From an uncultured virus (IMG/VR IMGVR_UViG_3300021976_000009) (taxonomy: Duplodnaviria; Heunggongvirae; Uroviricota; Caudoviricetes): a DNA stretch of 64,000 nt. Numbering within the stretch: the stretch's first letter is position 1; each line of letters begins with the position of its first letter. The notes below the pieces were generated by a model. That model was not told where the DNA came from, made no database searches, and saw only the letters and a list, made by a program, of their open reading frames with translations. The stretch lies in the IMG/VR virus record IMGVR_UViG_3300021976_000009, one strand, 5' to 3'. Positions 1 through 64,000 of this stretch are shown here, in pieces. The position numbers and the translations under genes were made by a program.

Positions 1-99
1 CCTGGCCTGGCTCCCCTGGCCTGGCCTGGCTCCCCTGGCCTGGCCTGGCTCCCCTGGCCTGGCCTGGCTCCCCTGGCCTGGCCTGGCTCCCCTGGCCTG
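1..99. repeat. 19-bp tandem repeat CTCC(CCTGG)3, about 5 units, cut by the window start
   Basis: Read directly from the sequence. Confidence 0.97.
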
Positions 100-123
100 A
101 CAAGTGTAAGACCTAGGGGCATG

Positions 124-158
124 AAAAAAAGCACGCATGGCCTAGGCCATGCGTGCTT
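124..158 (-). terminator. Rho-independent terminator for the minus-strand genes
   Basis: Perfect palindrome AAGCACGCATGGCCTAGGCCATGCGTGCTT (129-158) next to an A7 tract (U-tract on minus), just after the stop at 162. Confidence 0.8.
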
Positions 159-161
159 GGA

Positions 162-458
162 TCACTCCCCGTTCTGAGGCATGGGAGGGTACTTGGCGAT
201 AGTGCGACGTTCGGCCGTTCGATCGGCCAAATTCATGTCGCTTACCAGATCACGAATCATCCGCGTTTCGCGGGAATGCCGGGCGTTTTCGTTCCTGATG
301 AATCGGTCGATACGCGTTGCCGATACTGCATCCATGAGCACGATAACGACCCGTGTGAGGGCAGAACGATCACGTTCATCGGCAGCAAACGCAATCAAGT
401 CGACCGGGTTGATCGGGATCATCCGTACCGGCGGCTTGGAATCGAAATCCTGACACAT
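162..458 (-). CDS. Hypothetical protein (98 aa, start revised to MCQDF)
   Basis: Its leader GGAGTCTAGTT is the same as the one upstream of the 543-1694 gene; followed by a terminator. Confidence 0.6.
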   Translation of the reverse strand: MCQDFDSKPPVRMIPINPVDLIAFAADERDRSALTRVVIVLMDAVSATRIDRFIRNENARHSRETRMIRDLVSDMNLADRTAERRTIAKYPPMPQNGE

Positions 459-500
459 CGAACTAGACTCCACTCTGTGAAGGGTAGGGAATACGGTTCT

Positions 501-533
501 GACACAAGAGCACAGGACTAGACTTCCCATCAT
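501..533. repeat. 33-bp inverted repeat, left copy
   Basis: GACACAAGAGCACAGGACTAGACTTCCCATCAT, 30/33 identical to the reverse complement of 1779-1811. Confidence 0.9.
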
Positions 534-542
534 CACAAGCCG

Positions 543-1694
543 TTACTTGACCGGCTTGGTTCCGTTCGCAAGTCGCTTCACCAGACGATCCCGATCCGTT
601 GTGATCGTCTTCAGATCGGCCATGAGCCGATCACGTTCCTCTGTCATCGTGGCCAGATCGGCACTCACACGGGCGTTGTCACCTAGCAAGCCGTCCCGAT
701 CCGATTTGAGCGTTGCGATATAGCCGATGATTGCCTCAATGGCATCGTCAAGCAGGATCGCCGGATCGCCCCCGGCCCAGCGTAAGACGTTGGCGATAGC
801 CTCAATCTCGACTCCGGTTCCGTACTTGGCACCGAATGTCTCGACTTGCTCCCCGATATCCTTCGCTGACTTGGACTTGACCGGAGGGGTGTCTTGCTCG
901 TTGTTGACGGTAAGGAATTTCTTCCAAGCCGATTTGAACGTTCTACCCTCTGTCCGCACACCGCAACCGGCTTTCTGATCAATCAAGAAAGCCTTATACA
1001 ACTCGTTGAGGGCCTCTTGACCGACCTTGACGAACGGCACGTCAGCGACGCCCGACTTTTCCTTCTCGAATTCCGCAAAGACGGTAGGCATCGCATAGAT
1101 CATGCGGAGCCTACGCACCTTGTTCTTGTCCCGCTCGAAACGGATCGCGAGTTGACCGTCAGTCATCTTGCACGCGTAGTAATACCGGCCGATCTCAGCG
1201 GCCCGTTCCGCCTCATTCAATTCCTTCCGGCCTGAATGATCGGCCATGATCAGGGTTTCCTGATCACGGGTAAGACCAGTGTAGACCAGACCGAAAATGT
1301 GGTGGAAGGGGAGGGTACTCTCGTTGGCCTCAATGCCATCGGCAATCCGCCGTTCGCGTTCCTGCTGCCGAATGAGAGTCATCATCGTGTGGCGGAGATT
1401 GCCGTTAAGCACGAGAAGCGATCCATCCGTCTGAACACTAAAGTTCATCGGATCGCCACGCCGTTCCAACCCGTGATCCCTTAACGATTCGTACAGCACC
1501 TTGTTGGCACCATACGCATAGTTCAATTCCGACCGGATGTTGAATGCCCGGTCGATATGCGTGGTTGCAAACACGATGTTAGACGTAAAGGTCGGATCGG
1601 CGATCATCTTGAGTGCGTTCCGTTTCGCCACTCCCGCCGCGATGTCAGCGGCAGACAACTCCTCAACTACATCCGTAGAAAGTCGCTTTGCCAT
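543..1694 (-). CDS. Divergent ParB/Spo0J-like protein with C-terminal coiled coil
   Basis: LYESLRDHGL...LLVLNGNLRH (GxxR-type motif), RKELNEAERA, HTH-like MTDGQLAIRFERDKNKVRR, heptad tail; RBS GGAG. Confidence 0.65.
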   Translation of the reverse strand: MAKRLSTDVVEELSAADIAAGVAKRNALKMIADPTFTSNIVFATTHIDRAFNIRSELNYAYGANKVLYESLRDHGLERRGDPMNFSVQTDGSLLVLNGNLRHTMMTLIRQQERERRIADGIEANESTLPFHHIFGLVYTGLTRDQETLIMADHSGRKELNEAERAAEIGRYYYACKMTDGQLAIRFERDKNKVRRLRMIYAMPTVFAEFEKEKSGVADVPFVKVGQEALNELYKAFLIDQKAGCGVRTEGRTFKSAWKKFLTVNNEQDTPPVKSKSAKDIGEQVETFGAKYGTGVEIEAIANVLRWAGGDPAILLDDAIEAIIGYIATLKSDRDGLLGDNARVSADLATMTEERDRLMADLKTITTDRDRLVKRLANGTKPVK

Positions 1695-1778
1695 GAAACT
1701 AGACTCCCAAGTCGACCCGTTTTCAGGCGGGTTGACGAACCATTGAGACCATCATGCACGATGTTGTGCATGATGGAA

Positions 1779-1811
1779 ATGATGGGAAGCCTAGTCCTAG
1801 GCTCTTGTGTC
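1779..1811. repeat. 33-bp inverted repeat, right copy
   Basis: ATGATGGGAAGCCTAGTCCTAGGCTCTTGTGTC; adjacent hairpin at 1749-1776. Confidence 0.9.
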
Positions 1812-2236
1812 CCAACAACCGAATTTTCAAAGAACATGCGATAGAGACTCGCGGGACCGAATCCCGCGATACGCACCCAACGTTGTCCGTTAGGCCATCC
1901 GTTCCGTTTCACTCACACCGCACTACCACAATGGTAGGTTACCGATGGGAGTGCAAGCCCGAATCTTCTAGAGACTCTAGTTTGACGTTGCCGGAAAGCA
2001 TCAATGCACCATAGTGGCCCTAGAAGCCTCTAGGACGCGTTGTGCCCCATTCAAGGTAGGATCATCCCATCCCTACCCTGAAAGCCCCGGGATAAGCACC
2101 TCCTAATCCGATAGACTTGTTTGAAAGGTGATCCCGAGCCGCTAGTGCCCATAGGTGCGATTGTGCCCCTATGCCAGTATGATTCGATCATCCTACCCTG
2201 ACATGCCCCTCAGAACCGATCCTAGAGCGTTCTACG

Positions 2237-2388
2237 GGCATGGCTCCCCTCCCCTGGCATGGCTCCCCTCCCCTGGCGTGGCTCCCCTCCCCTGGCGTGG
2301 CTCCCCTCCCCTGGCGTGGCTCCCCTCCCCTGGCGTGGCTCCCCTCCCCTGGCGTGGCTCCCCTCCCCTGGCGTGGCTCCCCTCCCCT
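2237..2388. repeat. 19-bp tandem repeat GGC(A/G)TGGCTCCCCTCCCCT x8
   Basis: Read directly; first two units have A, the other six have G. Confidence 0.97.
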
Positions 2389-2470
2389 CCCGATTGGACA
2401 AGCCCATTGCCATGGCCTACCGTCTAGTAGTGGTGGTAACGATCGGACGACGAACGAAGGGGAAACGACA

Positions 2471-2656
2471 ATGGCCATTCATGATGACAACGCAAGGTCC
2501 ACTCGTGAGCGTATGGGCCTTACCATCGAACGTAGCCTAGCTGTCATCGAACGTCGCATGGATGCATGCTCCGGCCTACGCAACATGCACGCATCCAAGG
2601 AATGGGCCAGATACGTGCATGCATACTTCCTCTTATGTGAACGTAAGGGATCATGA
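2471..2656 (+). CDS. Hypothetical protein (61 aa, MAIHDDN)
   Basis: RBS GAAGGGG upstream; long hairpin downstream. Confidence 0.55.
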   Translation: MAIHDDNARSTRERMGLTIERSLAVIERRMDACSGLRNMHASKEWARYVHAYFLLCERKGS

Positions 2657-2681
2657 GCAACATCTTGCCTGTCAAGCCCAT

Positions 2682-2719
2682 GAGGGGAATTATCATCATC
2701 ACCGATGATAATTCCCCTC
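2682..2719 (+). terminator. 16-bp stem hairpin, possible terminator (no clear U-tract)
   Basis: GAGGGGAATTATCATC-atcacc-GATGATAATTCCCCTC. Confidence 0.5.
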
Positions 2720-2800
2720 GTCTCGTTGCAAATTCACATCACGGGGTGGGTCAAATTCCCATCAACAGGTCGGCATGATATCATGCATCCACCGCCCGCC

Positions 2801-2925
2801 CCATGCTGTACGAACTTTTGGGAAAATTGATCCTGGAACATGTTTCTCTGATAGAGAAGCCAGTCCATGCTGTACGAACTTTTGGGAAAATTGATCCTGG
2901 AACATGTTTCTCTGATAGAGAAGCC
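2801..2925. repeat. 61-bp perfect direct repeat x2 (2801-2861, 2865-2925)
   Basis: Read directly; each copy contains TTCTCTGATAGAGAA, a variant of the genome-wide palindrome. Confidence 0.95.
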
Positions 2926-3010
2926 CAGGTATCCATTTTTAGGGAATACATATCTAATAGAGAAGATGCATTGAATCGACTGCACAAGCTCAAAAGTGAA
3001 TTTCCCATTT

Positions 3011-3050
3011 TTCAAAATTCAAAATTCAAAATTCAAAATTCAAAATTCAA
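3011..3050. repeat. 7-bp tandem repeat TTCAAAA x5.7
   Basis: Read directly. Confidence 0.95.
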
Positions 3051-3194
3051 TTTTCAAAAATTTACGTTTCGTAAAAGTCTATTAGATTTCCTGTGGCCGC
3101 TTCGCGGCGATTTCCTGTGAAAAGCCTTCAGATCGACTATGATTTTCACACTTTCTGGACTGAAAATGTGCCAGAAATAATCCTCCATTTTGCT

Positions 3195-3225
3195 GAAAAA
3201 ATCCTGAAAATGACCGTATACTATC
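3195..3225 (+). promoter_or_regulatory. Putative promoter GAAAAAA-N9-TGACCGTATACTAT heading the virion operon
   Basis: Same motif and spacing at 44550-44580 (-) and 44863-44892 (+). Confidence 0.7.
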
Positions 3226-3337
3226 ATAGCAGTGGGCTGTAGCATGCCGTGTGGCACGCCGTGTGGCACAAATCCGGTCCAAAAAACGTGAAACTCGTCA
3301 ACGTCGGAACGGTGAAACTCTAATAGAGGCAACCCTT

Positions 3338-3694
3338 ATGATTCATTTTCCGGAAGAGTTTCCTCTGGATGCATTGAGTGTCCTGGGGCCAATCATTCGC
3401 TCTGGCGGAACTATCACCGATCCCATTGCAGCAGGTGAGGCCGTGCTCACTCTCCAGGGTTATGGGATGGGTCAGTGGCTTGGGACGACCCATACCGTGG
3501 GAGCAACTGCACCTCCCAATGTGAGTGAACTTGAGCAGGTCGATAGAGCGACGGCATTGGCCGCTCTCGACTCTCTTGAAGAGGGTTCGCACACCGGAGA
3601 CCCCAATCTGGTAGGCAAATTTGATCCCAAGCAATTGGGCAAATTCGCATTGCAAATCGCCAAGTTCATCCTCCCATTCCTTATTGGCCTTTAA
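3338..3694 (+). CDS. Hypothetical protein with hydrophobic/amphipathic C-terminus
   Basis: ATG after GAGG; ends KFALQIAKFILPFLIGL. Confidence 0.7.
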   Translation: MIHFPEEFPLDALSVLGPIIRSGGTITDPIAAGEAVLTLQGYGMGQWLGTTHTVGATAPPNVSELEQVDRATALAALDSLEEGSHTGDPNLVGKFDPKQLGKFALQIAKFILPFLIGL

Positions 3695-3718
3695 CACCTC
3701 ACGCTAACTAAGGAATTT

Positions 3719-4396
3719 ATGGGAACGCTATCCAAACTCCTAATTTTGGCGGCACTCTCTCTTGGCCAAATTGAAGGCCCGGATAGCGTTCCCACCCACC
3801 AAATTGCCACCGTAACTACCGATGTGGTAGCGGACGGTTATATTTGGTTCGTTTTTCCTATCGAACCAAATACCGAAGCTCTCCAATCCAATCCCAAAGT
3901 TTTCCAATTTACTGGCAGTCCCGGGGTACATCAAGTTTCTCTAGTGCCATTGAAAGATGGCATTCCCCAAGGGAAATTTTGGAAAACGGTAACCTTTGGC
4001 CCAACGGGACCTATTCCACCTCCGGGACCCACTCCCCCGCCACCTCCTCCAGGGCCAACTCCTCCTCCAGGGCCATTACCTCCGCCCACTCCCATAACGG
4101 AACCTGTTCATGTCACTTTGATCTATGATATGGATAGGATAGCCACTTCACGGCCGGCGGTAGTAAGCAACTTATCTATTAGAGAAGCTGCCAAGAAATT
4201 GAATATCTTTTGGCGAACTTATGATGATTCGTCATCTGATCTCATTCCGTTGAAGATTCTCCCCACCATTGAAAAAATTGGTGTTCCCGCTCTTGTTATC
4301 CAACGTACCAATGGAACTGTGATAGATGTTCTTCCCTGCCCAGCCACTCCGAATAGCGTGATTGATCTCTTTAACGTTATTAGAGGTAATCCGTAA
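3719..4396 (+). CDS. Secreted Pro-rich protein (signal peptide, beta domain, PxP linker, thioredoxin-like C-domain without CxxC)
   Basis: MGTLSKLLILAALSLGQ; PPPGPTPPPPPPGP; GVPALVIQ. Confidence 0.7.
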   Translation: MGTLSKLLILAALSLGQIEGPDSVPTHQIATVTTDVVADGYIWFVFPIEPNTEALQSNPKVFQFTGSPGVHQVSLVPLKDGIPQGKFWKTVTFGPTGPIPPPGPTPPPPPPGPTPPPGPLPPPTPITEPVHVTLIYDMDRIATSRPAVVSNLSIREAAKKLNIFWRTYDDSSSDLIPLKILPTIEKIGVPALVIQRTNGTVIDVLPCPATPNSVIDLFNVIRGNP

Positions 4397-4401
4397 ATCC
4401 T

Positions 4402-5256
4402 ATGGCTAGCGAACTTGAGACCATTGTTGATCCATACACTGGAGAAACTCGTTATCTTGGTTCGCTGCCAAGTGATCCTCGTTTGGTGGCCGCTTTACCG
4501 ACATACGTTGGAGAAATTCTTCCTCCTAGCGAACTAATGGATTTCAATGATTTCTCTCCCGATCTGTTGATCAAAGATCAAAACGGACAGGGAGCGTGTA
4601 ATGGTTTCGCTTCCGCAGCGGTGATAGAACAGTCCAGATTTGTTCAGGGAATGGATCACGTTCTGCTCTCAGGTAGCTATGTTTATAGCATTCTCTGTAA
4701 TGGTCGTGATCGTGGCAGTAACATTCTTCAAGCATACAAGCTCCTGATTGATCAAGGTGTCGCTCCGGAGTCCCAAGTCCCTTATCTTACGCTTAATCCG
4801 AACAAGCTCACTGCTGAAGCTCATCGTGACGCCGCCAATTATAAAATGGAATTTGGAGCCGCCTACCAATCTTGGCGGCAAATTGTTAGTGCAGTCTACT
4901 TACGCGAGAATATGAATCTGTCAGTTTGTGTCGGACGCCATTTTTCCAATCTCGATAGTGAGGGCGTGGCTGGATTGGATAAGGGTCAAGGCAACCATGC
5001 GGTTGCCGTTGGACTTGGCTTGAAATTCTCGAAGAAATGGGGCTGGCTTGTCCTTATGCGAAACTCCTGGAGTACCAAATGGGGTAACAAGGGAATGTGT
5101 TGGTTGGCAGAAGCTCATATCGAAGCTGGCTCTTACTTTGAGTGTTTCTCTGTTAGAGCCGTCAAGGATGATCCAACGGGCAAAAAGAATCCTCCGGTTG
5201 TTATCTTAGATAACTTACCTAAGCGAACGACCTGGAAAATGGCATCCGCCGCGTAG
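4402..5256 (+). CDS. Papain-like (C1 family) cysteine peptidase
   Basis: DQNGQGAC (Q...C), NHAV (H), RNSWSTKWGNKG (N). Confidence 0.92.
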   Translation: MASELETIVDPYTGETRYLGSLPSDPRLVAALPTYVGEILPPSELMDFNDFSPDLLIKDQNGQGACNGFASAAVIEQSRFVQGMDHVLLSGSYVYSILCNGRDRGSNILQAYKLLIDQGVAPESQVPYLTLNPNKLTAEAHRDAANYKMEFGAAYQSWRQIVSAVYLRENMNLSVCVGRHFSNLDSEGVAGLDKGQGNHAVAVGLGLKFSKKWGWLVLMRNSWSTKWGNKGMCWLAEAHIEAGSYFECFSVRAVKDDPTGKKNPPVVILDNLPKRTTWKMASAA

Positions 5257-5280
5257 TTCTCTATTAGATTCGAGGAGTCG

Positions 5281-5859
5281 ATGGGATTATACGAACGTGA
5301 ACCTTCTGAAACACCTATCAAAAAAGTGCCCTATCCTGATCATCCTAATCGGTGTCAGGCAGTTGGCGGTTCTCATGGTGATCAATGTTTCAACTTAGCA
5401 GCTCCGGAATCGAAATATTGCCTTGCTCACAGTGGTAATTTTGCAGTAGCTCAAACTCAATTGAAGGAATTGAATCTCTATCGTGTAAAAAAGTACGAAA
5501 AACGTATTCGCGAATTCAAAGAGGCGAATGGTGCTCGCGGTCTCGAAGAAGAATTGGCCATCATGAGGATGGTATTGGAAGAAATCCTCCTCAAGTGTGA
5601 GAATGAAGGGGAAATGGGCCTCCTTCTCTATTCCACCAAGATATCGGAGACTGTTCGCGATATCAAAACCCTGGTGTTGTCCGTTGAGCGTCTATCAAGC
5701 AAGGCGGGATTGACCATCGGACGTTCTCAGGGAGTAGTATTGGCAGGTAAGGTGGTCGATATCATCTCTCGTCATGTCACCGATATGGAGGCCCTTAACC
5801 GGATTGCTAATGATATCGGTGAAGCTTTTGTCATGCCTGATCCTGAAAATGCGGAGTAA
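5281..5859 (+). CDS. Putative terminase small subunit
   Basis: Immediately upstream of TerL; helical, with an N-terminal C-C-C-H cluster. Confidence 0.5.
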   Translation: MGLYEREPSETPIKKVPYPDHPNRCQAVGGSHGDQCFNLAAPESKYCLAHSGNFAVAQTQLKELNLYRVKKYEKRIREFKEANGARGLEEELAIMRMVLEEILLKCENEGEMGLLLYSTKISETVRDIKTLVLSVERLSSKAGLTIGRSQGVVLAGKVVDIISRHVTDMEALNRIANDIGEAFVMPDPENAE

Positions 5860-5883
5860 CTCTAATAGAGTTAGTTGATCCTA

Positions 5884-7539
5884 ATGCACTCTATCGAGAA
5901 ATTGATTACGAGAAAGATACATGAGGGACTTTCCCGGAAAGCATTAACAAAATGCAGCGAATGGGCCAGTCGATATAGGGTGATGGGTGTTCCTTATCCA
6001 GGAAAATGGACATTCGATCATCACCCTTGGCTCCGGGATATGCACGACAGTGATGCCGAAATGAATATCGGCCAAAAAGCAGCCCAAATGGGCTATACCG
6101 AAACCGTATTGAACCGTGTTCTTTTCAATATTGATATGAGGGCGATAGATTGCCTATACCTTCTACCAAGTTGGAAACCCGATGCCACAGACTTTTCGTC
6201 GGGCCGTTTTAAAGCGGCTATTGAACTCTCACCTCATATCTGTGACGTATTTTCTGACGTTTCTAATGTTGGTCATAAGCGTGCTGGTCTGGCTAACCTT
6301 TATATTCGTGGTAGTCATTCCCGATCTCAATTGAAATCTATTCCTGTCGGTCAGATCGTCATTGATGAAAAAGACGAAATGACTCAGGAAAATGTTCCAC
6401 TGGCATTTGAGCGTCAAAGTGGCCAAGTTACTCGTGAAACATGGCAAATTAGCACCCCAACAGTTCCAGAATTCGGCATTAACGCTGATTTTATTAGATC
6501 GAGTCAAAACCATTTCTATTTTACGTGTCCAAGTTGCTCACGTTTCGTTGAACTTGAGTTTCCTGGCTGTTTGGTAGTGACTGCCGATAGCTTAATGGAC
6601 CCTTCTCTAAAAGATTCGCATGTAATTTGTCCCCAATGTAAGGCGAAATTGCCCCATGAGACGAAAAAAGAGTGGTTAGGTAACGCTAAGTGGATTGAAA
6701 GCTTTTCACAACGTGATTGGAAAGGCTGGTATATCAATCAACTGTACTCAATTAACTTGGAACCTTGGAAAATAGCGGAGACGGCTCTCAAAGCTCAAAC
6801 GAATCCCGCCGAGGAACATGAATTTTGGAACTCCAAGGGCGGTCTTCCTCATATTGTCACAGGTGCGGGTGTTACAGATGCCGATCTCATAGCTTGTATC
6901 TCTAGCTACCGCCTTTTCGCCAGTTACAATGGTAATCGTGTAGTTACAATGGGCATTGACGTTGGTTATCCTAACTGCCATTACGAAATTGATGAATGGT
7001 TACTGCCTCCGGCGGGAACTGCGATAGTTGATATCAATCAGTATGCTAAGCCTCGGATACTTTCCATTGGAACAGTACCTACTTTTGCTGAAGCCGGTAC
7101 TCTATTAGAGAATTTTCGAGTGAACTTTTGTGTAGTGGACGCCCAACCTGAACGTCGAGCAGCTTTGGAATTTGCTAACAAGTATTATGGTAAAGTTCGC
7201 CTCTGTACCTATGAGCAAGGTATCACTGGAAAGTCAATTCACACTGATATACATGAGCCCCGAGTGAAAGTTGATCGTACTAGCTGGCTCGATCTCTCCT
7301 TAGGACGTTTTAAGTCGCGAACTATCAGGATTGCTGCTGATATGCCCGAGGAATGGAAATCTCATATCAAAAATCAGGTTAGAGTATATGAAAAAGATAG
7401 AGCCGGAAATCCAACAGGCCGATATATCACCCCCACGGGTGAGGATCATTTCGGGCACGCTCGAAATTACGCTGAAATTGCACTCCCTCTTGCCTGTGAA
7501 ATGGCCGCACCCATCAATATTGAAAGTTCAGTCTTCTGA
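5884..7539 (+). CDS. terL: Terminase large subunit, lambda GpA-like
   Basis: KAAQMGYTE (Walker A), IVIDEKD (Walker B), ISTP, CPSC/CPQC, MGIDVG and DHFGHA nuclease motifs. Confidence 0.92.
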   Translation: MHSIEKLITRKIHEGLSRKALTKCSEWASRYRVMGVPYPGKWTFDHHPWLRDMHDSDAEMNIGQKAAQMGYTETVLNRVLFNIDMRAIDCLYLLPSWKPDATDFSSGRFKAAIELSPHICDVFSDVSNVGHKRAGLANLYIRGSHSRSQLKSIPVGQIVIDEKDEMTQENVPLAFERQSGQVTRETWQISTPTVPEFGINADFIRSSQNHFYFTCPSCSRFVELEFPGCLVVTADSLMDPSLKDSHVICPQCKAKLPHETKKEWLGNAKWIESFSQRDWKGWYINQLYSINLEPWKIAETALKAQTNPAEEHEFWNSKGGLPHIVTGAGVTDADLIACISSYRLFASYNGNRVVTMGIDVGYPNCHYEIDEWLLPPAGTAIVDINQYAKPRILSIGTVPTFAEAGTLLENFRVNFCVVDAQPERRAALEFANKYYGKVRLCTYEQGITGKSIHTDIHEPRVKVDRTSWLDLSLGRFKSRTIRIAADMPEEWKSHIKNQVRVYEKDRAGNPTGRYITPTGEDHFGHARNYAEIALPLACEMAAPINIESSVF

Positions 7540-7584
7540 TAATCATCCACATTGCCATACCACTATATCTAATAGAGAAACATA

Positions 7585-9411
7585 ATGCCCGTAAGTGCTG
7601 TTCCCAATATTGAACCGAAAGTTGGCCGAATTTGTGATGTACTACATCCATTTTATCGGCGTTGGGTCAATAGTTGGCGGAAATGGCGACTTACTTATGA
7701 GGGCGGTGATGCATTTATACACAAATATCTTGTTAAATTTTCTAATAGAGAGAACGATAAGGAATTTCAGCAGCGAAAACGTCTCGCTTATTGCCCCGCC
7801 TTTGCCAAAGCAGCCATTTTCGAGATCCGAAATGCCGCTTTTAAGCGATCTGGTGATATCCATCGTGAAGGAGGAACATCTTCCTACCAAAACGCAGTAA
7901 ATGGCAAGGATAATGGAGTTGATCTCGAAGGTTCGGATATGAATTACTTCATGAACATCAAAGTTCTTGAAGAACTTCTACCGATGCAATATGTTGGCAT
8001 TTTCGTTGATATGCCCGCCGATGTTGGCCCTTCTCTATTAGAGGCGAAAGATAAGCGTCCTTATATTTACATTTATCAGGTTGAGGATATCCGTTCGTAC
8101 ACAAAAGACCCTTATGGCAAGCCTTGGGAATACTCTTCTGTACTTTTGATGGATCATACTTACATTTATGATCATGAAACCAATCTCCCTACCGATGAAT
8201 GCTCCCGTTATCGCTATCTTTATCTGAAAGCTACTGAACAGGGCCAGCGTGTCTTCGTAAAATATTATGATCATCATGGAAGACCAATAGATGCCAATGG
8301 TATTTCCGTAGAGGAAACCTATGAGCAACAAGTTGGCAATTTGCAGAAAATTCCCTTTATCCTTCTTAAGATTAGCCATTCACTGCTCGCTGACGTGGCA
8401 AATTACCAAATTGCGTACCTTAATTTGGCTTCTGGAGACATTTGGTACGGATCGCGGGCCAATTTCCCGTTTTACATTGAACCATTTGATCCTAAAAGTC
8501 AATCACCTTACGTTAAACGTACCGGGACTGATGAGTTCGATGCCACTGATCCTGAAACGTCTGTTATTACTACAACAACGTCAGATGAAATCACTGTTGG
8601 TCCGACCCGTGGACGAAGGTACGTTACCGGAACGAATCAACCGGCTTTCATCCATCCCTCGTCGGAGCCTATGAAGGCTTCGATGATGAAACAGGATCAG
8701 CTTAAGGCTGAAATCCGCCAATTGGTCAATTTATCCTTAGCGTCTCTTAATCCGGGGTTTGCCTCAGCGGAGAGTAAAGGTGTCGACGAACATTCCCTCC
8801 AAAATGGGCTTAGTTACCTCGCAACAGTTCTTCAATACGCTGAGAACCGCATTGGTTACTTCTGGTCACTCTATGAGGGAAGTAAGAGTTTCCCTGAAAT
8901 CCAATACCCTGAGCAGCATCAATTTCTTTCCCCTGAGCAAATTGACAAAGAGATCAAAACTCTAGTAGAGTTGATCGACAAAACAACCTCGCTTACTTTG
9001 AAAAAGCGCTGCATGAAAGTGATAGCGGAACTGAAAATTGCCGAATATGTCACAATGGTTGAACTCAAGAAAATTTATCAGGAAATTGATAATGCCGATG
9101 TCGTTATCGGTGATGCTCTTAATATCAAGAACGATATTGAAAGTGGCATTGTCTCTCTAGGGACGGCTAGCAAGGCTCGTGGTTATCCTGATGGCGAAGT
9201 TGAAAAGGCCGCCAAAGATCATGCCGATCGTATAGCCAGAGTGATGGTGGCCCAAACTGATGCTCCAACTGATGCTGTTGATGACAAAAAGGCTCGTGGT
9301 GTACCTGATCTATCTGGTAATCCTGCCAGTGGCCGTGAAGAAAAAGCTGAAGTGAAGGACCCGACCACTAAGACTGAACCAACTGATCCAACTAGAGGTC
9401 CTGGTAAATAA
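7585..9411 (+). CDS. Portal protein
   Basis: Follows TerL; YEGGDAF...YL...RE...F..RK..AY pattern, VDLEG, GIFVDMP. Confidence 0.85.
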   Translation: MPVSAVPNIEPKVGRICDVLHPFYRRWVNSWRKWRLTYEGGDAFIHKYLVKFSNRENDKEFQQRKRLAYCPAFAKAAIFEIRNAAFKRSGDIHREGGTSSYQNAVNGKDNGVDLEGSDMNYFMNIKVLEELLPMQYVGIFVDMPADVGPSLLEAKDKRPYIYIYQVEDIRSYTKDPYGKPWEYSSVLLMDHTYIYDHETNLPTDECSRYRYLYLKATEQGQRVFVKYYDHHGRPIDANGISVEETYEQQVGNLQKIPFILLKISHSLLADVANYQIAYLNLASGDIWYGSRANFPFYIEPFDPKSQSPYVKRTGTDEFDATDPETSVITTTTSDEITVGPTRGRRYVTGTNQPAFIHPSSEPMKASMMKQDQLKAEIRQLVNLSLASLNPGFASAESKGVDEHSLQNGLSYLATVLQYAENRIGYFWSLYEGSKSFPEIQYPEQHQFLSPEQIDKEIKTLVELIDKTTSLTLKKRCMKVIAELKIAEYVTMVELKKIYQEIDNADVVIGDALNIKNDIESGIVSLGTASKARGYPDGEVEKAAKDHADRIARVMVAQTDAPTDAVDDKKARGVPDLSGNPASGREEKAEVKDPTTKTEPTDPTRGPGK

Positions 9412-9424
9412 CCAGGGAACATAA

Positions 9425-9970
9425 GTGAATAGCGTCGTTCTTAACGCGGGTGCCGGTTTCGATCCCGAACCTATCGGGTTTGTTGATGTTCTCAAGGTGA
9501 CTGGACGATTTTTCGTTCAGATTATTCGCCAAGGGAAGGTGATCTTTGAGGACTTTTTCAACGCCGTTACCAATGAAGGTCTGAACAATATGCTCGGGGT
9601 CACCTTTCACGGTGATACCCAACAGACCGCCTGGTACGCTCTCCTGATCTCCGGAACATCGTTCTCCGCTCTTGCTGCGGGTGACACGATGGCGTCTCAT
9701 GCCGGTTGGATTGAATCGGTCGCTTATGATGAAGCAACTCGCCAACAATGGACTGCCGGGGCAGCCGCCGCCAAATCCATTACAAACGCGGTGGCAATGA
9801 CATTCACCATTTCCGCTGACGGAACGGTAATCAAGGGTATTGCGATTTGCTCTGATAATACCAAATCCGGTACCACTGGTAAGCTCTGGTCTACTGGACT
9901 GTTCTCAGGTGATCAGACTCTTCTGGACGGTGATCAACTCAAGATGTTGTACACTGTCAATCTCGCCTGA
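9425..9970 (+). CDS. Virion structural protein, paralog of 28308-28883
   Basis: Shared N..TN.G...L, H.GW.E...YDE..RQ.W, S.NTK.GTTG.L motifs. Confidence 0.7.
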   Translation: MNSVVLNAGAGFDPEPIGFVDVLKVTGRFFVQIIRQGKVIFEDFFNAVTNEGLNNMLGVTFHGDTQQTAWYALLISGTSFSALAAGDTMASHAGWIESVAYDEATRQQWTAGAAAAKSITNAVAMTFTISADGTVIKGIAICSDNTKSGTTGKLWSTGLFSGDQTLLDGDQLKMLYTVNLA

Positions 9971-10001
9971 TCGTTTCTCTATTAGAGTCGAGTAGGAACC
10001 T

Positions 10002-12647
10002 ATGGCACAGACGCTCAGTGGAACTGGTATCGCACATTATCTATCTCGTGCCGATGGCGATGCATCCAATGCTTCCACTTGGGCTGTAGTTGATCCACTT
10101 TCTTTTCAGGACCTTATTAGTTCCAATGGAATAGGAACTTTTTTCGACGAATCCTCACTTTCGACAAGTAGTCAGACAACTTATAAAAAGTCTGTTATAC
10201 CTTGGACATATACCTCTTCGCCGCCGACAATTGATGGTATTGCGCTTAAACTGAATAGTCATACAGGAGTGGGAACCCTAACAGTAGCATTGGATATAGC
10301 CAATGTTGATGTTGCAGGCACCGTAGTAACATGTAATCTTACTGATCTTCCTGCAACCGGCTGGTTTTTCCTGAAGTTTGCGGCTCCCGTTACTTTATTA
10401 ACGTCGACTTATACAGTTAAGTTTAAAACTTCTGTCAATGGTACCGTTACCTTAAGATGTTCCGGTGGCAGTGTATTTCCGCAACTTTTACGCACAACGA
10501 CTACCGGAGTACCCCAGGCAACTTTGACGCAAAGAGATAATCTTTATATCATGGGGGAGATTACGGGAGCAGGTGCAATATCTAATAGAGTTGTGACCTG
10601 GGATATTACCGCTAATAATTTTCCTTATAATTCAATTACCGTCAGCTCCTATGCAACAGTGAATCTTGAGAATGCTCCCAGCAACGATTATTATATGCAT
10701 TCACAATGCGATATTCGTATCTACGCTGGCGGAATAATGAACATTGGAACTATAGGTACTCCTGTTGATGTAACTTCGACATTTACGGTCACATTGCATC
10801 CAACGACGACAAGTACCCTTACTTCCTTTGTCGTTATCACTGGTGGCACTTTAAATTGTTATGGTTCACCGAAAACGGTAAAGACTCACCTGACAGCCAA
10901 TGCCAGTGCAGCGGCGACCTCAATCACGGTAGATGATGCTACAGGTTGGGAAATTGGTGATCAAATTGCTTTAGCGGGTACGGGAACGGTATATTCGGAT
11001 TGTGAACAGGTTGTAATTACTTCGGTTTCCGGAACAACGATTGGTATCGCTCCATTAGCACATGCACATTTGGGTACAATACCGAGACAAGCTGAAGTTA
11101 TTAATCTTACACGAAATATACGTTTTGTAGGTTTCTCTTCAACTTCCAAAGCATCTTTTGCAAATATGAATGGTAATCTCTTAGGTCAAACTCCTTTTAG
11201 TGGCTCCACAGTTTTACGTTATGTTGAATTTGGAACATTTATGGGTTTGACTGGTGCAGATACAAGTGCAACCCTTTATCTTAATAGTTATACCAATGGC
11301 ATTGATATTCAATATTGCTCAATTCATCATGGAGCATCAAGTGTAATTGGCGTGTATATTGACGTGCTCAGTGGACCCATTACATTTGCAAATAATGTCA
11401 TTTTTGATTATAGAGATAATCATTTATTAACTAATTTATCAGAAGCTTTTACAGGAACGTTGGCTGTTGATTCTAATGTCTTCATGTATAATCCCACTAG
11501 CACGAATATGATAGTTTGGGGATTATCAGAACCCGCGACATTTACCAATAACTATCTTATCGGAGAATGGGGTAGTATAACCGGATGCTTCCTTGAGATT
11601 AAGGCTCAAGGTCTTGTTGGTACAATGACTGGTAATACGATACATTGTTCATCAGCTTATGGTATCAATGTAACAACAGTACAAGTTACTAATTATTTTC
11701 AGTGGAACTCTGCCACTTGGATAATTTATGATGTAACAAATCTATTAGAATTTAGCACCATACTAGTACCTGCAATTGTTAGCATTAATGGTATGACTGC
11801 TTTTAATTTTACAAATGGTATCTGGTTCAAAAAGCATTTTGTTGGCGATTTTTATGCTAACGCATTGTTTTTTGATGATGGTACTTATGGTATCTTATCA
11901 GATGCCCTTAATAATTCTGTTTCAGGAATGCTAATTGATAACAGTGAATTTTCATCAATGACGTCTGCGGATATCGCATTTATTGATCCAACAATCATCA
12001 CCATGCTATTACGTAATACAAAATTACTCTCAACCATCCCGATTTTTGGTCAAGCGAATATGCTTGGTGGTAGTACGATACGTGCAAGTCGTCATCAACA
12101 AATTGACGGTAACTATAGTGAATGGAGACCTCAAGGTATAGAAACACCGGATTCGGTTATTTACGATGGGCTGGCTCCCTCTATTAGAGTTAAGCCTAGT
12201 GGCTATGCAACTTGCAACCCTTTTTACGTAGCTGTAGGTAATGGGCATTCGCCCACCGTCTCTGTGCGAGTTAGAAAGAGTGTACTTGCCGATCCTAGTG
12301 GACAAGCTTACTCTGGACCACAACCGCGATTGATTATGGTACATGATCCAGGTGTAGGTGTTACTACAACCACTATTCTTGCAACCATGACAGTCGGTAA
12401 TGGTACTTGGGAAACTTTAATAGCAGCAATTCCGGCAGCAGTTGGTAATTGCGTTTACCAATTCCTTGTTGATTGCGATGGTACAACGGGTTGGATCAAT
12501 ATTGATAATTTCACCACAACTGAATCAGGTTCTGATACAGGAGCTATGAATTTCGCTTTCAATGGTCGATCCTTCGTTGCCCTTGGAAGTGGTACTAATA
12601 CTGTTGTTCACGTACCAATACCTATGATTCGGAAAAAGGTAATATGA
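10002..12647 (+). CDS. Large spike/adhesin-like protein with G8-like domain and beta-helix
   Basis: GGIMNIGT...GGTLNCYG...GWEIGDQIAL...AEVINLTRNIRF, then N-rich parallel beta-helix-like repeats. Confidence 0.65.
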   Translation: MAQTLSGTGIAHYLSRADGDASNASTWAVVDPLSFQDLISSNGIGTFFDESSLSTSSQTTYKKSVIPWTYTSSPPTIDGIALKLNSHTGVGTLTVALDIANVDVAGTVVTCNLTDLPATGWFFLKFAAPVTLLTSTYTVKFKTSVNGTVTLRCSGGSVFPQLLRTTTTGVPQATLTQRDNLYIMGEITGAGAISNRVVTWDITANNFPYNSITVSSYATVNLENAPSNDYYMHSQCDIRIYAGGIMNIGTIGTPVDVTSTFTVTLHPTTTSTLTSFVVITGGTLNCYGSPKTVKTHLTANASAAATSITVDDATGWEIGDQIALAGTGTVYSDCEQVVITSVSGTTIGIAPLAHAHLGTIPRQAEVINLTRNIRFVGFSSTSKASFANMNGNLLGQTPFSGSTVLRYVEFGTFMGLTGADTSATLYLNSYTNGIDIQYCSIHHGASSVIGVYIDVLSGPITFANNVIFDYRDNHLLTNLSEAFTGTLAVDSNVFMYNPTSTNMIVWGLSEPATFTNNYLIGEWGSITGCFLEIKAQGLVGTMTGNTIHCSSAYGINVTTVQVTNYFQWNSATWIIYDVTNLLEFSTILVPAIVSINGMTAFNFTNGIWFKKHFVGDFYANALFFDDGTYGILSDALNNSVSGMLIDNSEFSSMTSADIAFIDPTIITMLLRNTKLLSTIPIFGQANMLGGSTIRASRHQQIDGNYSEWRPQGIETPDSVIYDGLAPSIRVKPSGYATCNPFYVAVGNGHSPTVSVRVRKSVLADPSGQAYSGPQPRLIMVHDPGVGVTTTTILATMTVGNGTWETLIAAIPAAVGNCVYQFLVDCDGTTGWINIDNFTTTESGSDTGAMNFAFNGRSFVALGSGTNTVVHVPIPMIRKKVI

Positions 12648-13111
12648 GAGGCGTATATACTGTCCGTCAGCAAATTGCTTCCCTTTCGACGGCAAAAACC
12701 GTTTTACTCGGCACGGTTCCATCATCCTGTGTCGTCGAGATACTTGAAGCCTATCTTACGAACGCTAATCAGAGCACATTGGAGCAGTTGGATATTGGTT
12801 TGTTTCTTGTTACCACTCTCGGTACGCCCACGGGCACGACCATTTCAGCCGGTAATGTTCAGAAAACTGAGGGTGGTTCGCCCAATACCGTTGTGACCTG
12901 GCTTGGTGATCTTACCGGAGAGCCAACCGCCTATGATGCTAACCCGCTCCATGTTGAGGGTGTCATCAACGTTGGCGGTTATCGCTATGAGCCTGTCCCG
13001 GAAGCTCGGAGATGGATTGGCGTTAGTAAATCCTTTGGATTACGTATCCTAGTGAATCCAGTAAATTCGTTCAAAGCGGAATGTGTAATCACCTACCGTG
13101 AAGTGGGGTAA
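12644..13111 (+). CDS. Hypothetical structural protein
   Basis: ATGA overlap within the virion operon. Confidence 0.7.
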   Translation: MRGVYTVRQQIASLSTAKTVLLGTVPSSCVVEILEAYLTNANQSTLEQLDIGLFLVTTLGTPTGTTISAGNVQKTEGGSPNTVVTWLGDLTGEPTAYDANPLHVEGVINVGGYRYEPVPEARRWIGVSKSFGLRILVNPVNSFKAECVITYREVG

Positions 13112-13114
13112 CTT

Positions 13115-14479
13115 GTGCCCTATGTCTTGGGTCAAAGTTTTCCGAGACCCTTTGCAGGGTACACTTACCCGCGTAAAAAGCGAGACTACTTTCCCGCAGC
13201 TTCGCCGACCACTCGAATTATCAATGAGGCAATTAGTCACAGTGTTGCAGTTACAGATTCCATTTATCTTGGTCGTGTGCTACTTCGGCATATCGTTGAT
13301 ACGGTTACTGTCAGTCAAATAGTTACAAGGATTGGATTTGTCTATACCGTCTCGTTAGCACATGATGTTACAGTCTCCCACTCTATTAGATTAAACAGAG
13401 TATATTTCAAAAGTGTTATTCATAATGTGACAGCTGATCAGAATATGAATCAGCAACTTATCATTGTCCACACTGTCACGGTAACTGATGAAATCGTTGT
13501 TAATAAGATCATTAATCGTAATATAGTTGATAATGTCGCAGTGACTCATGCCAATTTTATTAGTTCGCCAAGATTCATTTCTCTATCAGACACGGTATTA
13601 GTTACCGATATAGTATATGGGAGATTAGGAACTTATCATTTGGAAATCGTGGATACTGTCACTGTTACAGATTTTATTAGTGAACGTTTAGGTACTTTTC
13701 GGATTTCTCTAGAAGATACGGTGACTGTTAATCAGATCGTTCGCCCAATTGATGCCATCTATACTCATAGCATTGTTGATAATGTCACAGTTACCGATAA
13801 GATTAATACCGTTTGGAATAAGCATATTGTCCATGATGTAGCAGTTACACAAACAATAAGTGCTAAAAGGCATATTACCAGAACGATTAGTACCCTTGAT
13901 ATTATCAGTGCCATTGGCAAGCAAGATGAAACTTTTGAACTGGTAGAGAGCGATCTAGTATTTTCTGAATTTACTTGCAATCTGGACATTCTCCGCGATT
14001 TTGAGGATAGTTCAATCAATGATGATATTCTCAATGCCACTTTATTCATTCCTAACCCAGGGCCGCATCCGCCAGTACCAGGGATACCGACAAGTTATGG
14101 CTTCCTAACTCTATTAGAGACGATCTATGGATCAATCATACTACCATTACCGGAGTTGAATGATACTCAAAAGAACAATGACACAATCAATGTTCGGCGG
14201 TCGATGGCTGGCACGCTCCATGCGTACATTAAGCGAGTTCCTACGCAAACGCTCCAATATAGTTTTATCCTGGATTATCCGAAAGCACTTGAACTCAAGG
14301 CATGGGTAAGAACGAACTTTGCACAATTTATCAAGTTAACGAATTTCAAGGGTGAAATCTGGCAAGTGAAAATTCTCAATGACGATCTCAATTTGGTTAA
14401 TGAGAGTCGCTATTCCGGTAACGCTCGGCAAAAGACAACCGTCACTCTAGAATTCGAGGGAGTGAAAACAAGTGGGTAA
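13115..14479 (+). CDS. Structural protein with about 22-aa (H/D)xVxVx(D/Q) repeats and a tail-like C-domain
   Basis: IVDTVTVSQ/LAHDVTVSH/IVDNVAVTH repeats; C-domain resembles 29116-29829. Confidence 0.7.
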   Translation: MPYVLGQSFPRPFAGYTYPRKKRDYFPAASPTTRIINEAISHSVAVTDSIYLGRVLLRHIVDTVTVSQIVTRIGFVYTVSLAHDVTVSHSIRLNRVYFKSVIHNVTADQNMNQQLIIVHTVTVTDEIVVNKIINRNIVDNVAVTHANFISSPRFISLSDTVLVTDIVYGRLGTYHLEIVDTVTVTDFISERLGTFRISLEDTVTVNQIVRPIDAIYTHSIVDNVTVTDKINTVWNKHIVHDVAVTQTISAKRHITRTISTLDIISAIGKQDETFELVESDLVFSEFTCNLDILRDFEDSSINDDILNATLFIPNPGPHPPVPGIPTSYGFLTLLETIYGSIILPLPELNDTQKNNDTINVRRSMAGTLHAYIKRVPTQTLQYSFILDYPKALELKAWVRTNFAQFIKLTNFKGEIWQVKILNDDLNLVNESRYSGNARQKTTVTLEFEGVKTSG

Positions 14480-14711
14480 TCGAATTGAAGTCCGTTTGGA
14501 CACTAAAGATGGTCTCTTTGTTACAGATATCGTGATATTGCCATTTCTTGAAATGCCTGACGTTATCGTTTGGGGCGAACGTTATTTCGTACCGAAAAGT
14601 TCTTGGGCTTCCAATGGCACAATGAAACACGTTTACAGGGAAGCTTTTGCTTACGCTGCCCCTATTTACACCACTGCCGCTGGTCCTAAAGGGGGCACGT
14701 TGCCACCATGA
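14472..14711 (+). CDS. Hypothetical protein
   Basis: Overlaps both neighbours in the operon. Confidence 0.55.
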   Translation: MGNRIEVRLDTKDGLFVTDIVILPFLEMPDVIVWGERYFVPKSSWASNGTMKHVYREAFAYAAPIYTTAAGPKGGTLPP

Positions 14712-15163
14712 GTCCGATAATTTCCTATGGAACTCTATTAGAGGCACAAGCCTATTTCGATGATGCTCGTCTCAATGCGGAAGCTTGGGATGAGTCTATC
14801 GAAGAAATTCGCTTGAAAGCTCTTAAGTCAGCCACGATCAAGATTGATCGTCTGAGTTTCAAAGGGACACAAACCTATATCGGGCAGGTTCGTGAGTGGC
14901 CACGAAATGGTGCAGTATTAGTTATCGACGATATTAAGATAGCATGTTTTGAGATTGCATTGGCATTGTTAGATGGTGTTGATCCCGACCTGGAAGAAGA
15001 AGCTCTTGGCTCCATGACAGATGCATATGCGACCATTCGGATAACCTCCGATCCGAATATTCGCAAAGACCACATTCGAGCAGGCATTCCAAGTACGGAA
15101 GCGTGGAAACATTTACTTCCTCACTTGAATGATCCTCTCGACTTACACATTCGGAGGGGCTAG
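14708..15163 (+). CDS. Head-tail adaptor (DnaT-like phage protein family)
   Basis: SY.TL.EA.AYF...W...AL..AT..ID...F.G...WPR...IK.A..E.AL pattern. Confidence 0.7.
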   Translation: MSPIISYGTLLEAQAYFDDARLNAEAWDESIEEIRLKALKSATIKIDRLSFKGTQTYIGQVREWPRNGAVLVIDDIKIACFEIALALLDGVDPDLEEEALGSMTDAYATIRITSDPNIRKDHIRAGIPSTEAWKHLLPHLNDPLDLHIRRG

Positions 15164-15172
15164 GACACTAAA

Positions 15173-16018
15173 ATGCGAAATTCTATTAGAGAAATCAGTT
15201 ACGTTGTCCCTTTGTTCATCATCCCGGCAAATCGGTACTTTGAGGACCCGCCGCCTTCTGATGATCCTCCGGGAAAAACTCCGGAGCAAATTGAAGCGGA
15301 AAGAAAGGCCGCTGCCGGAGGCACTGGAGAACGTAAGTTCACTCAGGCTGAAGTCGATCGGATCGTCAAGGCCGATAAGGACAAGGCCAAGCGGGAACGG
15401 GACAAATATCTAGAAGATTTGGAGACTCTCAAAGCTCAAGGGCTCACGCCCGAGAATATGGATTCTCTTAATCAACGGATCGAAGCTCTCCAGAACGAGG
15501 GCAAAACGAAGGAACAGCTTGCTTCCGAAGAACGTGGCAAGTTAGAGAAGAAGTTTAAGGGTGAGATTGAGAAGGAGCAGACACAATCCAAGTTCTGGAA
15601 ACAGAACTATGAGCAATTTCGATCGCAAACTGAAATCCTGACCGCTGCAAGTGCTCATAAGGCATTTAACAACGATCAGGTCTATCAAATTCTACGACCT
15701 AACACCGTGATGGTGGAGAAAGTCGGTGAAGATGGCAAACCTACCGGGGAATATATTCCCCGGGTCAAGTTCCAGGATGAAAAAGACGGACAAGCGGTTA
15801 CGCTTGACCTGTCCGTCGCCGAAGCTGTCAAGCGTATGACCGAAATGGAAAGACATCAAAATCTTTTCGAGTCGGGTGTTTCTGGTGGCTTGGGTGGCCA
15901 CAACAATGGTAGGTCAGGTTCTACCGGGACTACTACCGTCCCAACAGACACGAAATCGTATATGGAGGCTCGGAAAAAAGATCCGAACCTCCTCAGAAAA
16001 GGTAACGTCAAATCATGA
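15173..16018 (+). CDS. Capsid scaffolding protein
   Basis: FTQAEVDRIV motif, coiled coil, Gly-rich C-terminus, directly before the capsid gene. Confidence 0.8.
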   Translation: MRNSIREISYVVPLFIIPANRYFEDPPPSDDPPGKTPEQIEAERKAAAGGTGERKFTQAEVDRIVKADKDKAKRERDKYLEDLETLKAQGLTPENMDSLNQRIEALQNEGKTKEQLASEERGKLEKKFKGEIEKEQTQSKFWKQNYEQFRSQTEILTAASAHKAFNNDQVYQILRPNTVMVEKVGEDGKPTGEYIPRVKFQDEKDGQAVTLDLSVAEAVKRMTEMERHQNLFESGVSGGLGGHNNGRSGSTGTTTVPTDTKSYMEARKKDPNLLRKGNVKS

Positions 16019-17472
16019 TCACTACTTTCGGAATCAGCAACTTCAAAAAGCGGAAGGTCATTTCTCTCAGCCGTCGTGGCATCAGAGCGGGTGGTTTGCT
16101 CCATCGTGATAACACTTTGGATGCCTTCAACATCCAACTCTGGGCCAACGAGAGCCTCGCGATTCTATTAGAGAATATGGTGATGGGCCAGTTGGTCCAT
16201 CGCGATTTCGATAGCATGATCGCGGCCTACGGCGACACGGTGAACGTCAGGAAGCCTGGTCAGTTCACTGCCAAGCGGAAGACGAATGCTGACTCGGTGA
16301 CGGTCCAGAATGCCACGGCGGTCAATATCCCAGTGAAACTGAACCAGCAGGTTCACGTTTCTTATCTCATCAAGGACGGCGAAGAGTCGATCGCGTTCAC
16401 GAGCGTCATTGACGAGTTCCTTCGTCCGGCCATGATCGCCAACGCTCGTTTCATCGACCATGTTCTTTCGTCCCAGGTCTATCAGTTCCTGGCCAATTCG
16501 GCGGGCAAGCTCGGCGGCATGGACAATACGAACGGGAAGAGATACATTCTCGACACCCGTGCGGCCATGAATGCCAACAATGCCTGGATGAACGATCGTA
16601 ACCTCGTGCTGACCAGTGCAGCCGAGACGATCATGCTCGATATCGAGCAGTTCACTGATGCTCAGCGAGTTGGTGATGATGGCACGGCCCTTCGGAATGC
16701 TAGCCTTGGGCGAAAGCTCGGGTTTGACATCCTGATGGCTCAGAACCAGCCCTATATCACGGCACAGACCGGCGTGATTACGGGAGCCGTTGACAATGCG
16801 GGCGGTTATGCCGCCGGAGCAACTTCCATCACTGTCGATGGACTCTCTGCCGCCATCACAACCGGAACGTATGTCACTTTCGCAGGTGACATGACGCCTC
16901 ATCAGGTCGTGAGCACCACGGGCGGTACAACTCCGACCGCAATGGTGATCACTCCTGGCTTGAAGTACGCTGTTATCGACACGGCGGTGCTTACCCTTTA
17001 CCCGAAGGGTGCGACCTCGGCTGAGTACACTTACGATAGCGTAACGCAACTCGGTTACGCCAAGGAGATCGCGGTCACCGGCTTTTCAGTTGCTCCTCAG
17101 GTGGGTCAACTTGTTTCTTTCGGAAGCAACACGACACTCAAGTATGCCATTATCGATGCCAATGGTACAGCAGGCATCACACTTGATCGTCCGATTGAGG
17201 CGACGATCGCTAACGGTGCGACCGTTAACCTCGGCCCCTCTGGCTCGTTCAATTTCGCTTTCCATCCCAACGCACTCACCCTCGTGACACGGCCGATGGC
17301 CATGCCTCGCCAGGGCACCGGAGCATTGTCGGCGGTGGTTGATTTCATGGGCCTCTCTATTAGAGTTACCATCACTTACGATGGCAACAAGCAGGGTCAC
17401 TTGGTGACACTCGACATCTTGGCTGGGGTCAAGGTGCTCGATGAGGACCTCGGAGCTGTCATGTACAGCTAA
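16015..17472 (+). CDS. Major capsid protein, P22 coat-like, with inserted beta domains
   Basis: WANESLAILLEN.VM..LV.RDF, GDTVNVRKP, NFAFHPNALTLVTRPM, LDILAGVK; C-ending codon bias. Confidence 0.9.
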   Translation: MITTFGISNFKKRKVISLSRRGIRAGGLLHRDNTLDAFNIQLWANESLAILLENMVMGQLVHRDFDSMIAAYGDTVNVRKPGQFTAKRKTNADSVTVQNATAVNIPVKLNQQVHVSYLIKDGEESIAFTSVIDEFLRPAMIANARFIDHVLSSQVYQFLANSAGKLGGMDNTNGKRYILDTRAAMNANNAWMNDRNLVLTSAAETIMLDIEQFTDAQRVGDDGTALRNASLGRKLGFDILMAQNQPYITAQTGVITGAVDNAGGYAAGATSITVDGLSAAITTGTYVTFAGDMTPHQVVSTTGGTTPTAMVITPGLKYAVIDTAVLTLYPKGATSAEYTYDSVTQLGYAKEIAVTGFSVAPQVGQLVSFGSNTTLKYAIIDANGTAGITLDRPIEATIANGATVNLGPSGSFNFAFHPNALTLVTRPMAMPRQGTGALSAVVDFMGLSIRVTITYDGNKQGHLVTLDILAGVKVLDEDLGAVMYS

Positions 17473-17498
17473 TCGGCGGTTGTACATGACAGTCGGGG

Positions 17499-17550
17499 AC
17501 TCTCCTAGAGTTATGGGCCAAGGTGAGGGACGCAACTCTAGGAGAGTTTT
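17499..17550 (+). terminator. 14-bp stem hairpin plus short T tract after the capsid gene
   Basis: ACTCTCCTAGAGTT-N21-AACTCTAGGAGAGT-TTT. Confidence 0.45.
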
Positions 17551-17568
17551 ACTCTCGAAAGGATCGGG

Positions 17569-18078
17569 ATGCTTCTTTTTGCATTGTCTGATGCGGTATT
17601 GGCACAATTGATCACAGCAACTTTAACTTTGATAGGAACATGCTTTTCAGGATATCTGACCTATCTCATGGCCAAGTTGAATAAGGATCAGAACAGGCAA
17701 GCTGGAATAATTGCCAATGAAGCGCATGAAGTAAAAAATACTTTGGCAGATAATAATCGTGCAAATATCCATAAATTGTCCAATATCCAACAGATTTCGA
17801 CAACTACCAATGACCTATTGGCATTGAACACTGAGGCAATTAAATCAACTTCTAGTGAAACTATTGGCAAATTAGTAACTATTGAGACTACGACTAAGAA
17901 AGCTGAGCAGCTTGCTAATGGTACTCTCACGGAACAGTTACGTTTGAATATGGTAGTTACGCAACAACTTGCTGCACTTACGAAGGACCCAATACATATT
18001 GAAGCCGCGAAATTAGCGGAAATAAAATATAACAAACATGTGGAAGAGGATAAAAGACAAAAACGGGAGAGTCAATGA
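17569..18078 (+). CDS. Membrane-anchored coiled-coil protein (possible lysis accessory)
   Basis: One N-terminal hydrophobic helix. Confidence 0.6.
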   Translation: MLLFALSDAVLAQLITATLTLIGTCFSGYLTYLMAKLNKDQNRQAGIIANEAHEVKNTLADNNRANIHKLSNIQQISTTTNDLLALNTEAIKSTSSETIGKLVTIETTTKKAEQLANGTLTEQLRLNMVVTQQLAALTKDPIHIEAAKLAEIKYNKHVEEDKRQKRESQ

Positions 18079-18340
18079 GTATGGTTATTGCGAGGGCCAT
18101 TACAAACGTACTACTGTTATTTAGTCTCGTTTTTAATGGCCTGTTAATATATTTCATGTATCATGCGAGTAGAAATCAGAAAAGTCTCCTGAGTAAGTTA
18201 CTTGTTGAACTTGCTAAATTGAAAGATGTTCTTACAAAAGTTTACGAAAGAAAAAGTGAAGAGCTTAATGAGCTAATGTCACTTAATTTAAAGACACAAA
18301 CTCTATTAGAGTCTTTGATTGAAAAGGCGGAAAATAAAAA

Positions 18341-18344
<4 letters not shown>
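18075..18344 (+). CDS. Small membrane protein
   Basis: N-terminal TM segment; ATGA overlaps. Confidence 0.6.
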
Positions 18345-20877
<2,533 letters not shown>

Positions 20878-20889
20878 GGAGAGGATATA

Positions 20890-21165
20890 ATGGCTGCCGA
20901 CCTGACCCAAAAGAAACAGAATTTCATCATCCGATTAACGGATGAAATTAACACATTCGTTGATGCTCAAATGAGGTTAACTGCCCTTATGAACGAATAT
21001 GTTCGTTTAGGTTATGCAACCGCGATCGTTGATGCCGATCTTATAGCGTCAACTTCTAAACACATTGACAAGGCTATGCTGACTGCCGGTCTAGACACTA
21101 TCAATGTTCTGGAAACTTCGATGGCCGGAGTACATGGCACTAACTTGAATAGATTCCGGCGATAA
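20890..21165 (+). CDS. Hypothetical protein (possible fibre chaperone)
   Basis: Strong RBS AGGAGAGG; follows the fibre gene. Confidence 0.65.
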   Translation: MAADLTQKKQNFIIRLTDEINTFVDAQMRLTALMNEYVRLGYATAIVDADLIASTSKHIDKAMLTAGLDTINVLETSMAGVHGTNLNRFRR

Positions 21166-21181
21166 TCTATTAGAGAAACCA

Positions 21182-21733
21182 ATGCCATTTAACGTTGGAA
21201 ACTTATTCAATGGTGATGGACTGGCCATAACTGCTATGCCAATACATTCTGAAACAAGGAGTATTCCGCGTTGGATAATGGCTTCGTGTCGCCATTTCTT
21301 TCATGATCGTCGTGGTCAATTTCCCATGTTCTTTGAGCATACCGGAAGTAAGAATTTACGAACCGATGCCGGTGGAAAAATCGTTGACTATTTCGAGTTT
21401 CGGTTAGATGGACCTTTCTCCATCCAACATAGCAAAAATGAAACAGAGTATGCTATCGAAATCAATGTCCTGTGTATTAGCAATCTCAAAACGAAATATA
21501 CTGATCAGATCGAAGTGATGGTTGGAATTGCTGCTGCATCATTTGAACTTAGCATACCTGTCTTCCGTTTTGGTGATCAACCCCAAGACGATCAGTCGTT
21601 TGTTGGTTGCCTTAAACTTGTACAAGGGAAAAATGAACAAGTTCGTGTAAGTCGTTTCGGACAGGCTAATCCTGATACCGAAATCGTTCAAGCGAGCGTC
21701 GAAGGCCACTACACGATGAGATTGGTCCTCTAA
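21182..21733 (+). CDS. Putative tail terminator
   Basis: Size and position just before the tail tube gene. Confidence 0.5.
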   Translation: MPFNVGNLFNGDGLAITAMPIHSETRSIPRWIMASCRHFFHDRRGQFPMFFEHTGSKNLRTDAGGKIVDYFEFRLDGPFSIQHSKNETEYAIEINVLCISNLKTKYTDQIEVMVGIAAASFELSIPVFRFGDQPQDDQSFVGCLKLVQGKNEQVRVSRFGQANPDTEIVQASVEGHYTMRLVL

Positions 21734-21780
21734 ACAGGACACCTTCCTTTAAGGAGCGACTCTATTAGAGTCGGAACGCA

Positions 21781-22506
21781 ATGGCCAGGCCAGGTTACAT
21801 TGACTTGAAACTTGCCGATATTTTCATTAGCGATGGCTATGGAAATGTCGGAGCCGTCAACCTCTTGGCAGGATATGCTATCGGTCTCGCCACAATGGCT
21901 GTTGACGAGATCGTTGGTATTATCCCGACTGGAGCGACATTCCAGTTGACAGGTGATGAGACGATCTATGAGGTCGTTTCGCACACCGAGACTTCTACCA
22001 ACACGACCTCGATCACCTTTATTCCAGGTCTTGTCGAGGCTGCCATTGATGGTCAGGTCATCACGTTCCTACCCAACTCGATCGAGATTCGGGTTGGTGA
22101 TGGCAACCTGACATATGACAAAAAGAAGCCTCGTGAGTACAAACTGGACAAGGGACGGCTCTATCTTGTCCGGAATGCTGACGAAGCACCGATGGATGTC
22201 ACCTTTGATTTCGTCTGGGATCATATCATTGGCTCGACCGGTGATCCCATTACCGTAGAGGAAGCTCTTGACGGAACAGGGAGAGCTTCCCATTGGGTTA
22301 GTTCGGCCACGGAAAGCTGTGAGCCTTACGCCGTCGATATCACTGTTCTCTATACGCCGGATTGTGAGGATGTTGAACCTGAGAAGATCGTCTTTGAGGA
22401 CTTCCGGTACGACAGCCTGAAGCATGATATCAAGGCAGGTAGCGTAGCCTGCACGGGTGCTTGTAACCGTGTTGCACCAACTGTGACCAGGCTTGCAGTC
22501 GCCTAA
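21781..22506 (+). CDS. Major tail tube protein with inserted beta domain
   Basis: Acidic, high-expression codons, upstream of chaperone and tape measure; paralog of 22542-23039. Confidence 0.7.
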   Translation: MARPGYIDLKLADIFISDGYGNVGAVNLLAGYAIGLATMAVDEIVGIIPTGATFQLTGDETIYEVVSHTETSTNTTSITFIPGLVEAAIDGQVITFLPNSIEIRVGDGNLTYDKKKPREYKLDKGRLYLVRNADEAPMDVTFDFVWDHIIGSTGDPITVEEALDGTGRASHWVSSATESCEPYAVDITVLYTPDCEDVEPEKIVFEDFRYDSLKHDIKAGSVACTGACNRVAPTVTRLAVA

Positions 22507-22541
22507 CCCACCTATACGCAGTCGCCTAACCGGAGTGGACG

Positions 22542-23039
22542 TTGACTCCAATAGATTTGAAGGACTGTACCCTGTTTCTAATCGACGGAACAGGGACGAA
22601 CTTCATCGCGATCCGTATAGGAGAGGGCAACTTCTCCTATACGGCTAAGCGAAATCTTGAGCAACGTAAAGCTCGCGGCCAATTGGATAAGATTCGTGAA
22701 GGTGAAGAAGAAGCTGTATCCATTGCATTTCAATTCATCTGGGATTTGATGATCTCGTCCGATGATGACCCGCCCACGATCGAGGAAGTTCTCGAAGGCA
22801 ATGCAACAGGGTGGGTTTCTTCGTCACCTGATACCAATGGGCCATTTTGTATCCATCTCCAGATCGTGAGATCATTGACGTGTCGCCATCCCAATGGTAC
22901 TAACTATACCGATGGCGAAACGTATAATTTTCCGGATTTCTATTACGACGACCTCTCTCATAGTTTGAGAGATTCTACGGTCGATTGTAAAGGCTTCTCT
23001 AATAGAGTTAAGCCCACAATAACCAGGGACCTCACCTAA
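22542..23039 (+). CDS. Second tail-tube paralog (no insertion)
   Basis: IDLK...DG, IRIGEGN.SY, FQFIWD, DP.T.EE.L.G, WVSS shared with 21781-22506. Confidence 0.7.
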   Translation: MTPIDLKDCTLFLIDGTGTNFIAIRIGEGNFSYTAKRNLEQRKARGQLDKIREGEEEAVSIAFQFIWDLMISSDDDPPTIEEVLEGNATGWVSSSPDTNGPFCIHLQIVRSLTCRHPNGTNYTDGETYNFPDFYYDDLSHSLRDSTVDCKGFSNRVKPTITRDLT

Positions 23040-23047
23040 GGTAACCT

Positions 23048-23653
23048 ATGAAAATCGGTGGCAAGAAAATCGACTGCACACCTGCTAGCGAAATGATCGT
23101 CTTTCCTCGGGAAAGTGGCGATATCGCCCTCCGAGCCAATGCTGTGCTTGATCGCGATGAATTTGACAAACTTTGTCCTACACCCAAGATGCCGCAAAAG
23201 CGTGTCAAAGGTGGTCGTATGGTGGACGATCCTGATAGTCCACGTTTTCTTAAATTGCTTAATCAGCACAGTACCAAGTTCGTGGATTGGCTTATCATCA
23301 CATCGCTCTGTGGTGTCAATAAAGAGACGAAGGAAGATGATCCCATTGAATGGGAGTTGGTCGATCGAAGTGACTCATCGACATGGAGCAAATGGGACGA
23401 TGAATTTAGAGCTTCCGGTTTCTCTGATATGGAGAGGAAGCGTATTCATAGCCTTGTGATTACGGTTAATTCACTCTCTGAACGACGGCTAGACGAGGCT
23501 CGTGAAAGTTTTTTGCTACCAGTGGCGGAGGAGCAAGACGATTCATCCTCCCCGACTATCGAACAGACCGATACTCCGTCTGGCGAGCCTGTGAACGGTT
23601 CGGCATCAGACCACCCGGTGTCCCGGAAAGCTGGGACGACTTCGACGAAATAA
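23048..23653 (+). CDS. Tail assembly chaperone (gpG-like)
   Basis: Position; slippery T-TTT-TTG at 23509-23515. Confidence 0.75.
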   Translation: MKIGGKKIDCTPASEMIVFPRESGDIALRANAVLDRDEFDKLCPTPKMPQKRVKGGRMVDDPDSPRFLKLLNQHSTKFVDWLIITSLCGVNKETKEDDPIEWELVDRSDSSTWSKWDDEFRASGFSDMERKRIHSLVITVNSLSERRLDEARESFLLPVAEEQDDSSSPTIEQTDTPSGEPVNGSASDHPVSRKAGTTSTK

Positions 23654-23751
23654 ATTGGTGGACACCTGCTTCTCTAATAGAGTACAACCTCATTCGTACA
23701 GTGGAAGAGTTTGAATTTGCCAAAATGATGATTCCAAATATCCAACTCTAA
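23509..23751 (+). CDS. -1 frameshift extension of the chaperone (gpT-like part)
   Basis: The -1 frame is open: FFATSGGGARRFILPDYRTDRYSVWRACERFGIRPPGVPESWDDF...PNIQL*. Confidence 0.75.
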   Translation, partial: FFATSGGGARRFILPDYRTDRYSVWRACERFGIRPPGVPESWDDFDEINWWTPASLIEYNLIRTVEEFEFAKMMIPNIQL

Positions 23752-23781
23752 CGGCTACTCTAATAGAGAAACGCGGTAACA

Positions 23782-24288
23782 ATGCTTGAGATCAGAGGTT
23801 TCTCAGTAAAAATGAGCATTGATGTTGGACGAGTTACGAAAACTCTAAACGAGAATATGTCCATTCAAATGAGACAAGCGGCTCGGGAATGGCTTCGAGC
23901 CGTTATCACAAAAGTTCCAGTTTGGACAGGAACAAGTAAGGGATCGTTTAAGCCTATTGGTCGCTTTCTCAATGTACAGATACCAATTTCTCCAGAAGTG
24001 TCACGTTCGGGAATGGGACCAGATGTCGGTGCAGACAAATCGGCATTCCATTTTTCACGTCGAAAAGGTAATCAAATTTTCACATTTGAGGTTGGCGTGG
24101 CACATTATGCTGTCAATGAATTTCATAATGTCAATCTCACTGGACAATTTCAGTTAAGAAATCCTGGACCCTATGCTTCTTTCAAGTTTGGTGAATTGGC
24201 ATTTAACCGTTACGTTGAGAATGTTATGCCGGGTCGTTTGCCAAAGCCAGAGACTTTTACCAAAATGACCAAGGTAAAGATTAAATAA
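23782..24288 (+). CDS. HK97 gp10-like neck/tail completion protein
   Basis: A....L..V....PVWTG..K.S motif. Confidence 0.6.
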   Translation: MLEIRGFSVKMSIDVGRVTKTLNENMSIQMRQAAREWLRAVITKVPVWTGTSKGSFKPIGRFLNVQIPISPEVSRSGMGPDVGADKSAFHFSRRKGNQIFTFEVGVAHYAVNEFHNVNLTGQFQLRNPGPYASFKFGELAFNRYVENVMPGRLPKPETFTKMTKVKIK

Positions 24289-27200
24289 TGGCAACGATTA
24301 TCTCTCAATATCAAATTGACGCCGATCAGGCTATTGCAACTGTACAAAGGTTGCAACAAGCCTATCTGCGTTACAATTCCGCTGTCGGAGCAATGGCTAT
24401 CCAGACAGCGGCATATAACAAGAAAGGTGGTGAAGCGAAAGTTGTCTTCACGCAAATTGATGCAGCTGGGCGTAAGGTTGCTACAACGATTAGAGAAGCC
24501 GGAGCAAGTTATGAAGTTCTCAGTACGAAGATGACGAAAGCGTCCAATTCACAACGCATCATGGCAATGGAAATGGAGAAGCAACGTCTTCTCTCTGATA
24601 AATTAGCAAAGGCCGTTCTTGGAGCTACGCCAGGAACAGCAACAACTCCCACAGCATTCACCGGAGTGCCCAATGCTACCTTGATCGCCAAAGGTGCGGC
24701 AGAATTTCGGATACTCACAGCCGAACAGGTCAAAGCGGCTGCTGCCGCAAATTATCTTAATGCAACACAGACTAAGGCATTACAGAATGTTGTCGATGGT
24801 ACACAAAAAGTTAGTAAAGGCTTTCGAGCCATCGGTGATAGTGTTGCCTATTTTGAAGGCAAGTTAGACGAAATGGCTCGGGTCGCTTTTCACACGGCGA
24901 TCTATCGTGGCATATCGCTCATTACGCAAGCGATTGCAGAAGGTGTCAAAGAGGCATTAGAGTTTTCTCGCCAGATCGGTTTGATTCAAACATTATCACA
25001 AAATAGCGGAGAGACATTCGATACCTGGACCGAATCTATTAGAGCCGTCGCCGATGAGTTTGGCCGTCCAGTCACTGAAATTGCAGCAGCAACGTATGAC
25101 GCTCTATCAAACCAGATCATTGAAACTACCGCCGACATGGACAAGCTACGGGATGCCGCCGAGCTTGCCCGTAACACGAACTCAAATACTGCCGATTCCG
25201 TTAACGTATTGTCCTCCGTGTTAAATAGCTTTGGTAGTGCTGCCGGAACATCTCGCCAGATTGTTGATCAACTTTTCACGACCGTCGATCTAGGTCGTGT
25301 CCGTATCAATGAGTTGAATACTGTTGTTGGTCGTTCGGGTAGTATCCTTTCAACAGCGGGATTGTCTTTCCAAGAACTCAATGCTGGTTTGATTGTTCTC
25401 ACGCAACGTGGATTGGATTCCGCCGAAGCTGCCACACTCTTGAATAATATCTCTAATCAACTTATCAAACCGAATGAAGCTCTCGCGGCCCAATTCAAAA
25501 CAATGGGATTTGATAGTGGATTTGCTGCTGTCAAGACTCTTGGCCTTGTCGGTGTGATGAAGGAACTTCACCTCGCTGCCTTGAAAACAAGTGAAGGCAT
25601 TGCAACATTCTTCCCAGAGATTAGAGGATTACGTGGTGCTGCCGCATTCGCTGGAGAGGGATTAGATCAACTTCGTGAAGCTCAGGAAGCTTTGGCCCGA
25701 TCCTCAGGAGCAAACAAACGAGCAACTGAAGTTCAAAATCTAAATCCCGGACGACAACTTCTCGATGAAATGGAGCGTATCAAGACATTCTTTACGGTTG
25801 ATATCGGTGTCAAAGCAATTAAGTATGTCGCTGAACTTACTCAACAGTTTGGTGGATTAAATAAGGTTGTTCAATTCACCACCGAATTGTTCTTACATTT
25901 GGCTCAATATGCCATTTCTGGAGTTCTTTTAACTGCCGGATTTGCAACTTTCACAGTTATAAATAACTTGGTTACGGGATTTTGGTCCCTCACCAGGGTG
26001 TTGACAGTTGTTCAAACAACAGCAGCCGCAGCGGGCATTTCTCTAAGGATGCTAAGTGTTGGTGGTGCTCTCACAGCATTGACTGTGTTATACTATGCTG
26101 CGGGCGGTGCAGTTGAATACTTTGAAAGTCGAAATCGACATGCGATCGAAAAGATCGTTGAGACTGAGAAAAAAGCAAATGCAACCATAAAGAAATTACA
26201 TGAGGAAGAATCAGCTCATCGTATTAGCATGTTCAATGCCGCTATTGATGTTGTCAATACCGGGTACAACAAGTTCATTGCTGAATTCAAGAAACAGAAT
26301 CTAGTCGGTATCAAGAGTACTGCTGACTTTGGCAAATCCATTGCAAATGATCTCAAAAACCAGTTTCAGGTTTTGGAGAGTGTTGCCAAAAGTGGCCTAG
26401 CCAAACTGGAACAACAGCAGAGTAAAGCTAGTTCCAATATCCTGAAGATTAATCGTGACAAGACCGATGTACTTGAAAGCCTCGACTCTAAAAGATTCGA
26501 TAGGCAACTTCAACGTCAATCGGAACTTTTAGAACAGGATATCGCCAGCGGCTTTAAAGACTATGGCGGGGTAACTAAGAACCCCACCAAAGAGATTTTG
26601 AAAATTGTCAATGCACGTAATGACCTGTTGCGTGATAAGCGGAAATTGGCTTTTGACACTGGAGATATTGAAGCCGCTAAAGGCTTCCTAGATGAAATAC
26701 TTCAAAATCTGGACAAACTCTCAGATTTCAAAGATGTTAATAATATTCGGGCTCCTCGGCGTGAGGATAGGGGCAGGCGATTCACTAATATTGATAAGGC
26801 TGCCGCTAGTGAATTGGCCGATTACAATGCCAATGCCGAAGAATATCAAAGAACTCAGGAAGCTATAACAGTTAATGTAGCGAACCAGGTAATCGAGGAG
26901 AAGGAACGTGCCAAGGCGTTAGAAGATGTATTAACTAAGGTGGCCGGATTTAGTAAGACTCTAACAGATAAAGATGGAAATCTAGTAGAGAGATTCATTG
27001 GCCATCCTGAACTAGCTAGAACTGAACTTGTTAAGGCACAGAATGAAGCATTGAAAATGGCTTCCACTCTTGGGGAAGCTATGGACCCGTTGGTAGCTCT
27101 CCAATTTAATGCTGCTTTGAAAGAAATCGAAGAGTCATTCGCTAAGCAAAGAGCAAATGCCGATCTAACTGTCCTATTAGGGACGCAACAGGCCCAAGCA

Positions 27201-28280
27201 ACGAAATATGCTCAGACACGTTCTCTTGCGATTGAGGCTGAGAAAAAGGGCATTGGCGATGCTACAGCACTTCTCCAAAAGCAAAAAGTAACTATGGATG
27301 AACTTGCCTCAACTGCCAAAGTTCATCTTCTTAGTATTGAACGCTTGGCAAGTAGCTTTGGCTCAGGTAGAGCAGGTGGCTTACTAAATCAAATCGTGGA
27401 TATTAACAAGGTAGATTTCAGTGATGAAGATGTTGCAAGAATGAAAGCCTGGGATAAGGAACTTATCAGTTTCTTGCAAAATGTCCCTGAGCATCAAGAC
27501 AAGATAGAGTCTATACTTGCTGATTATCGTGCATTAGTCACAGAATCAGCAAAGGGTAAAGGACTAGATGTTGTAGATCCAGAAAATGCAGAGGCATTAA
27601 CAAGTTACACAGAAATATTTAATCGTGCAGCTTCTGCTATTGAAAGATTGGGGAACATGCAGCCTCGATTTAAGCAAGATACCATGATGCTTAATTTCCT
27701 CAAGGATGCATCAAAACAAATTGATCTAGATTTAGTTAATAAATTGAAAGAGAGTAATCCCGGTCTCGCTGAACTGGTTGCCAATACTCAGAAACTAACT
27801 AACCAAAATGTGAACATCAATAAATCTGCTCAAGCCCTATCTGCGGTAGCTGCCAGTGTTGGAGAAATTTTGGAACAATCTCAGGCTCTATTAGATTTGA
27901 AAATGCCTAATATTACGCTTACTCCGTCAACAGGTGTAGGTGGGCCTGTTGGCAAAGCTGCCGGTGGTATGGTGGATCAAGGTAATTTAATCAATTTCTT
28001 GACAGGGAAGTATGCCAAAGGCAGTGATGTTATTCCGGCTATGCTTGGGCGTAAAGAGTTTGTTGTTCGTGAACCAATGGCCCAGAAATATTACAGTCAA
28101 CTTGTTGCTATGAATGCGGGACATTTCCCAACTTACAAAGCTCAAGGTGGTCCCGTTACCAATACAAACGTGGGCGATATCCACTTCACAATCGCAGGCG
28201 GTCAAACTTCTCCTGCAATGGCCAGGGAAGTTGCCAATCACATCCGCCGTGGGATTAAACAGGGCACATTGAAAATCTAG
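24288..28280 (+). CDS. Tape measure protein
   Basis: 1330 aa, Ala-rich helical, TP901-like core, C-terminal A.GG...G.D.IPAML...EFVV motif. Confidence 0.92.
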   Translation: MATIISQYQIDADQAIATVQRLQQAYLRYNSAVGAMAIQTAAYNKKGGEAKVVFTQIDAAGRKVATTIREAGASYEVLSTKMTKASNSQRIMAMEMEKQRLLSDKLAKAVLGATPGTATTPTAFTGVPNATLIAKGAAEFRILTAEQVKAAAAANYLNATQTKALQNVVDGTQKVSKGFRAIGDSVAYFEGKLDEMARVAFHTAIYRGISLITQAIAEGVKEALEFSRQIGLIQTLSQNSGETFDTWTESIRAVADEFGRPVTEIAAATYDALSNQIIETTADMDKLRDAAELARNTNSNTADSVNVLSSVLNSFGSAAGTSRQIVDQLFTTVDLGRVRINELNTVVGRSGSILSTAGLSFQELNAGLIVLTQRGLDSAEAATLLNNISNQLIKPNEALAAQFKTMGFDSGFAAVKTLGLVGVMKELHLAALKTSEGIATFFPEIRGLRGAAAFAGEGLDQLREAQEALARSSGANKRATEVQNLNPGRQLLDEMERIKTFFTVDIGVKAIKYVAELTQQFGGLNKVVQFTTELFLHLAQYAISGVLLTAGFATFTVINNLVTGFWSLTRVLTVVQTTAAAAGISLRMLSVGGALTALTVLYYAAGGAVEYFESRNRHAIEKIVETEKKANATIKKLHEEESAHRISMFNAAIDVVNTGYNKFIAEFKKQNLVGIKSTADFGKSIANDLKNQFQVLESVAKSGLAKLEQQQSKASSNILKINRDKTDVLESLDSKRFDRQLQRQSELLEQDIASGFKDYGGVTKNPTKEILKIVNARNDLLRDKRKLAFDTGDIEAAKGFLDEILQNLDKLSDFKDVNNIRAPRREDRGRRFTNIDKAAASELADYNANAEEYQRTQEAITVNVANQVIEEKERAKALEDVLTKVAGFSKTLTDKDGNLVERFIGHPELARTELVKAQNEALKMASTLGEAMDPLVALQFNAALKEIEESFAKQRANADLTVLLGTQQAQATKYAQTRSLAIEAEKKGIGDATALLQKQKVTMDELASTAKVHLLSIERLASSFGSGRAGGLLNQIVDINKVDFSDEDVARMKAWDKELISFLQNVPEHQDKIESILADYRALVTESAKGKGLDVVDPENAEALTSYTEIFNRAASAIERLGNMQPRFKQDTMMLNFLKDASKQIDLDLVNKLKESNPGLAELVANTQKLTNQNVNINKSAQALSAVAASVGEILEQSQALLDLKMPNITLTPSTGVGGPVGKAAGGMVDQGNLINFLTGKYAKGSDVIPAMLGRKEFVVREPMAQKYYSQLVAMNAGHFPTYKAQGGPVTNTNVGDIHFTIAGGQTSPAMAREVANHIRRGIKQGTLKI

Positions 28281-28307
28281 CGGCTACTCTAATAGAGAAG
28301 GGGAAAG

Positions 28308-28883
28308 ATGAACGATCGCAATCGGATAGTTTCCAAGTTTTCGAGTTCAGTAGAACGCCGTCGATCCTTGGCGACTCTAGAAGAGTTGCACGGCGTTTTC
28401 GGGTTGGAGCAATGGCGAAATGGAATCTGCATTGGTGTGATTCCATTTCCCAATAGTTCGACCAATGTCGGCAAACAATACCTTCTCGGAACGGGATTCA
28501 ATTCCGTTACTCAGATCACGGGTTGGTTCCTCGGCCTGATCGACGGAACATCAGGAACTCCCGTACTCGATGCAACGGATATATCCAATGGCCATTCGGG
28601 TTGGACAGAATTTACTACTTACGATGAGACCAATCGACAGGCGTGGACCAAGAGCCCGTCTCCGAGCACCAATCAGATGGTATCTTCCGCTCCGTGTCAA
28701 TTCACGGTCTCGGCAAGCGTGGCAGCGAATGCTTTCATTGCAGGGGGTTTCGTTATCAGTAACAACACCAAGGGCGGCACGACAGGAACTCTTTATGCCC
28801 AGGGCTTGTTACCAAACGCGGTTCCTGTTCAAGAGGGCGATATTTTCAAATTGAACTATACCACGGGACTTACCTCGGCCTAG
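28308..28883 (+). CDS. Virion structural protein, paralog of 9425-9970
   Basis: See 9425-9970. Confidence 0.7.
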   Translation: MNDRNRIVSKFSSSVERRRSLATLEELHGVFGLEQWRNGICIGVIPFPNSSTNVGKQYLLGTGFNSVTQITGWFLGLIDGTSGTPVLDATDISNGHSGWTEFTTYDETNRQAWTKSPSPSTNQMVSSAPCQFTVSASVAANAFIAGGFVISNNTKGGTTGTLYAQGLLPNAVPVQEGDIFKLNYTTGLTSA

Positions 28884-28892
28884 GAAAACAGG

Positions 28893-29123
28893 ATGAAAGA
28901 TATATTAATTGCAGGAATATTGATCATTACGACGACTGCCTTTTCTGTAGTTCGCTTATACGGAATTACAGAAAATAATTTCAAAGCTATGGCCCATATT
29001 TATACGGGCATGTTGTTAGGTTATGCTTTCGCCGATACTGATACAGCGAAACTTTGCCGATGGCTAGCTGGTATCATAACCGTTGTCGAAGTTATCGCGT
29101 TTTTAAAGGACAAATTTGGCTGA
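28893..29123 (+). CDS. Small multi-TM protein (holin candidate)
   Basis: 76 aa, 2-3 hydrophobic segments, charged C-terminus. Confidence 0.5.
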   Translation: MKDILIAGILIITTTAFSVVRLYGITENNFKAMAHIYTGMLLGYAFADTDTAKLCRWLAGIITVVEVIAFLKDKFG

Positions 29124-29829
29124 ACCTCTAGAAGATATCATTGATGTTGATACTGAAACTGACTCTTTTGAGAGTTGGGTAGGGGAACGTATCATCATCA
29201 CGGATCAGGAAATTTCCCTTTTCACTGGAGATCACCAACGCCAATTTACCAATAATGATCTAACTCCTGATCAATTTGCACACGCTCTCGAATCTATTAG
29301 AGAAGTTGAAACAATTGAAATTGAGACAAGTACATTCTCCGGTATATTGTTCAATGTTGATTATATCAATAATCCATTTCCGGCATTACCTAACCCACCT
29401 GTCCTCGATCCACTACCCCCGTTACCACATAATTTCACTGATTCTGGTAGGTTAGTTCCACAAACTTTTAAGTTCTTTTATCCAGTTGTAAGTGATTTAC
29501 CAATTATCACTATTGGACCACCGGAGTTTGGTGACACGGATAGTTATCGAAATATCAAAGAACAGAAATACACTCGCGGTAACACCCTTATCCTATTTCA
29601 TATTAATGCTTGGGGAACTGAAAACATCTTTGAGTTTGGCTTTAATAACCTTGGAACATTTGATCGCGTTAATCTATTAGAGTTTTTGAGATGGACTCTC
29701 GGTAGACGCATACGTATAGTGGATCATTTCAACACTGAACGAGTTGGATTTATTTTAACGCCAGAGAATGAGGTTGCTCAACCTTCTCGGAAAGACTTTG
29801 CCTTTAGTTTCAAATTTCAAGAAGGTTGA
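29116..29829 (+). CDS. Tail tip (distal-tail-like) protein
   Basis: Position after the tape measure gene; ends F.FQE; similar to the C-domain of 13115-14479. Confidence 0.5.
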   Translation: MAEPLEDIIDVDTETDSFESWVGERIIITDQEISLFTGDHQRQFTNNDLTPDQFAHALESIREVETIEIETSTFSGILFNVDYINNPFPALPNPPVLDPLPPLPHNFTDSGRLVPQTFKFFYPVVSDLPIITIGPPEFGDTDSYRNIKEQKYTRGNTLILFHINAWGTENIFEFGFNNLGTFDRVNLLEFLRWTLGRRIRIVDHFNTERVGFILTPENEVAQPSRKDFAFSFKFQEG

Positions 29830-29832
29830 TCT

Positions 29833-32800
29833 ATGGCACGTAATCTAACTCAGGCTGTTCGAGATCACCTCAATACCGGAGAGGCGATTGATCCCCTCAT
29901 GATCGTGGGGATATCGTTTTATCCAGGTCAAGAGAGTTTGTACGCTGATCGCGATATCGGTGCTACAATCAAAGGCCAAATCCTTGAGTTTGGTCAACTT
30001 GAAACTATCACCAGATTAGATGGAAATGGATCATCCTCCTCGATTTCCTTCACGTTAGATGATAATGAAGGCCATATTCTTTGGATATTGAAAAATACCG
30101 ATGTACTTTATAATAAGGTAACAGTTTACCAACATTTCTATGCTACTTCACTTACGTCTATGATTCCCTTGTTTGAGGGCGTTCTCGCTACTCCAATAGA
30201 ATGGGACGAGGGCACTCGAACAGTTCGACTTACAGCGATCACACGTCAGTCAAACTATCAGGTTGGATTTGCCCTTGACGAAAGCACAGTTCCCGTCTTT
30301 CATGAAAGTCTATTAGATAAAGTGTGGCCAATGATCTTTGGCTCACCACGATACACTCCGGTTCTCAATTTACAGGAGATACCGACAGGGATATTGGTTA
30401 ATCCGATCTATCTCACCGATCCATCATTCCCATTTAGAGTTCAGGAACTCTCGGATCAGATGGAAGCAGTTCGTAAAGAAGTATTTGTAGGACATGATTA
30501 CACTGAAGAAAACAAGATACTCGATAATATCTATCGCTCTTTAAATCTGGATTTTGGACATCACCCCGGCGAGTCTTCTGATACACCTAAAGCTGGATTG
30601 ACAATGTGGGTCAGATCAATTCTGATCCCCATGCCAAGTCGATTTGCCGAGGTTTCCGATAAGCTCTTAAGAGTTGTTGATGAGGATTTTAACAATTATT
30701 TGAATTGGTATCGTGATCAACAGTTTCGGTTACGTACACTAAAAGAGGAACGTGTTTTTACAATTGCTCAATGGAATATCCAACGTAGTCGAGAAAGTAC
30801 AACAAACTATATCATTGGTGGATATAAGTTTCCTCCGGGACGATACCTTTGCAAGATCAATGAAGAGATTTTCTATATCACATTTTGGCCTAACACTCAA
30901 GGGTTACATGAAGATTCCGCCGCCAATGTCCGTATTGAACCTGTGCTACCTGCGTACACTTACACAGCGGGACAAGGAATAGCGGGAAGTCGTTTCATTC
31001 AAGCCGGTGCCCAAGTCGAACTCTTAGATGATTTTCCTGGAGGCTATCACCATGTCGCTTCCATCACTCCAGGGACGGTAGAGGGCGTTTACGCATATCA
31101 AACTATCAATGGGTTCAAGAGATTGGCCCGCGTACCTGATCAGTATTGGACAACTCGAACGGAGGTCAAGGGTGGCTATACGATAACGTATATCGTTACT
31201 ACTCGTCCATTGGCGACGGCTGCTTATTTTGAGAATCTGTCAACACAAATGGCTGAGGATACTCTGGCCAGGGTTAGGAATCTCCCGCCCTCGAATGAGC
31301 CTTTAAAAGTACAAAACAAAATTGAGTGGGACAATGAAATATTTGTTAATTTTGTTTCAACTATTGGCCCTAATACTGTTGATATTATCATTTGGCTTAT
31401 ACAACATTATACGACTTATACTTACGATCACGCTTCGTTTAGTTCTGTATGGAATGCTGTTAATCCGTTCCCTGCGAACTTTGCTCTTTTAGAGCGGCCC
31501 AATGTTGATGAGTTGATTGAAGATATCGCTTATCAATCGAGGTGTGCGATATGGATCAAAAATGGCATTTATTATATTAAGTACTTGCCCGCTACGCCAA
31601 CGATCACCGAGACCATTGCTGATGGCGATATCATTTTCGGTTCGTTGAAAATTAAGGCATCGGATACAAATGATCTCATAACAAAATATGTGGCCACCTG
31701 GAAGCCGGATGGCCTTTCGGAAGATGCAACTATCGTTGTTAAGAACAATGTTGAAAAGTTCGGCGTATTGGAAGATAGTTACAGTTTCTACATTTATGAT
31801 AATTATAATACCGTTCTCAAATCGGCTACATTCTGGCTAATACGAAAAAGTAACATTTGGAAAATCGTTGAGGTAAACTGTTTCTTAACCAAACTTAGTA
31901 TCGAAACATTGGATGATATTAACCTTGATCTTGCCGCTCCCTATGTTACTAACGCCCCTGGTGGGGTAGCATGCCAAGTTGAATCGGCTCAATATGATAG
32001 TGCTACCAATTCAATTCTATTAGAGTTATGGACAGGAATTAAATTCGGTTCAATGGATGTGTACCCATTTAGTCGTCCCGCCGACAGTGCTATCAATCTG
32101 CAATTTCCGTTACCGAGTGATCATTATCGTGGCGACTTGCCACAAATCCCATTTGAGGATACTGCTCCTGATATCCCGAAGTTTAATGCGAGCCAGCCTA
32201 ACCCGCCACCGAAAATTGAACTTGTCCAAAGACACTTATTCGTTACTTATGTGATTGGCGATGAGCCATCCACTAAAGGAGACACCTATCCTTCTGACCA
32301 AAAGACTACGATAAATTATCAATCTCGCCCGCTTAGCCCGAAAATTGTTCCGGCGAGGGCAACACGACCGGCGGATAATTATGTTTACAATAAGCCGCCT
32401 GTGCCATTACCAACGCCAAAGATCACGACACCACCGCCAGTGGAACGTGATCTAATTGGAGCGGGTGTTGGAACTGGAAGTGGAGAGGGTGAAGGGGGAG
32501 GAACAGGGATACCAGGGCAGGTTATATCGCGAGGCACTAACGGTACATTGTGGAATGTGAATGTCTATCTCGATGGACCAGGATTGGCGCCAACTCTATT
32601 AGAGGCGGTGGAGCTTCATAATGATAGTGAACTTATAGGATTGGAAACTGAGTGGGTCACAATTTTTAAAAGCATCATTGATGAAATAACACGCTACTGG
32701 TTCTATACAGCACATACCGCCATTCTACCAGTTAAAATGGCCAATAATATAGTCGGTGAAATTTATCCGCGTGGTAAGGATATTCCAGAGGTCGCTTGGA

Positions 32801-32958
32801 ATACAACCGTTAATCAGATACAAATCGCTGAAGGTTTTCAAATTCCTGCGGATACTTGGTCAATAGCCTGTCGAATATGGAATGGTACAAGTTTCATTTA
32901 TGAAACTCAGGTAGCTGTCTTCCTACCTGGACCAGAAGAAGACGAAATTGAAAGTTAA
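29833..32958 (+). CDS. Tail hub/central tail tip protein
   Basis: 1041 aa; N-terminal S.SF.LDD..G...LF.G...WPMIFG pattern; Pro-rich linker. Confidence 0.65.
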   Translation: MARNLTQAVRDHLNTGEAIDPLMIVGISFYPGQESLYADRDIGATIKGQILEFGQLETITRLDGNGSSSSISFTLDDNEGHILWILKNTDVLYNKVTVYQHFYATSLTSMIPLFEGVLATPIEWDEGTRTVRLTAITRQSNYQVGFALDESTVPVFHESLLDKVWPMIFGSPRYTPVLNLQEIPTGILVNPIYLTDPSFPFRVQELSDQMEAVRKEVFVGHDYTEENKILDNIYRSLNLDFGHHPGESSDTPKAGLTMWVRSILIPMPSRFAEVSDKLLRVVDEDFNNYLNWYRDQQFRLRTLKEERVFTIAQWNIQRSRESTTNYIIGGYKFPPGRYLCKINEEIFYITFWPNTQGLHEDSAANVRIEPVLPAYTYTAGQGIAGSRFIQAGAQVELLDDFPGGYHHVASITPGTVEGVYAYQTINGFKRLARVPDQYWTTRTEVKGGYTITYIVTTRPLATAAYFENLSTQMAEDTLARVRNLPPSNEPLKVQNKIEWDNEIFVNFVSTIGPNTVDIIIWLIQHYTTYTYDHASFSSVWNAVNPFPANFALLERPNVDELIEDIAYQSRCAIWIKNGIYYIKYLPATPTITETIADGDIIFGSLKIKASDTNDLITKYVATWKPDGLSEDATIVVKNNVEKFGVLEDSYSFYIYDNYNTVLKSATFWLIRKSNIWKIVEVNCFLTKLSIETLDDINLDLAAPYVTNAPGGVACQVESAQYDSATNSILLELWTGIKFGSMDVYPFSRPADSAINLQFPLPSDHYRGDLPQIPFEDTAPDIPKFNASQPNPPPKIELVQRHLFVTYVIGDEPSTKGDTYPSDQKTTINYQSRPLSPKIVPARATRPADNYVYNKPPVPLPTPKITTPPPVERDLIGAGVGTGSGEGEGGGTGIPGQVISRGTNGTLWNVNVYLDGPGLAPTLLEAVELHNDSELIGLETEWVTIFKSIIDEITRYWFYTAHTAILPVKMANNIVGEIYPRGKDIPEVAWNTTVNQIQIAEGFQIPADTWSIACRIWNGTSFIYETQVAVFLPGPEEDEIES

Positions 32959-32969
32959 AGGATATTAAT

Positions 32970-34004
32970 ATGGCTGAGTACACAGATGAAAACCCTTACT
33001 TACCTCCTAACCAGTTAGATGGTACAGATGATCCTGTAAAACGGGTAAGTGGTCCCCGTAAATATAGTCCAATTTACAGTGGATCATCGGAATCAATTAC
33101 TGAGAAATTTTTTATATCTAATAGAGAAGAAGACCCTTGGAGTATTGCGGAAAAAGTACCTTATCAACCTCTCTCGTTACAAAATAAGTCAGAGAAATGG
33201 ATGCATTTAGATTTTCGATATCATAATGGTATTGTGCCTCCGGCTTCAAGTTTTTTATCAGATCGTGCTTTCGTTGGAACATATAACAGTCGCCCATTTC
33301 TTGCTGGTAAAAAAATATATGTTAAGGAAATTAAACGCGATACACCAATAACTTATGTATGGCCTGGTGATGAAATGGTTTGGTCAGTTGATGTATGGAA
33401 TAGGAATTTGCAAAATACTTTTTGCCGATTTCTCTTTTGTAAAATACATCCGATAACATTTACAATAACTCTTGGCGATGATGGTAAATTATCTGGTACA
33501 ATGACACCAATTATCCATGAGTTACAACCTCTCCAATCAGCGGTTTTAAATCTTTATGGGTCCTCCGGTTGGTATCCTAATGATCATCCAAATACAAGTA
33601 TTGCAAGAGCAAATATTGAAACAATACAACCTGAACTTATTTGGGAAACTAGAACAGATGTTACACCTATCCGACGTTATTTAAAAATGTACACTCCACT
33701 AGTTCCAAGAGAACCACAATATCAAACTGGTATTTTCTATCAAGGTGAAGTATTTAATCATTGGATTAAGTCTAGAACTTTTCATAATATACGACCTTGT
33801 TTAGCAACTGGTGGTATTAGTCCTAGTACAGGTGACAGTGTAACGGAAACTGTAGCTAATCAAGAAATTAAATGTTACATGCAACTTTTTGTTTATCTAT
33901 TAGATAAAAAGCCTACTACCAATTTGGTAGGCTATAGTGTCCATGATGCTACTCCCTGGACAGAATATTTAACTACCGGAGTATATTACATTTGGACAAA
34001 TTAA
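32970..34004 (+). CDS. Hypothetical tail-associated protein (AT-rich)
   Basis: Last gene of the virion operon; RBS AAGGA. Confidence 0.6.
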   Translation: MAEYTDENPYLPPNQLDGTDDPVKRVSGPRKYSPIYSGSSESITEKFFISNREEDPWSIAEKVPYQPLSLQNKSEKWMHLDFRYHNGIVPPASSFLSDRAFVGTYNSRPFLAGKKIYVKEIKRDTPITYVWPGDEMVWSVDVWNRNLQNTFCRFLFCKIHPITFTITLGDDGKLSGTMTPIIHELQPLQSAVLNLYGSSGWYPNDHPNTSIARANIETIQPELIWETRTDVTPIRRYLKMYTPLVPREPQYQTGIFYQGEVFNHWIKSRTFHNIRPCLATGGISPSTGDSVTETVANQEIKCYMQLFVYLLDKKPTTNLVGYSVHDATPWTEYLTTGVYYIWTN

Positions 34005-34648
34005 GTGAATATCATCCGTTTGTTAAGGGCGTACATTTGCTTACGGTACACATCCACTACCGTTGCCGCGTCAGCAAGTGCGGTACGTTGCTTCCCATAG
34101 TTATGATCAATTTTCAGTAAGTTAGCGAGATAGACTAAGTTTGTCTTGGCATAGGGAAATTCCGGTTCTGCTCGGAAATCTGACATATCGTTCATATGTT
34201 TAGCGACAACCATCGTGTCTCTCAATTCCATATCATTGAAATAACTCTCATAGAGAAGATCGCCAAGCCACATTCGCATGAACCTTGAAATGAATGAGAA
34301 GTGATGGGCGACCGGAGCAATGCCCTTTTTGCCAAGTCCCTGCCGTTCAACCCATATCCGTAAGATTTCTTGGGCAGTCTCCCTGTCCAAACCAGTGTCG
34401 ATAGCATCCTTGACACGATGAGCATTTGCCATTTTCTCGGCACCTGTCCAATCAATTTTATTAACACGTTCCGGACGTATTTTGAGATCAAGCCATTTCC
34501 GGTCCTGATCACGTTCAAATTTGGCATTGATCGGGATGATCGCTAGCTCATAGATTTCATGCAACTCAAAAGATAATCCTGTTGTTTTGATATTGATGGC
34601 ACACAACAGGTTCTTGTTCAAATGCGCAAGGCTGAATTTGGCAACCAT
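34001..34648 (-). CDS. DnaQ/DEDDh-fold protein with substituted catalytic residues
   Basis: INIKTTGL...EIYELA, VAHHFSFI, LRDTM, RTALADA. Confidence 0.75.
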   Translation of the reverse strand: MVAKFSLAHLNKNLLCAINIKTTGLSFELHEIYELAIIPINAKFERDQDRKWLDLKIRPERVNKIDWTGAEKMANAHRVKDAIDTGLDRETAQEILRIWVERQGLGKKGIAPVAHHFSFISRFMRMWLGDLLYESYFNDMELRDTMVVAKHMNDMSDFRAEPEFPYAKTNLVYLANLLKIDHNYGKQRTALADAATVVDVYRKQMYALNKRMIFT

Positions 34649-35074
34649 TTAATCATTTTCCTTGATAGGAGGGGTGAGAGTGAGTGAATCTAATAGAGTA
34701 AAGCCGGGTTTGATACCTTCCCGGGTAGGTTTCACATGGCGATGATTGATTATGAACGACGGATCATTTGTGAATTGAGTAAAACCCAATTTCAATAATC
34801 CGGCGGCAAATTGCCTATTCTGAACGCACTCCACGATAACGGGAGTTAACTTATACTCTAGAGTAAGATGAAGCATCAGCCGCTTGAAAGCTCCCGTTCC
34901 AGGTTTTTTAGCTTCTAATCTTGCTAACTGGATTGTTTTGGTACGATAAAGGCTATTGTTCAATGCCCAGACATATCCACTATATCGAACATATAATTGT
35001 TTGAAGTCGGGATGTTTGACAAAGGCATTAGGACGATCACTGGCTAGAAACTGGTCGAGGGTCAGAAGTTTCAT
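34649..35074 (-). CDS. Hypothetical protein, GNAT-like C-half
   Basis: PGTGAFKRLM, VECV.N, L.KLGF. Confidence 0.45.
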   Translation of the reverse strand: MKLLTLDQFLASDRPNAFVKHPDFKQLYVRYSGYVWALNNSLYRTKTIQLARLEAKKPGTGAFKRLMLHLTLEYKLTPVIVECVQNRQFAAGLLKLGFTQFTNDPSFIINHRHVKPTREGIKPGFTLLDSLTLTPPIKEND

Positions 35075-35660
35075 TGATCTTGTTTCCTGAAAAGAGTTGA
35101 TGGCAAACCTGTTTCGCTTTGTCACTCAAATCCTCTTTAGTCCCATCGTTCATAACGATAAGATTCCAACTGAGATAGTGAGCTAATTTGTCGTCAACTG
35201 AAACTCCTTCTCGGTTAGGAATTTTGGGATTTACTATTTTGATTGTGAAATCACAATAAGGTATTTCGACAGGGAAACGGGTATCTCCATTAATGATCAC
35301 GTCCACATCAGTATTATTGTGCTTTACCCATTCCACCCATGTTAAATCCCAGACATGATCTCGAACTCCGTAAGAACCAAACTTGATCCAAATCTCCACC
35401 GGAGTTAGACCTATACATGGTAACTTGATATTGCGTAATTTTCTACCTTCATCAGTTTCGTAAAATTCCGGTTCGCGAAGTCCCAAATGTTTATAAAGTT
35501 GAAAGCAAGCATCTTTAAGTTTCCAGGCCCAGGAGAGTTTCCGTATTTTCAATCCATGTAATGTATCTTTAAACAAATTGTTAAAGTGTTCAACGAAAAA
35601 ATTGGCAAAGGTATCCTTACCGTGCCCGCTCCGATGTCCTACTCCAATTATGTACGTCAT
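35037..35660 (-). CDS. Deoxynucleoside monophosphate kinase
   Basis: IIGVGHRSGHGKDT (P-loop), SWAWKLK, DTRFPVE, I.NDGT. Confidence 0.85.
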   Translation of the reverse strand: MTYIIGVGHRSGHGKDTFANFFVEHFNNLFKDTLHGLKIRKLSWAWKLKDACFQLYKHLGLREPEFYETDEGRKLRNIKLPCIGLTPVEIWIKFGSYGVRDHVWDLTWVEWVKHNNTDVDVIINGDTRFPVEIPYCDFTIKIVNPKIPNREGVSVDDKLAHYLSWNLIVMNDGTKEDLSDKAKQVCHQLFSGNKINETSDPRPVSSQ

Positions 35661-35796
35661 TTTTCTTCTCCGGGGCTCCATATTCCCAGCCCTGCCGAGC
35701 CGTGCAGGACAATATGAACAAAAGGATTAGAATAATAATGAAGCCGAAACAGCCGCAACCATTGGTATCTGTTTCAGCTTTGTAATACCCATTCAT
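35617..35796 (-). CDS. Small membrane protein (59 aa), not in the ORF track
   Basis: MNGYYKAETDTNGCGCFGFIIILILLFILSC...; ATGA overlap with the upstream gene. Confidence 0.5.
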   Translation of the reverse strand: MNGYYKAETDTNGCGCFGFIIILILLFILSCTARQGWEYGAPEKKNDVHNWSRTSERAR

Positions 35797-36179
35797 AGCG
35801 TTTTTACTTTCTTATCAAACTCTTGGTTAAGATAATTTGCCCACGACTCTATTAGATTTTGTGCCTTCTCGAAAGAAACTGTCTCAATCTCATGTGGTTG
35901 ATTCCTTTTTCCAATAGAGAATTCAACGATAGATGTTCGTACTTTGTAAAGTGAAACTCGAAGTTCATAAGGGTCATTGTTCCAATAGAGGAGAAGCGAG
36001 TCACCCATACGAGTTAACGTCGGGCAATACACTTCCTGGTTACACATCCCTGTGAAAAGTTGAATCGCGTTCATCATTGAATCACCCACCGTCCAATTGA
36101 GAGCTTCAAGAGCTTTCATGAACGGCATGGTCGTAAATTTGTTAAGTTGGCGGCAGGTCACCACATCCAATAACGGCAT
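35793..36179 (-). CDS. Hypothetical protein
   Basis: Operon packing. Confidence 0.65.
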   Translation of the reverse strand: MPLLDVVTCRQLNKFTTMPFMKALEALNWTVGDSMMNAIQLFTGMCNQEVYCPTLTRMGDSLLLYWNNDPYELRVSLYKVRTSIVEFSIGKRNQPHEIETVSFEKAQNLIESWANYLNQEFDKKVKTL

Positions 36180-36646
36180 TATTTTCCCTGTTTAGCAATG
36201 AACTCATCGCGAGCTTTACGAAAGTTCGCGATAACACCTCCTAGGGATAAGATAAGCTGTTCCGCTGTTTCCACTCGCTGTCGAAGATCAAGAGCTTCCT
36301 CAATCATGGCAATAGGTTTGCCTGTGTATTCACCATCCTTGATATGGCCCATTATCGCTGATGAAACACCTCCACTCATCCAGAGGAGACGATCATATGA
36401 CTCTTTTAAACTTGAACATTCATTGTGTCCAACGAAACGACGTGCAAAATTTCCATCGGAATAGATTAAAATGCGTTTGTCCTCAAATTTAACAATCCAT
36501 TCTCCTGTTCGTACATGCACATCTGCTTCTCGAATATAGAAAATGTCAGGGTTTGTTGTTGCCTCCAAATCTACTAGAGTTATCTTGATTGTTTCAATTG
36601 TCAATTGTTCTGCTTGAACTTCTTCAACGCGAGTGAAATATTTCAT
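36179..36646 (-). CDS. Hypothetical protein
   Basis: VQAEQ...GEWIVK...F...F motif common in phages; ATGA overlap. Confidence 0.65.
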   Translation of the reverse strand: MKYFTRVEEVQAEQLTIETIKITLVDLEATTNPDIFYIREADVHVRTGEWIVKFEDKRILIYSDGNFARRFVGHNECSSLKESYDRLLWMSGGVSSAIMGHIKDGEYTGKPIAMIEEALDLRQRVETAEQLILSLGGVIANFRKARDEFIAKQGK

Positions 36647-36849
36647 ACATAAAACTCCAATTCCCAATAAGGTCCTGTAGGTTCGCTGTCAATAATGGGC
36701 CATACACGTCTAAAAGCTTGTACAGGCCATTGACGTTGTAAAACTAAAGCAAGGGCTCGCCAACCCTCACCATGAAATCTAATCACTCTATTAGTTACTA
36801 ATACAATTTCAAAATTTGCTTCCTTTAGTAAATTTACATATTCGTTCAT
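36643..36849 (-). CDS. Hypothetical protein
   Basis: ATGA overlaps. Confidence 0.55.
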   Translation of the reverse strand: MNEYVNLLKEANFEIVLVTNRVIRFHGEGWRALALVLQRQWPVQAFRRVWPIIDSEPTGPYWELEFYV

Positions 36850-37058
36850 TTAGCGACTACTCCTTTCATTTTGATAGTTCCAATTGACCACTGTCCAGCA
36901 GTTTCCTCAATTTGAAGAAAACTGATACGTTCGGCATTGATACCGATGAAACGATTTTCACCATATCTAATGAATTGACTAAGTCCATACTCACGAGCAT
37001 AATCAAGTGTTGCTTTCTCTTTTGGAGAAAGTGAGAGTAGAATATCTCGAATACTCAT
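36846..37058 (-). CDS. Hypothetical protein
   Basis: Operon packing. Confidence 0.55.
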   Translation of the reverse strand: MSIRDILLSLSPKEKATLDYAREYGLSQFIRYGENRFIGINAERISFLQIEETAGQWSIGTIKMKGVVAK

Positions 37059-37093
37059 TAGAGTTACTTTCTGGGTTAGATAACCTAGGAGGA

Positions 37094-39820
37094 TTAAATC
37101 CTACGGCCATTTTGGAAAAACTTACCATCACGAACTGTGAGCTTGTGCTTGATAATTTCTCCTGGTGCTCTAGCAGCAAAATCAATATTACCGATATAAC
37201 GCTGATTATTTGCTGCGGCACCATAAGGAAACTTGGGCGGTATCTCATCCCTAACGCGGTGTTTTGTCCAGGAAACTTTCTCATCAACAGGGCCGAGCCA
37301 CTCAATAAAACGTTCGTAGAAATCGGTGTACTTGATCCACTCCCCGTCAACTTCATAGCACATCTCATCAATGAAACTCTCCAGGTAACTATAGTTCGCT
37401 CGGCTTGCCTGTTGCTTGATCTGTGTTGTGATAACTGGAATATTCAAGCGATCATTAGATGGTGGAACTTCTAACGTTAAGATCGCTTGAAGAAAATCAG
37501 GAGCTTCCGCCTGGAGCAACTCTAATAGATTTCGTTTGGGAATAAGTTCCAGGGGATCAATTGGAGCAACACTGATCATTGTAATACGGCTGTCACCCGG
37601 AAGTATCGGACAAGCGGAGTGATGATTCGCACATTGTATCCAGTGCGTACTATTGGGTATGGTATAAGGTGTCTTTGACTTAGGATGAACCAGGAACATC
37701 TTTGCTGTAACCCATTCCTTGATCCGATTGTACGCAAGTGATTTACCTCTACCTTTGCCAAGATCAACTTCCTCGATGACGCACAAGATCGCGGACGACA
37801 GTTCGCCATTGAAACTCGCCTCGCTAGTTAATGCGACCGATGCCGGTACAACAGCCCCTTGAGTAAGCAATAGGGAGATGGCTTCATGAAAGGAAGATTT
37901 TCCTGTATTCTGTTCCAATGAATAAAAGAAGAGATAGGGAAGTTGCTCCAGTGGGAATTGGAATAGAGAAGCTATCCAACACTTGAGATAGTCTGCTCCG
38001 GACAGAATGCCATTGTTCAAACACCAGGGATGTTGGACAATCTCCTCATTCAATCCCTCACCGAGATGGTCAAGTAACTTGATCCAGGTTGGATAATGTA
38101 GATTTTCCTTTTCCTTATCCTTGGATGGTTTGAAACGGAGTTGAGCCGCATTCCTATTCCAACAACGTCCTCCCGGATATTCGACCTGGAAAGGACGATT
38201 GACAAGGACCCATTGTTTCATGATGGCATTGCCCAACATCAGATCGACATCGGGACCAATATGGCCCTGACGCTTGACCGCTAGACGGACATGTACAAGT
38301 GGCTCCACTGACCAACTTTCCGCAACTTTGATCACCCACCCGGCGTCCTCATGGGCCTCATTGACAAGGTGACGGAGAGCCTCATCATGATCAGCTAACT
38401 CAGGTTCAGCAGGGGCCGTATTTCTAATAGAGAAAACTCGCTGCCATTTCTTCGGAGTTGCAATCCAATCGTCCATTTTATCGGAAGTATCACCAGGCTC
38501 TCTAGTGACTTCCATGATGATCTTACCATCTTTCCTTTGCTTGATAGAGGCTTCGCGACCAGCTAGATTAGCTGCCAAAGTGACTTCGGCTCCCAAGGCA
38601 ATGGCGGTATCCATCGCTGCCTTAGCATAGGAGAAAATGTATCCTCCGGTAGGCTTCTCCTTTCCACCGTAGGAGTTAGCCAATGTAGGGAGATCAGGGT
38701 CACGGTTAAGAAAACAACGAGTCCACCCGGCACCATCTTGGGACCAGGAAGAGTGCTCTGCAACTCCGGGCGTGAAACGGCGTACTGCCCAACTGCCCTT
38801 ACGTAGTGGAAAGCAGAAACAATTATGATCGGTGCCTCTTTCAGTGCCCGTAGAAATTGTTTCAAAAGGACCTCTCAAATCGAGATCGTTATGCATTTTC
38901 TTTAGAAACCAGGTATGGGTAACAAGCATATTGCGATCGGAATCCCAATACCAATAAGCCCCGTTAGAAGTAAGCCACTCAATATGGCTACGGTGTGAGG
39001 CGTCCAATTCTGCGTGTATTGACTTCGACGTAAGTTCATCAAAGAGGTCCTCCTGGTTACCAGAGCGTACCAACTCTGGTAGAGTTTTACGACGATCCCC
39101 TTTCACGACCGCGACATGATCTTTCCAATTAACCGGGATATCCTCGAAAATTGTGCCACTTTTGATAAGGAGAAGGCCATTGGTATTGATCATTTTGCGG
39201 TGCCAAACCCACATATTGCCACCGCAGATATCCACCTTGCTACTAAAATCGTATCCTACAAAAGCAGATAATTGACCAAGAATACTACGAGCCAGAGCAG
39301 AATGTTCATGGTGAGTATTAGTAGGAACTTCTGCAAGAAAGACGTAGAGATGTAATCCCCTTCCTGAAGTTGAATAGCGTATATTAATCCAGGGAACTCC
39401 TTGGAGAAGTTGCTCGATTTGCTTGAGTTCCTCCTGTGTAGACTTACGGGTATGACGTTCCGAATGTCCCATGATCGCATCAAAATCGAAAGCGACCCAA
39501 CGTGAAACTCTATTTTTCCAATCCCAACCCGTCATACCGATGCCTTCGGCATGAGCTGCGATATCAAAGGACATTGGAACATCAGTATATTCAGGATTAG
39601 TTCCTGCGTTTCTAGGGATACGGAACGGTTTCCATTCCGTATCCCCATCAGTCCAGGCCATATAAGTACGGCCATTAAACGTTGGATCAATACGTGTCCC
39701 GCCATCGGCGGCGACATTGACCTGGCACTCCATATCATGGCTATAGAGTTCTGCCAAATCCTTGTGCGTGCTCAAGGTAAGGAACGTCTTGATCGCTTCA
39801 GTACGAGTAGGTTGAGTCAT
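37094..39820 (-). CDS. Primase-helicase (AEP/prim-pol plus SF3 D5-like helicase)
   Basis: VAFDFD, STSGRGLHLY, QNTGKS (Walker A), VIEEV (Walker B), CANH (motif C). Confidence 0.88.
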   Translation of the reverse strand: MTQPTRTEAIKTFLTLSTHKDLAELYSHDMECQVNVAADGGTRIDPTFNGRTYMAWTDGDTEWKPFRIPRNAGTNPEYTDVPMSFDIAAHAEGIGMTGWDWKNRVSRWVAFDFDAIMGHSERHTRKSTQEELKQIEQLLQGVPWINIRYSTSGRGLHLYVFLAEVPTNTHHEHSALARSILGQLSAFVGYDFSSKVDICGGNMWVWHRKMINTNGLLLIKSGTIFEDIPVNWKDHVAVVKGDRRKTLPELVRSGNQEDLFDELTSKSIHAELDASHRSHIEWLTSNGAYWYWDSDRNMLVTHTWFLKKMHNDLDLRGPFETISTGTERGTDHNCFCFPLRKGSWAVRRFTPGVAEHSSWSQDGAGWTRCFLNRDPDLPTLANSYGGKEKPTGGYIFSYAKAAMDTAIALGAEVTLAANLAGREASIKQRKDGKIIMEVTREPGDTSDKMDDWIATPKKWQRVFSIRNTAPAEPELADHDEALRHLVNEAHEDAGWVIKVAESWSVEPLVHVRLAVKRQGHIGPDVDLMLGNAIMKQWVLVNRPFQVEYPGGRCWNRNAAQLRFKPSKDKEKENLHYPTWIKLLDHLGEGLNEEIVQHPWCLNNGILSGADYLKCWIASLFQFPLEQLPYLFFYSLEQNTGKSSFHEAISLLLTQGAVVPASVALTSEASFNGELSSAILCVIEEVDLGKGRGKSLAYNRIKEWVTAKMFLVHPKSKTPYTIPNSTHWIQCANHHSACPILPGDSRITMISVAPIDPLELIPKRNLLELLQAEAPDFLQAILTLEVPPSNDRLNIPVITTQIKQQASRANYSYLESFIDEMCYEVDGEWIKYTDFYERFIEWLGPVDEKVSWTKHRVRDEIPPKFPYGAAANNQRYIGNIDFAARAPGEIIKHKLTVRDGKFFQNGRRI

Positions 39821-39839
39821 CTTACTTTCCTTGAATCTA

Positions 39840-40025
39840 TTAGAGAAGTGTATCAACTGAAGCAACTAACTCGTCAAAAGCCAGATCGGCTTTCCTGCAT
39901 AGGTCCTCGAAACCTGTAAACTCCTTATCCAATCGTTTGTACTCTTTCATGTCGCGGCGTGCCCTAACATATGCCTTGGCGGCGGTAATGACTCGATCTT
40001 CTTTTTTGAAAAATTTAAAGAGCAT
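39840..40025 (-). CDS. Hypothetical protein
   Basis: Operon packing. Confidence 0.5.
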   Translation of the reverse strand: MLFKFFKKEDRVITAAKAYVRARRDMKEYKRLDKEFTGFEDLCRKADLAFDELVASVDTLL

Positions 40026-40581
40026 TGTACTTCTTCCATCTCCGTTTGAGGCGTCTTTTCGCTCGTGCAAAATCGACAATGATACGCTGATGATTGGTAT
40101 TCAACCGTTTAGCTATCTCCTTTTTAGGTAATCTTTCCAATATGTACATTGTCACTATCGCACTTTCATACTCATTGAGACCGATTAATAGATCACTAAA
40201 TCTATAAGAGTCGGGTTCAACTTCATATCCGTGATGATTATCGCTAATCGGATGACGATTCATGTGCTGAGCACGTTTGGCATCTTCTACTGTTGTTGCA
40301 AACTGAAAAGCTCGCTTTGGGATATGGAATGGACCTCGCCTAATCTTATACCACGTTAAATTTCGCTTAATATAATTTGCTGCATAAGCACCGAATGGAA
40401 TTTTTAAATCTTTATTGTAATTGATGCGAGCTTCGCATAATGCAAGATAAGCTTCTTGGAGAGCGTCCTCATCTTGAGTGAGGTAACGCTCTTTTAACAT
40501 CGTCCAAATTAGTCCGATGTTATCTTCAATTTGCTTATCCCATTCTAATTGTTCCTGGTGAGTTGTAGGTTCCTCATACAT
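40015..40581 (-). CDS. Sigma-70-family RNA polymerase sigma factor
   Basis: DNIGLI, DALQEAYLAL..A...Y, FGAYA...I (region 2); PKKEIAKRL (region 4). Confidence 0.85.
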   Translation of the reverse strand: MYEEPTTHQEQLEWDKQIEDNIGLIWTMLKERYLTQDEDALQEAYLALCEARINYNKDLKIPFGAYAANYIKRNLTWYKIRRGPFHIPKRAFQFATTVEDAKRAQHMNRHPISDNHHGYEVEPDSYRFSDLLIGLNEYESAIVTMYILERLPKKEIAKRLNTNHQRIIVDFARAKRRLKRRWKKYNAL

Positions 40582-40588
40582 GAGTACC

Positions 40589-41716
40589 TCACTCTAGTTT
40601 GGAAATGGACTCCCCGGCATAGAGGACACATTCCTCCAGCTTTTGGATGGCAAGAGACCGTTGAGCGTTATCAGGGCAACTTGCCCAAAGGATGGTAACA
40701 AGGGAGGAGGCCGCTTTTTGCACAGCGGTATTACGAGTAATCTCGCCCGGAGTCGGGGCTTTGTAGACGAAATAATCTATTGGAGCCGGCATACGATCCC
40801 TCACGTAGTTGAAACTATTACGATAGTTCTGATTGAATTGTTTGTTTCCAGCAATCCATGCGACCCTACCGCCAATGAAGATTTTGTCTCCCCATTGTTG
40901 GTATTTGATATCGCCGGTTCGCTTGGCTAAGTAGCCATATATCGGCAATATCAATAGATTGAGGTCAGGTGCTCCCGTAGTAAGTGTCATGTTCGTGGGC
41001 GGGTCAGCGTACACGAAAGATTGATTAGACTCTCGCCAATGTGTCTCCATGAGACCTTCACCAGCGAGTTTGATCGCGGGAAACACTTTGTCGTCATTGG
41101 AAACGACTTCCCACATCATCAAGGCTTCACAGGCCAATCCCACCATAAAAGGCTGTGGCACCCACGTTTTCGAGATGAACCATTGATCGAAATGACCATA
41201 GAGATTGCGGATGCGATCTAGAGTTTTCTTCTCCCGAACTTTACCTAGCGATTCAGCCACCAAATGAGCCATGATCGCATAGGCACATTCACGCGACCCA
41301 TTTGCACTGACAAGATAACTTCCATGACCAACGGAATCGAGATCGGTAGCATAGGACGAATTGTTAGAAAGCAGCATTACGGAATCTTTTGAGAACGTGT
41401 CTCCTGTTCGTCGAAAATCTTCCGCCAATCCTTGCGGAAATATCCAGTAGCCTGGCAATCGACCCTGGTTCGGTAGCAGATAAGTATCGCGATAAAGTTG
41501 AACAGAGACCTTGGCAGCATCCAGCCATTTGGCATCCTTGGTGTAATCGTAAATCTGATAGAAAACCCGAGCCCCATCATAGTAAACAGGATTGAAATCA
41601 GGATTAGGCTTACCACCCTTCCAATCGGTAAGAATTTTCTTTTGATTATTGGCATGCGTCAGTCCGAAACTGAGCATGTCCTTTTCCCACATTTTCTTAG
41701 CGTCGTCAAATGTCAT
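40589..41716 (-). CDS. Helical-barrel (glycosidase-like) protein with C-terminal Acb2/Tad1-like hairpin
   Basis: Repeats YDYTKDAKWLDAA, RRTGDTFSKD, KRTGDIKYQQWG; C-terminal F.Y.AP...CPD...RSLAIQKLEE. Confidence 0.6.
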   Translation of the reverse strand: MTFDDAKKMWEKDMLSFGLTHANNQKKILTDWKGGKPNPDFNPVYYDGARVFYQIYDYTKDAKWLDAAKVSVQLYRDTYLLPNQGRLPGYWIFPQGLAEDFRRTGDTFSKDSVMLLSNNSSYATDLDSVGHGSYLVSANGSRECAYAIMAHLVAESLGKVREKKTLDRIRNLYGHFDQWFISKTWVPQPFMVGLACEALMMWEVVSNDDKVFPAIKLAGEGLMETHWRESNQSFVYADPPTNMTLTTGAPDLNLLILPIYGYLAKRTGDIKYQQWGDKIFIGGRVAWIAGNKQFNQNYRNSFNYVRDRMPAPIDYFVYKAPTPGEITRNTAVQKAASSLVTILWASCPDNAQRSLAIQKLEECVLYAGESISKLE

Positions 41717-41946
41717 TTTACCCTCGGCTTGTCTTGATGTTTTTCGAGACGGTCAGCACACTCACGCATCGCTCTGACGACATCTTCACGGTTGCCATTG
41801 GAAATATATTGCATTTCACTGTGATCATCGCATATCAGTAAAGCGAAAAACGTATTTCTATCAGGAAGACGTTCCTGTATTCCTTCAGCAACCCATTGCA
41901 TGAACGTTTTCAGTTCTCTATCATTCATTAGATGAAGAGGTTTCAT
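41713..41946 (-). CDS. Hypothetical protein
   Basis: FALL...YISN..R.D...AMRE motif. Confidence 0.6.
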   Translation of the reverse strand: MKPLHLMNDRELKTFMQWVAEGIQERLPDRNTFFALLICDDHSEMQYISNGNREDVVRAMRECADRLEKHQDKPRVK

Positions 41947-42005
41947 GTTACTTTTACTTAAAAATGAGCCATCCGTGGCTCTTAGGGCTGGCTCTAATAG
42001 AGAAA

Positions 42006-42629
42006 TCAACGGAAGTTGAGTGTCCAGTAGGAACCGATACCGGCCAATCCGATCGCTGTGACGGATGGATCAAGCATTGCTGCTCGATGTGGCGGTGAAT
42101 TCATCCATTGGCCACCGATTGTGGCAGGTGAGCCCATTGCCGCGTTTTGGCGTCGAGCAGGTCCCATAACGAAGTGACCTAGCCCACGTCCCTGACAAGC
42201 GGCACTATTCCGACTAGCCCAATTGGCTAGGTTTTGATCCCAACCTACGGGTCGAAGACCTGCTCTTGCTCTAATAGAGTTGAGCCAGGACACGAAAGAG
42301 GGCACCTGTGGGCGAGGAGCAGGCTTAACCTTGCGTTCAACACGCCACATTCCCTTGTAATCGCCGGATTGGATTTGGCTACCCCAACCAAAAAGGCCCT
42401 GTTTGGTAAGCCAAACCCATCCCTTTGGTCCCAATTCTTCACCATTGACGGTGGTAGTAGGAACCTTCTCCAAGTTTGAGGAAGCTACCAATTTGTAATC
42501 ATCCGGGTAAACGGGAGCGTGACGTACCTGAGGAGGGTGAACGGGAGCGTAATGTACGGGAGCGTAACATTGCCCATTCGCACACTGTTCAGGGGCTAAC
42601 AGGGCGAGGAGGAGAATCAACTGCATCAT
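42006..42629 (-). CDS. Secreted CAP/SCP-domain protein
   Basis: Signal peptide; LN..R...GL.P..WD..LA..A, H, WMNSPPHRAAML. Confidence 0.85.
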   Translation of the reverse strand: MMQLILLLALLAPEQCANGQCYAPVHYAPVHPPQVRHAPVYPDDYKLVASSNLEKVPTTTVNGEELGPKGWVWLTKQGLFGWGSQIQSGDYKGMWRVERKVKPAPRPQVPSFVSWLNSIRARAGLRPVGWDQNLANWASRNSAACQGRGLGHFVMGPARRQNAAMGSPATIGGQWMNSPPHRAAMLDPSVTAIGLAGIGSYWTLNFR

Positions 42630-42948
42630 GCTCTCCTGAATTTTCTTTGTCCCACAGTGCTTGCCACTTGGCAAGTTTCACCGGGGCCATCGCGTATAGT
42701 TCTTCTAACGTTCCGCCGCGAAGGATATACATTTCAAGGCAACATAACATAACGTCGATCATTTCAATTCGGCTACTTTCTCTAATAGATTTGTATTTGT
42801 AAAGAGGATCACGATCTTCAATTCGGGCCGCTTGACAGAATTCGCCTAACTCGCCATTGATAGCCGCTAAAATATCCCATTTTCCGATCTTATTGGCGTT
42901 AGCACGATGAATATTTTCAACTTGCCTGAAAGTCACTGGATCAATCAT
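42589..42948 (-). CDS. MazG-like nucleotide pyrophosphohydrolase
   Basis: GELGEF...EMIDV (ExxE...ExxD), KLAKW. Confidence 0.7.
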   Translation of the reverse strand: MIDPVTFRQVENIHRANANKIGKWDILAAINGELGEFCQAARIEDRDPLYKYKSIRESSRIEMIDVMLCCLEMYILRGGTLEELYAMAPVKLAKWQALWDKENSGEHDAVDSPPRPVSP

Positions 42949-43208
42949 AGTGGCATTCCTTGTTTTTCGGCATTAATCATCGCAGTATACGTTACATCGC
43001 GTATATGTTTAGCAGTTTCTTTATTAATTCCAATATAATCAAGCCAATAATAGACCAAAGTGGCAAAATTAGTAGGACTTTTATACTGAATTACCGTTGA
43101 AAGTGGGTATTTGTCGGCTTCCAACTTAGCAAGTGTATAAATATTCGAGGCTTTGACCGGAATTATGGTCACTTCCTTCGGACAATAGTACAAAGCTATA
43201 TATTTCAT
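42945..43208 (-). CDS. Hypothetical protein
   Basis: Operon packing. Confidence 0.5.
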   Translation of the reverse strand: MKYIALYYCPKEVTIIPVKASNIYTLAKLEADKYPLSTVIQYKSPTNFATLVYYWLDYIGINKETAKHIRDVTYTAMINAEKQGMPL

Positions 43209-43213
43209 GGTCT

Positions 43214-43411
43214 TTATGATGGGAAAAAGGTGATGGGCCAAAATAAATCCGCTAAACAACACGATTTTGGCGTCTGATCACCTGCAAATAGCACATGAAC
43301 ATGAATAGGAAGGCCCTCAGTTCCGATAATAATACCGTATTCGGGAATTTTCATGTGCTTTTGCTGATAGAGTACCGGCTTTTTCAGTTCAATTTCCTCT
43401 GGATTGATCAT
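43214..43411 (-). CDS. Hypothetical protein (SH3-like)
   Basis: EYGII...VHVLF.GD..PK....DL. Confidence 0.55.
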   Translation of the reverse strand: MINPEEIELKKPVLYQQKHMKIPEYGIIIGTEGLPIHVHVLFAGDQTPKSCCLADLFWPITFFPS

Positions 43412-43610
43412 TTTCCTGCCTTTCAGAAGTCAATTTCTCCCTTTCCTCTTCCTCATCAACTGTTTCAAACCTCCCTGCGACATTGGCGTACTTCCTTTTT
43501 GTCCCGAATTCAACTGTTGGGTAGTCCTGAGAGAAATCAATCCACCCAATTTCATGTTCATCGGTCAATCCTTGAGCTTCACAGTAGTCTTTGAACTGTT
43601 TCCAGGTCAT
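43389..43610 (-). CDS. Hypothetical protein
   Basis: MTWKQFK..E..G.TD..EI.WID motif; RBS GAGG. Confidence 0.55.
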   Translation of the reverse strand: MTWKQFKDYCEAQGLTDEHEIGWIDFSQDYPTVEFGTKRKYANVAGRFETVDEEEEREKLTSERQENDQSRGN

Positions 43611-43621
43611 TTGAACCTCTA

Positions 43622-44038
43622 TTAGAACCATTTGTACCAAAGTGAGATTTCGCGGCGTGCTGCTATCTCGTCCGCAGAGCCGTGAATGGCGTTTTTCATG
43701 GAATCGACCATATAAAGGTAACGAATTGTATCAGGTGCAGGCTCGGAATAGTTCCCCATAAGGGTACGGAACGCGGAAAAGACATGGTTGGGCTTCTTTT
43801 TCATCGTGAGCGTGCCAATTATGATGGGCGTATGCGTGTACATGCTCGCTATTAGATTTTCATAGAAGTCTTTTCCCTTATGTTCACCATAATGTGACTC
43901 TAATAGAGAAAATTGGGGTATTAACATGGATAAATTCGTGACAGTGAAGCCTTTTTCCTCTATTAGAGAAATGATCTTTCCTGATAAAGAGCGTTGAATG
44001 GCATCCGGCTTGATAATGAAGAATGTTTGTGGCAACAT
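43622..44038 (-). CDS. ndk: Nucleoside diphosphate kinase
   Basis: TFFIIKPDA, HYGEHKGKDFY, TIR, NAIHGS (catalytic His), AARREI. Confidence 0.93.
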   Translation of the reverse strand: MLPQTFFIIKPDAIQRSLSGKIISLIEEKGFTVTNLSMLIPQFSLLESHYGEHKGKDFYENLIASMYTHTPIIIGTLTMKKKPNHVFSAFRTLMGNYSEPAPDTIRYLYMVDSMKNAIHGSADEIAARREISLWYKWF

Positions 44039-44039
44039 A

Positions 44040-44411
44040 TCACATATCCCCGCTAAAAACATAGTTTGCAGAGGCTTCCATGACAACTTTGATCACATGT
44101 TCAGGTACATCATGTTCCTCACCATCACGCTCGCCCTCGGAATTGAGGACACCTACGATCATCATAGACCCCACAATGCAATCGCCTACGCCTAGGGGCG
44201 TACCTACGCTATTACACAGATAGGTAGCTAAAGCATTGAGCACGGGCTGTTTGTCCGAGCGTACCTTGGCTTCCTCATCAATGAAGCAAACACTATCAAC
44301 CGTAAACGGGATCATTTGTATCCATCCGCCGATGATCTTTTTCATATCATTGAAGCCTTTGATTTCTTGCACGATCGCAGGCTTGCTAACTTCAATCACG
44401 AGAACTTTCAT
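44040..44411 (-). CDS. DUF3846-like protein
   Basis: IGGWIQ...DEEAK....N..AT...IVG...IVG...DVP. Confidence 0.7.
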   Translation of the reverse strand: MKVLVIEVSKPAIVQEIKGFNDMKKIIGGWIQMIPFTVDSVCFIDEEAKVRSDKQPVLNALATYLCNSVGTPLGVGDCIVGSMMIVGVLNSEGERDGEEHDVPEHVIKVVMEASANYVFSGDM

Positions 44412-44460
44412 ACCTGTTCCTTTTCTCTATTAGATTCGCCATTTGGCAGATGATCGTTCA

Positions 44461-44498
44461 TTTCTCTAATAGATTCGCTTAGCATTAGATTAGAGAAA
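44461..44498 (-). promoter_or_regulatory. 38-bp composite element, copy 1
   Basis: Reverse complement TTTCTCTAATCTAATGCTAAGCGAATCTATTAGAGAAA. Confidence 0.85.
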
Positions 44499-44549
44499 TT
44501 GATCGAGTGCATGCATTCAAGCAGTCAATCACGGTCTGAGAGGTCCCCC

Positions 44550-44580
44550 GATAGTATACGGTCATTTGGCCGGTTTTTTC
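44550..44580 (-). promoter_or_regulatory. Putative promoter for the leftward operon
   Basis: GAAAAAA-N9-TGACCGTATACTATC; 18-bp exact match to 3208-3225. Confidence 0.7.
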
Positions 44581-44674
44581 CAAAATCCGTCAAAATCGTA
44601 ACCCTTATTTTCATCGGTCGTCACAAGTCGTTTGATAGTCCCATTTATAACACCTAGTAACCAAATCCCGCTAA

Positions 44675-44723
44675 CTTCTTTGTATGAGAGATAGTAGTGA
44701 TAGTGATAGCTCATACAAAGAAG
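44675..44723. other. 14-bp perfect inverted repeat with 21-nt loop at the centre of the divergent region
   Basis: CTTCTTTGTATGAG...CTCATACAAAGAAG. Confidence 0.7.
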
Positions 44724-44862
44724 ATACGGGCGTGCGTATGGTTAGGATACGAAACCGGGCACGCGTAACGGGTTACGGCATGCCAGCCTGAAAAGGGTTA
44801 TAATGCTTGCATGAGTGCATGCATGCATGTAAAAATATTTTCGGAAATGTTGCCATTTCGTG

Positions 44863-44892
44863 GAAAATATGCGACAATTGACCGTATCCTAT
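44863..44892 (+). promoter_or_regulatory. Putative promoter for the rightward replication operon
   Basis: GAAAATA-N9-TGACCGTATCCTAT; overlaps a sigma70-like TTGCCA-N17-GACAAT (44850-44878). Confidence 0.65.
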
Positions 44893-44935
44893 ATGGGGAA
44901 ACCACATGGCTGGCGAAAAGGTGTCTTTTCGCTGA

Positions 44936-44973
44936 TTTCTCTAATCTAAAGGTAGGCGAATCTATTAGAGAAA
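44936..44973 (+). promoter_or_regulatory. 38-bp composite element, copy 2
   Basis: TTTCTCTAATCTAAAGGTAGGCGAATCTATTAGAGAAA. Confidence 0.85.
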
Positions 44974-45025
44974 TCGGTCAAAGGCTTCAGCGACCGAATC
45001 TAATAGAGAAGTCAGAGGGCAGACA

Positions 45026-46102
45026 ATGGCAACGGCATCGGCGACAAACAATGCAACTGGGAACGCTTTCGAGAATGCGAAGTTCGAGCTGCGTGCGGCT
45101 CCAATGGACAAGATCAGGCTGGGGAAATACTCTCTGAGAGAAGTTGATCGCAACTCGGAGAAGTACCAGCGTTTGCGGGACGCCATTGCGGCCACTAATG
45201 GCCCAATGCTTCCCATCCTTCTTCGCGAAATTGAGGACCCTGATAACAAGGGGAAGAAGGCTCTTGGCCTTATCGACGGACTCCAACGCTACTCGTGTTG
45301 TCTCGATCTCGGGTTCAAGACGATTCCGGCTCGCATCATTGACATGGACGATGCCCAGGTCGCAGCGGCCCAGATCATCGCGAACCATTCCCGGATCGAC
45401 ACCAAGCCGGTTGAGTACACGCAACAGCTTCACCGCATGTTGAACGCTGATCCTACCCTGACTCTAGAAGAGTTGAGCGATCAACTGCATTGTTCGGTGA
45501 AGTGGCTTCAGGATCGGCTCAGTTTGGCCAAGCTTCATGAGAAGATCGGCCCCCTGGTGGACAACGGTGATATCTCCTTGGCTCACGCCTTCGCTCTCGT
45601 CAAGCTCAAGCCCCCGGAGGAGCAACTCCAGTTCGTTGAGCAGGCTCAGACGCAGACGATCCAGGAGTTCTCCGGCCACGTCACGAACCGGGTGAAGGAA
45701 CTGAGAGAGGCGGCTCGTACTGGCCGCATCCCGAGTGACAAGGCGGCTTTCCAGGCTGTCCCGCACATGAGGGCGGTCAGGGAGATCAAGGCACAACTGG
45801 AAAGTCCGACCCTCGCTCCTGCTATCGTCAAGGACATGAAGGCCACCACTCCCGAGGAGGGATTTGCGGCGGGCGTCGCTTGGGTGTTGAACATGGACCC
45901 GAAGTCCATCGAGATTTCCAAGCAGCAGGCCGAGGATCGCAAGAAGGAGGATGAGGTCAAGAAAGAAGCCAAGAAGAAGGAGAATATCCGGAAGCGTGCG
46001 GAAGCGGCTCGTGCGGCTGCGGCTGACGCTGGCATCTCCTTGGAGATGAACGCGAACGAGGGTGAGGAAGAAGACGAAGACGAGGATGAAGACGACGAGT
46101 GA
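45026..46102 (+). CDS. parB: ParB/Spo0J-family protein with acidic tail
   Basis: L...I...G...PILLR, LIDGLQRY, IPARI, N..R.D..P.E, HTH TLEELSDQLHCSVKWLQDRLSL, G.ISLAHA..L. Confidence 0.9.
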   Translation: MATASATNNATGNAFENAKFELRAAPMDKIRLGKYSLREVDRNSEKYQRLRDAIAATNGPMLPILLREIEDPDNKGKKALGLIDGLQRYSCCLDLGFKTIPARIIDMDDAQVAAAQIIANHSRIDTKPVEYTQQLHRMLNADPTLTLEELSDQLHCSVKWLQDRLSLAKLHEKIGPLVDNGDISLAHAFALVKLKPPEEQLQFVEQAQTQTIQEFSGHVTNRVKELREAARTGRIPSDKAAFQAVPHMRAVREIKAQLESPTLAPAIVKDMKATTPEEGFAAGVAWVLNMDPKSIEISKQQAEDRKKEDEVKKEAKKKENIRKRAEAARAAAADAGISLEMNANEGEEEDEDEDEDDE

Positions 46103-46358
46103 AGGGCATTGTTTCCTGATCGGATTCAATGATCCAGTTTCTCTATTAGATGCCGTACACGGCCTATTAGATGCGGCCTCCCTGTGATTGGGGCTCACAA
46201 TGACATTCAACAGTGTTGACGGGAATACGTATAACAGCGTGTACATTCCTATCAACATGACAAGTTGTCCCAAGCCAAAGGCGGAGTTGAATTTCACAAT
46301 TCTACCGCCTTTCAACCTTCCCGGACTGAAAAGTCCAAACGTCAAAGGACTGAAAATC

Positions 46359-46688
46359 GTGTACCAGTTGCGTGCGACTCAGGGCGTGAAGCTCAAGCTC
46401 AATGGGCGAGACAAACGGGGCAATCCTGTAAGTTTCACCGATGAGCAAATCGTCGCCACATCTTCCGATGAAGCTCTCCTGGCGGTGGTCGTTGAAGACG
46501 GTATGGTTGTCGCTCGCCCGATCGGTCCTCTTGGGACGGGTCAGGTCCAGGTCAACTTGCCTGATGTCGATGTTGATACCGAAGGGGAGCAGACCCTTTC
46601 CGGTATTCTTGATATCGAGGTGGTGAGCGGTGTGGCAGTTGCGATTGACTTCCAGGCTGCCGAAACGTTCCCTCTTGAAGAAGCCTGA
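46359..46688 (+). CDS. Ig-like single-domain protein
   Basis: D..GNPV, .SSDE....V..G.V.A...G...V; GTG after AAGGA; hairpin at 46684-46704. Confidence 0.6.
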   Translation: MYQLRATQGVKLKLNGRDKRGNPVSFTDEQIVATSSDEALLAVVVEDGMVVARPIGPLGTGQVQVNLPDVDVDTEGEQTLSGILDIEVVSGVAVAIDFQAAETFPLEEA

Positions 46689-46750
46689 AGAACGTTTCTT
46701 CAGGTCAGTTCTCTAGTAGAGTTTCCTAGGTTTCAAAAAGGTTAAGTAAA

Positions 46751-47503
46751 ATGGCACGAGACAAGGGCGAAGTGCAGACGCTCACTAACCGTGAAGTTGG
46801 AACGATAGAGGATAATCTTCCGGGTATCATCGACCCGAAGACGTTCTCAGTTCCGGCGATCGAAAACCCGTACAGTGAAGATTTCGCATCGTTCACAACG
46901 GGATTGTTCCTGCCGAGGTTGCAGCTTGAAGGAAGTTCTTCCAAGTTGGTGAAGAATCGGAAAGTTTCCGCTGGAAACTATATCATCATCACGGGCAAGG
47001 ATGCTTTCGAGGTTCTCGGAGAGAAGATTGACATCTTGGTTCTAACATATCGGTCGAAAGCACTCGATCTGTCCGATACCAAGAACATTGTCGCCTCGTT
47101 CGACAAGAACTCCGAAGAATTTCGGCGTATCCAGGCCGCGGCTCAACAGAAGTCGAAGGGCTACCTTTACGGGCTCGATTTCCTCTGCTACATTCCCGAC
47201 TCTAAGGGAGAAACGAAGTACGCCAGTCTTTTCATGGGCAATCCGACCTTTCGCATGGCTGCCCGCAACTTCAAGCCGCTGATCGGTAAAGCGGTCACAA
47301 TGGGTGTTGAACTTATCAACAACACCGAATACACCTGGGAAGCTCCCACGATCGTGGCATGTAGCACTCCATTGAGCAACTATCCCTCGGCAGAGGAGAT
47401 GGCGGCTCAAATGAAGGATTTCGTGAACCCACCCAAGGGTCCGGTGATCGAGCGTGTCTCTGATGAGGAAGCTGTCGCCGCTGGCACCGACCGCGATCGG
47501 TAA
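46751..47503 (+). CDS. Putative single-stranded DNA-binding protein
   Basis: FLPRLQL motif, acidic C-terminus, high-expression codons, replication context; function is inferred. Confidence 0.45.
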   Translation: MARDKGEVQTLTNREVGTIEDNLPGIIDPKTFSVPAIENPYSEDFASFTTGLFLPRLQLEGSSSKLVKNRKVSAGNYIIITGKDAFEVLGEKIDILVLTYRSKALDLSDTKNIVASFDKNSEEFRRIQAAAQQKSKGYLYGLDFLCYIPDSKGETKYASLFMGNPTFRMAARNFKPLIGKAVTMGVELINNTEYTWEAPTIVACSTPLSNYPSAEEMAAQMKDFVNPPKGPVIERVSDEEAVAAGTDRDR

Positions 47504-47608
47504 TCGTAACGGCCCTGTCCTTCACAAAACCGGATTGTGATGTGGCAGGACTGGTCCCCCGGTAAGTCTCGGCTTACCGGGGGATACATCCATTTAGAGA
47601 AAGTGATT

Positions 47609-47779
47609 ATGGTTACTAAAGTTTGGCCATTGCTCCTTGAATGTGATGGACAGAATTGCAAGAAGCAAACAATGGTCTATAGCAGGAATGAGAAAGTAGC
47701 AACTATTCCTTGGGATTGGAGAAAATTAGATACTTTTATTTATTGTCCCAAATGTGTAGAGAAAATGGGAATAGATTAA
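47609..47779 (+). CDS. Small zinc-binding protein
   Basis: CD...C, W...YCPKC. Confidence 0.55.
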   Translation: MVTKVWPLLLECDGQNCKKQTMVYSRNEKVATIPWDWRKLDTFIYCPKCVEKMGID

Positions 47780-48324
47780 TGCAAGTAATACCATTGAGTA
47801 TGAGCCAGGTTAACTGGTCTGATTATGTAAGCATTGCGTATAAGCATGTGGGCCATTCACCCACACGATCACTTGATGGAGCGGGAATCAAACCGGGTGA
47901 TCCCTATAGCTTTTTAGCTAGCTTAGCGGAATTGGAAATTGAGGGAACTGATCCGCGTACAGGTGTACTCTCGGCCAATCATACGCTGGCACACGTTCAT
48001 TTATCTTTTTTATGTGTGCTATCTGCACAGGAACAGAATGCACTGAGAAACATTCCGATCCTGGATATTTCTTTCATTGATGGAAAAGAGGATTACGAAT
48101 CTACTAGAGTTGATCTCATGATCATCTCGGGAACACTTTTACACTGGCAATTAATCATTCCTTTAATGTTAGAAGGGCTTGATCTCTCTCGAACATACTA
48201 TGTGAGAAGGAAGTTTTTCAATGCCATTTATAATTGGCTCATCAAATTTAATTTCAAGGACCTATTCGTCAGTTATAAGATTGTTCAATTGACAGATGGA
48301 ACCTATTGCCTGGAGCCCAAATGA
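47779..48324 (+). CDS. Hypothetical protein, weak resemblance to the ThyX fold
   Basis: H.L.H...SF and ISG.L..W motifs; no RHR motif. Confidence 0.4.
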   Translation: MQVIPLSMSQVNWSDYVSIAYKHVGHSPTRSLDGAGIKPGDPYSFLASLAELEIEGTDPRTGVLSANHTLAHVHLSFLCVLSAQEQNALRNIPILDISFIDGKEDYESTRVDLMIISGTLLHWQLIIPLMLEGLDLSRTYYVRRKFFNAIYNWLIKFNFKDLFVSYKIVQLTDGTYCLEPK

Positions 48325-48509
48325 AAGAATTGTTCAAACGCAAAGTTGACAAATTGTGTCAATGGATAGCATGGAAGCTTCCTAAGCGAATTGCTATGTG
48401 GACCTATGTTAGAGTAGGTGCCCATGCGACTACCGGAAAGTATGGAGATACAGTGCTGCCTGAAATTACAATGATGGAAGCTCTTAAACGATGGGAATGT
48501 AATGGGTGA
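48321..48509 (+). CDS. Hypothetical protein
   Basis: RBS GGAG; WIAW.LP motif. Confidence 0.6.
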   Translation: MKELFKRKVDKLCQWIAWKLPKRIAMWTYVRVGAHATTGKYGDTVLPEITMMEALKRWECNG

Positions 48510-48723
48510 TATAACGCACTATTGTCATTGGCCTGGTTGTCGCACACCAGTTTCACCAAAGTTATGGGGATGTAAGCGACATTGGTATGCTCTTCCGAAG
48601 GAATTACGCAACAAAGTTTGGGATGCCTATGTTCCAGGGCAAGAAATCCGGAAGGACCCAACTGGAGAGTATATGGATGTGATGGCTGAACTTTACGCAT
48701 GGATCAAAGCCAATGGCGGGTAG
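48502..48723 (+). CDS. Small zinc-binding protein
   Basis: H.C....C...C..HW..LP. Confidence 0.65.
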   Translation: MGDITHYCHWPGCRTPVSPKLWGCKRHWYALPKELRNKVWDAYVPGQEIRKDPTGEYMDVMAELYAWIKANGG

Positions 48724-48873
48724 CATTCTCTGATAGCGTTCGGCTACATTGATGATCCCCAATCATCAGGGTTGATCGCCGGTCTCCGGGCGATTTAAAA
48801 TCCGGGAGACAAAAAATAGGAGGACCTGGGTGATGATGGGATCACTTGGCAAATCCAATCTCTATTAGAGAAA

Positions 48874-50799
48874 GTGAAAACTATGCCAGTTGTATCAATG
48901 ATTTCTGTCAGTGGCCGTCACAAGTACAAAAAGGAAGTAGATATCAATTCTACTGGAAGAGGGACATTACAACTTGAGTTCGATTATGACGAATATCTCA
49001 AGGATGAAGTAAAGGCAATGGATGGTGCCAGATGGAATCCAGATATTAAAAGTTGGATTGTTAAGGATACTCCAAGGAATTGGTTTCAACTTCGTTTCCT
49101 CATGGGAGAGAATCCTTATACTTGGTATGATGCTCCTCTAGTAGAGTTTGTTAGTCGGGTCGATACGATCTATCCGCAACAAATCCAAATGGTCAGGGAA
49201 GGACTGACCTATCGGCAGATGATCTGGGCGGCGGAAATGGGCTTAGGCAAGACGCTTGCCGCTATCCTGATGATCGAGGAAGCTCTTGAACGTTGGAATT
49301 TTCGGAAAGTTTGGTGGGTTGGACCTAAGTCCGCTCTGGCCAGTTTCGAGGTTGAAGTGGCCACTTGGGGCATGCTTAATCTTCCCGAGAAGATCATGAC
49401 CTATGAGGAGTTAGTCAAAACGGTAAAGAATTGGCCTCCCGGATTAAAAGCTCCTCAGATCATTATCTTGGATGAAGCTAGTCGTTGCAAAACGCCTACT
49501 ACGCAACGAACACAATCCGTCATGGAAGTTACTAAGGGAATGCGAGAAGATTATGGTGAAAATGAGCCATTCATTATCGAGATGACGGGAACTCCTGCTC
49601 CCAAGAGTCCATTGGATTGGTATTCGCTTTGTGAAGTAGCCAAGCCCGGATTCATTCGCGAAGGCAATATACATAAGTTCCGGGATCGGTTGGGCGTAGT
49701 AGAAAAGCGAGAGTCTCCAGCGGGCGGGGTGTATCCACATACCGTAACATGGAGAGATAGCGAGAATAAATGTCGTCATTGTGGTTCCACTCGGGAGGAA
49801 CATGATTTCGATGTGATTGCGCGAGAGGGTATCGCACATGAGTTTCAACCAGGAATAAATGAGGTCGCAAAACTCTATAAGAGAATGAAAGGACTAGTTT
49901 CCGTTTACTTCAAGAAGGACTGGCTATCCTATCTTCCGGACAAACAGTATCGTATCCTTCGTTGCAAAGTTAGTCGGAGCACAGCCAATGCAGCATCATC
50001 TATCCAATCTAATGCAAAACGGGCCGTAACGGCTCTTACTTTGCTCCGAGAGTTATCTGATGGATTCCAATATTCCGATATCGAAGAAGGCACCACGTCC
50101 TGCCCTCTTTGTCTTGGGTCGAAAAGGACAGAAGTTCCATTTGTCCTGGACGAATCAGGCAAGATGGAACTTCGAGAAGTTGAATGTACCAATTGTAGTG
50201 GCGAAGGAGTTGTCCCCAAATCTATTAGAGTAACTAACTCAGTAGCATGCCCAAAGGATGACATTTTAGAAAGTATTCTCGATGATCATGAAGATGGGCG
50301 ATTGGTCATCTATGCTGGATTTACTGGCTCTATTGATCGTATTGTTACATTATGCTTGCGTAAAGGTTGGGGCACGATTCGTGTCGACGGACGAGGATGG
50401 GAATCCTCACTCCCAGTCTCTGCCGATGTAAAGCAATCTTTACCGAAGAAACTATTGGATGTTTTCCAGAGAAAAGGTAAATATCCTATAGGATTTGATG
50501 AAAAGATCGCATTTATTGGTCATCCGGGCTCGGCGGGAATGGGAATCACATTGACAGCGAGCAATGAAATCGTCTATTATTCCAATGATTTCAATGCGGA
50601 AAGTAGAATTCAATCCGAGGATCGTATTCATCGTCCAGGGATGGACCTAAACAAGGGGTGTATGATCACTGATATTGTCCATCTCCCTTCGGACATAGTT
50701 GTCTTGAAGAACCTCAAGGACAAGCGTAGACTCCAAGACATGAGCTTGGGTCTTTTCCATGAATCTATGAAGATGGCCGATGAAGATCGTTTGCTTTAA
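48874..50799 (+). CDS. SF2 (SNF2-like) helicase with zinc-finger insertions
   Basis: EMGLGKT, ILDEAS, MTGTP, GMGITLT, QSEDRIHR.G. Confidence 0.92.
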   Translation: MKTMPVVSMISVSGRHKYKKEVDINSTGRGTLQLEFDYDEYLKDEVKAMDGARWNPDIKSWIVKDTPRNWFQLRFLMGENPYTWYDAPLVEFVSRVDTIYPQQIQMVREGLTYRQMIWAAEMGLGKTLAAILMIEEALERWNFRKVWWVGPKSALASFEVEVATWGMLNLPEKIMTYEELVKTVKNWPPGLKAPQIIILDEASRCKTPTTQRTQSVMEVTKGMREDYGENEPFIIEMTGTPAPKSPLDWYSLCEVAKPGFIREGNIHKFRDRLGVVEKRESPAGGVYPHTVTWRDSENKCRHCGSTREEHDFDVIAREGIAHEFQPGINEVAKLYKRMKGLVSVYFKKDWLSYLPDKQYRILRCKVSRSTANAASSIQSNAKRAVTALTLLRELSDGFQYSDIEEGTTSCPLCLGSKRTEVPFVLDESGKMELREVECTNCSGEGVVPKSIRVTNSVACPKDDILESILDDHEDGRLVIYAGFTGSIDRIVTLCLRKGWGTIRVDGRGWESSLPVSADVKQSLPKKLLDVFQRKGKYPIGFDEKIAFIGHPGSAGMGITLTASNEIVYYSNDFNAESRIQSEDRIHRPGMDLNKGCMITDIVHLPSDIVVLKNLKDKRRLQDMSLGLFHESMKMADEDRLL

Positions 50800-50830
50800 G
50801 CGATCTAAATCTAATAGAGAAAGCACAACG

Positions 50831-51712
50831 ATGAGCACGACACTTGAAATGGGCCGTAAGATTGTCAAAGTTCCGATGAACAAGATCAAGCACATTGACG
50901 AGCACAACTGTCGGGGACGGGTACAGCCACAGGATTGCGTTACATTGGCTGCACGCATCCGTACCGAAGGGCTGTTGTACCCTATCCAGATTGCCAAACT
51001 TCGGGAACCTGAGGGTGAGTACGAATATGAGATCATCGCCGGTTTTCGCCGTTTCATGGCACACCGGATCAATGAAGCTGAAACGATTGAATGCGAAATT
51101 CTATCAGATTCGCTATCGGAAGCGGATAAGGCCGTTATTAATTTAACGGAGAATCTTTCCCGAGCCGATTTGAATATCCTCCAGGAAGCCGCAGGACTTG
51201 ATCGAATCAAACGTCTCCGTTCTATGACGCAAAAAGAGTTAGCCGATACCCTAGGCGTGTCACAGAAGTGGGTCCAGATTCGGCTCTGGTCCCTGGAACT
51301 TGAACAGCCAATCCAGGAAGATATTCGAAAAGGTTTCCTAAAACAACAGCACATCGAACAACTCAAAGCTCTCCCTGCTGGCGCGAAGCGATTTGCTTAC
51401 GTCAAGCAGGTCAAATCGGCCCAGCTCTCCAATGAGAAGCCTCGTGTCTCATTAGCAAAGAAGAATCCGTTCTCAAAGAAAAGGCGAGAGCGGGTAGAAA
51501 TCTTTGAGATGCAAGATCATCTATTAGAGTCGCTCGGCGGGGGAAGAGTTGACAAACTCCCCGAGAACGCTCGTCTGATTTTGCAGGCACTCGGTTGGGC
51601 TGCTGGGGAGACAACAGATATGGAAATGTACGGGACTCTTCGTGCGATTGCGAAGAAGAATGGGTTGCATTATGAAATACCAGAGTCAGCAATGTCAGCC
51701 CTCCAAGGATGA
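50831..51712 (+). CDS. parB: ParB/Spo0J-family protein
   Basis: LA..I...GLL.PI, YEIIAGFRRF.A, ENL.R.DLN...EA, HTH TQKELADTLGVSQKWV. Confidence 0.93.
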   Translation: MSTTLEMGRKIVKVPMNKIKHIDEHNCRGRVQPQDCVTLAARIRTEGLLYPIQIAKLREPEGEYEYEIIAGFRRFMAHRINEAETIECEILSDSLSEADKAVINLTENLSRADLNILQEAAGLDRIKRLRSMTQKELADTLGVSQKWVQIRLWSLELEQPIQEDIRKGFLKQQHIEQLKALPAGAKRFAYVKQVKSAQLSNEKPRVSLAKKNPFSKKRRERVEIFEMQDHLLESLGGGRVDKLPENARLILQALGWAAGETTDMEMYGTLRAIAKKNGLHYEIPESAMSALQG

Positions 51713-51863
51713 TTGTCGGCGATGCAAAATCAAGCTTCGCCTTGTTCATGGAAAACGTGGCTATTATTACCGTTGCGATATCTGCAAAGTGACGGTGAAT
51801 AAGAAGCCAATTAGGGAAACCGTGTTATCGTGATCCTTTAACAACTAATAGAAAAAGTTACCA

Positions 51864-54389
51864 ATGAGTGAGCCAATTTTCTATGATACGGAAACAGTTG
51901 GTCTTCAGGGGCCAATTGTTCTTTTGCAATATGCTCAGGGAGATGATCCTGTTAGTCTCCATTCCGTCTGGACGGAACCAATTAGTGACACGATGGAAAT
52001 TATCGAATGGATGATGAACAATGCCGGTGGCGTCATCGGGTTCAATCTTGCATTTGATCATTTCCATCTGTGTCAACTCTATACGACACTGGCACGTTTA
52101 CGTTCTCAGGTTGGTGATGACGAGTTGCCCGAGGAGCATATCAATCTTTATGCGGAATTGGAACCGGGAGCCCGAGACGGCGATTGTTTGAAGCCGGTAA
52201 GTGTCTGTGATCTCATGTTAGTGGCACGCCGTGGCCCTTATCAATCCATGATGGCACGTAAGCCGATCAGGATACGTAAGGTTCCGGCTATCTTAGCCAT
52301 TCCGTTAGCTGCTGAACTTGAAGAACGTCTAGTGCTTAATGAAATCTATTTCAGCAAGCGAAAGAATAAAAATCTGCCCAAGTGGCAGGTCAAAGAATGT
52401 CGCGATAGGAAAAATTCTAATAGAGTTGATCCCGCTTTCAATGATATCGTTCTCGATTTCAAAGCATCCACTGCCTTGAAAGTCATAGCAAATGATATGT
52501 TAGGGGAGGATCGGTATGGACGCCAACGTTTCACTTATGGAGATATTGAACTTAACAAAAAGCATTATCCGGGTGAGTTGGGATATGCCCCTTTTGCTTT
52601 GGCGACTTCGACGGCAAAAGCCAGGTGGCGTATCTCTGACAAATTTCCAATACGAAAAATACGTCGGAAGTATTCATGGCCTGGTGTCATTAAGCATCAT
52701 ATATCGCACTGGACCTACGGAACTCACGCCAGAATGTATGCTGAGGATGACGTTAAAGACACCCGAGGCATTTGGAAAGGATTCGATTATCCTCAGCTTG
52801 GTGATGTCGATAGTGAGTTGGCATGTATGGTCGGGGCTGTGCGTTGGCGAGGATTTACGATTGATCCGAGCAAAATTCAAAACTTCAAGGAAGAAGCTAT
52901 CAAAATTGCTAAAAGGGCTCCCAGATCACCACGAGAAGTGAAAGATTATCTTAGTCCTCTAATGACTCCGATAGAGAAACTCTCTTTTACTACCACTGAT
53001 AAAGTTACTTTAACGAATATGGCTGGTGATCCCGAGAACGCTATCATAGGCTGGCAGGTAGATTGTCCCGATTGTAATGGTGTAGGAACACGGGATGTTC
53101 TCCCAATGTTAGAAGCTTCCATGACTAGGGGAATGCCAACTCTAGTAGAGAAACCAAAAGTTCTGGAAGTTCCTTGTACCACTTGTGAAGGCTCCGGAGG
53201 AGTCGATCATCCTGTAACGGAGAAAGCTCGTCTTGTCCTAAAAAGTCGTAAGGCGAAAAAGGACATTGAGATTTACGATAAGCTTCTCATTGCTGATAGA
53301 TTCCATGCAAGCTTTAGCGTCATTGGCACTCTTTCTAGCCGCATGTCTGGCAGCGATAACCTCAACCCACAGGCTATCAGGAACGACAAGACCTTTAGAT
53401 CCGCATTTACCCTTGCTCATTCTAATAGCGTACTATGTGGTGGCGATTTTTCTTCTTTTGAAGTAAGTCTCGCCGAAGCAAATTACAACGACGCGAAATT
53501 AAGGGAACAACTTCTTTCAACAACGGAGTGCTACCTATGCGGGGGACAAAATCCCGAGTGCAAAGATTGCTTCGGTACGAACAAAACCCCGATGAAAATT
53601 CACGCTTTGTTCGGGACGATGTGTTTCCCTCAAATGTCTTACGCAGAGATCGTCAAGAACAAAATTATTTATACTCGCTCAAAATCAGGATTCTTTTCGC
53701 AAATTTACGGCGGCAACTTCTCAACCTTAATGAGCCGCCTGGGCGTTGACGAAGAAAGTGCAATGAAAGCGGAAGCCCGCTTTACCAATACCTATGACGG
53801 AGTGAAGCGAGCCCGGCAACTTATTTTCGATAAGTTCTGTTCCATGAGACAACCGAATGGAATCGGAACTAAGGTTATTTGGCATGAGCCCTCTGACTAT
53901 ATCGAGAACATGCTTGATCCACCTTTTAGGAGGTATTTTCTATTAGAGAATCAAATAGCAAAAGTGCTATTCGAGTTAGCCAATACTCCACCCAAAGGTT
54001 GGAGAGAATTCAAAGATTTCAAAGTCTGGCGAAGAGACCGTGAACAGACTGCCGGGGGAGCCGTCCAATCAGCATTGTACGGTGCTGCTTTTCAGATTCA
54101 GGCAGCCAATATGCGAGCCGCCGCCAATCACGTTATCCAATCCACAGGAGCGGAGATTACGAAAGCGGTCCAATTTGATATCTGGAAATTGCAGCCTCCC
54201 GGCATCAATCGTTGGCGAGTGCAGCCAATGAATATTCACGACGAAATTGAGGTGGTAATTGATAATGATCCGAATCTAGTAGATTCGGTTCAGTCGGTAG
54301 TAATGCAGCGTACTGAGTCATATCGTCCACTTGTTCCCCTAATTGGGATTGAGTGGAAAAACTACATGAAGTCATGGGGCGAAAAGTAG
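51864..54389 (+). CDS. polA: Family A DNA polymerase with 3'-5' exonuclease
   Basis: YDTET, GFNLAFD, YAEDD; SRMS...NPQ, DFSSFEV (A), K...F...YG (B), IHDEI (C). Confidence 0.92.
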   Translation: MSEPIFYDTETVGLQGPIVLLQYAQGDDPVSLHSVWTEPISDTMEIIEWMMNNAGGVIGFNLAFDHFHLCQLYTTLARLRSQVGDDELPEEHINLYAELEPGARDGDCLKPVSVCDLMLVARRGPYQSMMARKPIRIRKVPAILAIPLAAELEERLVLNEIYFSKRKNKNLPKWQVKECRDRKNSNRVDPAFNDIVLDFKASTALKVIANDMLGEDRYGRQRFTYGDIELNKKHYPGELGYAPFALATSTAKARWRISDKFPIRKIRRKYSWPGVIKHHISHWTYGTHARMYAEDDVKDTRGIWKGFDYPQLGDVDSELACMVGAVRWRGFTIDPSKIQNFKEEAIKIAKRAPRSPREVKDYLSPLMTPIEKLSFTTTDKVTLTNMAGDPENAIIGWQVDCPDCNGVGTRDVLPMLEASMTRGMPTLVEKPKVLEVPCTTCEGSGGVDHPVTEKARLVLKSRKAKKDIEIYDKLLIADRFHASFSVIGTLSSRMSGSDNLNPQAIRNDKTFRSAFTLAHSNSVLCGGDFSSFEVSLAEANYNDAKLREQLLSTTECYLCGGQNPECKDCFGTNKTPMKIHALFGTMCFPQMSYAEIVKNKIIYTRSKSGFFSQIYGGNFSTLMSRLGVDEESAMKAEARFTNTYDGVKRARQLIFDKFCSMRQPNGIGTKVIWHEPSDYIENMLDPPFRRYFLLENQIAKVLFELANTPPKGWREFKDFKVWRRDREQTAGGAVQSALYGAAFQIQAANMRAAANHVIQSTGAEITKAVQFDIWKLQPPGINRWRVQPMNIHDEIEVVIDNDPNLVDSVQSVVMQRTESYRPLVPLIGIEWKNYMKSWGEK

Positions 54390-54405
54390 GCCCAGGAGAA
54401 ATCGA

Positions 54406-54606
54406 GTGGACCTCAACTTGCTTCTACAACTCGTTGAGACGTATGCAAACAAGCCAGGACTTGACGCCGATGAACGTCATTTGTATCAAGTTCTAAAAAC
54501 CTATCTCGCTTTACAAATGCGGGCGGGCACGCTCCAACTCAAGAAAGTGTTGATTGCTGAGGGTTTCACAAATGATGACCTTGAGGGTTTTACAGCAGAG
54601 GGCTAG
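54406..54606 (+). CDS. Hypothetical protein
   Basis: RBS AGGAG before GTG. Confidence 0.6.
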   Translation: MDLNLLLQLVETYANKPGLDADERHLYQVLKTYLALQMRAGTLQLKKVLIAEGFTNDDLEGFTAEG

Positions 54607-54961
54607 CGAAAGGATTAATCGACTCCGACGTGTGCAAAGATTAATTGAAACTGAAGACTTTGCACTAGCTTGGAGTAGCGCGACCTCTGTAAAACGTAGA
54701 GAAATAGAAGGATGGATTCATTTAGGTAGTATAACTCTACTAGAGTTGTGGTTGGTTAAAGCCAATCGCGTTGATCTGGAAACAATGTCCCTACGCCAAT
54801 TGCGTGCTCGTGCAAGTAAAAGTTCAGTTCCCTATTACGGAAGATTGAGTCGTTCCGAGTTAATCTGGGAGATCACCAATGCAGAAAGAAACGCTCTCGA
54901 ATTCCATCAAAGCGATCCGGGCGGAAATGGAACCCCTTGCCTTCAAATGGGCCAAGGTTAA
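54572..54961 (+). CDS. Protein with Rho-N-terminal-like helix-extension-helix
   Basis: LETMSLRQLRARA....VPYYGRLSRSELI. Confidence 0.55.
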   Translation: MMTLRVLQQRASERINRLRRVQRLIETEDFALAWSSATSVKRREIEGWIHLGSITLLELWLVKANRVDLETMSLRQLRARASKSSVPYYGRLSRSELIWEITNAERNALEFHQSDPGGNGTPCLQMGQG

Positions 54962-55262
54962 CAAGAGAGTGTTTGAGATGAAGTTTAAGGTCCGAGAGGA
55001 CTCAACTCAAAAAGAGTTGACCGATCAATTGGCTCGGGTAAAGGCCATTCGTAATGGTGATTTCGCCGAGCTATTGAAAGTCTGGAATATTCTCCCTGAA
55101 AGTCAGTGGGAGATGACTTTCCAGCAACAAATGCGGCATTTACCTGAGTACAGAGACTTGAGAAAAGCGTTAGCTAAGTTCAAGTCAAACTTCATGCGGA
55201 AGAAAACCAATGCCGGGAAAAGTACGACCAAACAAGACCGAGATCAAGAAGTTCCTGGATAG
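54879..55262 (+). CDS. Hypothetical protein
   Basis: RBS GGGAG. Confidence 0.6.
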   Translation: MQKETLSNSIKAIRAEMEPLAFKWAKVNKRVFEMKFKVREDSTQKELTDQLARVKAIRNGDFAELLKVWNILPESQWEMTFQQQMRHLPEYRDLRKALAKFKSNFMRKKTNAGKSTTKQDRDQEVPG

Positions 55263-55563
55263 TGCTCTCATTGACCCGAATAAGCGAGATGATTACATCT
55301 CCCGTCAACTTGTCGAGAACGGTGATCCCAGCTATTTCGAGATGAGAGTTGTCGAGTATATGCAGGAAGCCAGGAGACTCCGGATAAGGATATCAGCTTC
55401 CCGTGTTCGACCGACAACTCTATTAGAGGAATATGAATTCATAATGCGAAAGGCGATGACTGCCATTGCCATTGCCGCAGGGAAATTGAAAGTTGAAAAT
55501 GAGACCAAAACCCCCAAAGCCACGAATCGGCCCGGAAGCAATAGTTCAAGGGGACTTGGTTGA
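55210..55563 (+). CDS. Hypothetical protein
   Basis: RBS GGAG. Confidence 0.55.
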   Translation: MPGKVRPNKTEIKKFLDSALIDPNKRDDYISRQLVENGDPSYFEMRVVEYMQEARRLRIRISASRVRPTTLLEEYEFIMRKAMTAIAIAAGKLKVENETKTPKATNRPGSNSSRGLG

Positions 55564-55921
55564 TTTTCTCCGGATGCGTCAATGGATTGTGAAAGAGACG
55601 CATGGAAATCTCTACCAATCGGGCCTTCCTGATCTCTATATCGCTCATAGAGATTATGGAGCCCGATGGGTAGAATGCAAAAACGCTCTCTCCTACTCGT
55701 TCACTCCGGCACAATTAGAATTTTTCCCGTTGCTCGCATCCGTTGGTATTGGCGTTTGGATACTGACGGCTGCGAGCGACGAGGAATATTTCAAATTGTG
55801 GGAACCTGCTAACTGGTGGCAATATCTTCCAGTGAGCAAGCCTAAGGTAAGGAGAAGCCAACCGAAGAATAATCATACCTATACTCCGAAATACCCATTC
55901 AAACTTCCCGGTGAAAAATAA
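55499..55921 (+). CDS. VRR-NUC-type PD-(D/E)xK nuclease (resolvase-like)
   Basis: E..VQ, GLPDL, WVECK, TPAQ..F. Confidence 0.85.
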   Translation: MRPKPPKPRIGPEAIVQGDLVDFLRMRQWIVKETHGNLYQSGLPDLYIAHRDYGARWVECKNALSYSFTPAQLEFFPLLASVGIGVWILTAASDEEYFKLWEPANWWQYLPVSKPKVRRSQPKNNHTYTPKYPFKLPGEK

Positions 55922-55947
55922 TGTTCCCTTCAATAAAAGGTAGAAAG

Positions 55948-56496
55948 ATGAAGGACCTTATCCTTGTTATTGATGTTGAAAGTGTTGGCCTTCACGGTCC
56001 AGCTTTCGCCGTAGGCTATACACTTATGCATTTCAATGGTGAAATTCTATTTGAAGGGACTCATGCCACTAATCCTAATGGTATGTCACCTGTTGATGAT
56101 CTTGGCTTGAAATGGGTAAATGAGCATGTCAAAATCGACAATTTCAATCACCTTAATGCTTTCCAGATGAGACGTGCCTTTTGGGATATCTGGGATAAGG
56201 TCCGTAATGAAGCCTGGATGGCTGCCAATTGTACCTGGCCAGTGGAAAGTAATTTCCTGTCTGCATGTATCGCGGACGATCCCGTGATACGGATGTGGCA
56301 AGGCCCGTATCCTCTATTAGATATTTCAACGATAAGTATTGCCAGTGGGCGGCGAAACTATCGACGAGAGGAGCGGTTGCCTAACGAACTTCCTGAACAT
56401 AATCCATTGATGGATGTTCGCCAATCTGCCCGGCTTCTTGCCGAAATGTTACCAGATTTCAATGGTGCATTAGACATCCTTGAACGCGGTCTCTAA
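55948..56496 (+). CDS. DEDDh 3'-5' exonuclease (catalytic motifs present)
   Basis: IDVESVG, HNPLMD. Confidence 0.8.
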   Translation: MKDLILVIDVESVGLHGPAFAVGYTLMHFNGEILFEGTHATNPNGMSPVDDLGLKWVNEHVKIDNFNHLNAFQMRRAFWDIWDKVRNEAWMAANCTWPVESNFLSACIADDPVIRMWQGPYPLLDISTISIASGRRNYRREERLPNELPEHNPLMDVRQSARLLAEMLPDFNGALDILERGL

Positions 56497-56519
56497 ACGT
56501 AAATCTAATAGAGGTAACA

Positions 56520-56813
56520 ATGAGTGACGATTTCACAGTAACATCTACTCCTGACGGACACCATTACATCAAAACTAAAGCGTGTGGTATCCATCCTTTA
56601 GATATTATCTCAGCAAAGTTACCGATATGTGAATTTGCTGATGATCCAGTTGAGGTCTATATTGACTTGGATATTGTAATAGAATTTCATCAAAGGGATT
56701 ATATTTTTAGAGGTATTGAAGATACGAAAATTCTTATTGATCTATTGTTAGGTGTTAAAGAAAAGATCAAATCTGGCAATTACACTTTACGAAAGAGGAG
56801 GAAACGTCGATGA
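56520..56813 (+). CDS. Hypothetical protein
   Basis: RBS GAGG. Confidence 0.55.
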   Translation: MSDDFTVTSTPDGHHYIKTKACGIHPLDIISAKLPICEFADDPVEVYIDLDIVIEFHQRDYIFRGIEDTKILIDLLLGVKEKIKSGNYTLRKRRKRR

Positions 56814-57052
56814 TATTTGATCGAATTGATGATGTTCTTAACGGTCTGATCATTGTTCGTTATGTTCTTGTCGGTCATGTTTTTGAGATCAATGCCACTG
56901 CGAATGGTATTGTGATCTCGGGTACATCTCCACGTTACACTGACGGGATAGCGATCAATGAAGTTTTGGTATGGGCTCACTACCAAGCTCAACGGTTGCG
57001 TGAAACAGGTCACCCTATTGCTCAAGATGTCCTTAATCGAGGTGGACTATGA
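56810..57052 (+). CDS. Hypothetical protein
   Basis: RBS GAGGAGG, ATGA overlap. Confidence 0.6.
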   Translation: MIFDRIDDVLNGLIIVRYVLVGHVFEINATANGIVISGTSPRYTDGIAINEVLVWAHYQAQRLRETGHPIAQDVLNRGGL

Positions 57053-57291
57053 GTAGTAACTTTGGTATGGTCCCTTCGGACAAGTTCAAAAGTCACATCG
57101 TTCCTAATGATGGACAATTTCCCGTTGGGCGATGTGTCCAAAAGGTAATGTTCATCATTCCGAAAACGATCCAAGCTGGCGATACCATTCGGTATGAGAT
57201 TCCCTATGATAGTGAAGGGAATTTGATCGAGGGCGATTTTCTCGCTACCATCGACAAAGACAATAACGTGAAGATCATCGGTAACGGTTAA
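57049..57291 (+). CDS. Hypothetical protein
   Basis: ATGA overlap. Confidence 0.55.
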   Translation: MSSNFGMVPSDKFKSHIVPNDGQFPVGRCVQKVMFIIPKTIQAGDTIRYEIPYDSEGNLIEGDFLATIDKDNNVKIIGNG

Positions 57292-57335
57292 TCCGTTACC
57301 GAGATGAGTGATTATCTAATAGATTCGAGGGATTG

Positions 57336-59375
57336 ATGCTGACGCTTCCGGAAATCGAAAAACGTTTCATGTTCAATGTCAATGGCAAGTTCGTTAAAGA
57401 ACTGCCGGATCGCATTGTCAACTTGATGAAAGACAATCCCGTTCCTTGGGGGCCGGTTGGCTATGTCACATATAAGCGGACGTACTCCCGTCACTTGGAC
57501 GATAATGATCTTACGTCGCCGAAGGAAGAGTATTGGCAAACCCTTCGGCGATGTGTCAATGGAGTGTTGCACATTGGTGGTGCATTTACTCTGCGAGAAT
57601 TGGAATTGCTCTGCGGTTACCTTATCAATCTCAAATGCAACTTCTCTGGTAGAGGATTATGGCAACTAGGAACCTCTACCGTCGACAGGGTTGGTGGAGA
57701 CTCATTACAGGCGTGTTGGCACGTTCGCGTCAACGAGCCCATTCATCCGTTCGCATTCACCTTCGAGGAACTTATGTTAGGTGGGGGTGTTGGATTCTCC
57801 ATCATGCCCGAGGATGTTTATGAGATTCCGGTTGTTAAACACAATGTGAATGTAACTCGCGTTGACACATATGATTGCGATTTCATTGTTCCCGATAATC
57901 GGGAGGGTTGGGTAGAACTCCTGAAGCGTATACTTTCAGCGTTCTTTTTCACCGGGAAAGATATCAATTACAATCCGGATTGTCTTCGTGCCAAAGGTAA
58001 ACGGATTAAGAGCTTCGGTGGAACGGCTTCCGGTTCGGAGGATTTGGTCAAAGGCTTGGCGGAAATCGTGCGAATCTTAAAGAGTCGGCACGAACAGAAA
58101 TTGCGTCCTATTGACGCTCTTGATATCCAGAATATCTTGGGTATGATCGTGGTTGCTGGGAACGTTCGTAGAAGTGCTCAGATCGCCAAAGGATCAGGTA
58201 GGGATAGAGATTTCCTGTTAGCAAAGTATTGGGGCAATGGTCAGTTGATTCCTAAGTGGCGTCAACAGTCGAACAATACCGTTGCGGAAAGCAACCTTGA
58301 CGATCTTCTCCCGGAATTCTGGTGGGGTTACGAAGTCGATGAATTCGGCCAGGGACGTGGAGAGCCTTATGGACTCTTCAACCCTTATCTCGCTGCCAAT
58401 TTTGGTCGCCTGGTTGATGGTCTACGTCTCGGTTATAATAGCCGAGTGTGTGGCCCTAATCCTTGCGGCGAAATTATGCTTGAGTCGGATGAAGCCTGTA
58501 ACCTGGCGGAACTCTATCTCACAAACTTGGCGGATGGACAGGAATTCCATACCGCAGCGGCATTGATGTACAAGTGCCAGAAGACCGTCTCATCACTCCC
58601 ATTTCTCTATGATCGGACCAATGCCGTTGTAAGTCGTAATCAACGGTTAGGATTGGGTATCACGGGAGTATTTGCTGCCAGTCCGAACATGAGAAATCCC
58701 GTGATCTTTGATAGTGTGTATAAGCACATTGTTGAATGCGATCGTGAGTATACTCAGCTATTAGGTAATGGCGTTCCCATGTCCATTGCGTACACGACCG
58801 TTAAGCCTTCGGGAACGGCTGCCAAGTTGGCCAATGGTTGCACTCCCGGAGCTAATCCTGCCTACTCTCTTTATCAGATTTTGCGGATTGCTTTCGCTGC
58901 CGATAGTCCGATGCTGCCGACTCTAAAAGATTCGGGCTATCCAATGGAACCCAAATTGAATCAGGACGGTAGTCGCGATTTCAATACCACGATGGTATCC
59001 TTCCCCGTTCGGTATCCGGACGGAACTCCCACCGAAGATATCACCGCCATTGAACAACTCGATAACATCGTTCTCCTCCAACGCTATTGGAGCGATAATG
59101 CTGTTTCGGCCACGATCCAGTACCGACCGGAAGAACTAGACGGTATCAAGGTTTGGATGAAAACCAATTACAAAGAAAATCTCAAGTCAATCGCATTCTG
59201 CTTGCACAGTGGACATGGTTTTAAACAGCCCCCTAACGAGGCTCTCACAAAGGAACAGTACGAAATATTCGCTAAGAGTGTAAAGCCGATCGACTCTTTT
59301 AGAGTTGGTGGCGATCTGGACGATACTGCCATTGATGGCGTTGAATGTATAGGTGATCGGTGTGGCATTAAGTGA
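57336..59375 (+). CDS. nrdJ: Class II (B12-dependent, monomeric RTPR-type) ribonucleotide reductase
   Basis: YKRTYSR, GRGLW, GNVRRSA, NPCGEI, CNLAE, TVKPSGT, C-terminal C....C.IK. Confidence 0.95.
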   Translation: MLTLPEIEKRFMFNVNGKFVKELPDRIVNLMKDNPVPWGPVGYVTYKRTYSRHLDDNDLTSPKEEYWQTLRRCVNGVLHIGGAFTLRELELLCGYLINLKCNFSGRGLWQLGTSTVDRVGGDSLQACWHVRVNEPIHPFAFTFEELMLGGGVGFSIMPEDVYEIPVVKHNVNVTRVDTYDCDFIVPDNREGWVELLKRILSAFFFTGKDINYNPDCLRAKGKRIKSFGGTASGSEDLVKGLAEIVRILKSRHEQKLRPIDALDIQNILGMIVVAGNVRRSAQIAKGSGRDRDFLLAKYWGNGQLIPKWRQQSNNTVAESNLDDLLPEFWWGYEVDEFGQGRGEPYGLFNPYLAANFGRLVDGLRLGYNSRVCGPNPCGEIMLESDEACNLAELYLTNLADGQEFHTAAALMYKCQKTVSSLPFLYDRTNAVVSRNQRLGLGITGVFAASPNMRNPVIFDSVYKHIVECDREYTQLLGNGVPMSIAYTTVKPSGTAAKLANGCTPGANPAYSLYQILRIAFAADSPMLPTLKDSGYPMEPKLNQDGSRDFNTTMVSFPVRYPDGTPTEDITAIEQLDNIVLLQRYWSDNAVSATIQYRPEELDGIKVWMKTNYKENLKSIAFCLHSGHGFKQPPNEALTKEQYEIFAKSVKPIDSFRVGGDLDDTAIDGVECIGDRCGIK

Positions 59376-59409
59376 TTTTCAAATGCAAGATTTGCCCAAG
59401 GATAATTAA

Positions 59410-59904
59410 ATGCGGGTAGGCGTCTTTGTCAATATTTCCAATCAATTTGCCGCGATATCCCTGAAGAAAAAAGGCTACCGCGTCAACTACGCTAACTATC
59501 TGAAACGGGTTCTCGACGAACAGGATAAATTGGTAATTGCCATTGCATATGGCAGTCAAGTGAACAATGAAGCCAGTAGATTCATTTACGTTTTAAAGAA
59601 ACAAGGTTACGTCACCAAATTCGTAGTAAGTATGCAACAGAACAGTCAGGATATTATCCAACCAGATCGAAATGTTGAAATGACAATTGATATTCTCGGC
59701 TTAAAGGATAAAGTAGACAAGATTATCATTGGTAGTAATCAAGTTGAATTAGTTCCATTGATCCACTATTTACAAATGACCGGAGTTAAAGTAAACGTGA
59801 TTTCACCTGCCCTTAGCCACCAGGAAGGTACGATCAACATGGATATTCTCAATGATGAAGATATCGTTGAGTATATCCAAAGCATGCGGGAGAAAAAGAA
59901 ATGA
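59410..59904 (+). CDS. NYN/LabA (PIN-fold) protein lacking catalytic aspartates
   Basis: VFVNISN, DRNVEMTID, IIGSNQVELVPLI..L...GVKV. Confidence 0.75.
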   Translation: MRVGVFVNISNQFAAISLKKKGYRVNYANYLKRVLDEQDKLVIAIAYGSQVNNEASRFIYVLKKQGYVTKFVVSMQQNSQDIIQPDRNVEMTIDILGLKDKVDKIIIGSNQVELVPLIHYLQMTGVKVNVISPALSHQEGTINMDILNDEDIVEYIQSMREKKK

Positions 59905-60137
59905 AGGTTGCTTTGGCAGCCTATGCTAGCACTTGGAAAGAATTCCTTGCAGCGGAGACCTTCGCCGAGAAGAAGGATATCGCATTTGAACTGGAATTCC
60001 TTCAAGGGCTCGCAAATCTAGTAGATTTTCGGGAATGGGCCAATGAGACCATTCCAGGTCATGCGGAATGGTTCGCCAACCATGACCGGAAAATGGCTCA
60101 TTTAGCTGCTTTCAAGAAGGTAATCGACGGCGATTAA
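59901..60137 (+). CDS. Hypothetical protein
   Basis: ATGA overlap. Confidence 0.55.
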   Translation: MKVALAAYASTWKEFLAAETFAEKKDIAFELEFLQGLANLVDFREWANETIPGHAEWFANHDRKMAHLAAFKKVIDGD

Positions 60138-60157
60138 TCACCAGGGACAATTAGGTT

Positions 60158-60427
60158 ATGCGGTTCAATACGTATACGTGTCAGCAATGTAAGAAAGAAA
60201 TAGTAACTCGGGAAATTGATGAAGGAACAACATCCTTCTTACTTCAATGCCGAGCTACGGAAGGCTGTCCAGGGAAGATGGAGTCAGCATTTTATAGCCG
60301 GATACCGGCTAACATTGAGCCTACTTGGGAATGGTATCGTCGCAGCGACACCAATATTATGGGTCCTGACGAGTTAGAACACCATACCAAGGGCGGCCTA
60401 TTTATTCGTAGGATCGGAGAGCGGTAA
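60158..60427 (+). CDS. Small zinc-binding protein
   Basis: Y.C..C, C....C, EWYR, H...GGL. Confidence 0.65.
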   Translation: MRFNTYTCQQCKKEIVTREIDEGTTSFLLQCRATEGCPGKMESAFYSRIPANIEPTWEWYRRSDTNIMGPDELEHHTKGGLFIRRIGER

Positions 60428-60429
60428 CT

Positions 60430-60894
60430 GTGAGAATTGTTGAAAGCCCAAACAATTGGAGTTGCGTACCTGCTGCTTTTGCTACGGCAACGGGACTGCC
60501 ATTTGATCTTCTCCTGGATAAAATAGGGCATGATGGATCGCAGATCATATTTCCCGATCTGCCGGAACCATTATGTCGTCGAGGCTTCCTTGGTCAAGAG
60601 TTAGCGTATACGCTCTTGACTTTAGGATGGTTGGTGGCTTCTTATGAGTTTGCACCCTATGGCATCGTAGACGGAGACCATGCATTTGAAATGCGGTGGG
60701 AGAATATGGACGATGTAAAGTCTACGATTCTCCGTAACTCTATCGGAGTAATCGCTGGTATCGTGAACACGACCAATCGACCTCATGCCACGGCCTGGGA
60801 TGGGAAAAAGTGTTACGATCCAAGTGGATTCGTGTACGATCTAGATCGGTACACACCAGAGATTTACTACCGGCTTCAGCCATTCGCTTTGTAA
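60430..60894 (+). CDS. Small papain-fold (C39-like) protein
   Basis: SCVPAAFA (C), HATAWDG (H), YDP (D). Confidence 0.55.
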   Translation: MRIVESPNNWSCVPAAFATATGLPFDLLLDKIGHDGSQIIFPDLPEPLCRRGFLGQELAYTLLTLGWLVASYEFAPYGIVDGDHAFEMRWENMDDVKSTILRNSIGVIAGIVNTTNRPHATAWDGKKCYDPSGFVYDLDRYTPEIYYRLQPFAL

Positions 60895-61009
60895 CGGAAC
60901 AGGGTTAGGCTGACGTATCTCCATGCATGATGCCCACTTAAATAGTGGACAACCTCCCACTTGCAACTTAGCCATCTAAGGTTGCACGCCCAGAATAGGG
61001 AGATGGTGA

Positions 61010-61642
61010 ATGCCAGGGTTTCACAGCGACCTAAGCCAAAGTAAGGACTACTGTGATTTGCCAGAAAGGATTGACGAGGACGAGCTTGAACGGCGTGTCA
61101 TTGCCCTTCGGGCAGGGGACATGAGTCAAGTCAACCCTATTAGTATGTCGCTTTTGCGTCTCGTGATGAGCCTTGTCCAAAATTTCGCTCATCCTCGTCG
61201 CACCCCTGATTTAATCGGAACCGCCTTATTGACTCTAGTAGAGTCGGTGACGAATGCTGCCACTCAACTGAATGACAATAACATCGTGCCCTATGTCTCG
61301 GTCTCAGTGAGTATGAGACTGAAAGACGCCATCGGTCGGGATCACGTCGTCTGTGTTCCGCCAAGGCAATTGAGACGTTTACGGGCCAAGGGAATAGAAG
61401 TTACTGTTCCGATTACGGCTGACGTAGTTGACGTGATAGCAAAACCCTTCCGACCGTCTCTTGAATGCACCGAAATTCTCAGCAAGATTGCTCAATGTCG
61501 TCACGAGCAAATCTTAATTGAGTTGCGAAGTCAGCAACACAGTCTTGCTGAAATAGCTAATGTTATCGGTTGTAGTATTGGTACGGTACATCGAATGAAG
61601 ATGGACCTAAGGGCACGCTTCTCAACCTTGAATGATATCTAG
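61010..61642 (+). CDS. Second sigma-factor-like protein
   Basis: GD......L.LV...V...DL.....L.L (region 2-like); SLAEIANVIGCSIGTVHR (region 4 HTH). Confidence 0.7.
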   Translation: MPGFHSDLSQSKDYCDLPERIDEDELERRVIALRAGDMSQVNPISMSLLRLVMSLVQNFAHPRRTPDLIGTALLTLVESVTNAATQLNDNNIVPYVSVSVSMRLKDAIGRDHVVCVPPRQLRRLRAKGIEVTVPITADVVDVIAKPFRPSLECTEILSKIAQCRHEQILIELRSQQHSLAEIANVIGCSIGTVHRMKMDLRARFSTLNDI

Positions 61643-61654
61643 GAGTTTAAGGCC

Positions 61655-61882
61655 ATGGATGGCCACTTCTCTATTAGAAATTTGATTAGTATGAACTGCA
61701 TACTTTGCAATGAGCAAGCTGTCGCTATTTACTATTTCAGTAAGGGATGTTACTGCAAATCTAATAGAGACCAGCCACTTTGCTTCCATCATGCTATGAG
61801 GGCAACGCCCGTTCAAGGCGGGAGTAAGGAACTTGTAAAGGACTTGACACTTGACGGGTCTTTTACCAAACTCCTGAGGTAA
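61655..61882 (+). CDS. Small Cys/His-rich protein
   Basis: C..C, GC.C, LC.HH; RBS AGGAG. Confidence 0.5.
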   Translation: MDGHFSIRNLISMNCILCNEQAVAIYYFSKGCYCKSNRDQPLCFHHAMRATPVQGGSKELVKDLTLDGSFTKLLR

Positions 61883-61883
61883 C

Positions 61884-62081
61884 ATGATCCTAATCAACAT
61901 TCTCATCCTGCTATGTCTGTATGGAGCGTTCCTTGTGCTCCTATGGATGATTCTCAAATACTTCGGCGGCAAACTTGGTGTTGATGCTGACCTGATGAAG
62001 ATCATTTTCGGACTGATAGCATTGATGGTCTTCGTCTATCTCATCATTTACTATCCGCCGCAAACTACCAAGTTTCTCTAA
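61884..62081 (+). CDS. Two-TM small membrane protein
   Basis: Two hydrophobic helices; RBS GAGG. Confidence 0.7.
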   Translation: MILINILILLCLYGAFLVLLWMILKYFGGKLGVDADLMKIIFGLIALMVFVYLIIYYPPQTTKFL

Positions 62082-62140
62082 TAGATTAGTTCAAACGATT
62101 TCTCTAATAGATTAGTTCAAACGATTTCTCTAATAGATTA
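62073..62140. repeat. 26-bp tandem repeat TTTCTCTAATAGATTAGTTCAAACGA x2.6
   Basis: Read directly; each unit carries TCTAATAGA. Confidence 0.95.
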
Positions 62141-62166
62141 ACGTGTACTTTAACAGTAAATAGTGA

Positions 62167-62203
62167 TTTTCTAATAGATTCGAGTACCTTTAGATTAGAG
62201 AAT
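62167..62203 (-). promoter_or_regulatory. 38-bp composite element, copy 3
   Basis: Reverse complement ATTCTCTAATCTAAAGGTACTCGAATCTATTAGAAAA. Confidence 0.85.
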
Positions 62204-62242
62204 TCGTTAAGTGAAATGTTGTAATTTTGCGACATTTTATTG

Positions 62243-62271
62243 TTGCATAGTTCGCGCATTTATGTTACAAT
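62243..62271 (+). promoter_or_regulatory. Sigma70-type promoter (probable early promoter)
   Basis: TTGCAT-N17-TACAAT with extended -10 TG and AT-rich upstream DNA. Confidence 0.75.
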
Positions 62272-62304
62272 GATAGTGCAGGAGGCACCAGTGAGAATGG
62301 ATGA

Positions 62305-62342
62305 TTTCTCTAATCTAAAGGTACTCGAATCTATTAGAGAAA
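62305..62342 (+). promoter_or_regulatory. 38-bp composite element, copy 4
   Basis: TTTCTCTAATCTAAAGGTACTCGAATCTATTAGAGAAA. Confidence 0.85.
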
Positions 62343-62361
62343 GTGAAAGGGGGAAAGTAAG

Positions 62362-62637
62362 ATGGTCAAGTTCACGATCGACGAGCTACTCAATTTTAAG
62401 GCGGAGGAAAAGGCAATGAGTAAGGTTATTATTCTAAAAGAGTCAGCGCCATCGGAGTGCCAGCTTTGCCATGAGGCAATTACGGATTCATTCATTGACG
62501 GTCGTACTATCCAGGGTCCGTGGGGGTACATGTGCCTGAGGTGCCATCGGGAGCATGGCGTTGGACTTGGGACGGGCAAGGGCCAGATGTATGAGAAGCA
62601 GGCCGAGACCGGGAATTTCATCAAAACGCAGGGTTGA
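62362..62637 (+). CDS. Hypothetical zinc-binding phage protein
   Basis: C..C...F.DG.T..G.W..MC..C....G.GLG.G.GQ.Y. Confidence 0.75.
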   Translation: MVKFTIDELLNFKAEEKAMSKVIILKESAPSECQLCHEAITDSFIDGRTIQGPWGYMCLRCHREHGVGLGTGKGQMYEKQAETGNFIKTQG

Positions 62638-62717
62638 GTCAATTCGCCAGGGACGGCAACCTTACCCGGCATGATGCCATTTCTATTAGAGAAAGTTCAA
62701 TTACGGAGTTCAGTCTA

Positions 62718-62936
62718 ATGCCTTTCGAGTTCACAGCCGCCGAAGTGAAAAGTTTCCAGATGAGTTACGACGAGTTCGAGCGGCTCATGATCGACACCGG
62801 CATGGATGCCGATATGGTCGAGGCTCTCGTAATCTGGATGGGTATGGCCGATCAGCCTATGCTCAACATGGCCGAGATCATGCAGCGAATGGGTGGACTG
62901 GTTTTTACTCAGCCTGACATCCAGATCATTGATTAA
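62718..62936 (+). CDS. Hypothetical protein (start MPFEF)
   Basis: RBS GGAG after the repeat module. Confidence 0.6.
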   Translation: MPFEFTAAEVKSFQMSYDEFERLMIDTGMDADMVEALVIWMGMADQPMLNMAEIMQRMGGLVFTQPDIQIID

Positions 62937-62946
62937 GGAAAGTTAG

Positions 62947-63159
62947 ATGAAAAGTAACCTCTCGTTAGCTAATGACGTTGATCATCACCTGATCAAGTCC
63001 GTCTTCATGACGAAGGAAGAGGTGAACGCCCTCTTGAAAGAGGACGGCTTTACTGACACCACGCTCCAGTATTTCTGGCAGCGTCTCAACTATCCTGAGG
63101 GGAGTCCGGTTTCTATCTCGATCTTGATCCAAAACCTCGCCTCACTCGCCACGTTTTGA
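62947..63159 (+). CDS. Hypothetical protein
   Basis: Leader AAGGAAAGTTAG. Confidence 0.6.
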   Translation: MKSNLSLANDVDHHLIKSVFMTKEEVNALLKEDGFTDTTLQYFWQRLNYPEGSPVSISILIQNLASLATF

Positions 63160-63205
63160 GTGAGCCTACCCGCCAGGGATGGCAAATCTACTAGAGAAAG
63201 TTACA

Positions 63206-63487
63206 ATGTACGTGAGAACTACAATGAGATTCGATCACAAGATGCAACATGCCCTGCATACTTACCTGATGGCAAATTTTCCCATCAGGTGCATGGCTCC
63301 GATTATCGCTGAGTACGGCGGTATCCTGGTCGAATACTCAATCGGAGAGGGCGGAAATTTCATCGTCCAGTATCGTTTCAAAGAGGAGGATATCTGCCTC
63401 TATTGGGGTATGGATATCAATTACGCTGCCATGATGCGTATCAAGGAGATTTGCACTCAGCACGGTTTCATGGTCAGCGACGTTTGA
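63206..63487 (+). CDS. Hypothetical protein (start MYVRT)
   Basis: ATG just after the repeat module. Confidence 0.55.
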   Translation: MYVRTTMRFDHKMQHALHTYLMANFPIRCMAPIIAEYGGILVEYSIGEGGNFIVQYRFKEEDICLYWGMDINYAAMMRIKEICTQHGFMVSDV

Positions 63488-63533
63488 CCTTACCCGCCAG
63501 GGACGGTTCCCTCTAACTGAGAAAGTTACAGTT

Positions 63534-63611
63534 ATGCTGTTCAAAACCTGGGCCGTTATCATGACCGTTGCAATTATAGTTGCTACTATTTATTTAGGCA
63601 GCCAACTATAA
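63534..63611 (+). CDS. 25-aa hydrophobic mini-protein MLFKTWAVIMTVAIIVATIYLGSQL
   Basis: Fills the gap between two repeat modules. Confidence 0.55.
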   Translation: MLFKTWAVIMTVAIIVATIYLGSQL

Positions 63612-63656
63612 GGTTATCCGCCAGGGATGGCAAATCTTCTAGAGAAAGTAACTTTA

Positions 63657-63911
63657 ATGGGGGCATTGTACAAAGCACAGTTCGCTACACTGGAACAATT
63701 CCAGTTACATCGGAGCTTTGTCCGAGATGGATCGCGAGCACGTTATCACCTTACACAAGGTGCCCACACAATCGTTGTCTTCTATCGCAAGGATGAATGG
63801 TTTTTCCTGGTTCAATACCATGAGGAGAGCGGAGTCACACTTTACGTTCATACGGAGGAGTGCCGTTCTTACTGTGAGAAGATGATCAAAGCTAAGGGGT
63901 ACAATGTCTAA
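63657..63911 (+). CDS. Hypothetical protein
   Basis: ATG just after the repeat module. Confidence 0.55.
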   Translation: MGALYKAQFATLEQFQLHRSFVRDGSRARYHLTQGAHTIVVFYRKDEWFFLVQYHEESGVTLYVHTEECRSYCEKMIKAKGYNV

Positions 63912-64000
63912 AATCATCGTGCCTCCCGGCTTCAAATTGATTGAGTGTCCGCAGTGTGGCGGATATGGCGGTGAGCCAGGAAGTAATTTCGGAGATTACG
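63904..64000 (+). CDS. Partial gene (MSKIIVPPGFKLIECPQCGGYG...)
   Basis: RBS AAGGGG; CxxCxGxG; runs off the window. Confidence 0.5.
   Translation, partial: MSKIIVPPGFKLIECPQCGGYGGEPGSNFGDY

Follow-up and report, generated by a model that had tools for sequence, protein, structure and literature searches.

The window, the whole stretch of 64,000 nucleotides analysed here (IMG/VR record IMGVR_UViG_3300021976_000009, an uncultured Caudoviricetes phage), carried a dense unstranded array of a short palindrome, TCTANTAGA, between positions 2953 and 63195. The array had 84 exact copies, 72 with A or T at the centre (TCTAWTAGA) and 12 with G or C (TCTASTAGA). We lean towards the explanation that an orphan phage ParB docks or loads at these dispersed palindromes. 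Two conserved ParB/Noc-type proteins encoded in the window, both lacking a partner, are the most likely candidates for the reader, either singly or together.

In 100 dinucleotide shuffles of the window, TCTAWTAGA occurred 0.60 times on average (sd 0.70, largest 3) and TCTASTAGA 0.26 times (largest 3). A preliminary description of this DNA had counted about 72 and about 12 copies by hand, and the exact search returned the same numbers and recovered every coordinate given there. Its estimate of about one chance copy in 64 kb was close to the shuffles, which gave less than one, and its G + C content of ~44% is corrected to 45.3%. The two W forms were the top 9-mers of the whole window (41 and 31 copies), the centre base of the 84 sites being T in 41, A in 31, G in 8 and C in 4. 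The site density was ~1.3 per kb, with a mean spacing of about 726–760 bp and a largest gap between neighbours of 2702 bp. The spacing was more even than random (CV 0.704 vs 0.984 ± 0.103, p = 0.0002).

Sixty sites lay wholly within the 83 called CDS. A codon-preserving shuffle, suggested earlier as a check, gave 2.06 ± 1.37 intragenic sites when synonymous codons were exchanged and the proteins kept (maximum 7 in 200 runs), and shuffling of the codon order gave 0.62 ± 0.78. The remaining 24 of the 84 sites were not wholly within CDS, while non-coding DNA made up 4.5% of the window. Intragenic sites fell in both stop-free frames. Seventeen of the 84 sites ended 5–31 bp ahead of a start codon, and four were found in operon leaders. 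The density of the array is far beyond chance and coding constraint, and the array is under selection, being kept dense and evenly spread.

Both candidate readers belong to a replication module on the + strand. ParB#2 (45026–46102, 358 aa), an orphan of the ParB/Spo0J/Noc type, opens this module and scored above the Pfam cut-offs for both ParB_N (30.5 bits) and HTH_ParB (37.3 bits). It has a DG-x-(H/Q)-R variant of the box-II motif, and its family profile matched Spo0J and Noc structures with an E value of 1e-25. ParB#3 (50831–51712, 293 aa), an orphan of the ParB/Noc type, matched ParB_N with 31.5 bits and HTH_ParB with 43.5 bits and has intact CTP-type motifs, the G-x-R-R and E-N-x-x-R nucleotide-binding motifs being invariant across its family. 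Among solved structures, the ParB#3 family profile matched Noc (7ol9, E 1.5e-31) and Spo0J best and KorB more weakly. Neither protein showed the canonical ParB C-terminal domain PF23552 in a Pfam profile search. By predicted domain content, ParB#2 and ParB#3 are canonical N+HTH ParB/Noc-type proteins. The preliminary description had named three ParBs, and the Pfam matches bear out these two. The protein encoded at 543–1694 on the − strand (“ParB#1”, 383 aa), of uncertain family, had no match in Pfam or PHROGs; its ParB_N likeness comes only from the protein atlas (feature score 0.94 to ParB_N clusters, structural TM 0.36–0.47), and we treat it as a lead. Its gene lies in a GC-rich island (about 1–2700; G + C content 55.4% vs 44.9% in the rest of the window), within which no palindrome site was found.

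With ParB#3 as a query we retrieved 69 viral loci, viewed to ±10 kb. The rest of the replication module (46751–54389, +), recognized by Pfam matches and by homologues in these loci, travels with both ParBs. ParB#2 had a homologue in 62 of the 69 loci, an OB/SSB-like protein of 250 aa (46751–47503, +) in 62, a ThyX-like protein of 204 aa (47710–48324, +; ThyX profile E 1.2e-5) in 44, a SNF2-type helicase (48874–50799, +) in 66 and a family A DNA polymerase (51864–54389, +) in 61. The model of the OB/SSB-like protein (pLDDT 79.6) gave only weak fold matches, all OB-type. Neither ParA nor an integrase was found in the five whole family records (0/5 each).

To compare arrays, we scored 68 ParB#3-homologue loci of at least 8 kb and 61 random viral loci, an array being called strong when the best-palindrome score (−log10 P) reached 14. 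A hyper-abundant palindrome of their own was found in 33/68 ParB#3 loci vs 1/61 random loci. The medians of the score were 11.5 and 4.7, and the maxima reached 72 in 20 kb in the family and 14.2 in the random loci. Judging from these loci, a dense palindrome is a family-specific trait. The close kin (L001–L005, L196–L202) had the same or a shifted motif, TCTA-N-TAGA or CTCT-N3-AGAG. More distant kin carried other dyads at 0.6–2.2 per kb (GATG-N4-CATC, GATT-N3/4/5-AATC, TGAT-N6-ATCA, AGTTA-N-TAACT and AACTTAAGTT), and the family genome with direct terminal repeats, G002, had 58 sites vs 2 in the reversed control. Each phage lineage has come by drift to a palindrome of its own. Most strong relatives had a spacing CV of 0.5–0.8. 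Where the window was aligned with a related locus (~67% nucleotide identity), 15 sites were shared, 8 were present in the locus only and 13 in the window only, which supports the view that sites are kept at orthologous positions yet turn over. A strong array was missing in 35/68 ParB#3 loci, and the ParBs alone are thus not sufficient for it.

The placement of the sites points toward ParB#2. In the 33 strong loci, the 500 bp upstream of its gene held 65 sites vs 22.2 expected, and this region ranked first in 27/55 loci (ties included). In few-site relatives nearly all sites were upstream of ParB#2: in L060 five of six, in a 19-bp tandem array, and in L008 four of four; L033 had sites ahead of both ParB genes. 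In the window, the divergent intergenic control region between a leftward operon and ParB#2 (44411–45025, no strand) held four sites, paired as 44426/44465 and 44961/44999, as well as two copies of a 40-bp composite element, one facing left (44460–44499) and one facing right (44934–44975). A second site-rich control region (62065–62345, no strand) held five sites, three of them in a 26-bp tandem repeat (62077, 62103, 62129) and the others at 62170 and 62330, together with two further copies of the composite element (62165–62204 facing left, 62303–62343 facing right). One site, at 50810, was 13 bp 5′ of the ParB#3 ATG; across the family there was no enrichment upstream of ParB#3 (9 vs 7.7 expected), nor within either ParB gene. 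Because the sites cluster ahead of ParB#2, this protein is slightly favoured over ParB#3 as the candidate reader. Sites of any regulator would, however, be expected to collect before ParB#2, since the main intergenic region lies there.

The preliminary description had further suggested testing whether the palindrome tracks the ParB HTH sequence. In 351 pairs of 27 phages, the identity of the 12-residue recognition helix predicted a shared motif with an AUC of 0.73 for ParB#3 and 0.65 for ParB#2, no better than the control proteins (SNF2 0.70, PolA 0.77, SSB-like protein 0.81). The covariation is therefore indistinguishable from shared ancestry, and it does not decide between ParB#2 and ParB#3. 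In L201 the helices of both ParBs differ, yet the TCTA-N-TAGA core is kept, and the GATG and GATT clades had an identical ParB#3 helix despite their different motifs. The earlier interpretation, that a ParB loads at these sites, is thus sustained with respect to selected double-stranded DNA sites, a family with two orphan ParBs and no ParA, and the clustering before ParB#2; the helix-motif covariation did not exceed that of the control proteins, and the third ParB is no more than a lead.

Among other explanations, the shape of the sites bears on whether they act as hairpins. TCTA and TAGA were separated by one base in 84 cases, and every other spacer length from 0 to 9 occurred once at most; there were 84 exact vs 47 one-mismatch sites. 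The flanks preferred C (44) or A (28) at −1 and G (59) or T (22) at +1, with A/T-rich positions ±2 and ±3. A palindromic extension beyond the core was absent in 52/84 sites, 1 bp long in 22/84 and at least 2 bp long in 10/84, so the earlier statement that many copies extend to 15–19 bp was too strong. Core and flanks can form a short stem, and two of the four composite elements folded well as RNA (−19.2 kcal/mol, z −4.3; −13.2 kcal/mol, z −3.2), whereas the other two showed no advantage over shuffles (z −0.6 and −0.3). Flank complementarity above the marginal base frequencies was not found at any of eight positions in the 84 sites (at ±1, 32/84 vs 38.6 ± 3.7 expected), and the dyad interior in the relatives was free and non-complementary. 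That the palindromes are RNA or single-stranded DNA hairpins or cruciforms for processing, priming or termination is already disfavoured and most improbable. Both frames, even spacing, orthologous conservation with turnover and the lack of hairpin covariation support selected double-stranded DNA sites. It is very unlikely that the sites are DNA-modification marks, with a ParB-fold protein guiding or activating a modifying enzyme. ParBs lacking a DNA-binding domain activate phage thymine dioxygenases, according to the available text of PMC13229309 and its preprint, and the window encodes a nucleotide-metabolism set (the ThyX-like protein, dNMP kinase, NDK and RNR). However, the published ParBs, as described there, have no HTH domain, which both ParBs here have, and the specificity given for the dioxygenases is a trinucleotide (PMC13229309). 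No Tet/JBP match was found among the ORFs of the window or in the five family records (0/5, a weak result since the same search matched 0/14 control genomes).

An origin in the host, with the phage mirroring a HIP1-like palindrome of the host chromosome or a methylase or repair bias, is improbable. Such mimicry exists, as the control locus L101 had 11 copies of GCGATCGC (HIP1; available text of PMC5861425), and an adenine-methylase-type gene was present in two of five family records (N6_N4_Mtase in G005, MethyltransfD12 in G003). Methylases are sporadic in the family, however: G002, G004 and G001 had none of the three tested families, and neither had the 91 scanned ORFs of the window. The motif differs between related phages, even within the same collections, the best random locus scored far below the family, and the tandem arrays before ParB#2, like the even spacing, suggest that selection acts on the phage itself. 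A reader other than a ParB, namely another phage-encoded dimeric DNA-binding protein using the sites as stoperator-like roadblocks or operators, is unlikely, yet less so than the foregoing. It would fit the helix comparison, the sites shortly before start codons and in operon leaders, the many function-unknown proteins of the window and the three DNA-binding proteins named as candidates for the Cluster O array in the available text of PMC4351075; such a protein, perhaps an unannotated one resembling a repressor, could be encoded beyond the ±10 kb viewed in the relatives. Against it, no sequence-specific DNA binder besides the ParBs was conserved in the module common to the 69 loci, the sigma factor of the window had no homologue in them, and the sites of few-site relatives cluster directly before ParB#2.

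If an orphan ParB is the reader, its dimer would recognize the dyad via the HTH domains. Sites every 0.5–1 kb would allow the protein to cover the entire phage chromosome, either by binding alone or, like ParB, Noc and KorB, as a CTP-driven sliding clamp. Candidate purposes would be a genome-wide transcription brake at gene junctions and operon leaders, the organization of the phage DNA, or its marking and shielding; coating, shielding, compaction and repression by a ParB are all hypothetical. Against a ParB as the reader stand the 9-bp core, which is shorter than parS, NBS and OB sites, and the lack of a PF23552 match.

Several known systems resemble this array in part. Noc of Bacillus, an orphan paralogue of ParB for which ParA plays no role, marks the host chromosome at many dispersed palindromes, about one every tens of kb, and depends on a membrane-targeting N-terminus. 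Dispersed palindromes are common to both systems, and ParB#3 resembles Noc as an orphan of the ParB type and in its best solved-structure match (7ol9), whereas the array here is on a phage and about 50–100 times denser. KorB has only about a dozen OB sites on the plasmid RK2. It is an HTH protein of the ParB-CTPase family on this IncP plasmid that binds odd-centred OB palindromes and, sliding along the DNA as a clamp, controls distant genes (available text of PMC11790492, PMC13584720 and PMC13768133). An odd-centred palindrome dispersed over a mobile genome, with an HTH ParB-family protein, is common to both. KorB differs in having, in these sources, a ParA-type partner and clamp-locking co-repressors, while no ParA was found in the five family records and no KorA/TrbA equivalent was identified here. 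Its structures matched the ParB#3 and ParB#2 profiles far more weakly (E 1e-15 and 3e-13) than those of Noc/Spo0J (1e-31 and 1e-25).

In Cluster A mycobacteriophages, stoperators are repressor sites that lie by the tens along the phage genome, many of them in the short gaps between genes; they halt transcription elongation, and their specificity co-evolves with the repressor (available text of PMC9283540 and PMC6550527). As described there, they are asymmetric, follow the direction of transcription and are read by an immunity repressor that acts as a monomer in temperate phages. The sites of the window are palindromes instead, and its phage family had no integrase in five records. HIP1 of cyanobacteria, a short palindrome of unknown function found about once per kb, also inside genes (available text of PMC5861425), is similar in density and intragenic copies; it is described as a host-chromosome property, whereas here the related phages of one family differ in their motif.

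Of the published systems, the nearest is a 17-bp dyad repeat in Cluster O mycobacteriophages such as Corndog. In the available text of PMC4351075, copies of this one palindrome are scattered over a siphophage genome of ~70 kb, within genes, close to their starts and in the short gaps between them, as in the window. That text describes phages with neither integrase nor parAB and with a protein that has a ParB-like domain, and it states that the motif is missing from the host genome. Its authors expect a dimer to bind the repeat and assign it no function. Our search of the right 24.8 kb of Corndog gave 23 copies (0 expected). The Cluster O motif is a different and longer one (7-N3-7, as given there), and Corndog gp90 matches ParB_N only, without HTH_ParB, unlike ParB#2 and ParB#3, and was not among the homologues from searches with either. 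Over the whole genome the array of the window is denser (1.3 per kb), and the way it has diversified can be traced through an entire family.

The window contained 72 exact copies of TCTAWTAGA and 12 of TCTASTAGA, against 0.60 and 0.26 in dinucleotide shuffles, confirming the excess over chance claimed in the preliminary description; all palindrome coordinates listed there were recovered by exact search. The two W-centred forms were the commonest 9-mers of the window (G + C content 45.3%). Other frequent words stemmed from the collagen-repeat gene and were unrelated to the palindrome. The spacer between TCTA and TAGA was always 1 nt (84 copies), every other spacer between 0 and 9 nt being found 0 or 1 time, and one-mismatch copies numbered 47 compared with the 84 exact ones. 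Outside the core, each half-site independently favoured C or A, with A/T further out.

Sixty sites lay wholly inside the 83 called CDSs of the window. Shuffles among synonymous codons, which kept the proteins, gave 2.06 ± 1.37 (maximum 7 in 200), and shuffling the codon order gave 0.62. The dinucleotide and codon-aware shuffles together ruled out chance, composition or a codon artefact as the source of the excess. The intragenic sites used both reading frames free of the motif’s own stop codons, in genes on either strand, signifying a constraint on the DNA and not on the peptide. Non-coding DNA made up 4.5% of the span, yet it held 24 of the 84 sites. Seventeen sites ended 5–31 bp upstream of a start codon, including that of ParB#3 at 50831. 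The sites were also spaced more evenly than random (CV 0.704 vs. 0.984 ± 0.103), with only 0.02% of 5000 simulations being as even.

We compared the window with five close-relative fragments, mutually overlapping and ~67% identical in nucleotides where alignable, using the broader pattern CTCT-N3-AGAG or TCTA-N-TAGA. Fifteen sites were shared at orthologous positions, eight were found only in the relatives and 13 only in the window, showing that sites are conserved and also renewed. The viral record G001 (49.7 kb, offset by 2311 bases) is nearly identical, being part of the window’s own phage; it had the same pattern and is not independent.

To place the array among other viruses, a graded series of ParB#3 homologues was aligned and led to 69 viral loci, with 39 further loci from metagenomes. 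Each locus was scanned without bias for its most over-represented 4+4 dyad (spacers 0–6). In the close kin of the window the dyad was CTCT-N3-AGAG or TCTA-N-TAGA, with densities reaching 2 per kb. The distant kin had each another dyad: GATG-N4-CATC (up to 42 copies in 20.8 kb), GATT-N3/4/5-AATC, TGAT-N6-ATCA, AGTTA-N-TAACT, GATTA-W-TAATC or AACTTAAGTT. A 68.9-kb family record with direct terminal repeats (G002) had 58 copies of GTTANTAAC, compared with two for the reversed control. As a control set we used random viral contigs drawn with an arbitrary 14-mer. Their 61 loci of at least 8 kb had a median best-dyad score (-log10 P) of 4.7, and a single one, with a GC-rich word, reached 14. The ParB#3 loci of this size (n = 68) had a median of 11.5, and 33 of them reached 14. 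This difference (33/68 vs. 1/61) indicates that hyper-abundant palindromes are a trait of the phage family; 35 of the 68 ParB-bearing loci were without a strong array. The sites form an evenly spread array of a duplex-type dyad that is under selection, specific to the family and diversifying between its lineages.

Pfam and PHROGs marked the window as belonging to a tailed phage. The matches included a gpA-type terminase, a portal protein, a P22-type coat protein, a tape measure protein and a collagen-repeat protein. A leftward block encoded a primase, a dNMP kinase, an NDK and a sigma factor, and a rightward replication block encoded ParB#2 (45026–46102, + strand), an SNF2 helicase, ParB#3 (50831–51712, + strand), a family A polymerase, a class II RNR and a NYN nuclease. 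The window yielded no tRNA gene. The collagen triple-helix repeat protein (18847–20877, Pfam E 1e-49) is probably a fibre. Also encoded were a papain-family peptidase C1 (4402–5256) and a CAP-domain protein (42006–42674). From the gene pair 40015–40581/40589–41716, one product was sigma-factor-like (PHROG 351, E 2e-13), and the C-terminus of its neighbour showed a faint likeness, below cut-off (E 1.7e-4), to the hairpin domain of the anti-CBASS/Thoeris sponges Acb2/Tad1. The nucleotide-metabolism set consisted of a ThyX-like protein (47710–48324), the dNMP kinase (35037–35681), the NDK (43622–44086) and the class II RNR (57333–59375).

Within 10 kb on either side of ParB#3, homologues of the SNF2 helicase were found in 66 of the 69 loci, of ParB#2 and of a 250-aa protein in 62 each, of the family A polymerase in 61 and of the primase in 59. 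The ThyX-like protein was divergent (profile E 1e-5), and its gene was kept between the two ParB genes in 44/69 loci. The best-conserved gene of the module encoded a 142-aa protein not assigned to a family (55493–55921), with 45–59% identity in 47/69 loci, far more conserved than ParB#2 or ParB#3. Among 50,697 phage records, ParB#2 and the family A polymerase had no tblastn match at E ≤ 1e-5, and ParB#3 had partial matches only, at <37% identity. On this search, the phage family is without a cultured member.

Of the three ParB proteins proposed in the preliminary description, two were recovered. The ParB N-terminal domain (PF02195, cut-off 26.3 bits) scored 30.5 bits in ParB#2 and 31.5 bits in ParB#3, and the ParB-type HTH (PF17762, cut-off 22.6 bits) scored 37.3 and 43.5 bits. 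The family profiles of ParB#3 and ParB#2 aligned with the solved structures of Noc and Spo0J/ParB over the N-terminal as well as the HTH domain (E 1e-31 and 1e-25, respectively), and KorB structures matched both profiles more weakly. In the ParB#3 family, the G-x-R-R and E-N-x-x-R boxes were invariant or nearly so (G71, R73/R74, E107, N108, R111). The ParB#2 family had a D-G-L-(H/Q)-R variant of the first box and did not conserve the acidic residue in the second. The canonical C-terminal dimerisation domain (PF23552) was absent both from the Pfam matches of the window proteins and from the precomputed domains of the close homologues P0001–P0069; in its place, there was a C-terminal region conserved within the family. 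The third protein (543–1694, - strand, 383 aa) had no Pfam or PHROGs match, its likeness to ParB_N coming from the protein atlas alone (score 0.94, TM 0.36–0.47). Its gene lies in a GC-rich stretch (~1–2700; 52–64% G + C vs. about 45% elsewhere) in which the palindrome does not occur. G001 starts at position 2312, just within this stretch, which could be an island that is variable or was gained recently, or else a region meant to escape the site reader.

Sites gathered upstream of ParB#2, which comes first of the two orphan genes of ParB/Noc type. Where arrays were strong (33 loci), 65 sites fell in the 500 bp upstream of this gene, against 22.2 predicted from local density. Among 55 non-identical loci, this region ranked top of the gene-upstream regions in 27, ties included, and in ~10 it was the sole top region with at least two sites, against ~3 expected. 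It is also the main intergenic region, where the sites of any regulator would gather. No excess was found upstream of ParB#3 (9 vs. 7.7 expected). Some parS sites sit within ParB genes; a preference of this kind was rejected here (33 vs. 36.5 expected in ParB#2, 19 vs. 32.0 in ParB#3). The clustering was plainest in related loci with few sites. In L060, five of the six formed a 19-bp tandem array directly 5' of ParB#2 (2736–3187); in L008, all four were at the ParB#2 start; and in L033 they were upstream of both ParB genes. Such arrangements suggest that an operator or centromere-like cluster next to a ParB gene was the ancestral state, from which sites expanded over the whole genome in roughly half of the family.

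The window itself had four sites, in two pairs, in the divergent region upstream of ParB#2 (44411–45025). A second control region (62065–62345) had five sites, of which three belonged to a 26-bp tandem repeat. The repeat (62071–62145) had ~2.8 units with one palindrome per unit and resembled iterons or a centromere-like array; similar tandem arrays were found 5' of ParB#2 in L060 and, with 16-bp units, in the related locus L062 (4043–4103). A composite element of ~40 bp, made of one full palindrome and an extra left-half copy 18 nt off, occurred four times, at 44460–44499 (-), 44934–44975 (+), 62165–62204 (-) and 62303–62343 (+). Each copy faced the first gene of a transcription unit leaving one of the two divergent control regions. 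As RNA, two of the elements folded strongly (z -4.3 and -3.2) and two did not, so they could be composite operators or leader elements.

The preliminary description had also raised the possibility that related phages carry palindromes which track the HTH of their ParB. Palindromes of their own were indeed present, and the test for tracking fell short. Across 351 pairs drawn from 27 non-redundant phages, the same motif was predicted from 12-residue recognition-helix identity with an AUC of 0.73 for ParB#3 and 0.65 for ParB#2, no better than the control proteins (SNF2 0.70, polymerase 0.77, SSB-like protein 0.81), in a test of low power due to crude motif classes. In a quick tree of ParB#3 the motif classes were clades, as any gene would show. 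The related locus L201 retained the TCTA-N-TAGA core, and both its ParB helices were unlike those of the window. The GATG and GATT clades had an identical ParB#3 helix, and it was the ParB#2 helix that set them apart. Palindrome type goes with phage ancestry, and helix covariation is not separable from phylogeny.

Several other explanations for the palindromes were weighed. A hairpin or cruciform role, under which the two flanks would be expected to covary, was rejected. Over the 84 sites, flank complementarity equalled the expectation from separate base frequencies at each of eight positions; at position ±1 the flanks were complementary in 32/84 sites (38.6 ± 3.7 expected), and 52/84 had no palindromic extension past the core. 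In relatives the dyad interior was free and non-complementary, for example in GATG-N4-CATC. Independent flanks and free interiors are the mark of a symmetric protein that recognises duplex DNA through two half-sites. As such a reader, the 250-aa neighbour of the ParB genes was considered and dismissed: its model was confident (pLDDT 79.6), yet the sole fold matches were weak OB-fold ones, for which reason the predicted structure appears SSB-like and not that of a site reader. Its profile gave only chance-level matches against the PDB. A palindrome driven by a methylase was rejected on the methylase content of the five whole or partial family records, two of which alone had any (C5 0/5, N6_N4 1/5, Dam-like 1/5). 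The random control locus L101, with eleven copies of GCGATCGC (HIP1) in 20 kb, is likely a cyanophage mirroring the iterated palindrome of its host, and a live example of host mimicry as a rival reading.

Known roles of ParB proteins were considered as well. The classical ParABS partition system was ruled out by the lack of ParA: PF01656 (ParA, CbiA/MinD-type) had no match in the five family records, the same search matching 14/14 control genomes, and no ParA was found among the 91 ORFs scanned in the window, outside which lie ~20 kb of the 84-kb contig. Silencing in a prophage or temperate phage was likewise discarded: a tyrosine integrase (Phage_integrase) was found in 0/5 family records, and prokaryote genomes contain next to nothing of the family. 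It gave two matches in 185,579 species genomes, both in metagenome bins and mis-binned-looking, and thus no sign of prophages; the scan pointed to no host either. Another known pathway relies on ParBs which activate T-dioxygenases and, in the accessible accounts, have no DNA-binding domain; both window ParBs keep their HTH. No Tet/JBP dioxygenase was found in the window ORFs scanned or in the five family records, the latter being a weak result, since the search matched no control genome either. On these grounds the pathway was set aside, with the same reservation.

The preliminary description had proposed that a ParB loads at the palindromes and coats the whole phage genome. Its observation stands; the role of a ParB as the reader gained partial support, the hot spot upstream of ParB#2 speaking for it, and the unsuccessful helix covariation test, the lack of a site excess at ParB#3 and the ParB-bearing loci without a strong array against it. 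Judging by sequence, we lean slightly toward a ParB-type protein as the reader, with ParB#2 as the marginally favoured candidate and ParB#3 the next. A ParB dimer would read the dyad and occupy the whole phage chromosome through sites every 0.5–1 kb, perhaps by CTP-dependent sliding, by analogy with ParB, Noc and KorB. Such occupancy could serve as roadblock-type control where genes meet and in operon leaders, could organise or condense the phage DNA, or could mark and shield it. A wider proposal, which we consider conceivable and rather doubtful, is that a pair of orphan ParB clamps and ~100 self-written loading sites form a genome-marking system in a large uncultured family of non-temperate phages. 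A coat or condensate over every kb would set the phage DNA apart from that of the host, for replication/packaging or for shielding from nucleases or SMC-type defences, and lineages would escape cross-recognition by palindrome drift.

Proteins of the ParB-CTPase type are known to bind centromeres (ParABS), to mark the division site (Noc) and to silence genes on a plasmid (KorB). To our knowledge, the density of likely cognate sites in this family is the highest of any. These sites are directly visible in the DNA sequence and diversify between lineages, offering dozens of natural protein–site pairs for the evolution of ParB specificity. If the coating idea is true, it would represent a new viral way to label or protect the own chromosome. 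A 2025 survey of the ParB fold lists, in its accessible text, many orphan phage ParBs with no sites or roles assigned, and the string “palindrom” is absent from that text (PMC12704722). In the openly accessible literature searched, subscription journals aside, we found no report of a lytic phage with a palindrome array across its genome that is linked to a ParB.

From the accessible parts of the published accounts, the nearest mechanisms to the proposed ParB reading are KorB with its OB sites and Noc. The nearest phage-wide silencing is that by the Cluster A stoperators, which are described there as asymmetric, oriented with transcription and found in temperate phages with an immunity repressor; unlike them, the window sites are palindromic and belong to a family without integrase in its five records. 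The nearest pattern in these accounts is that of the Cluster O mycobacteriophages, with a single dyad motif in tens of copies in phages without int or parA. The accessible text reports for Corndog 34 copies of a 17-bp dyad repeat, in intergenic gaps, near gene starts and within genes; Cluster O phages have no integrase and no parAB, a ParB-like domain protein is present and the repeat is absent from the host (PMC4351075). Its authors predict a dimeric binder and leave the function of the repeat open (PMC4351075). Our own count gave 23 copies for the rightmost 24.8 kb of the Corndog genome, and Corndog gp90 matched ParB_N alone. The likeness to the window array is one of pattern, and not of sequence or demonstrated mechanism. 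The phage family of the window also offers a testable candidate function for the Cluster O repeats, long without an explanation. The array is a phage feature of an already-known kind, very dense here and with a concrete, testable candidate reader.
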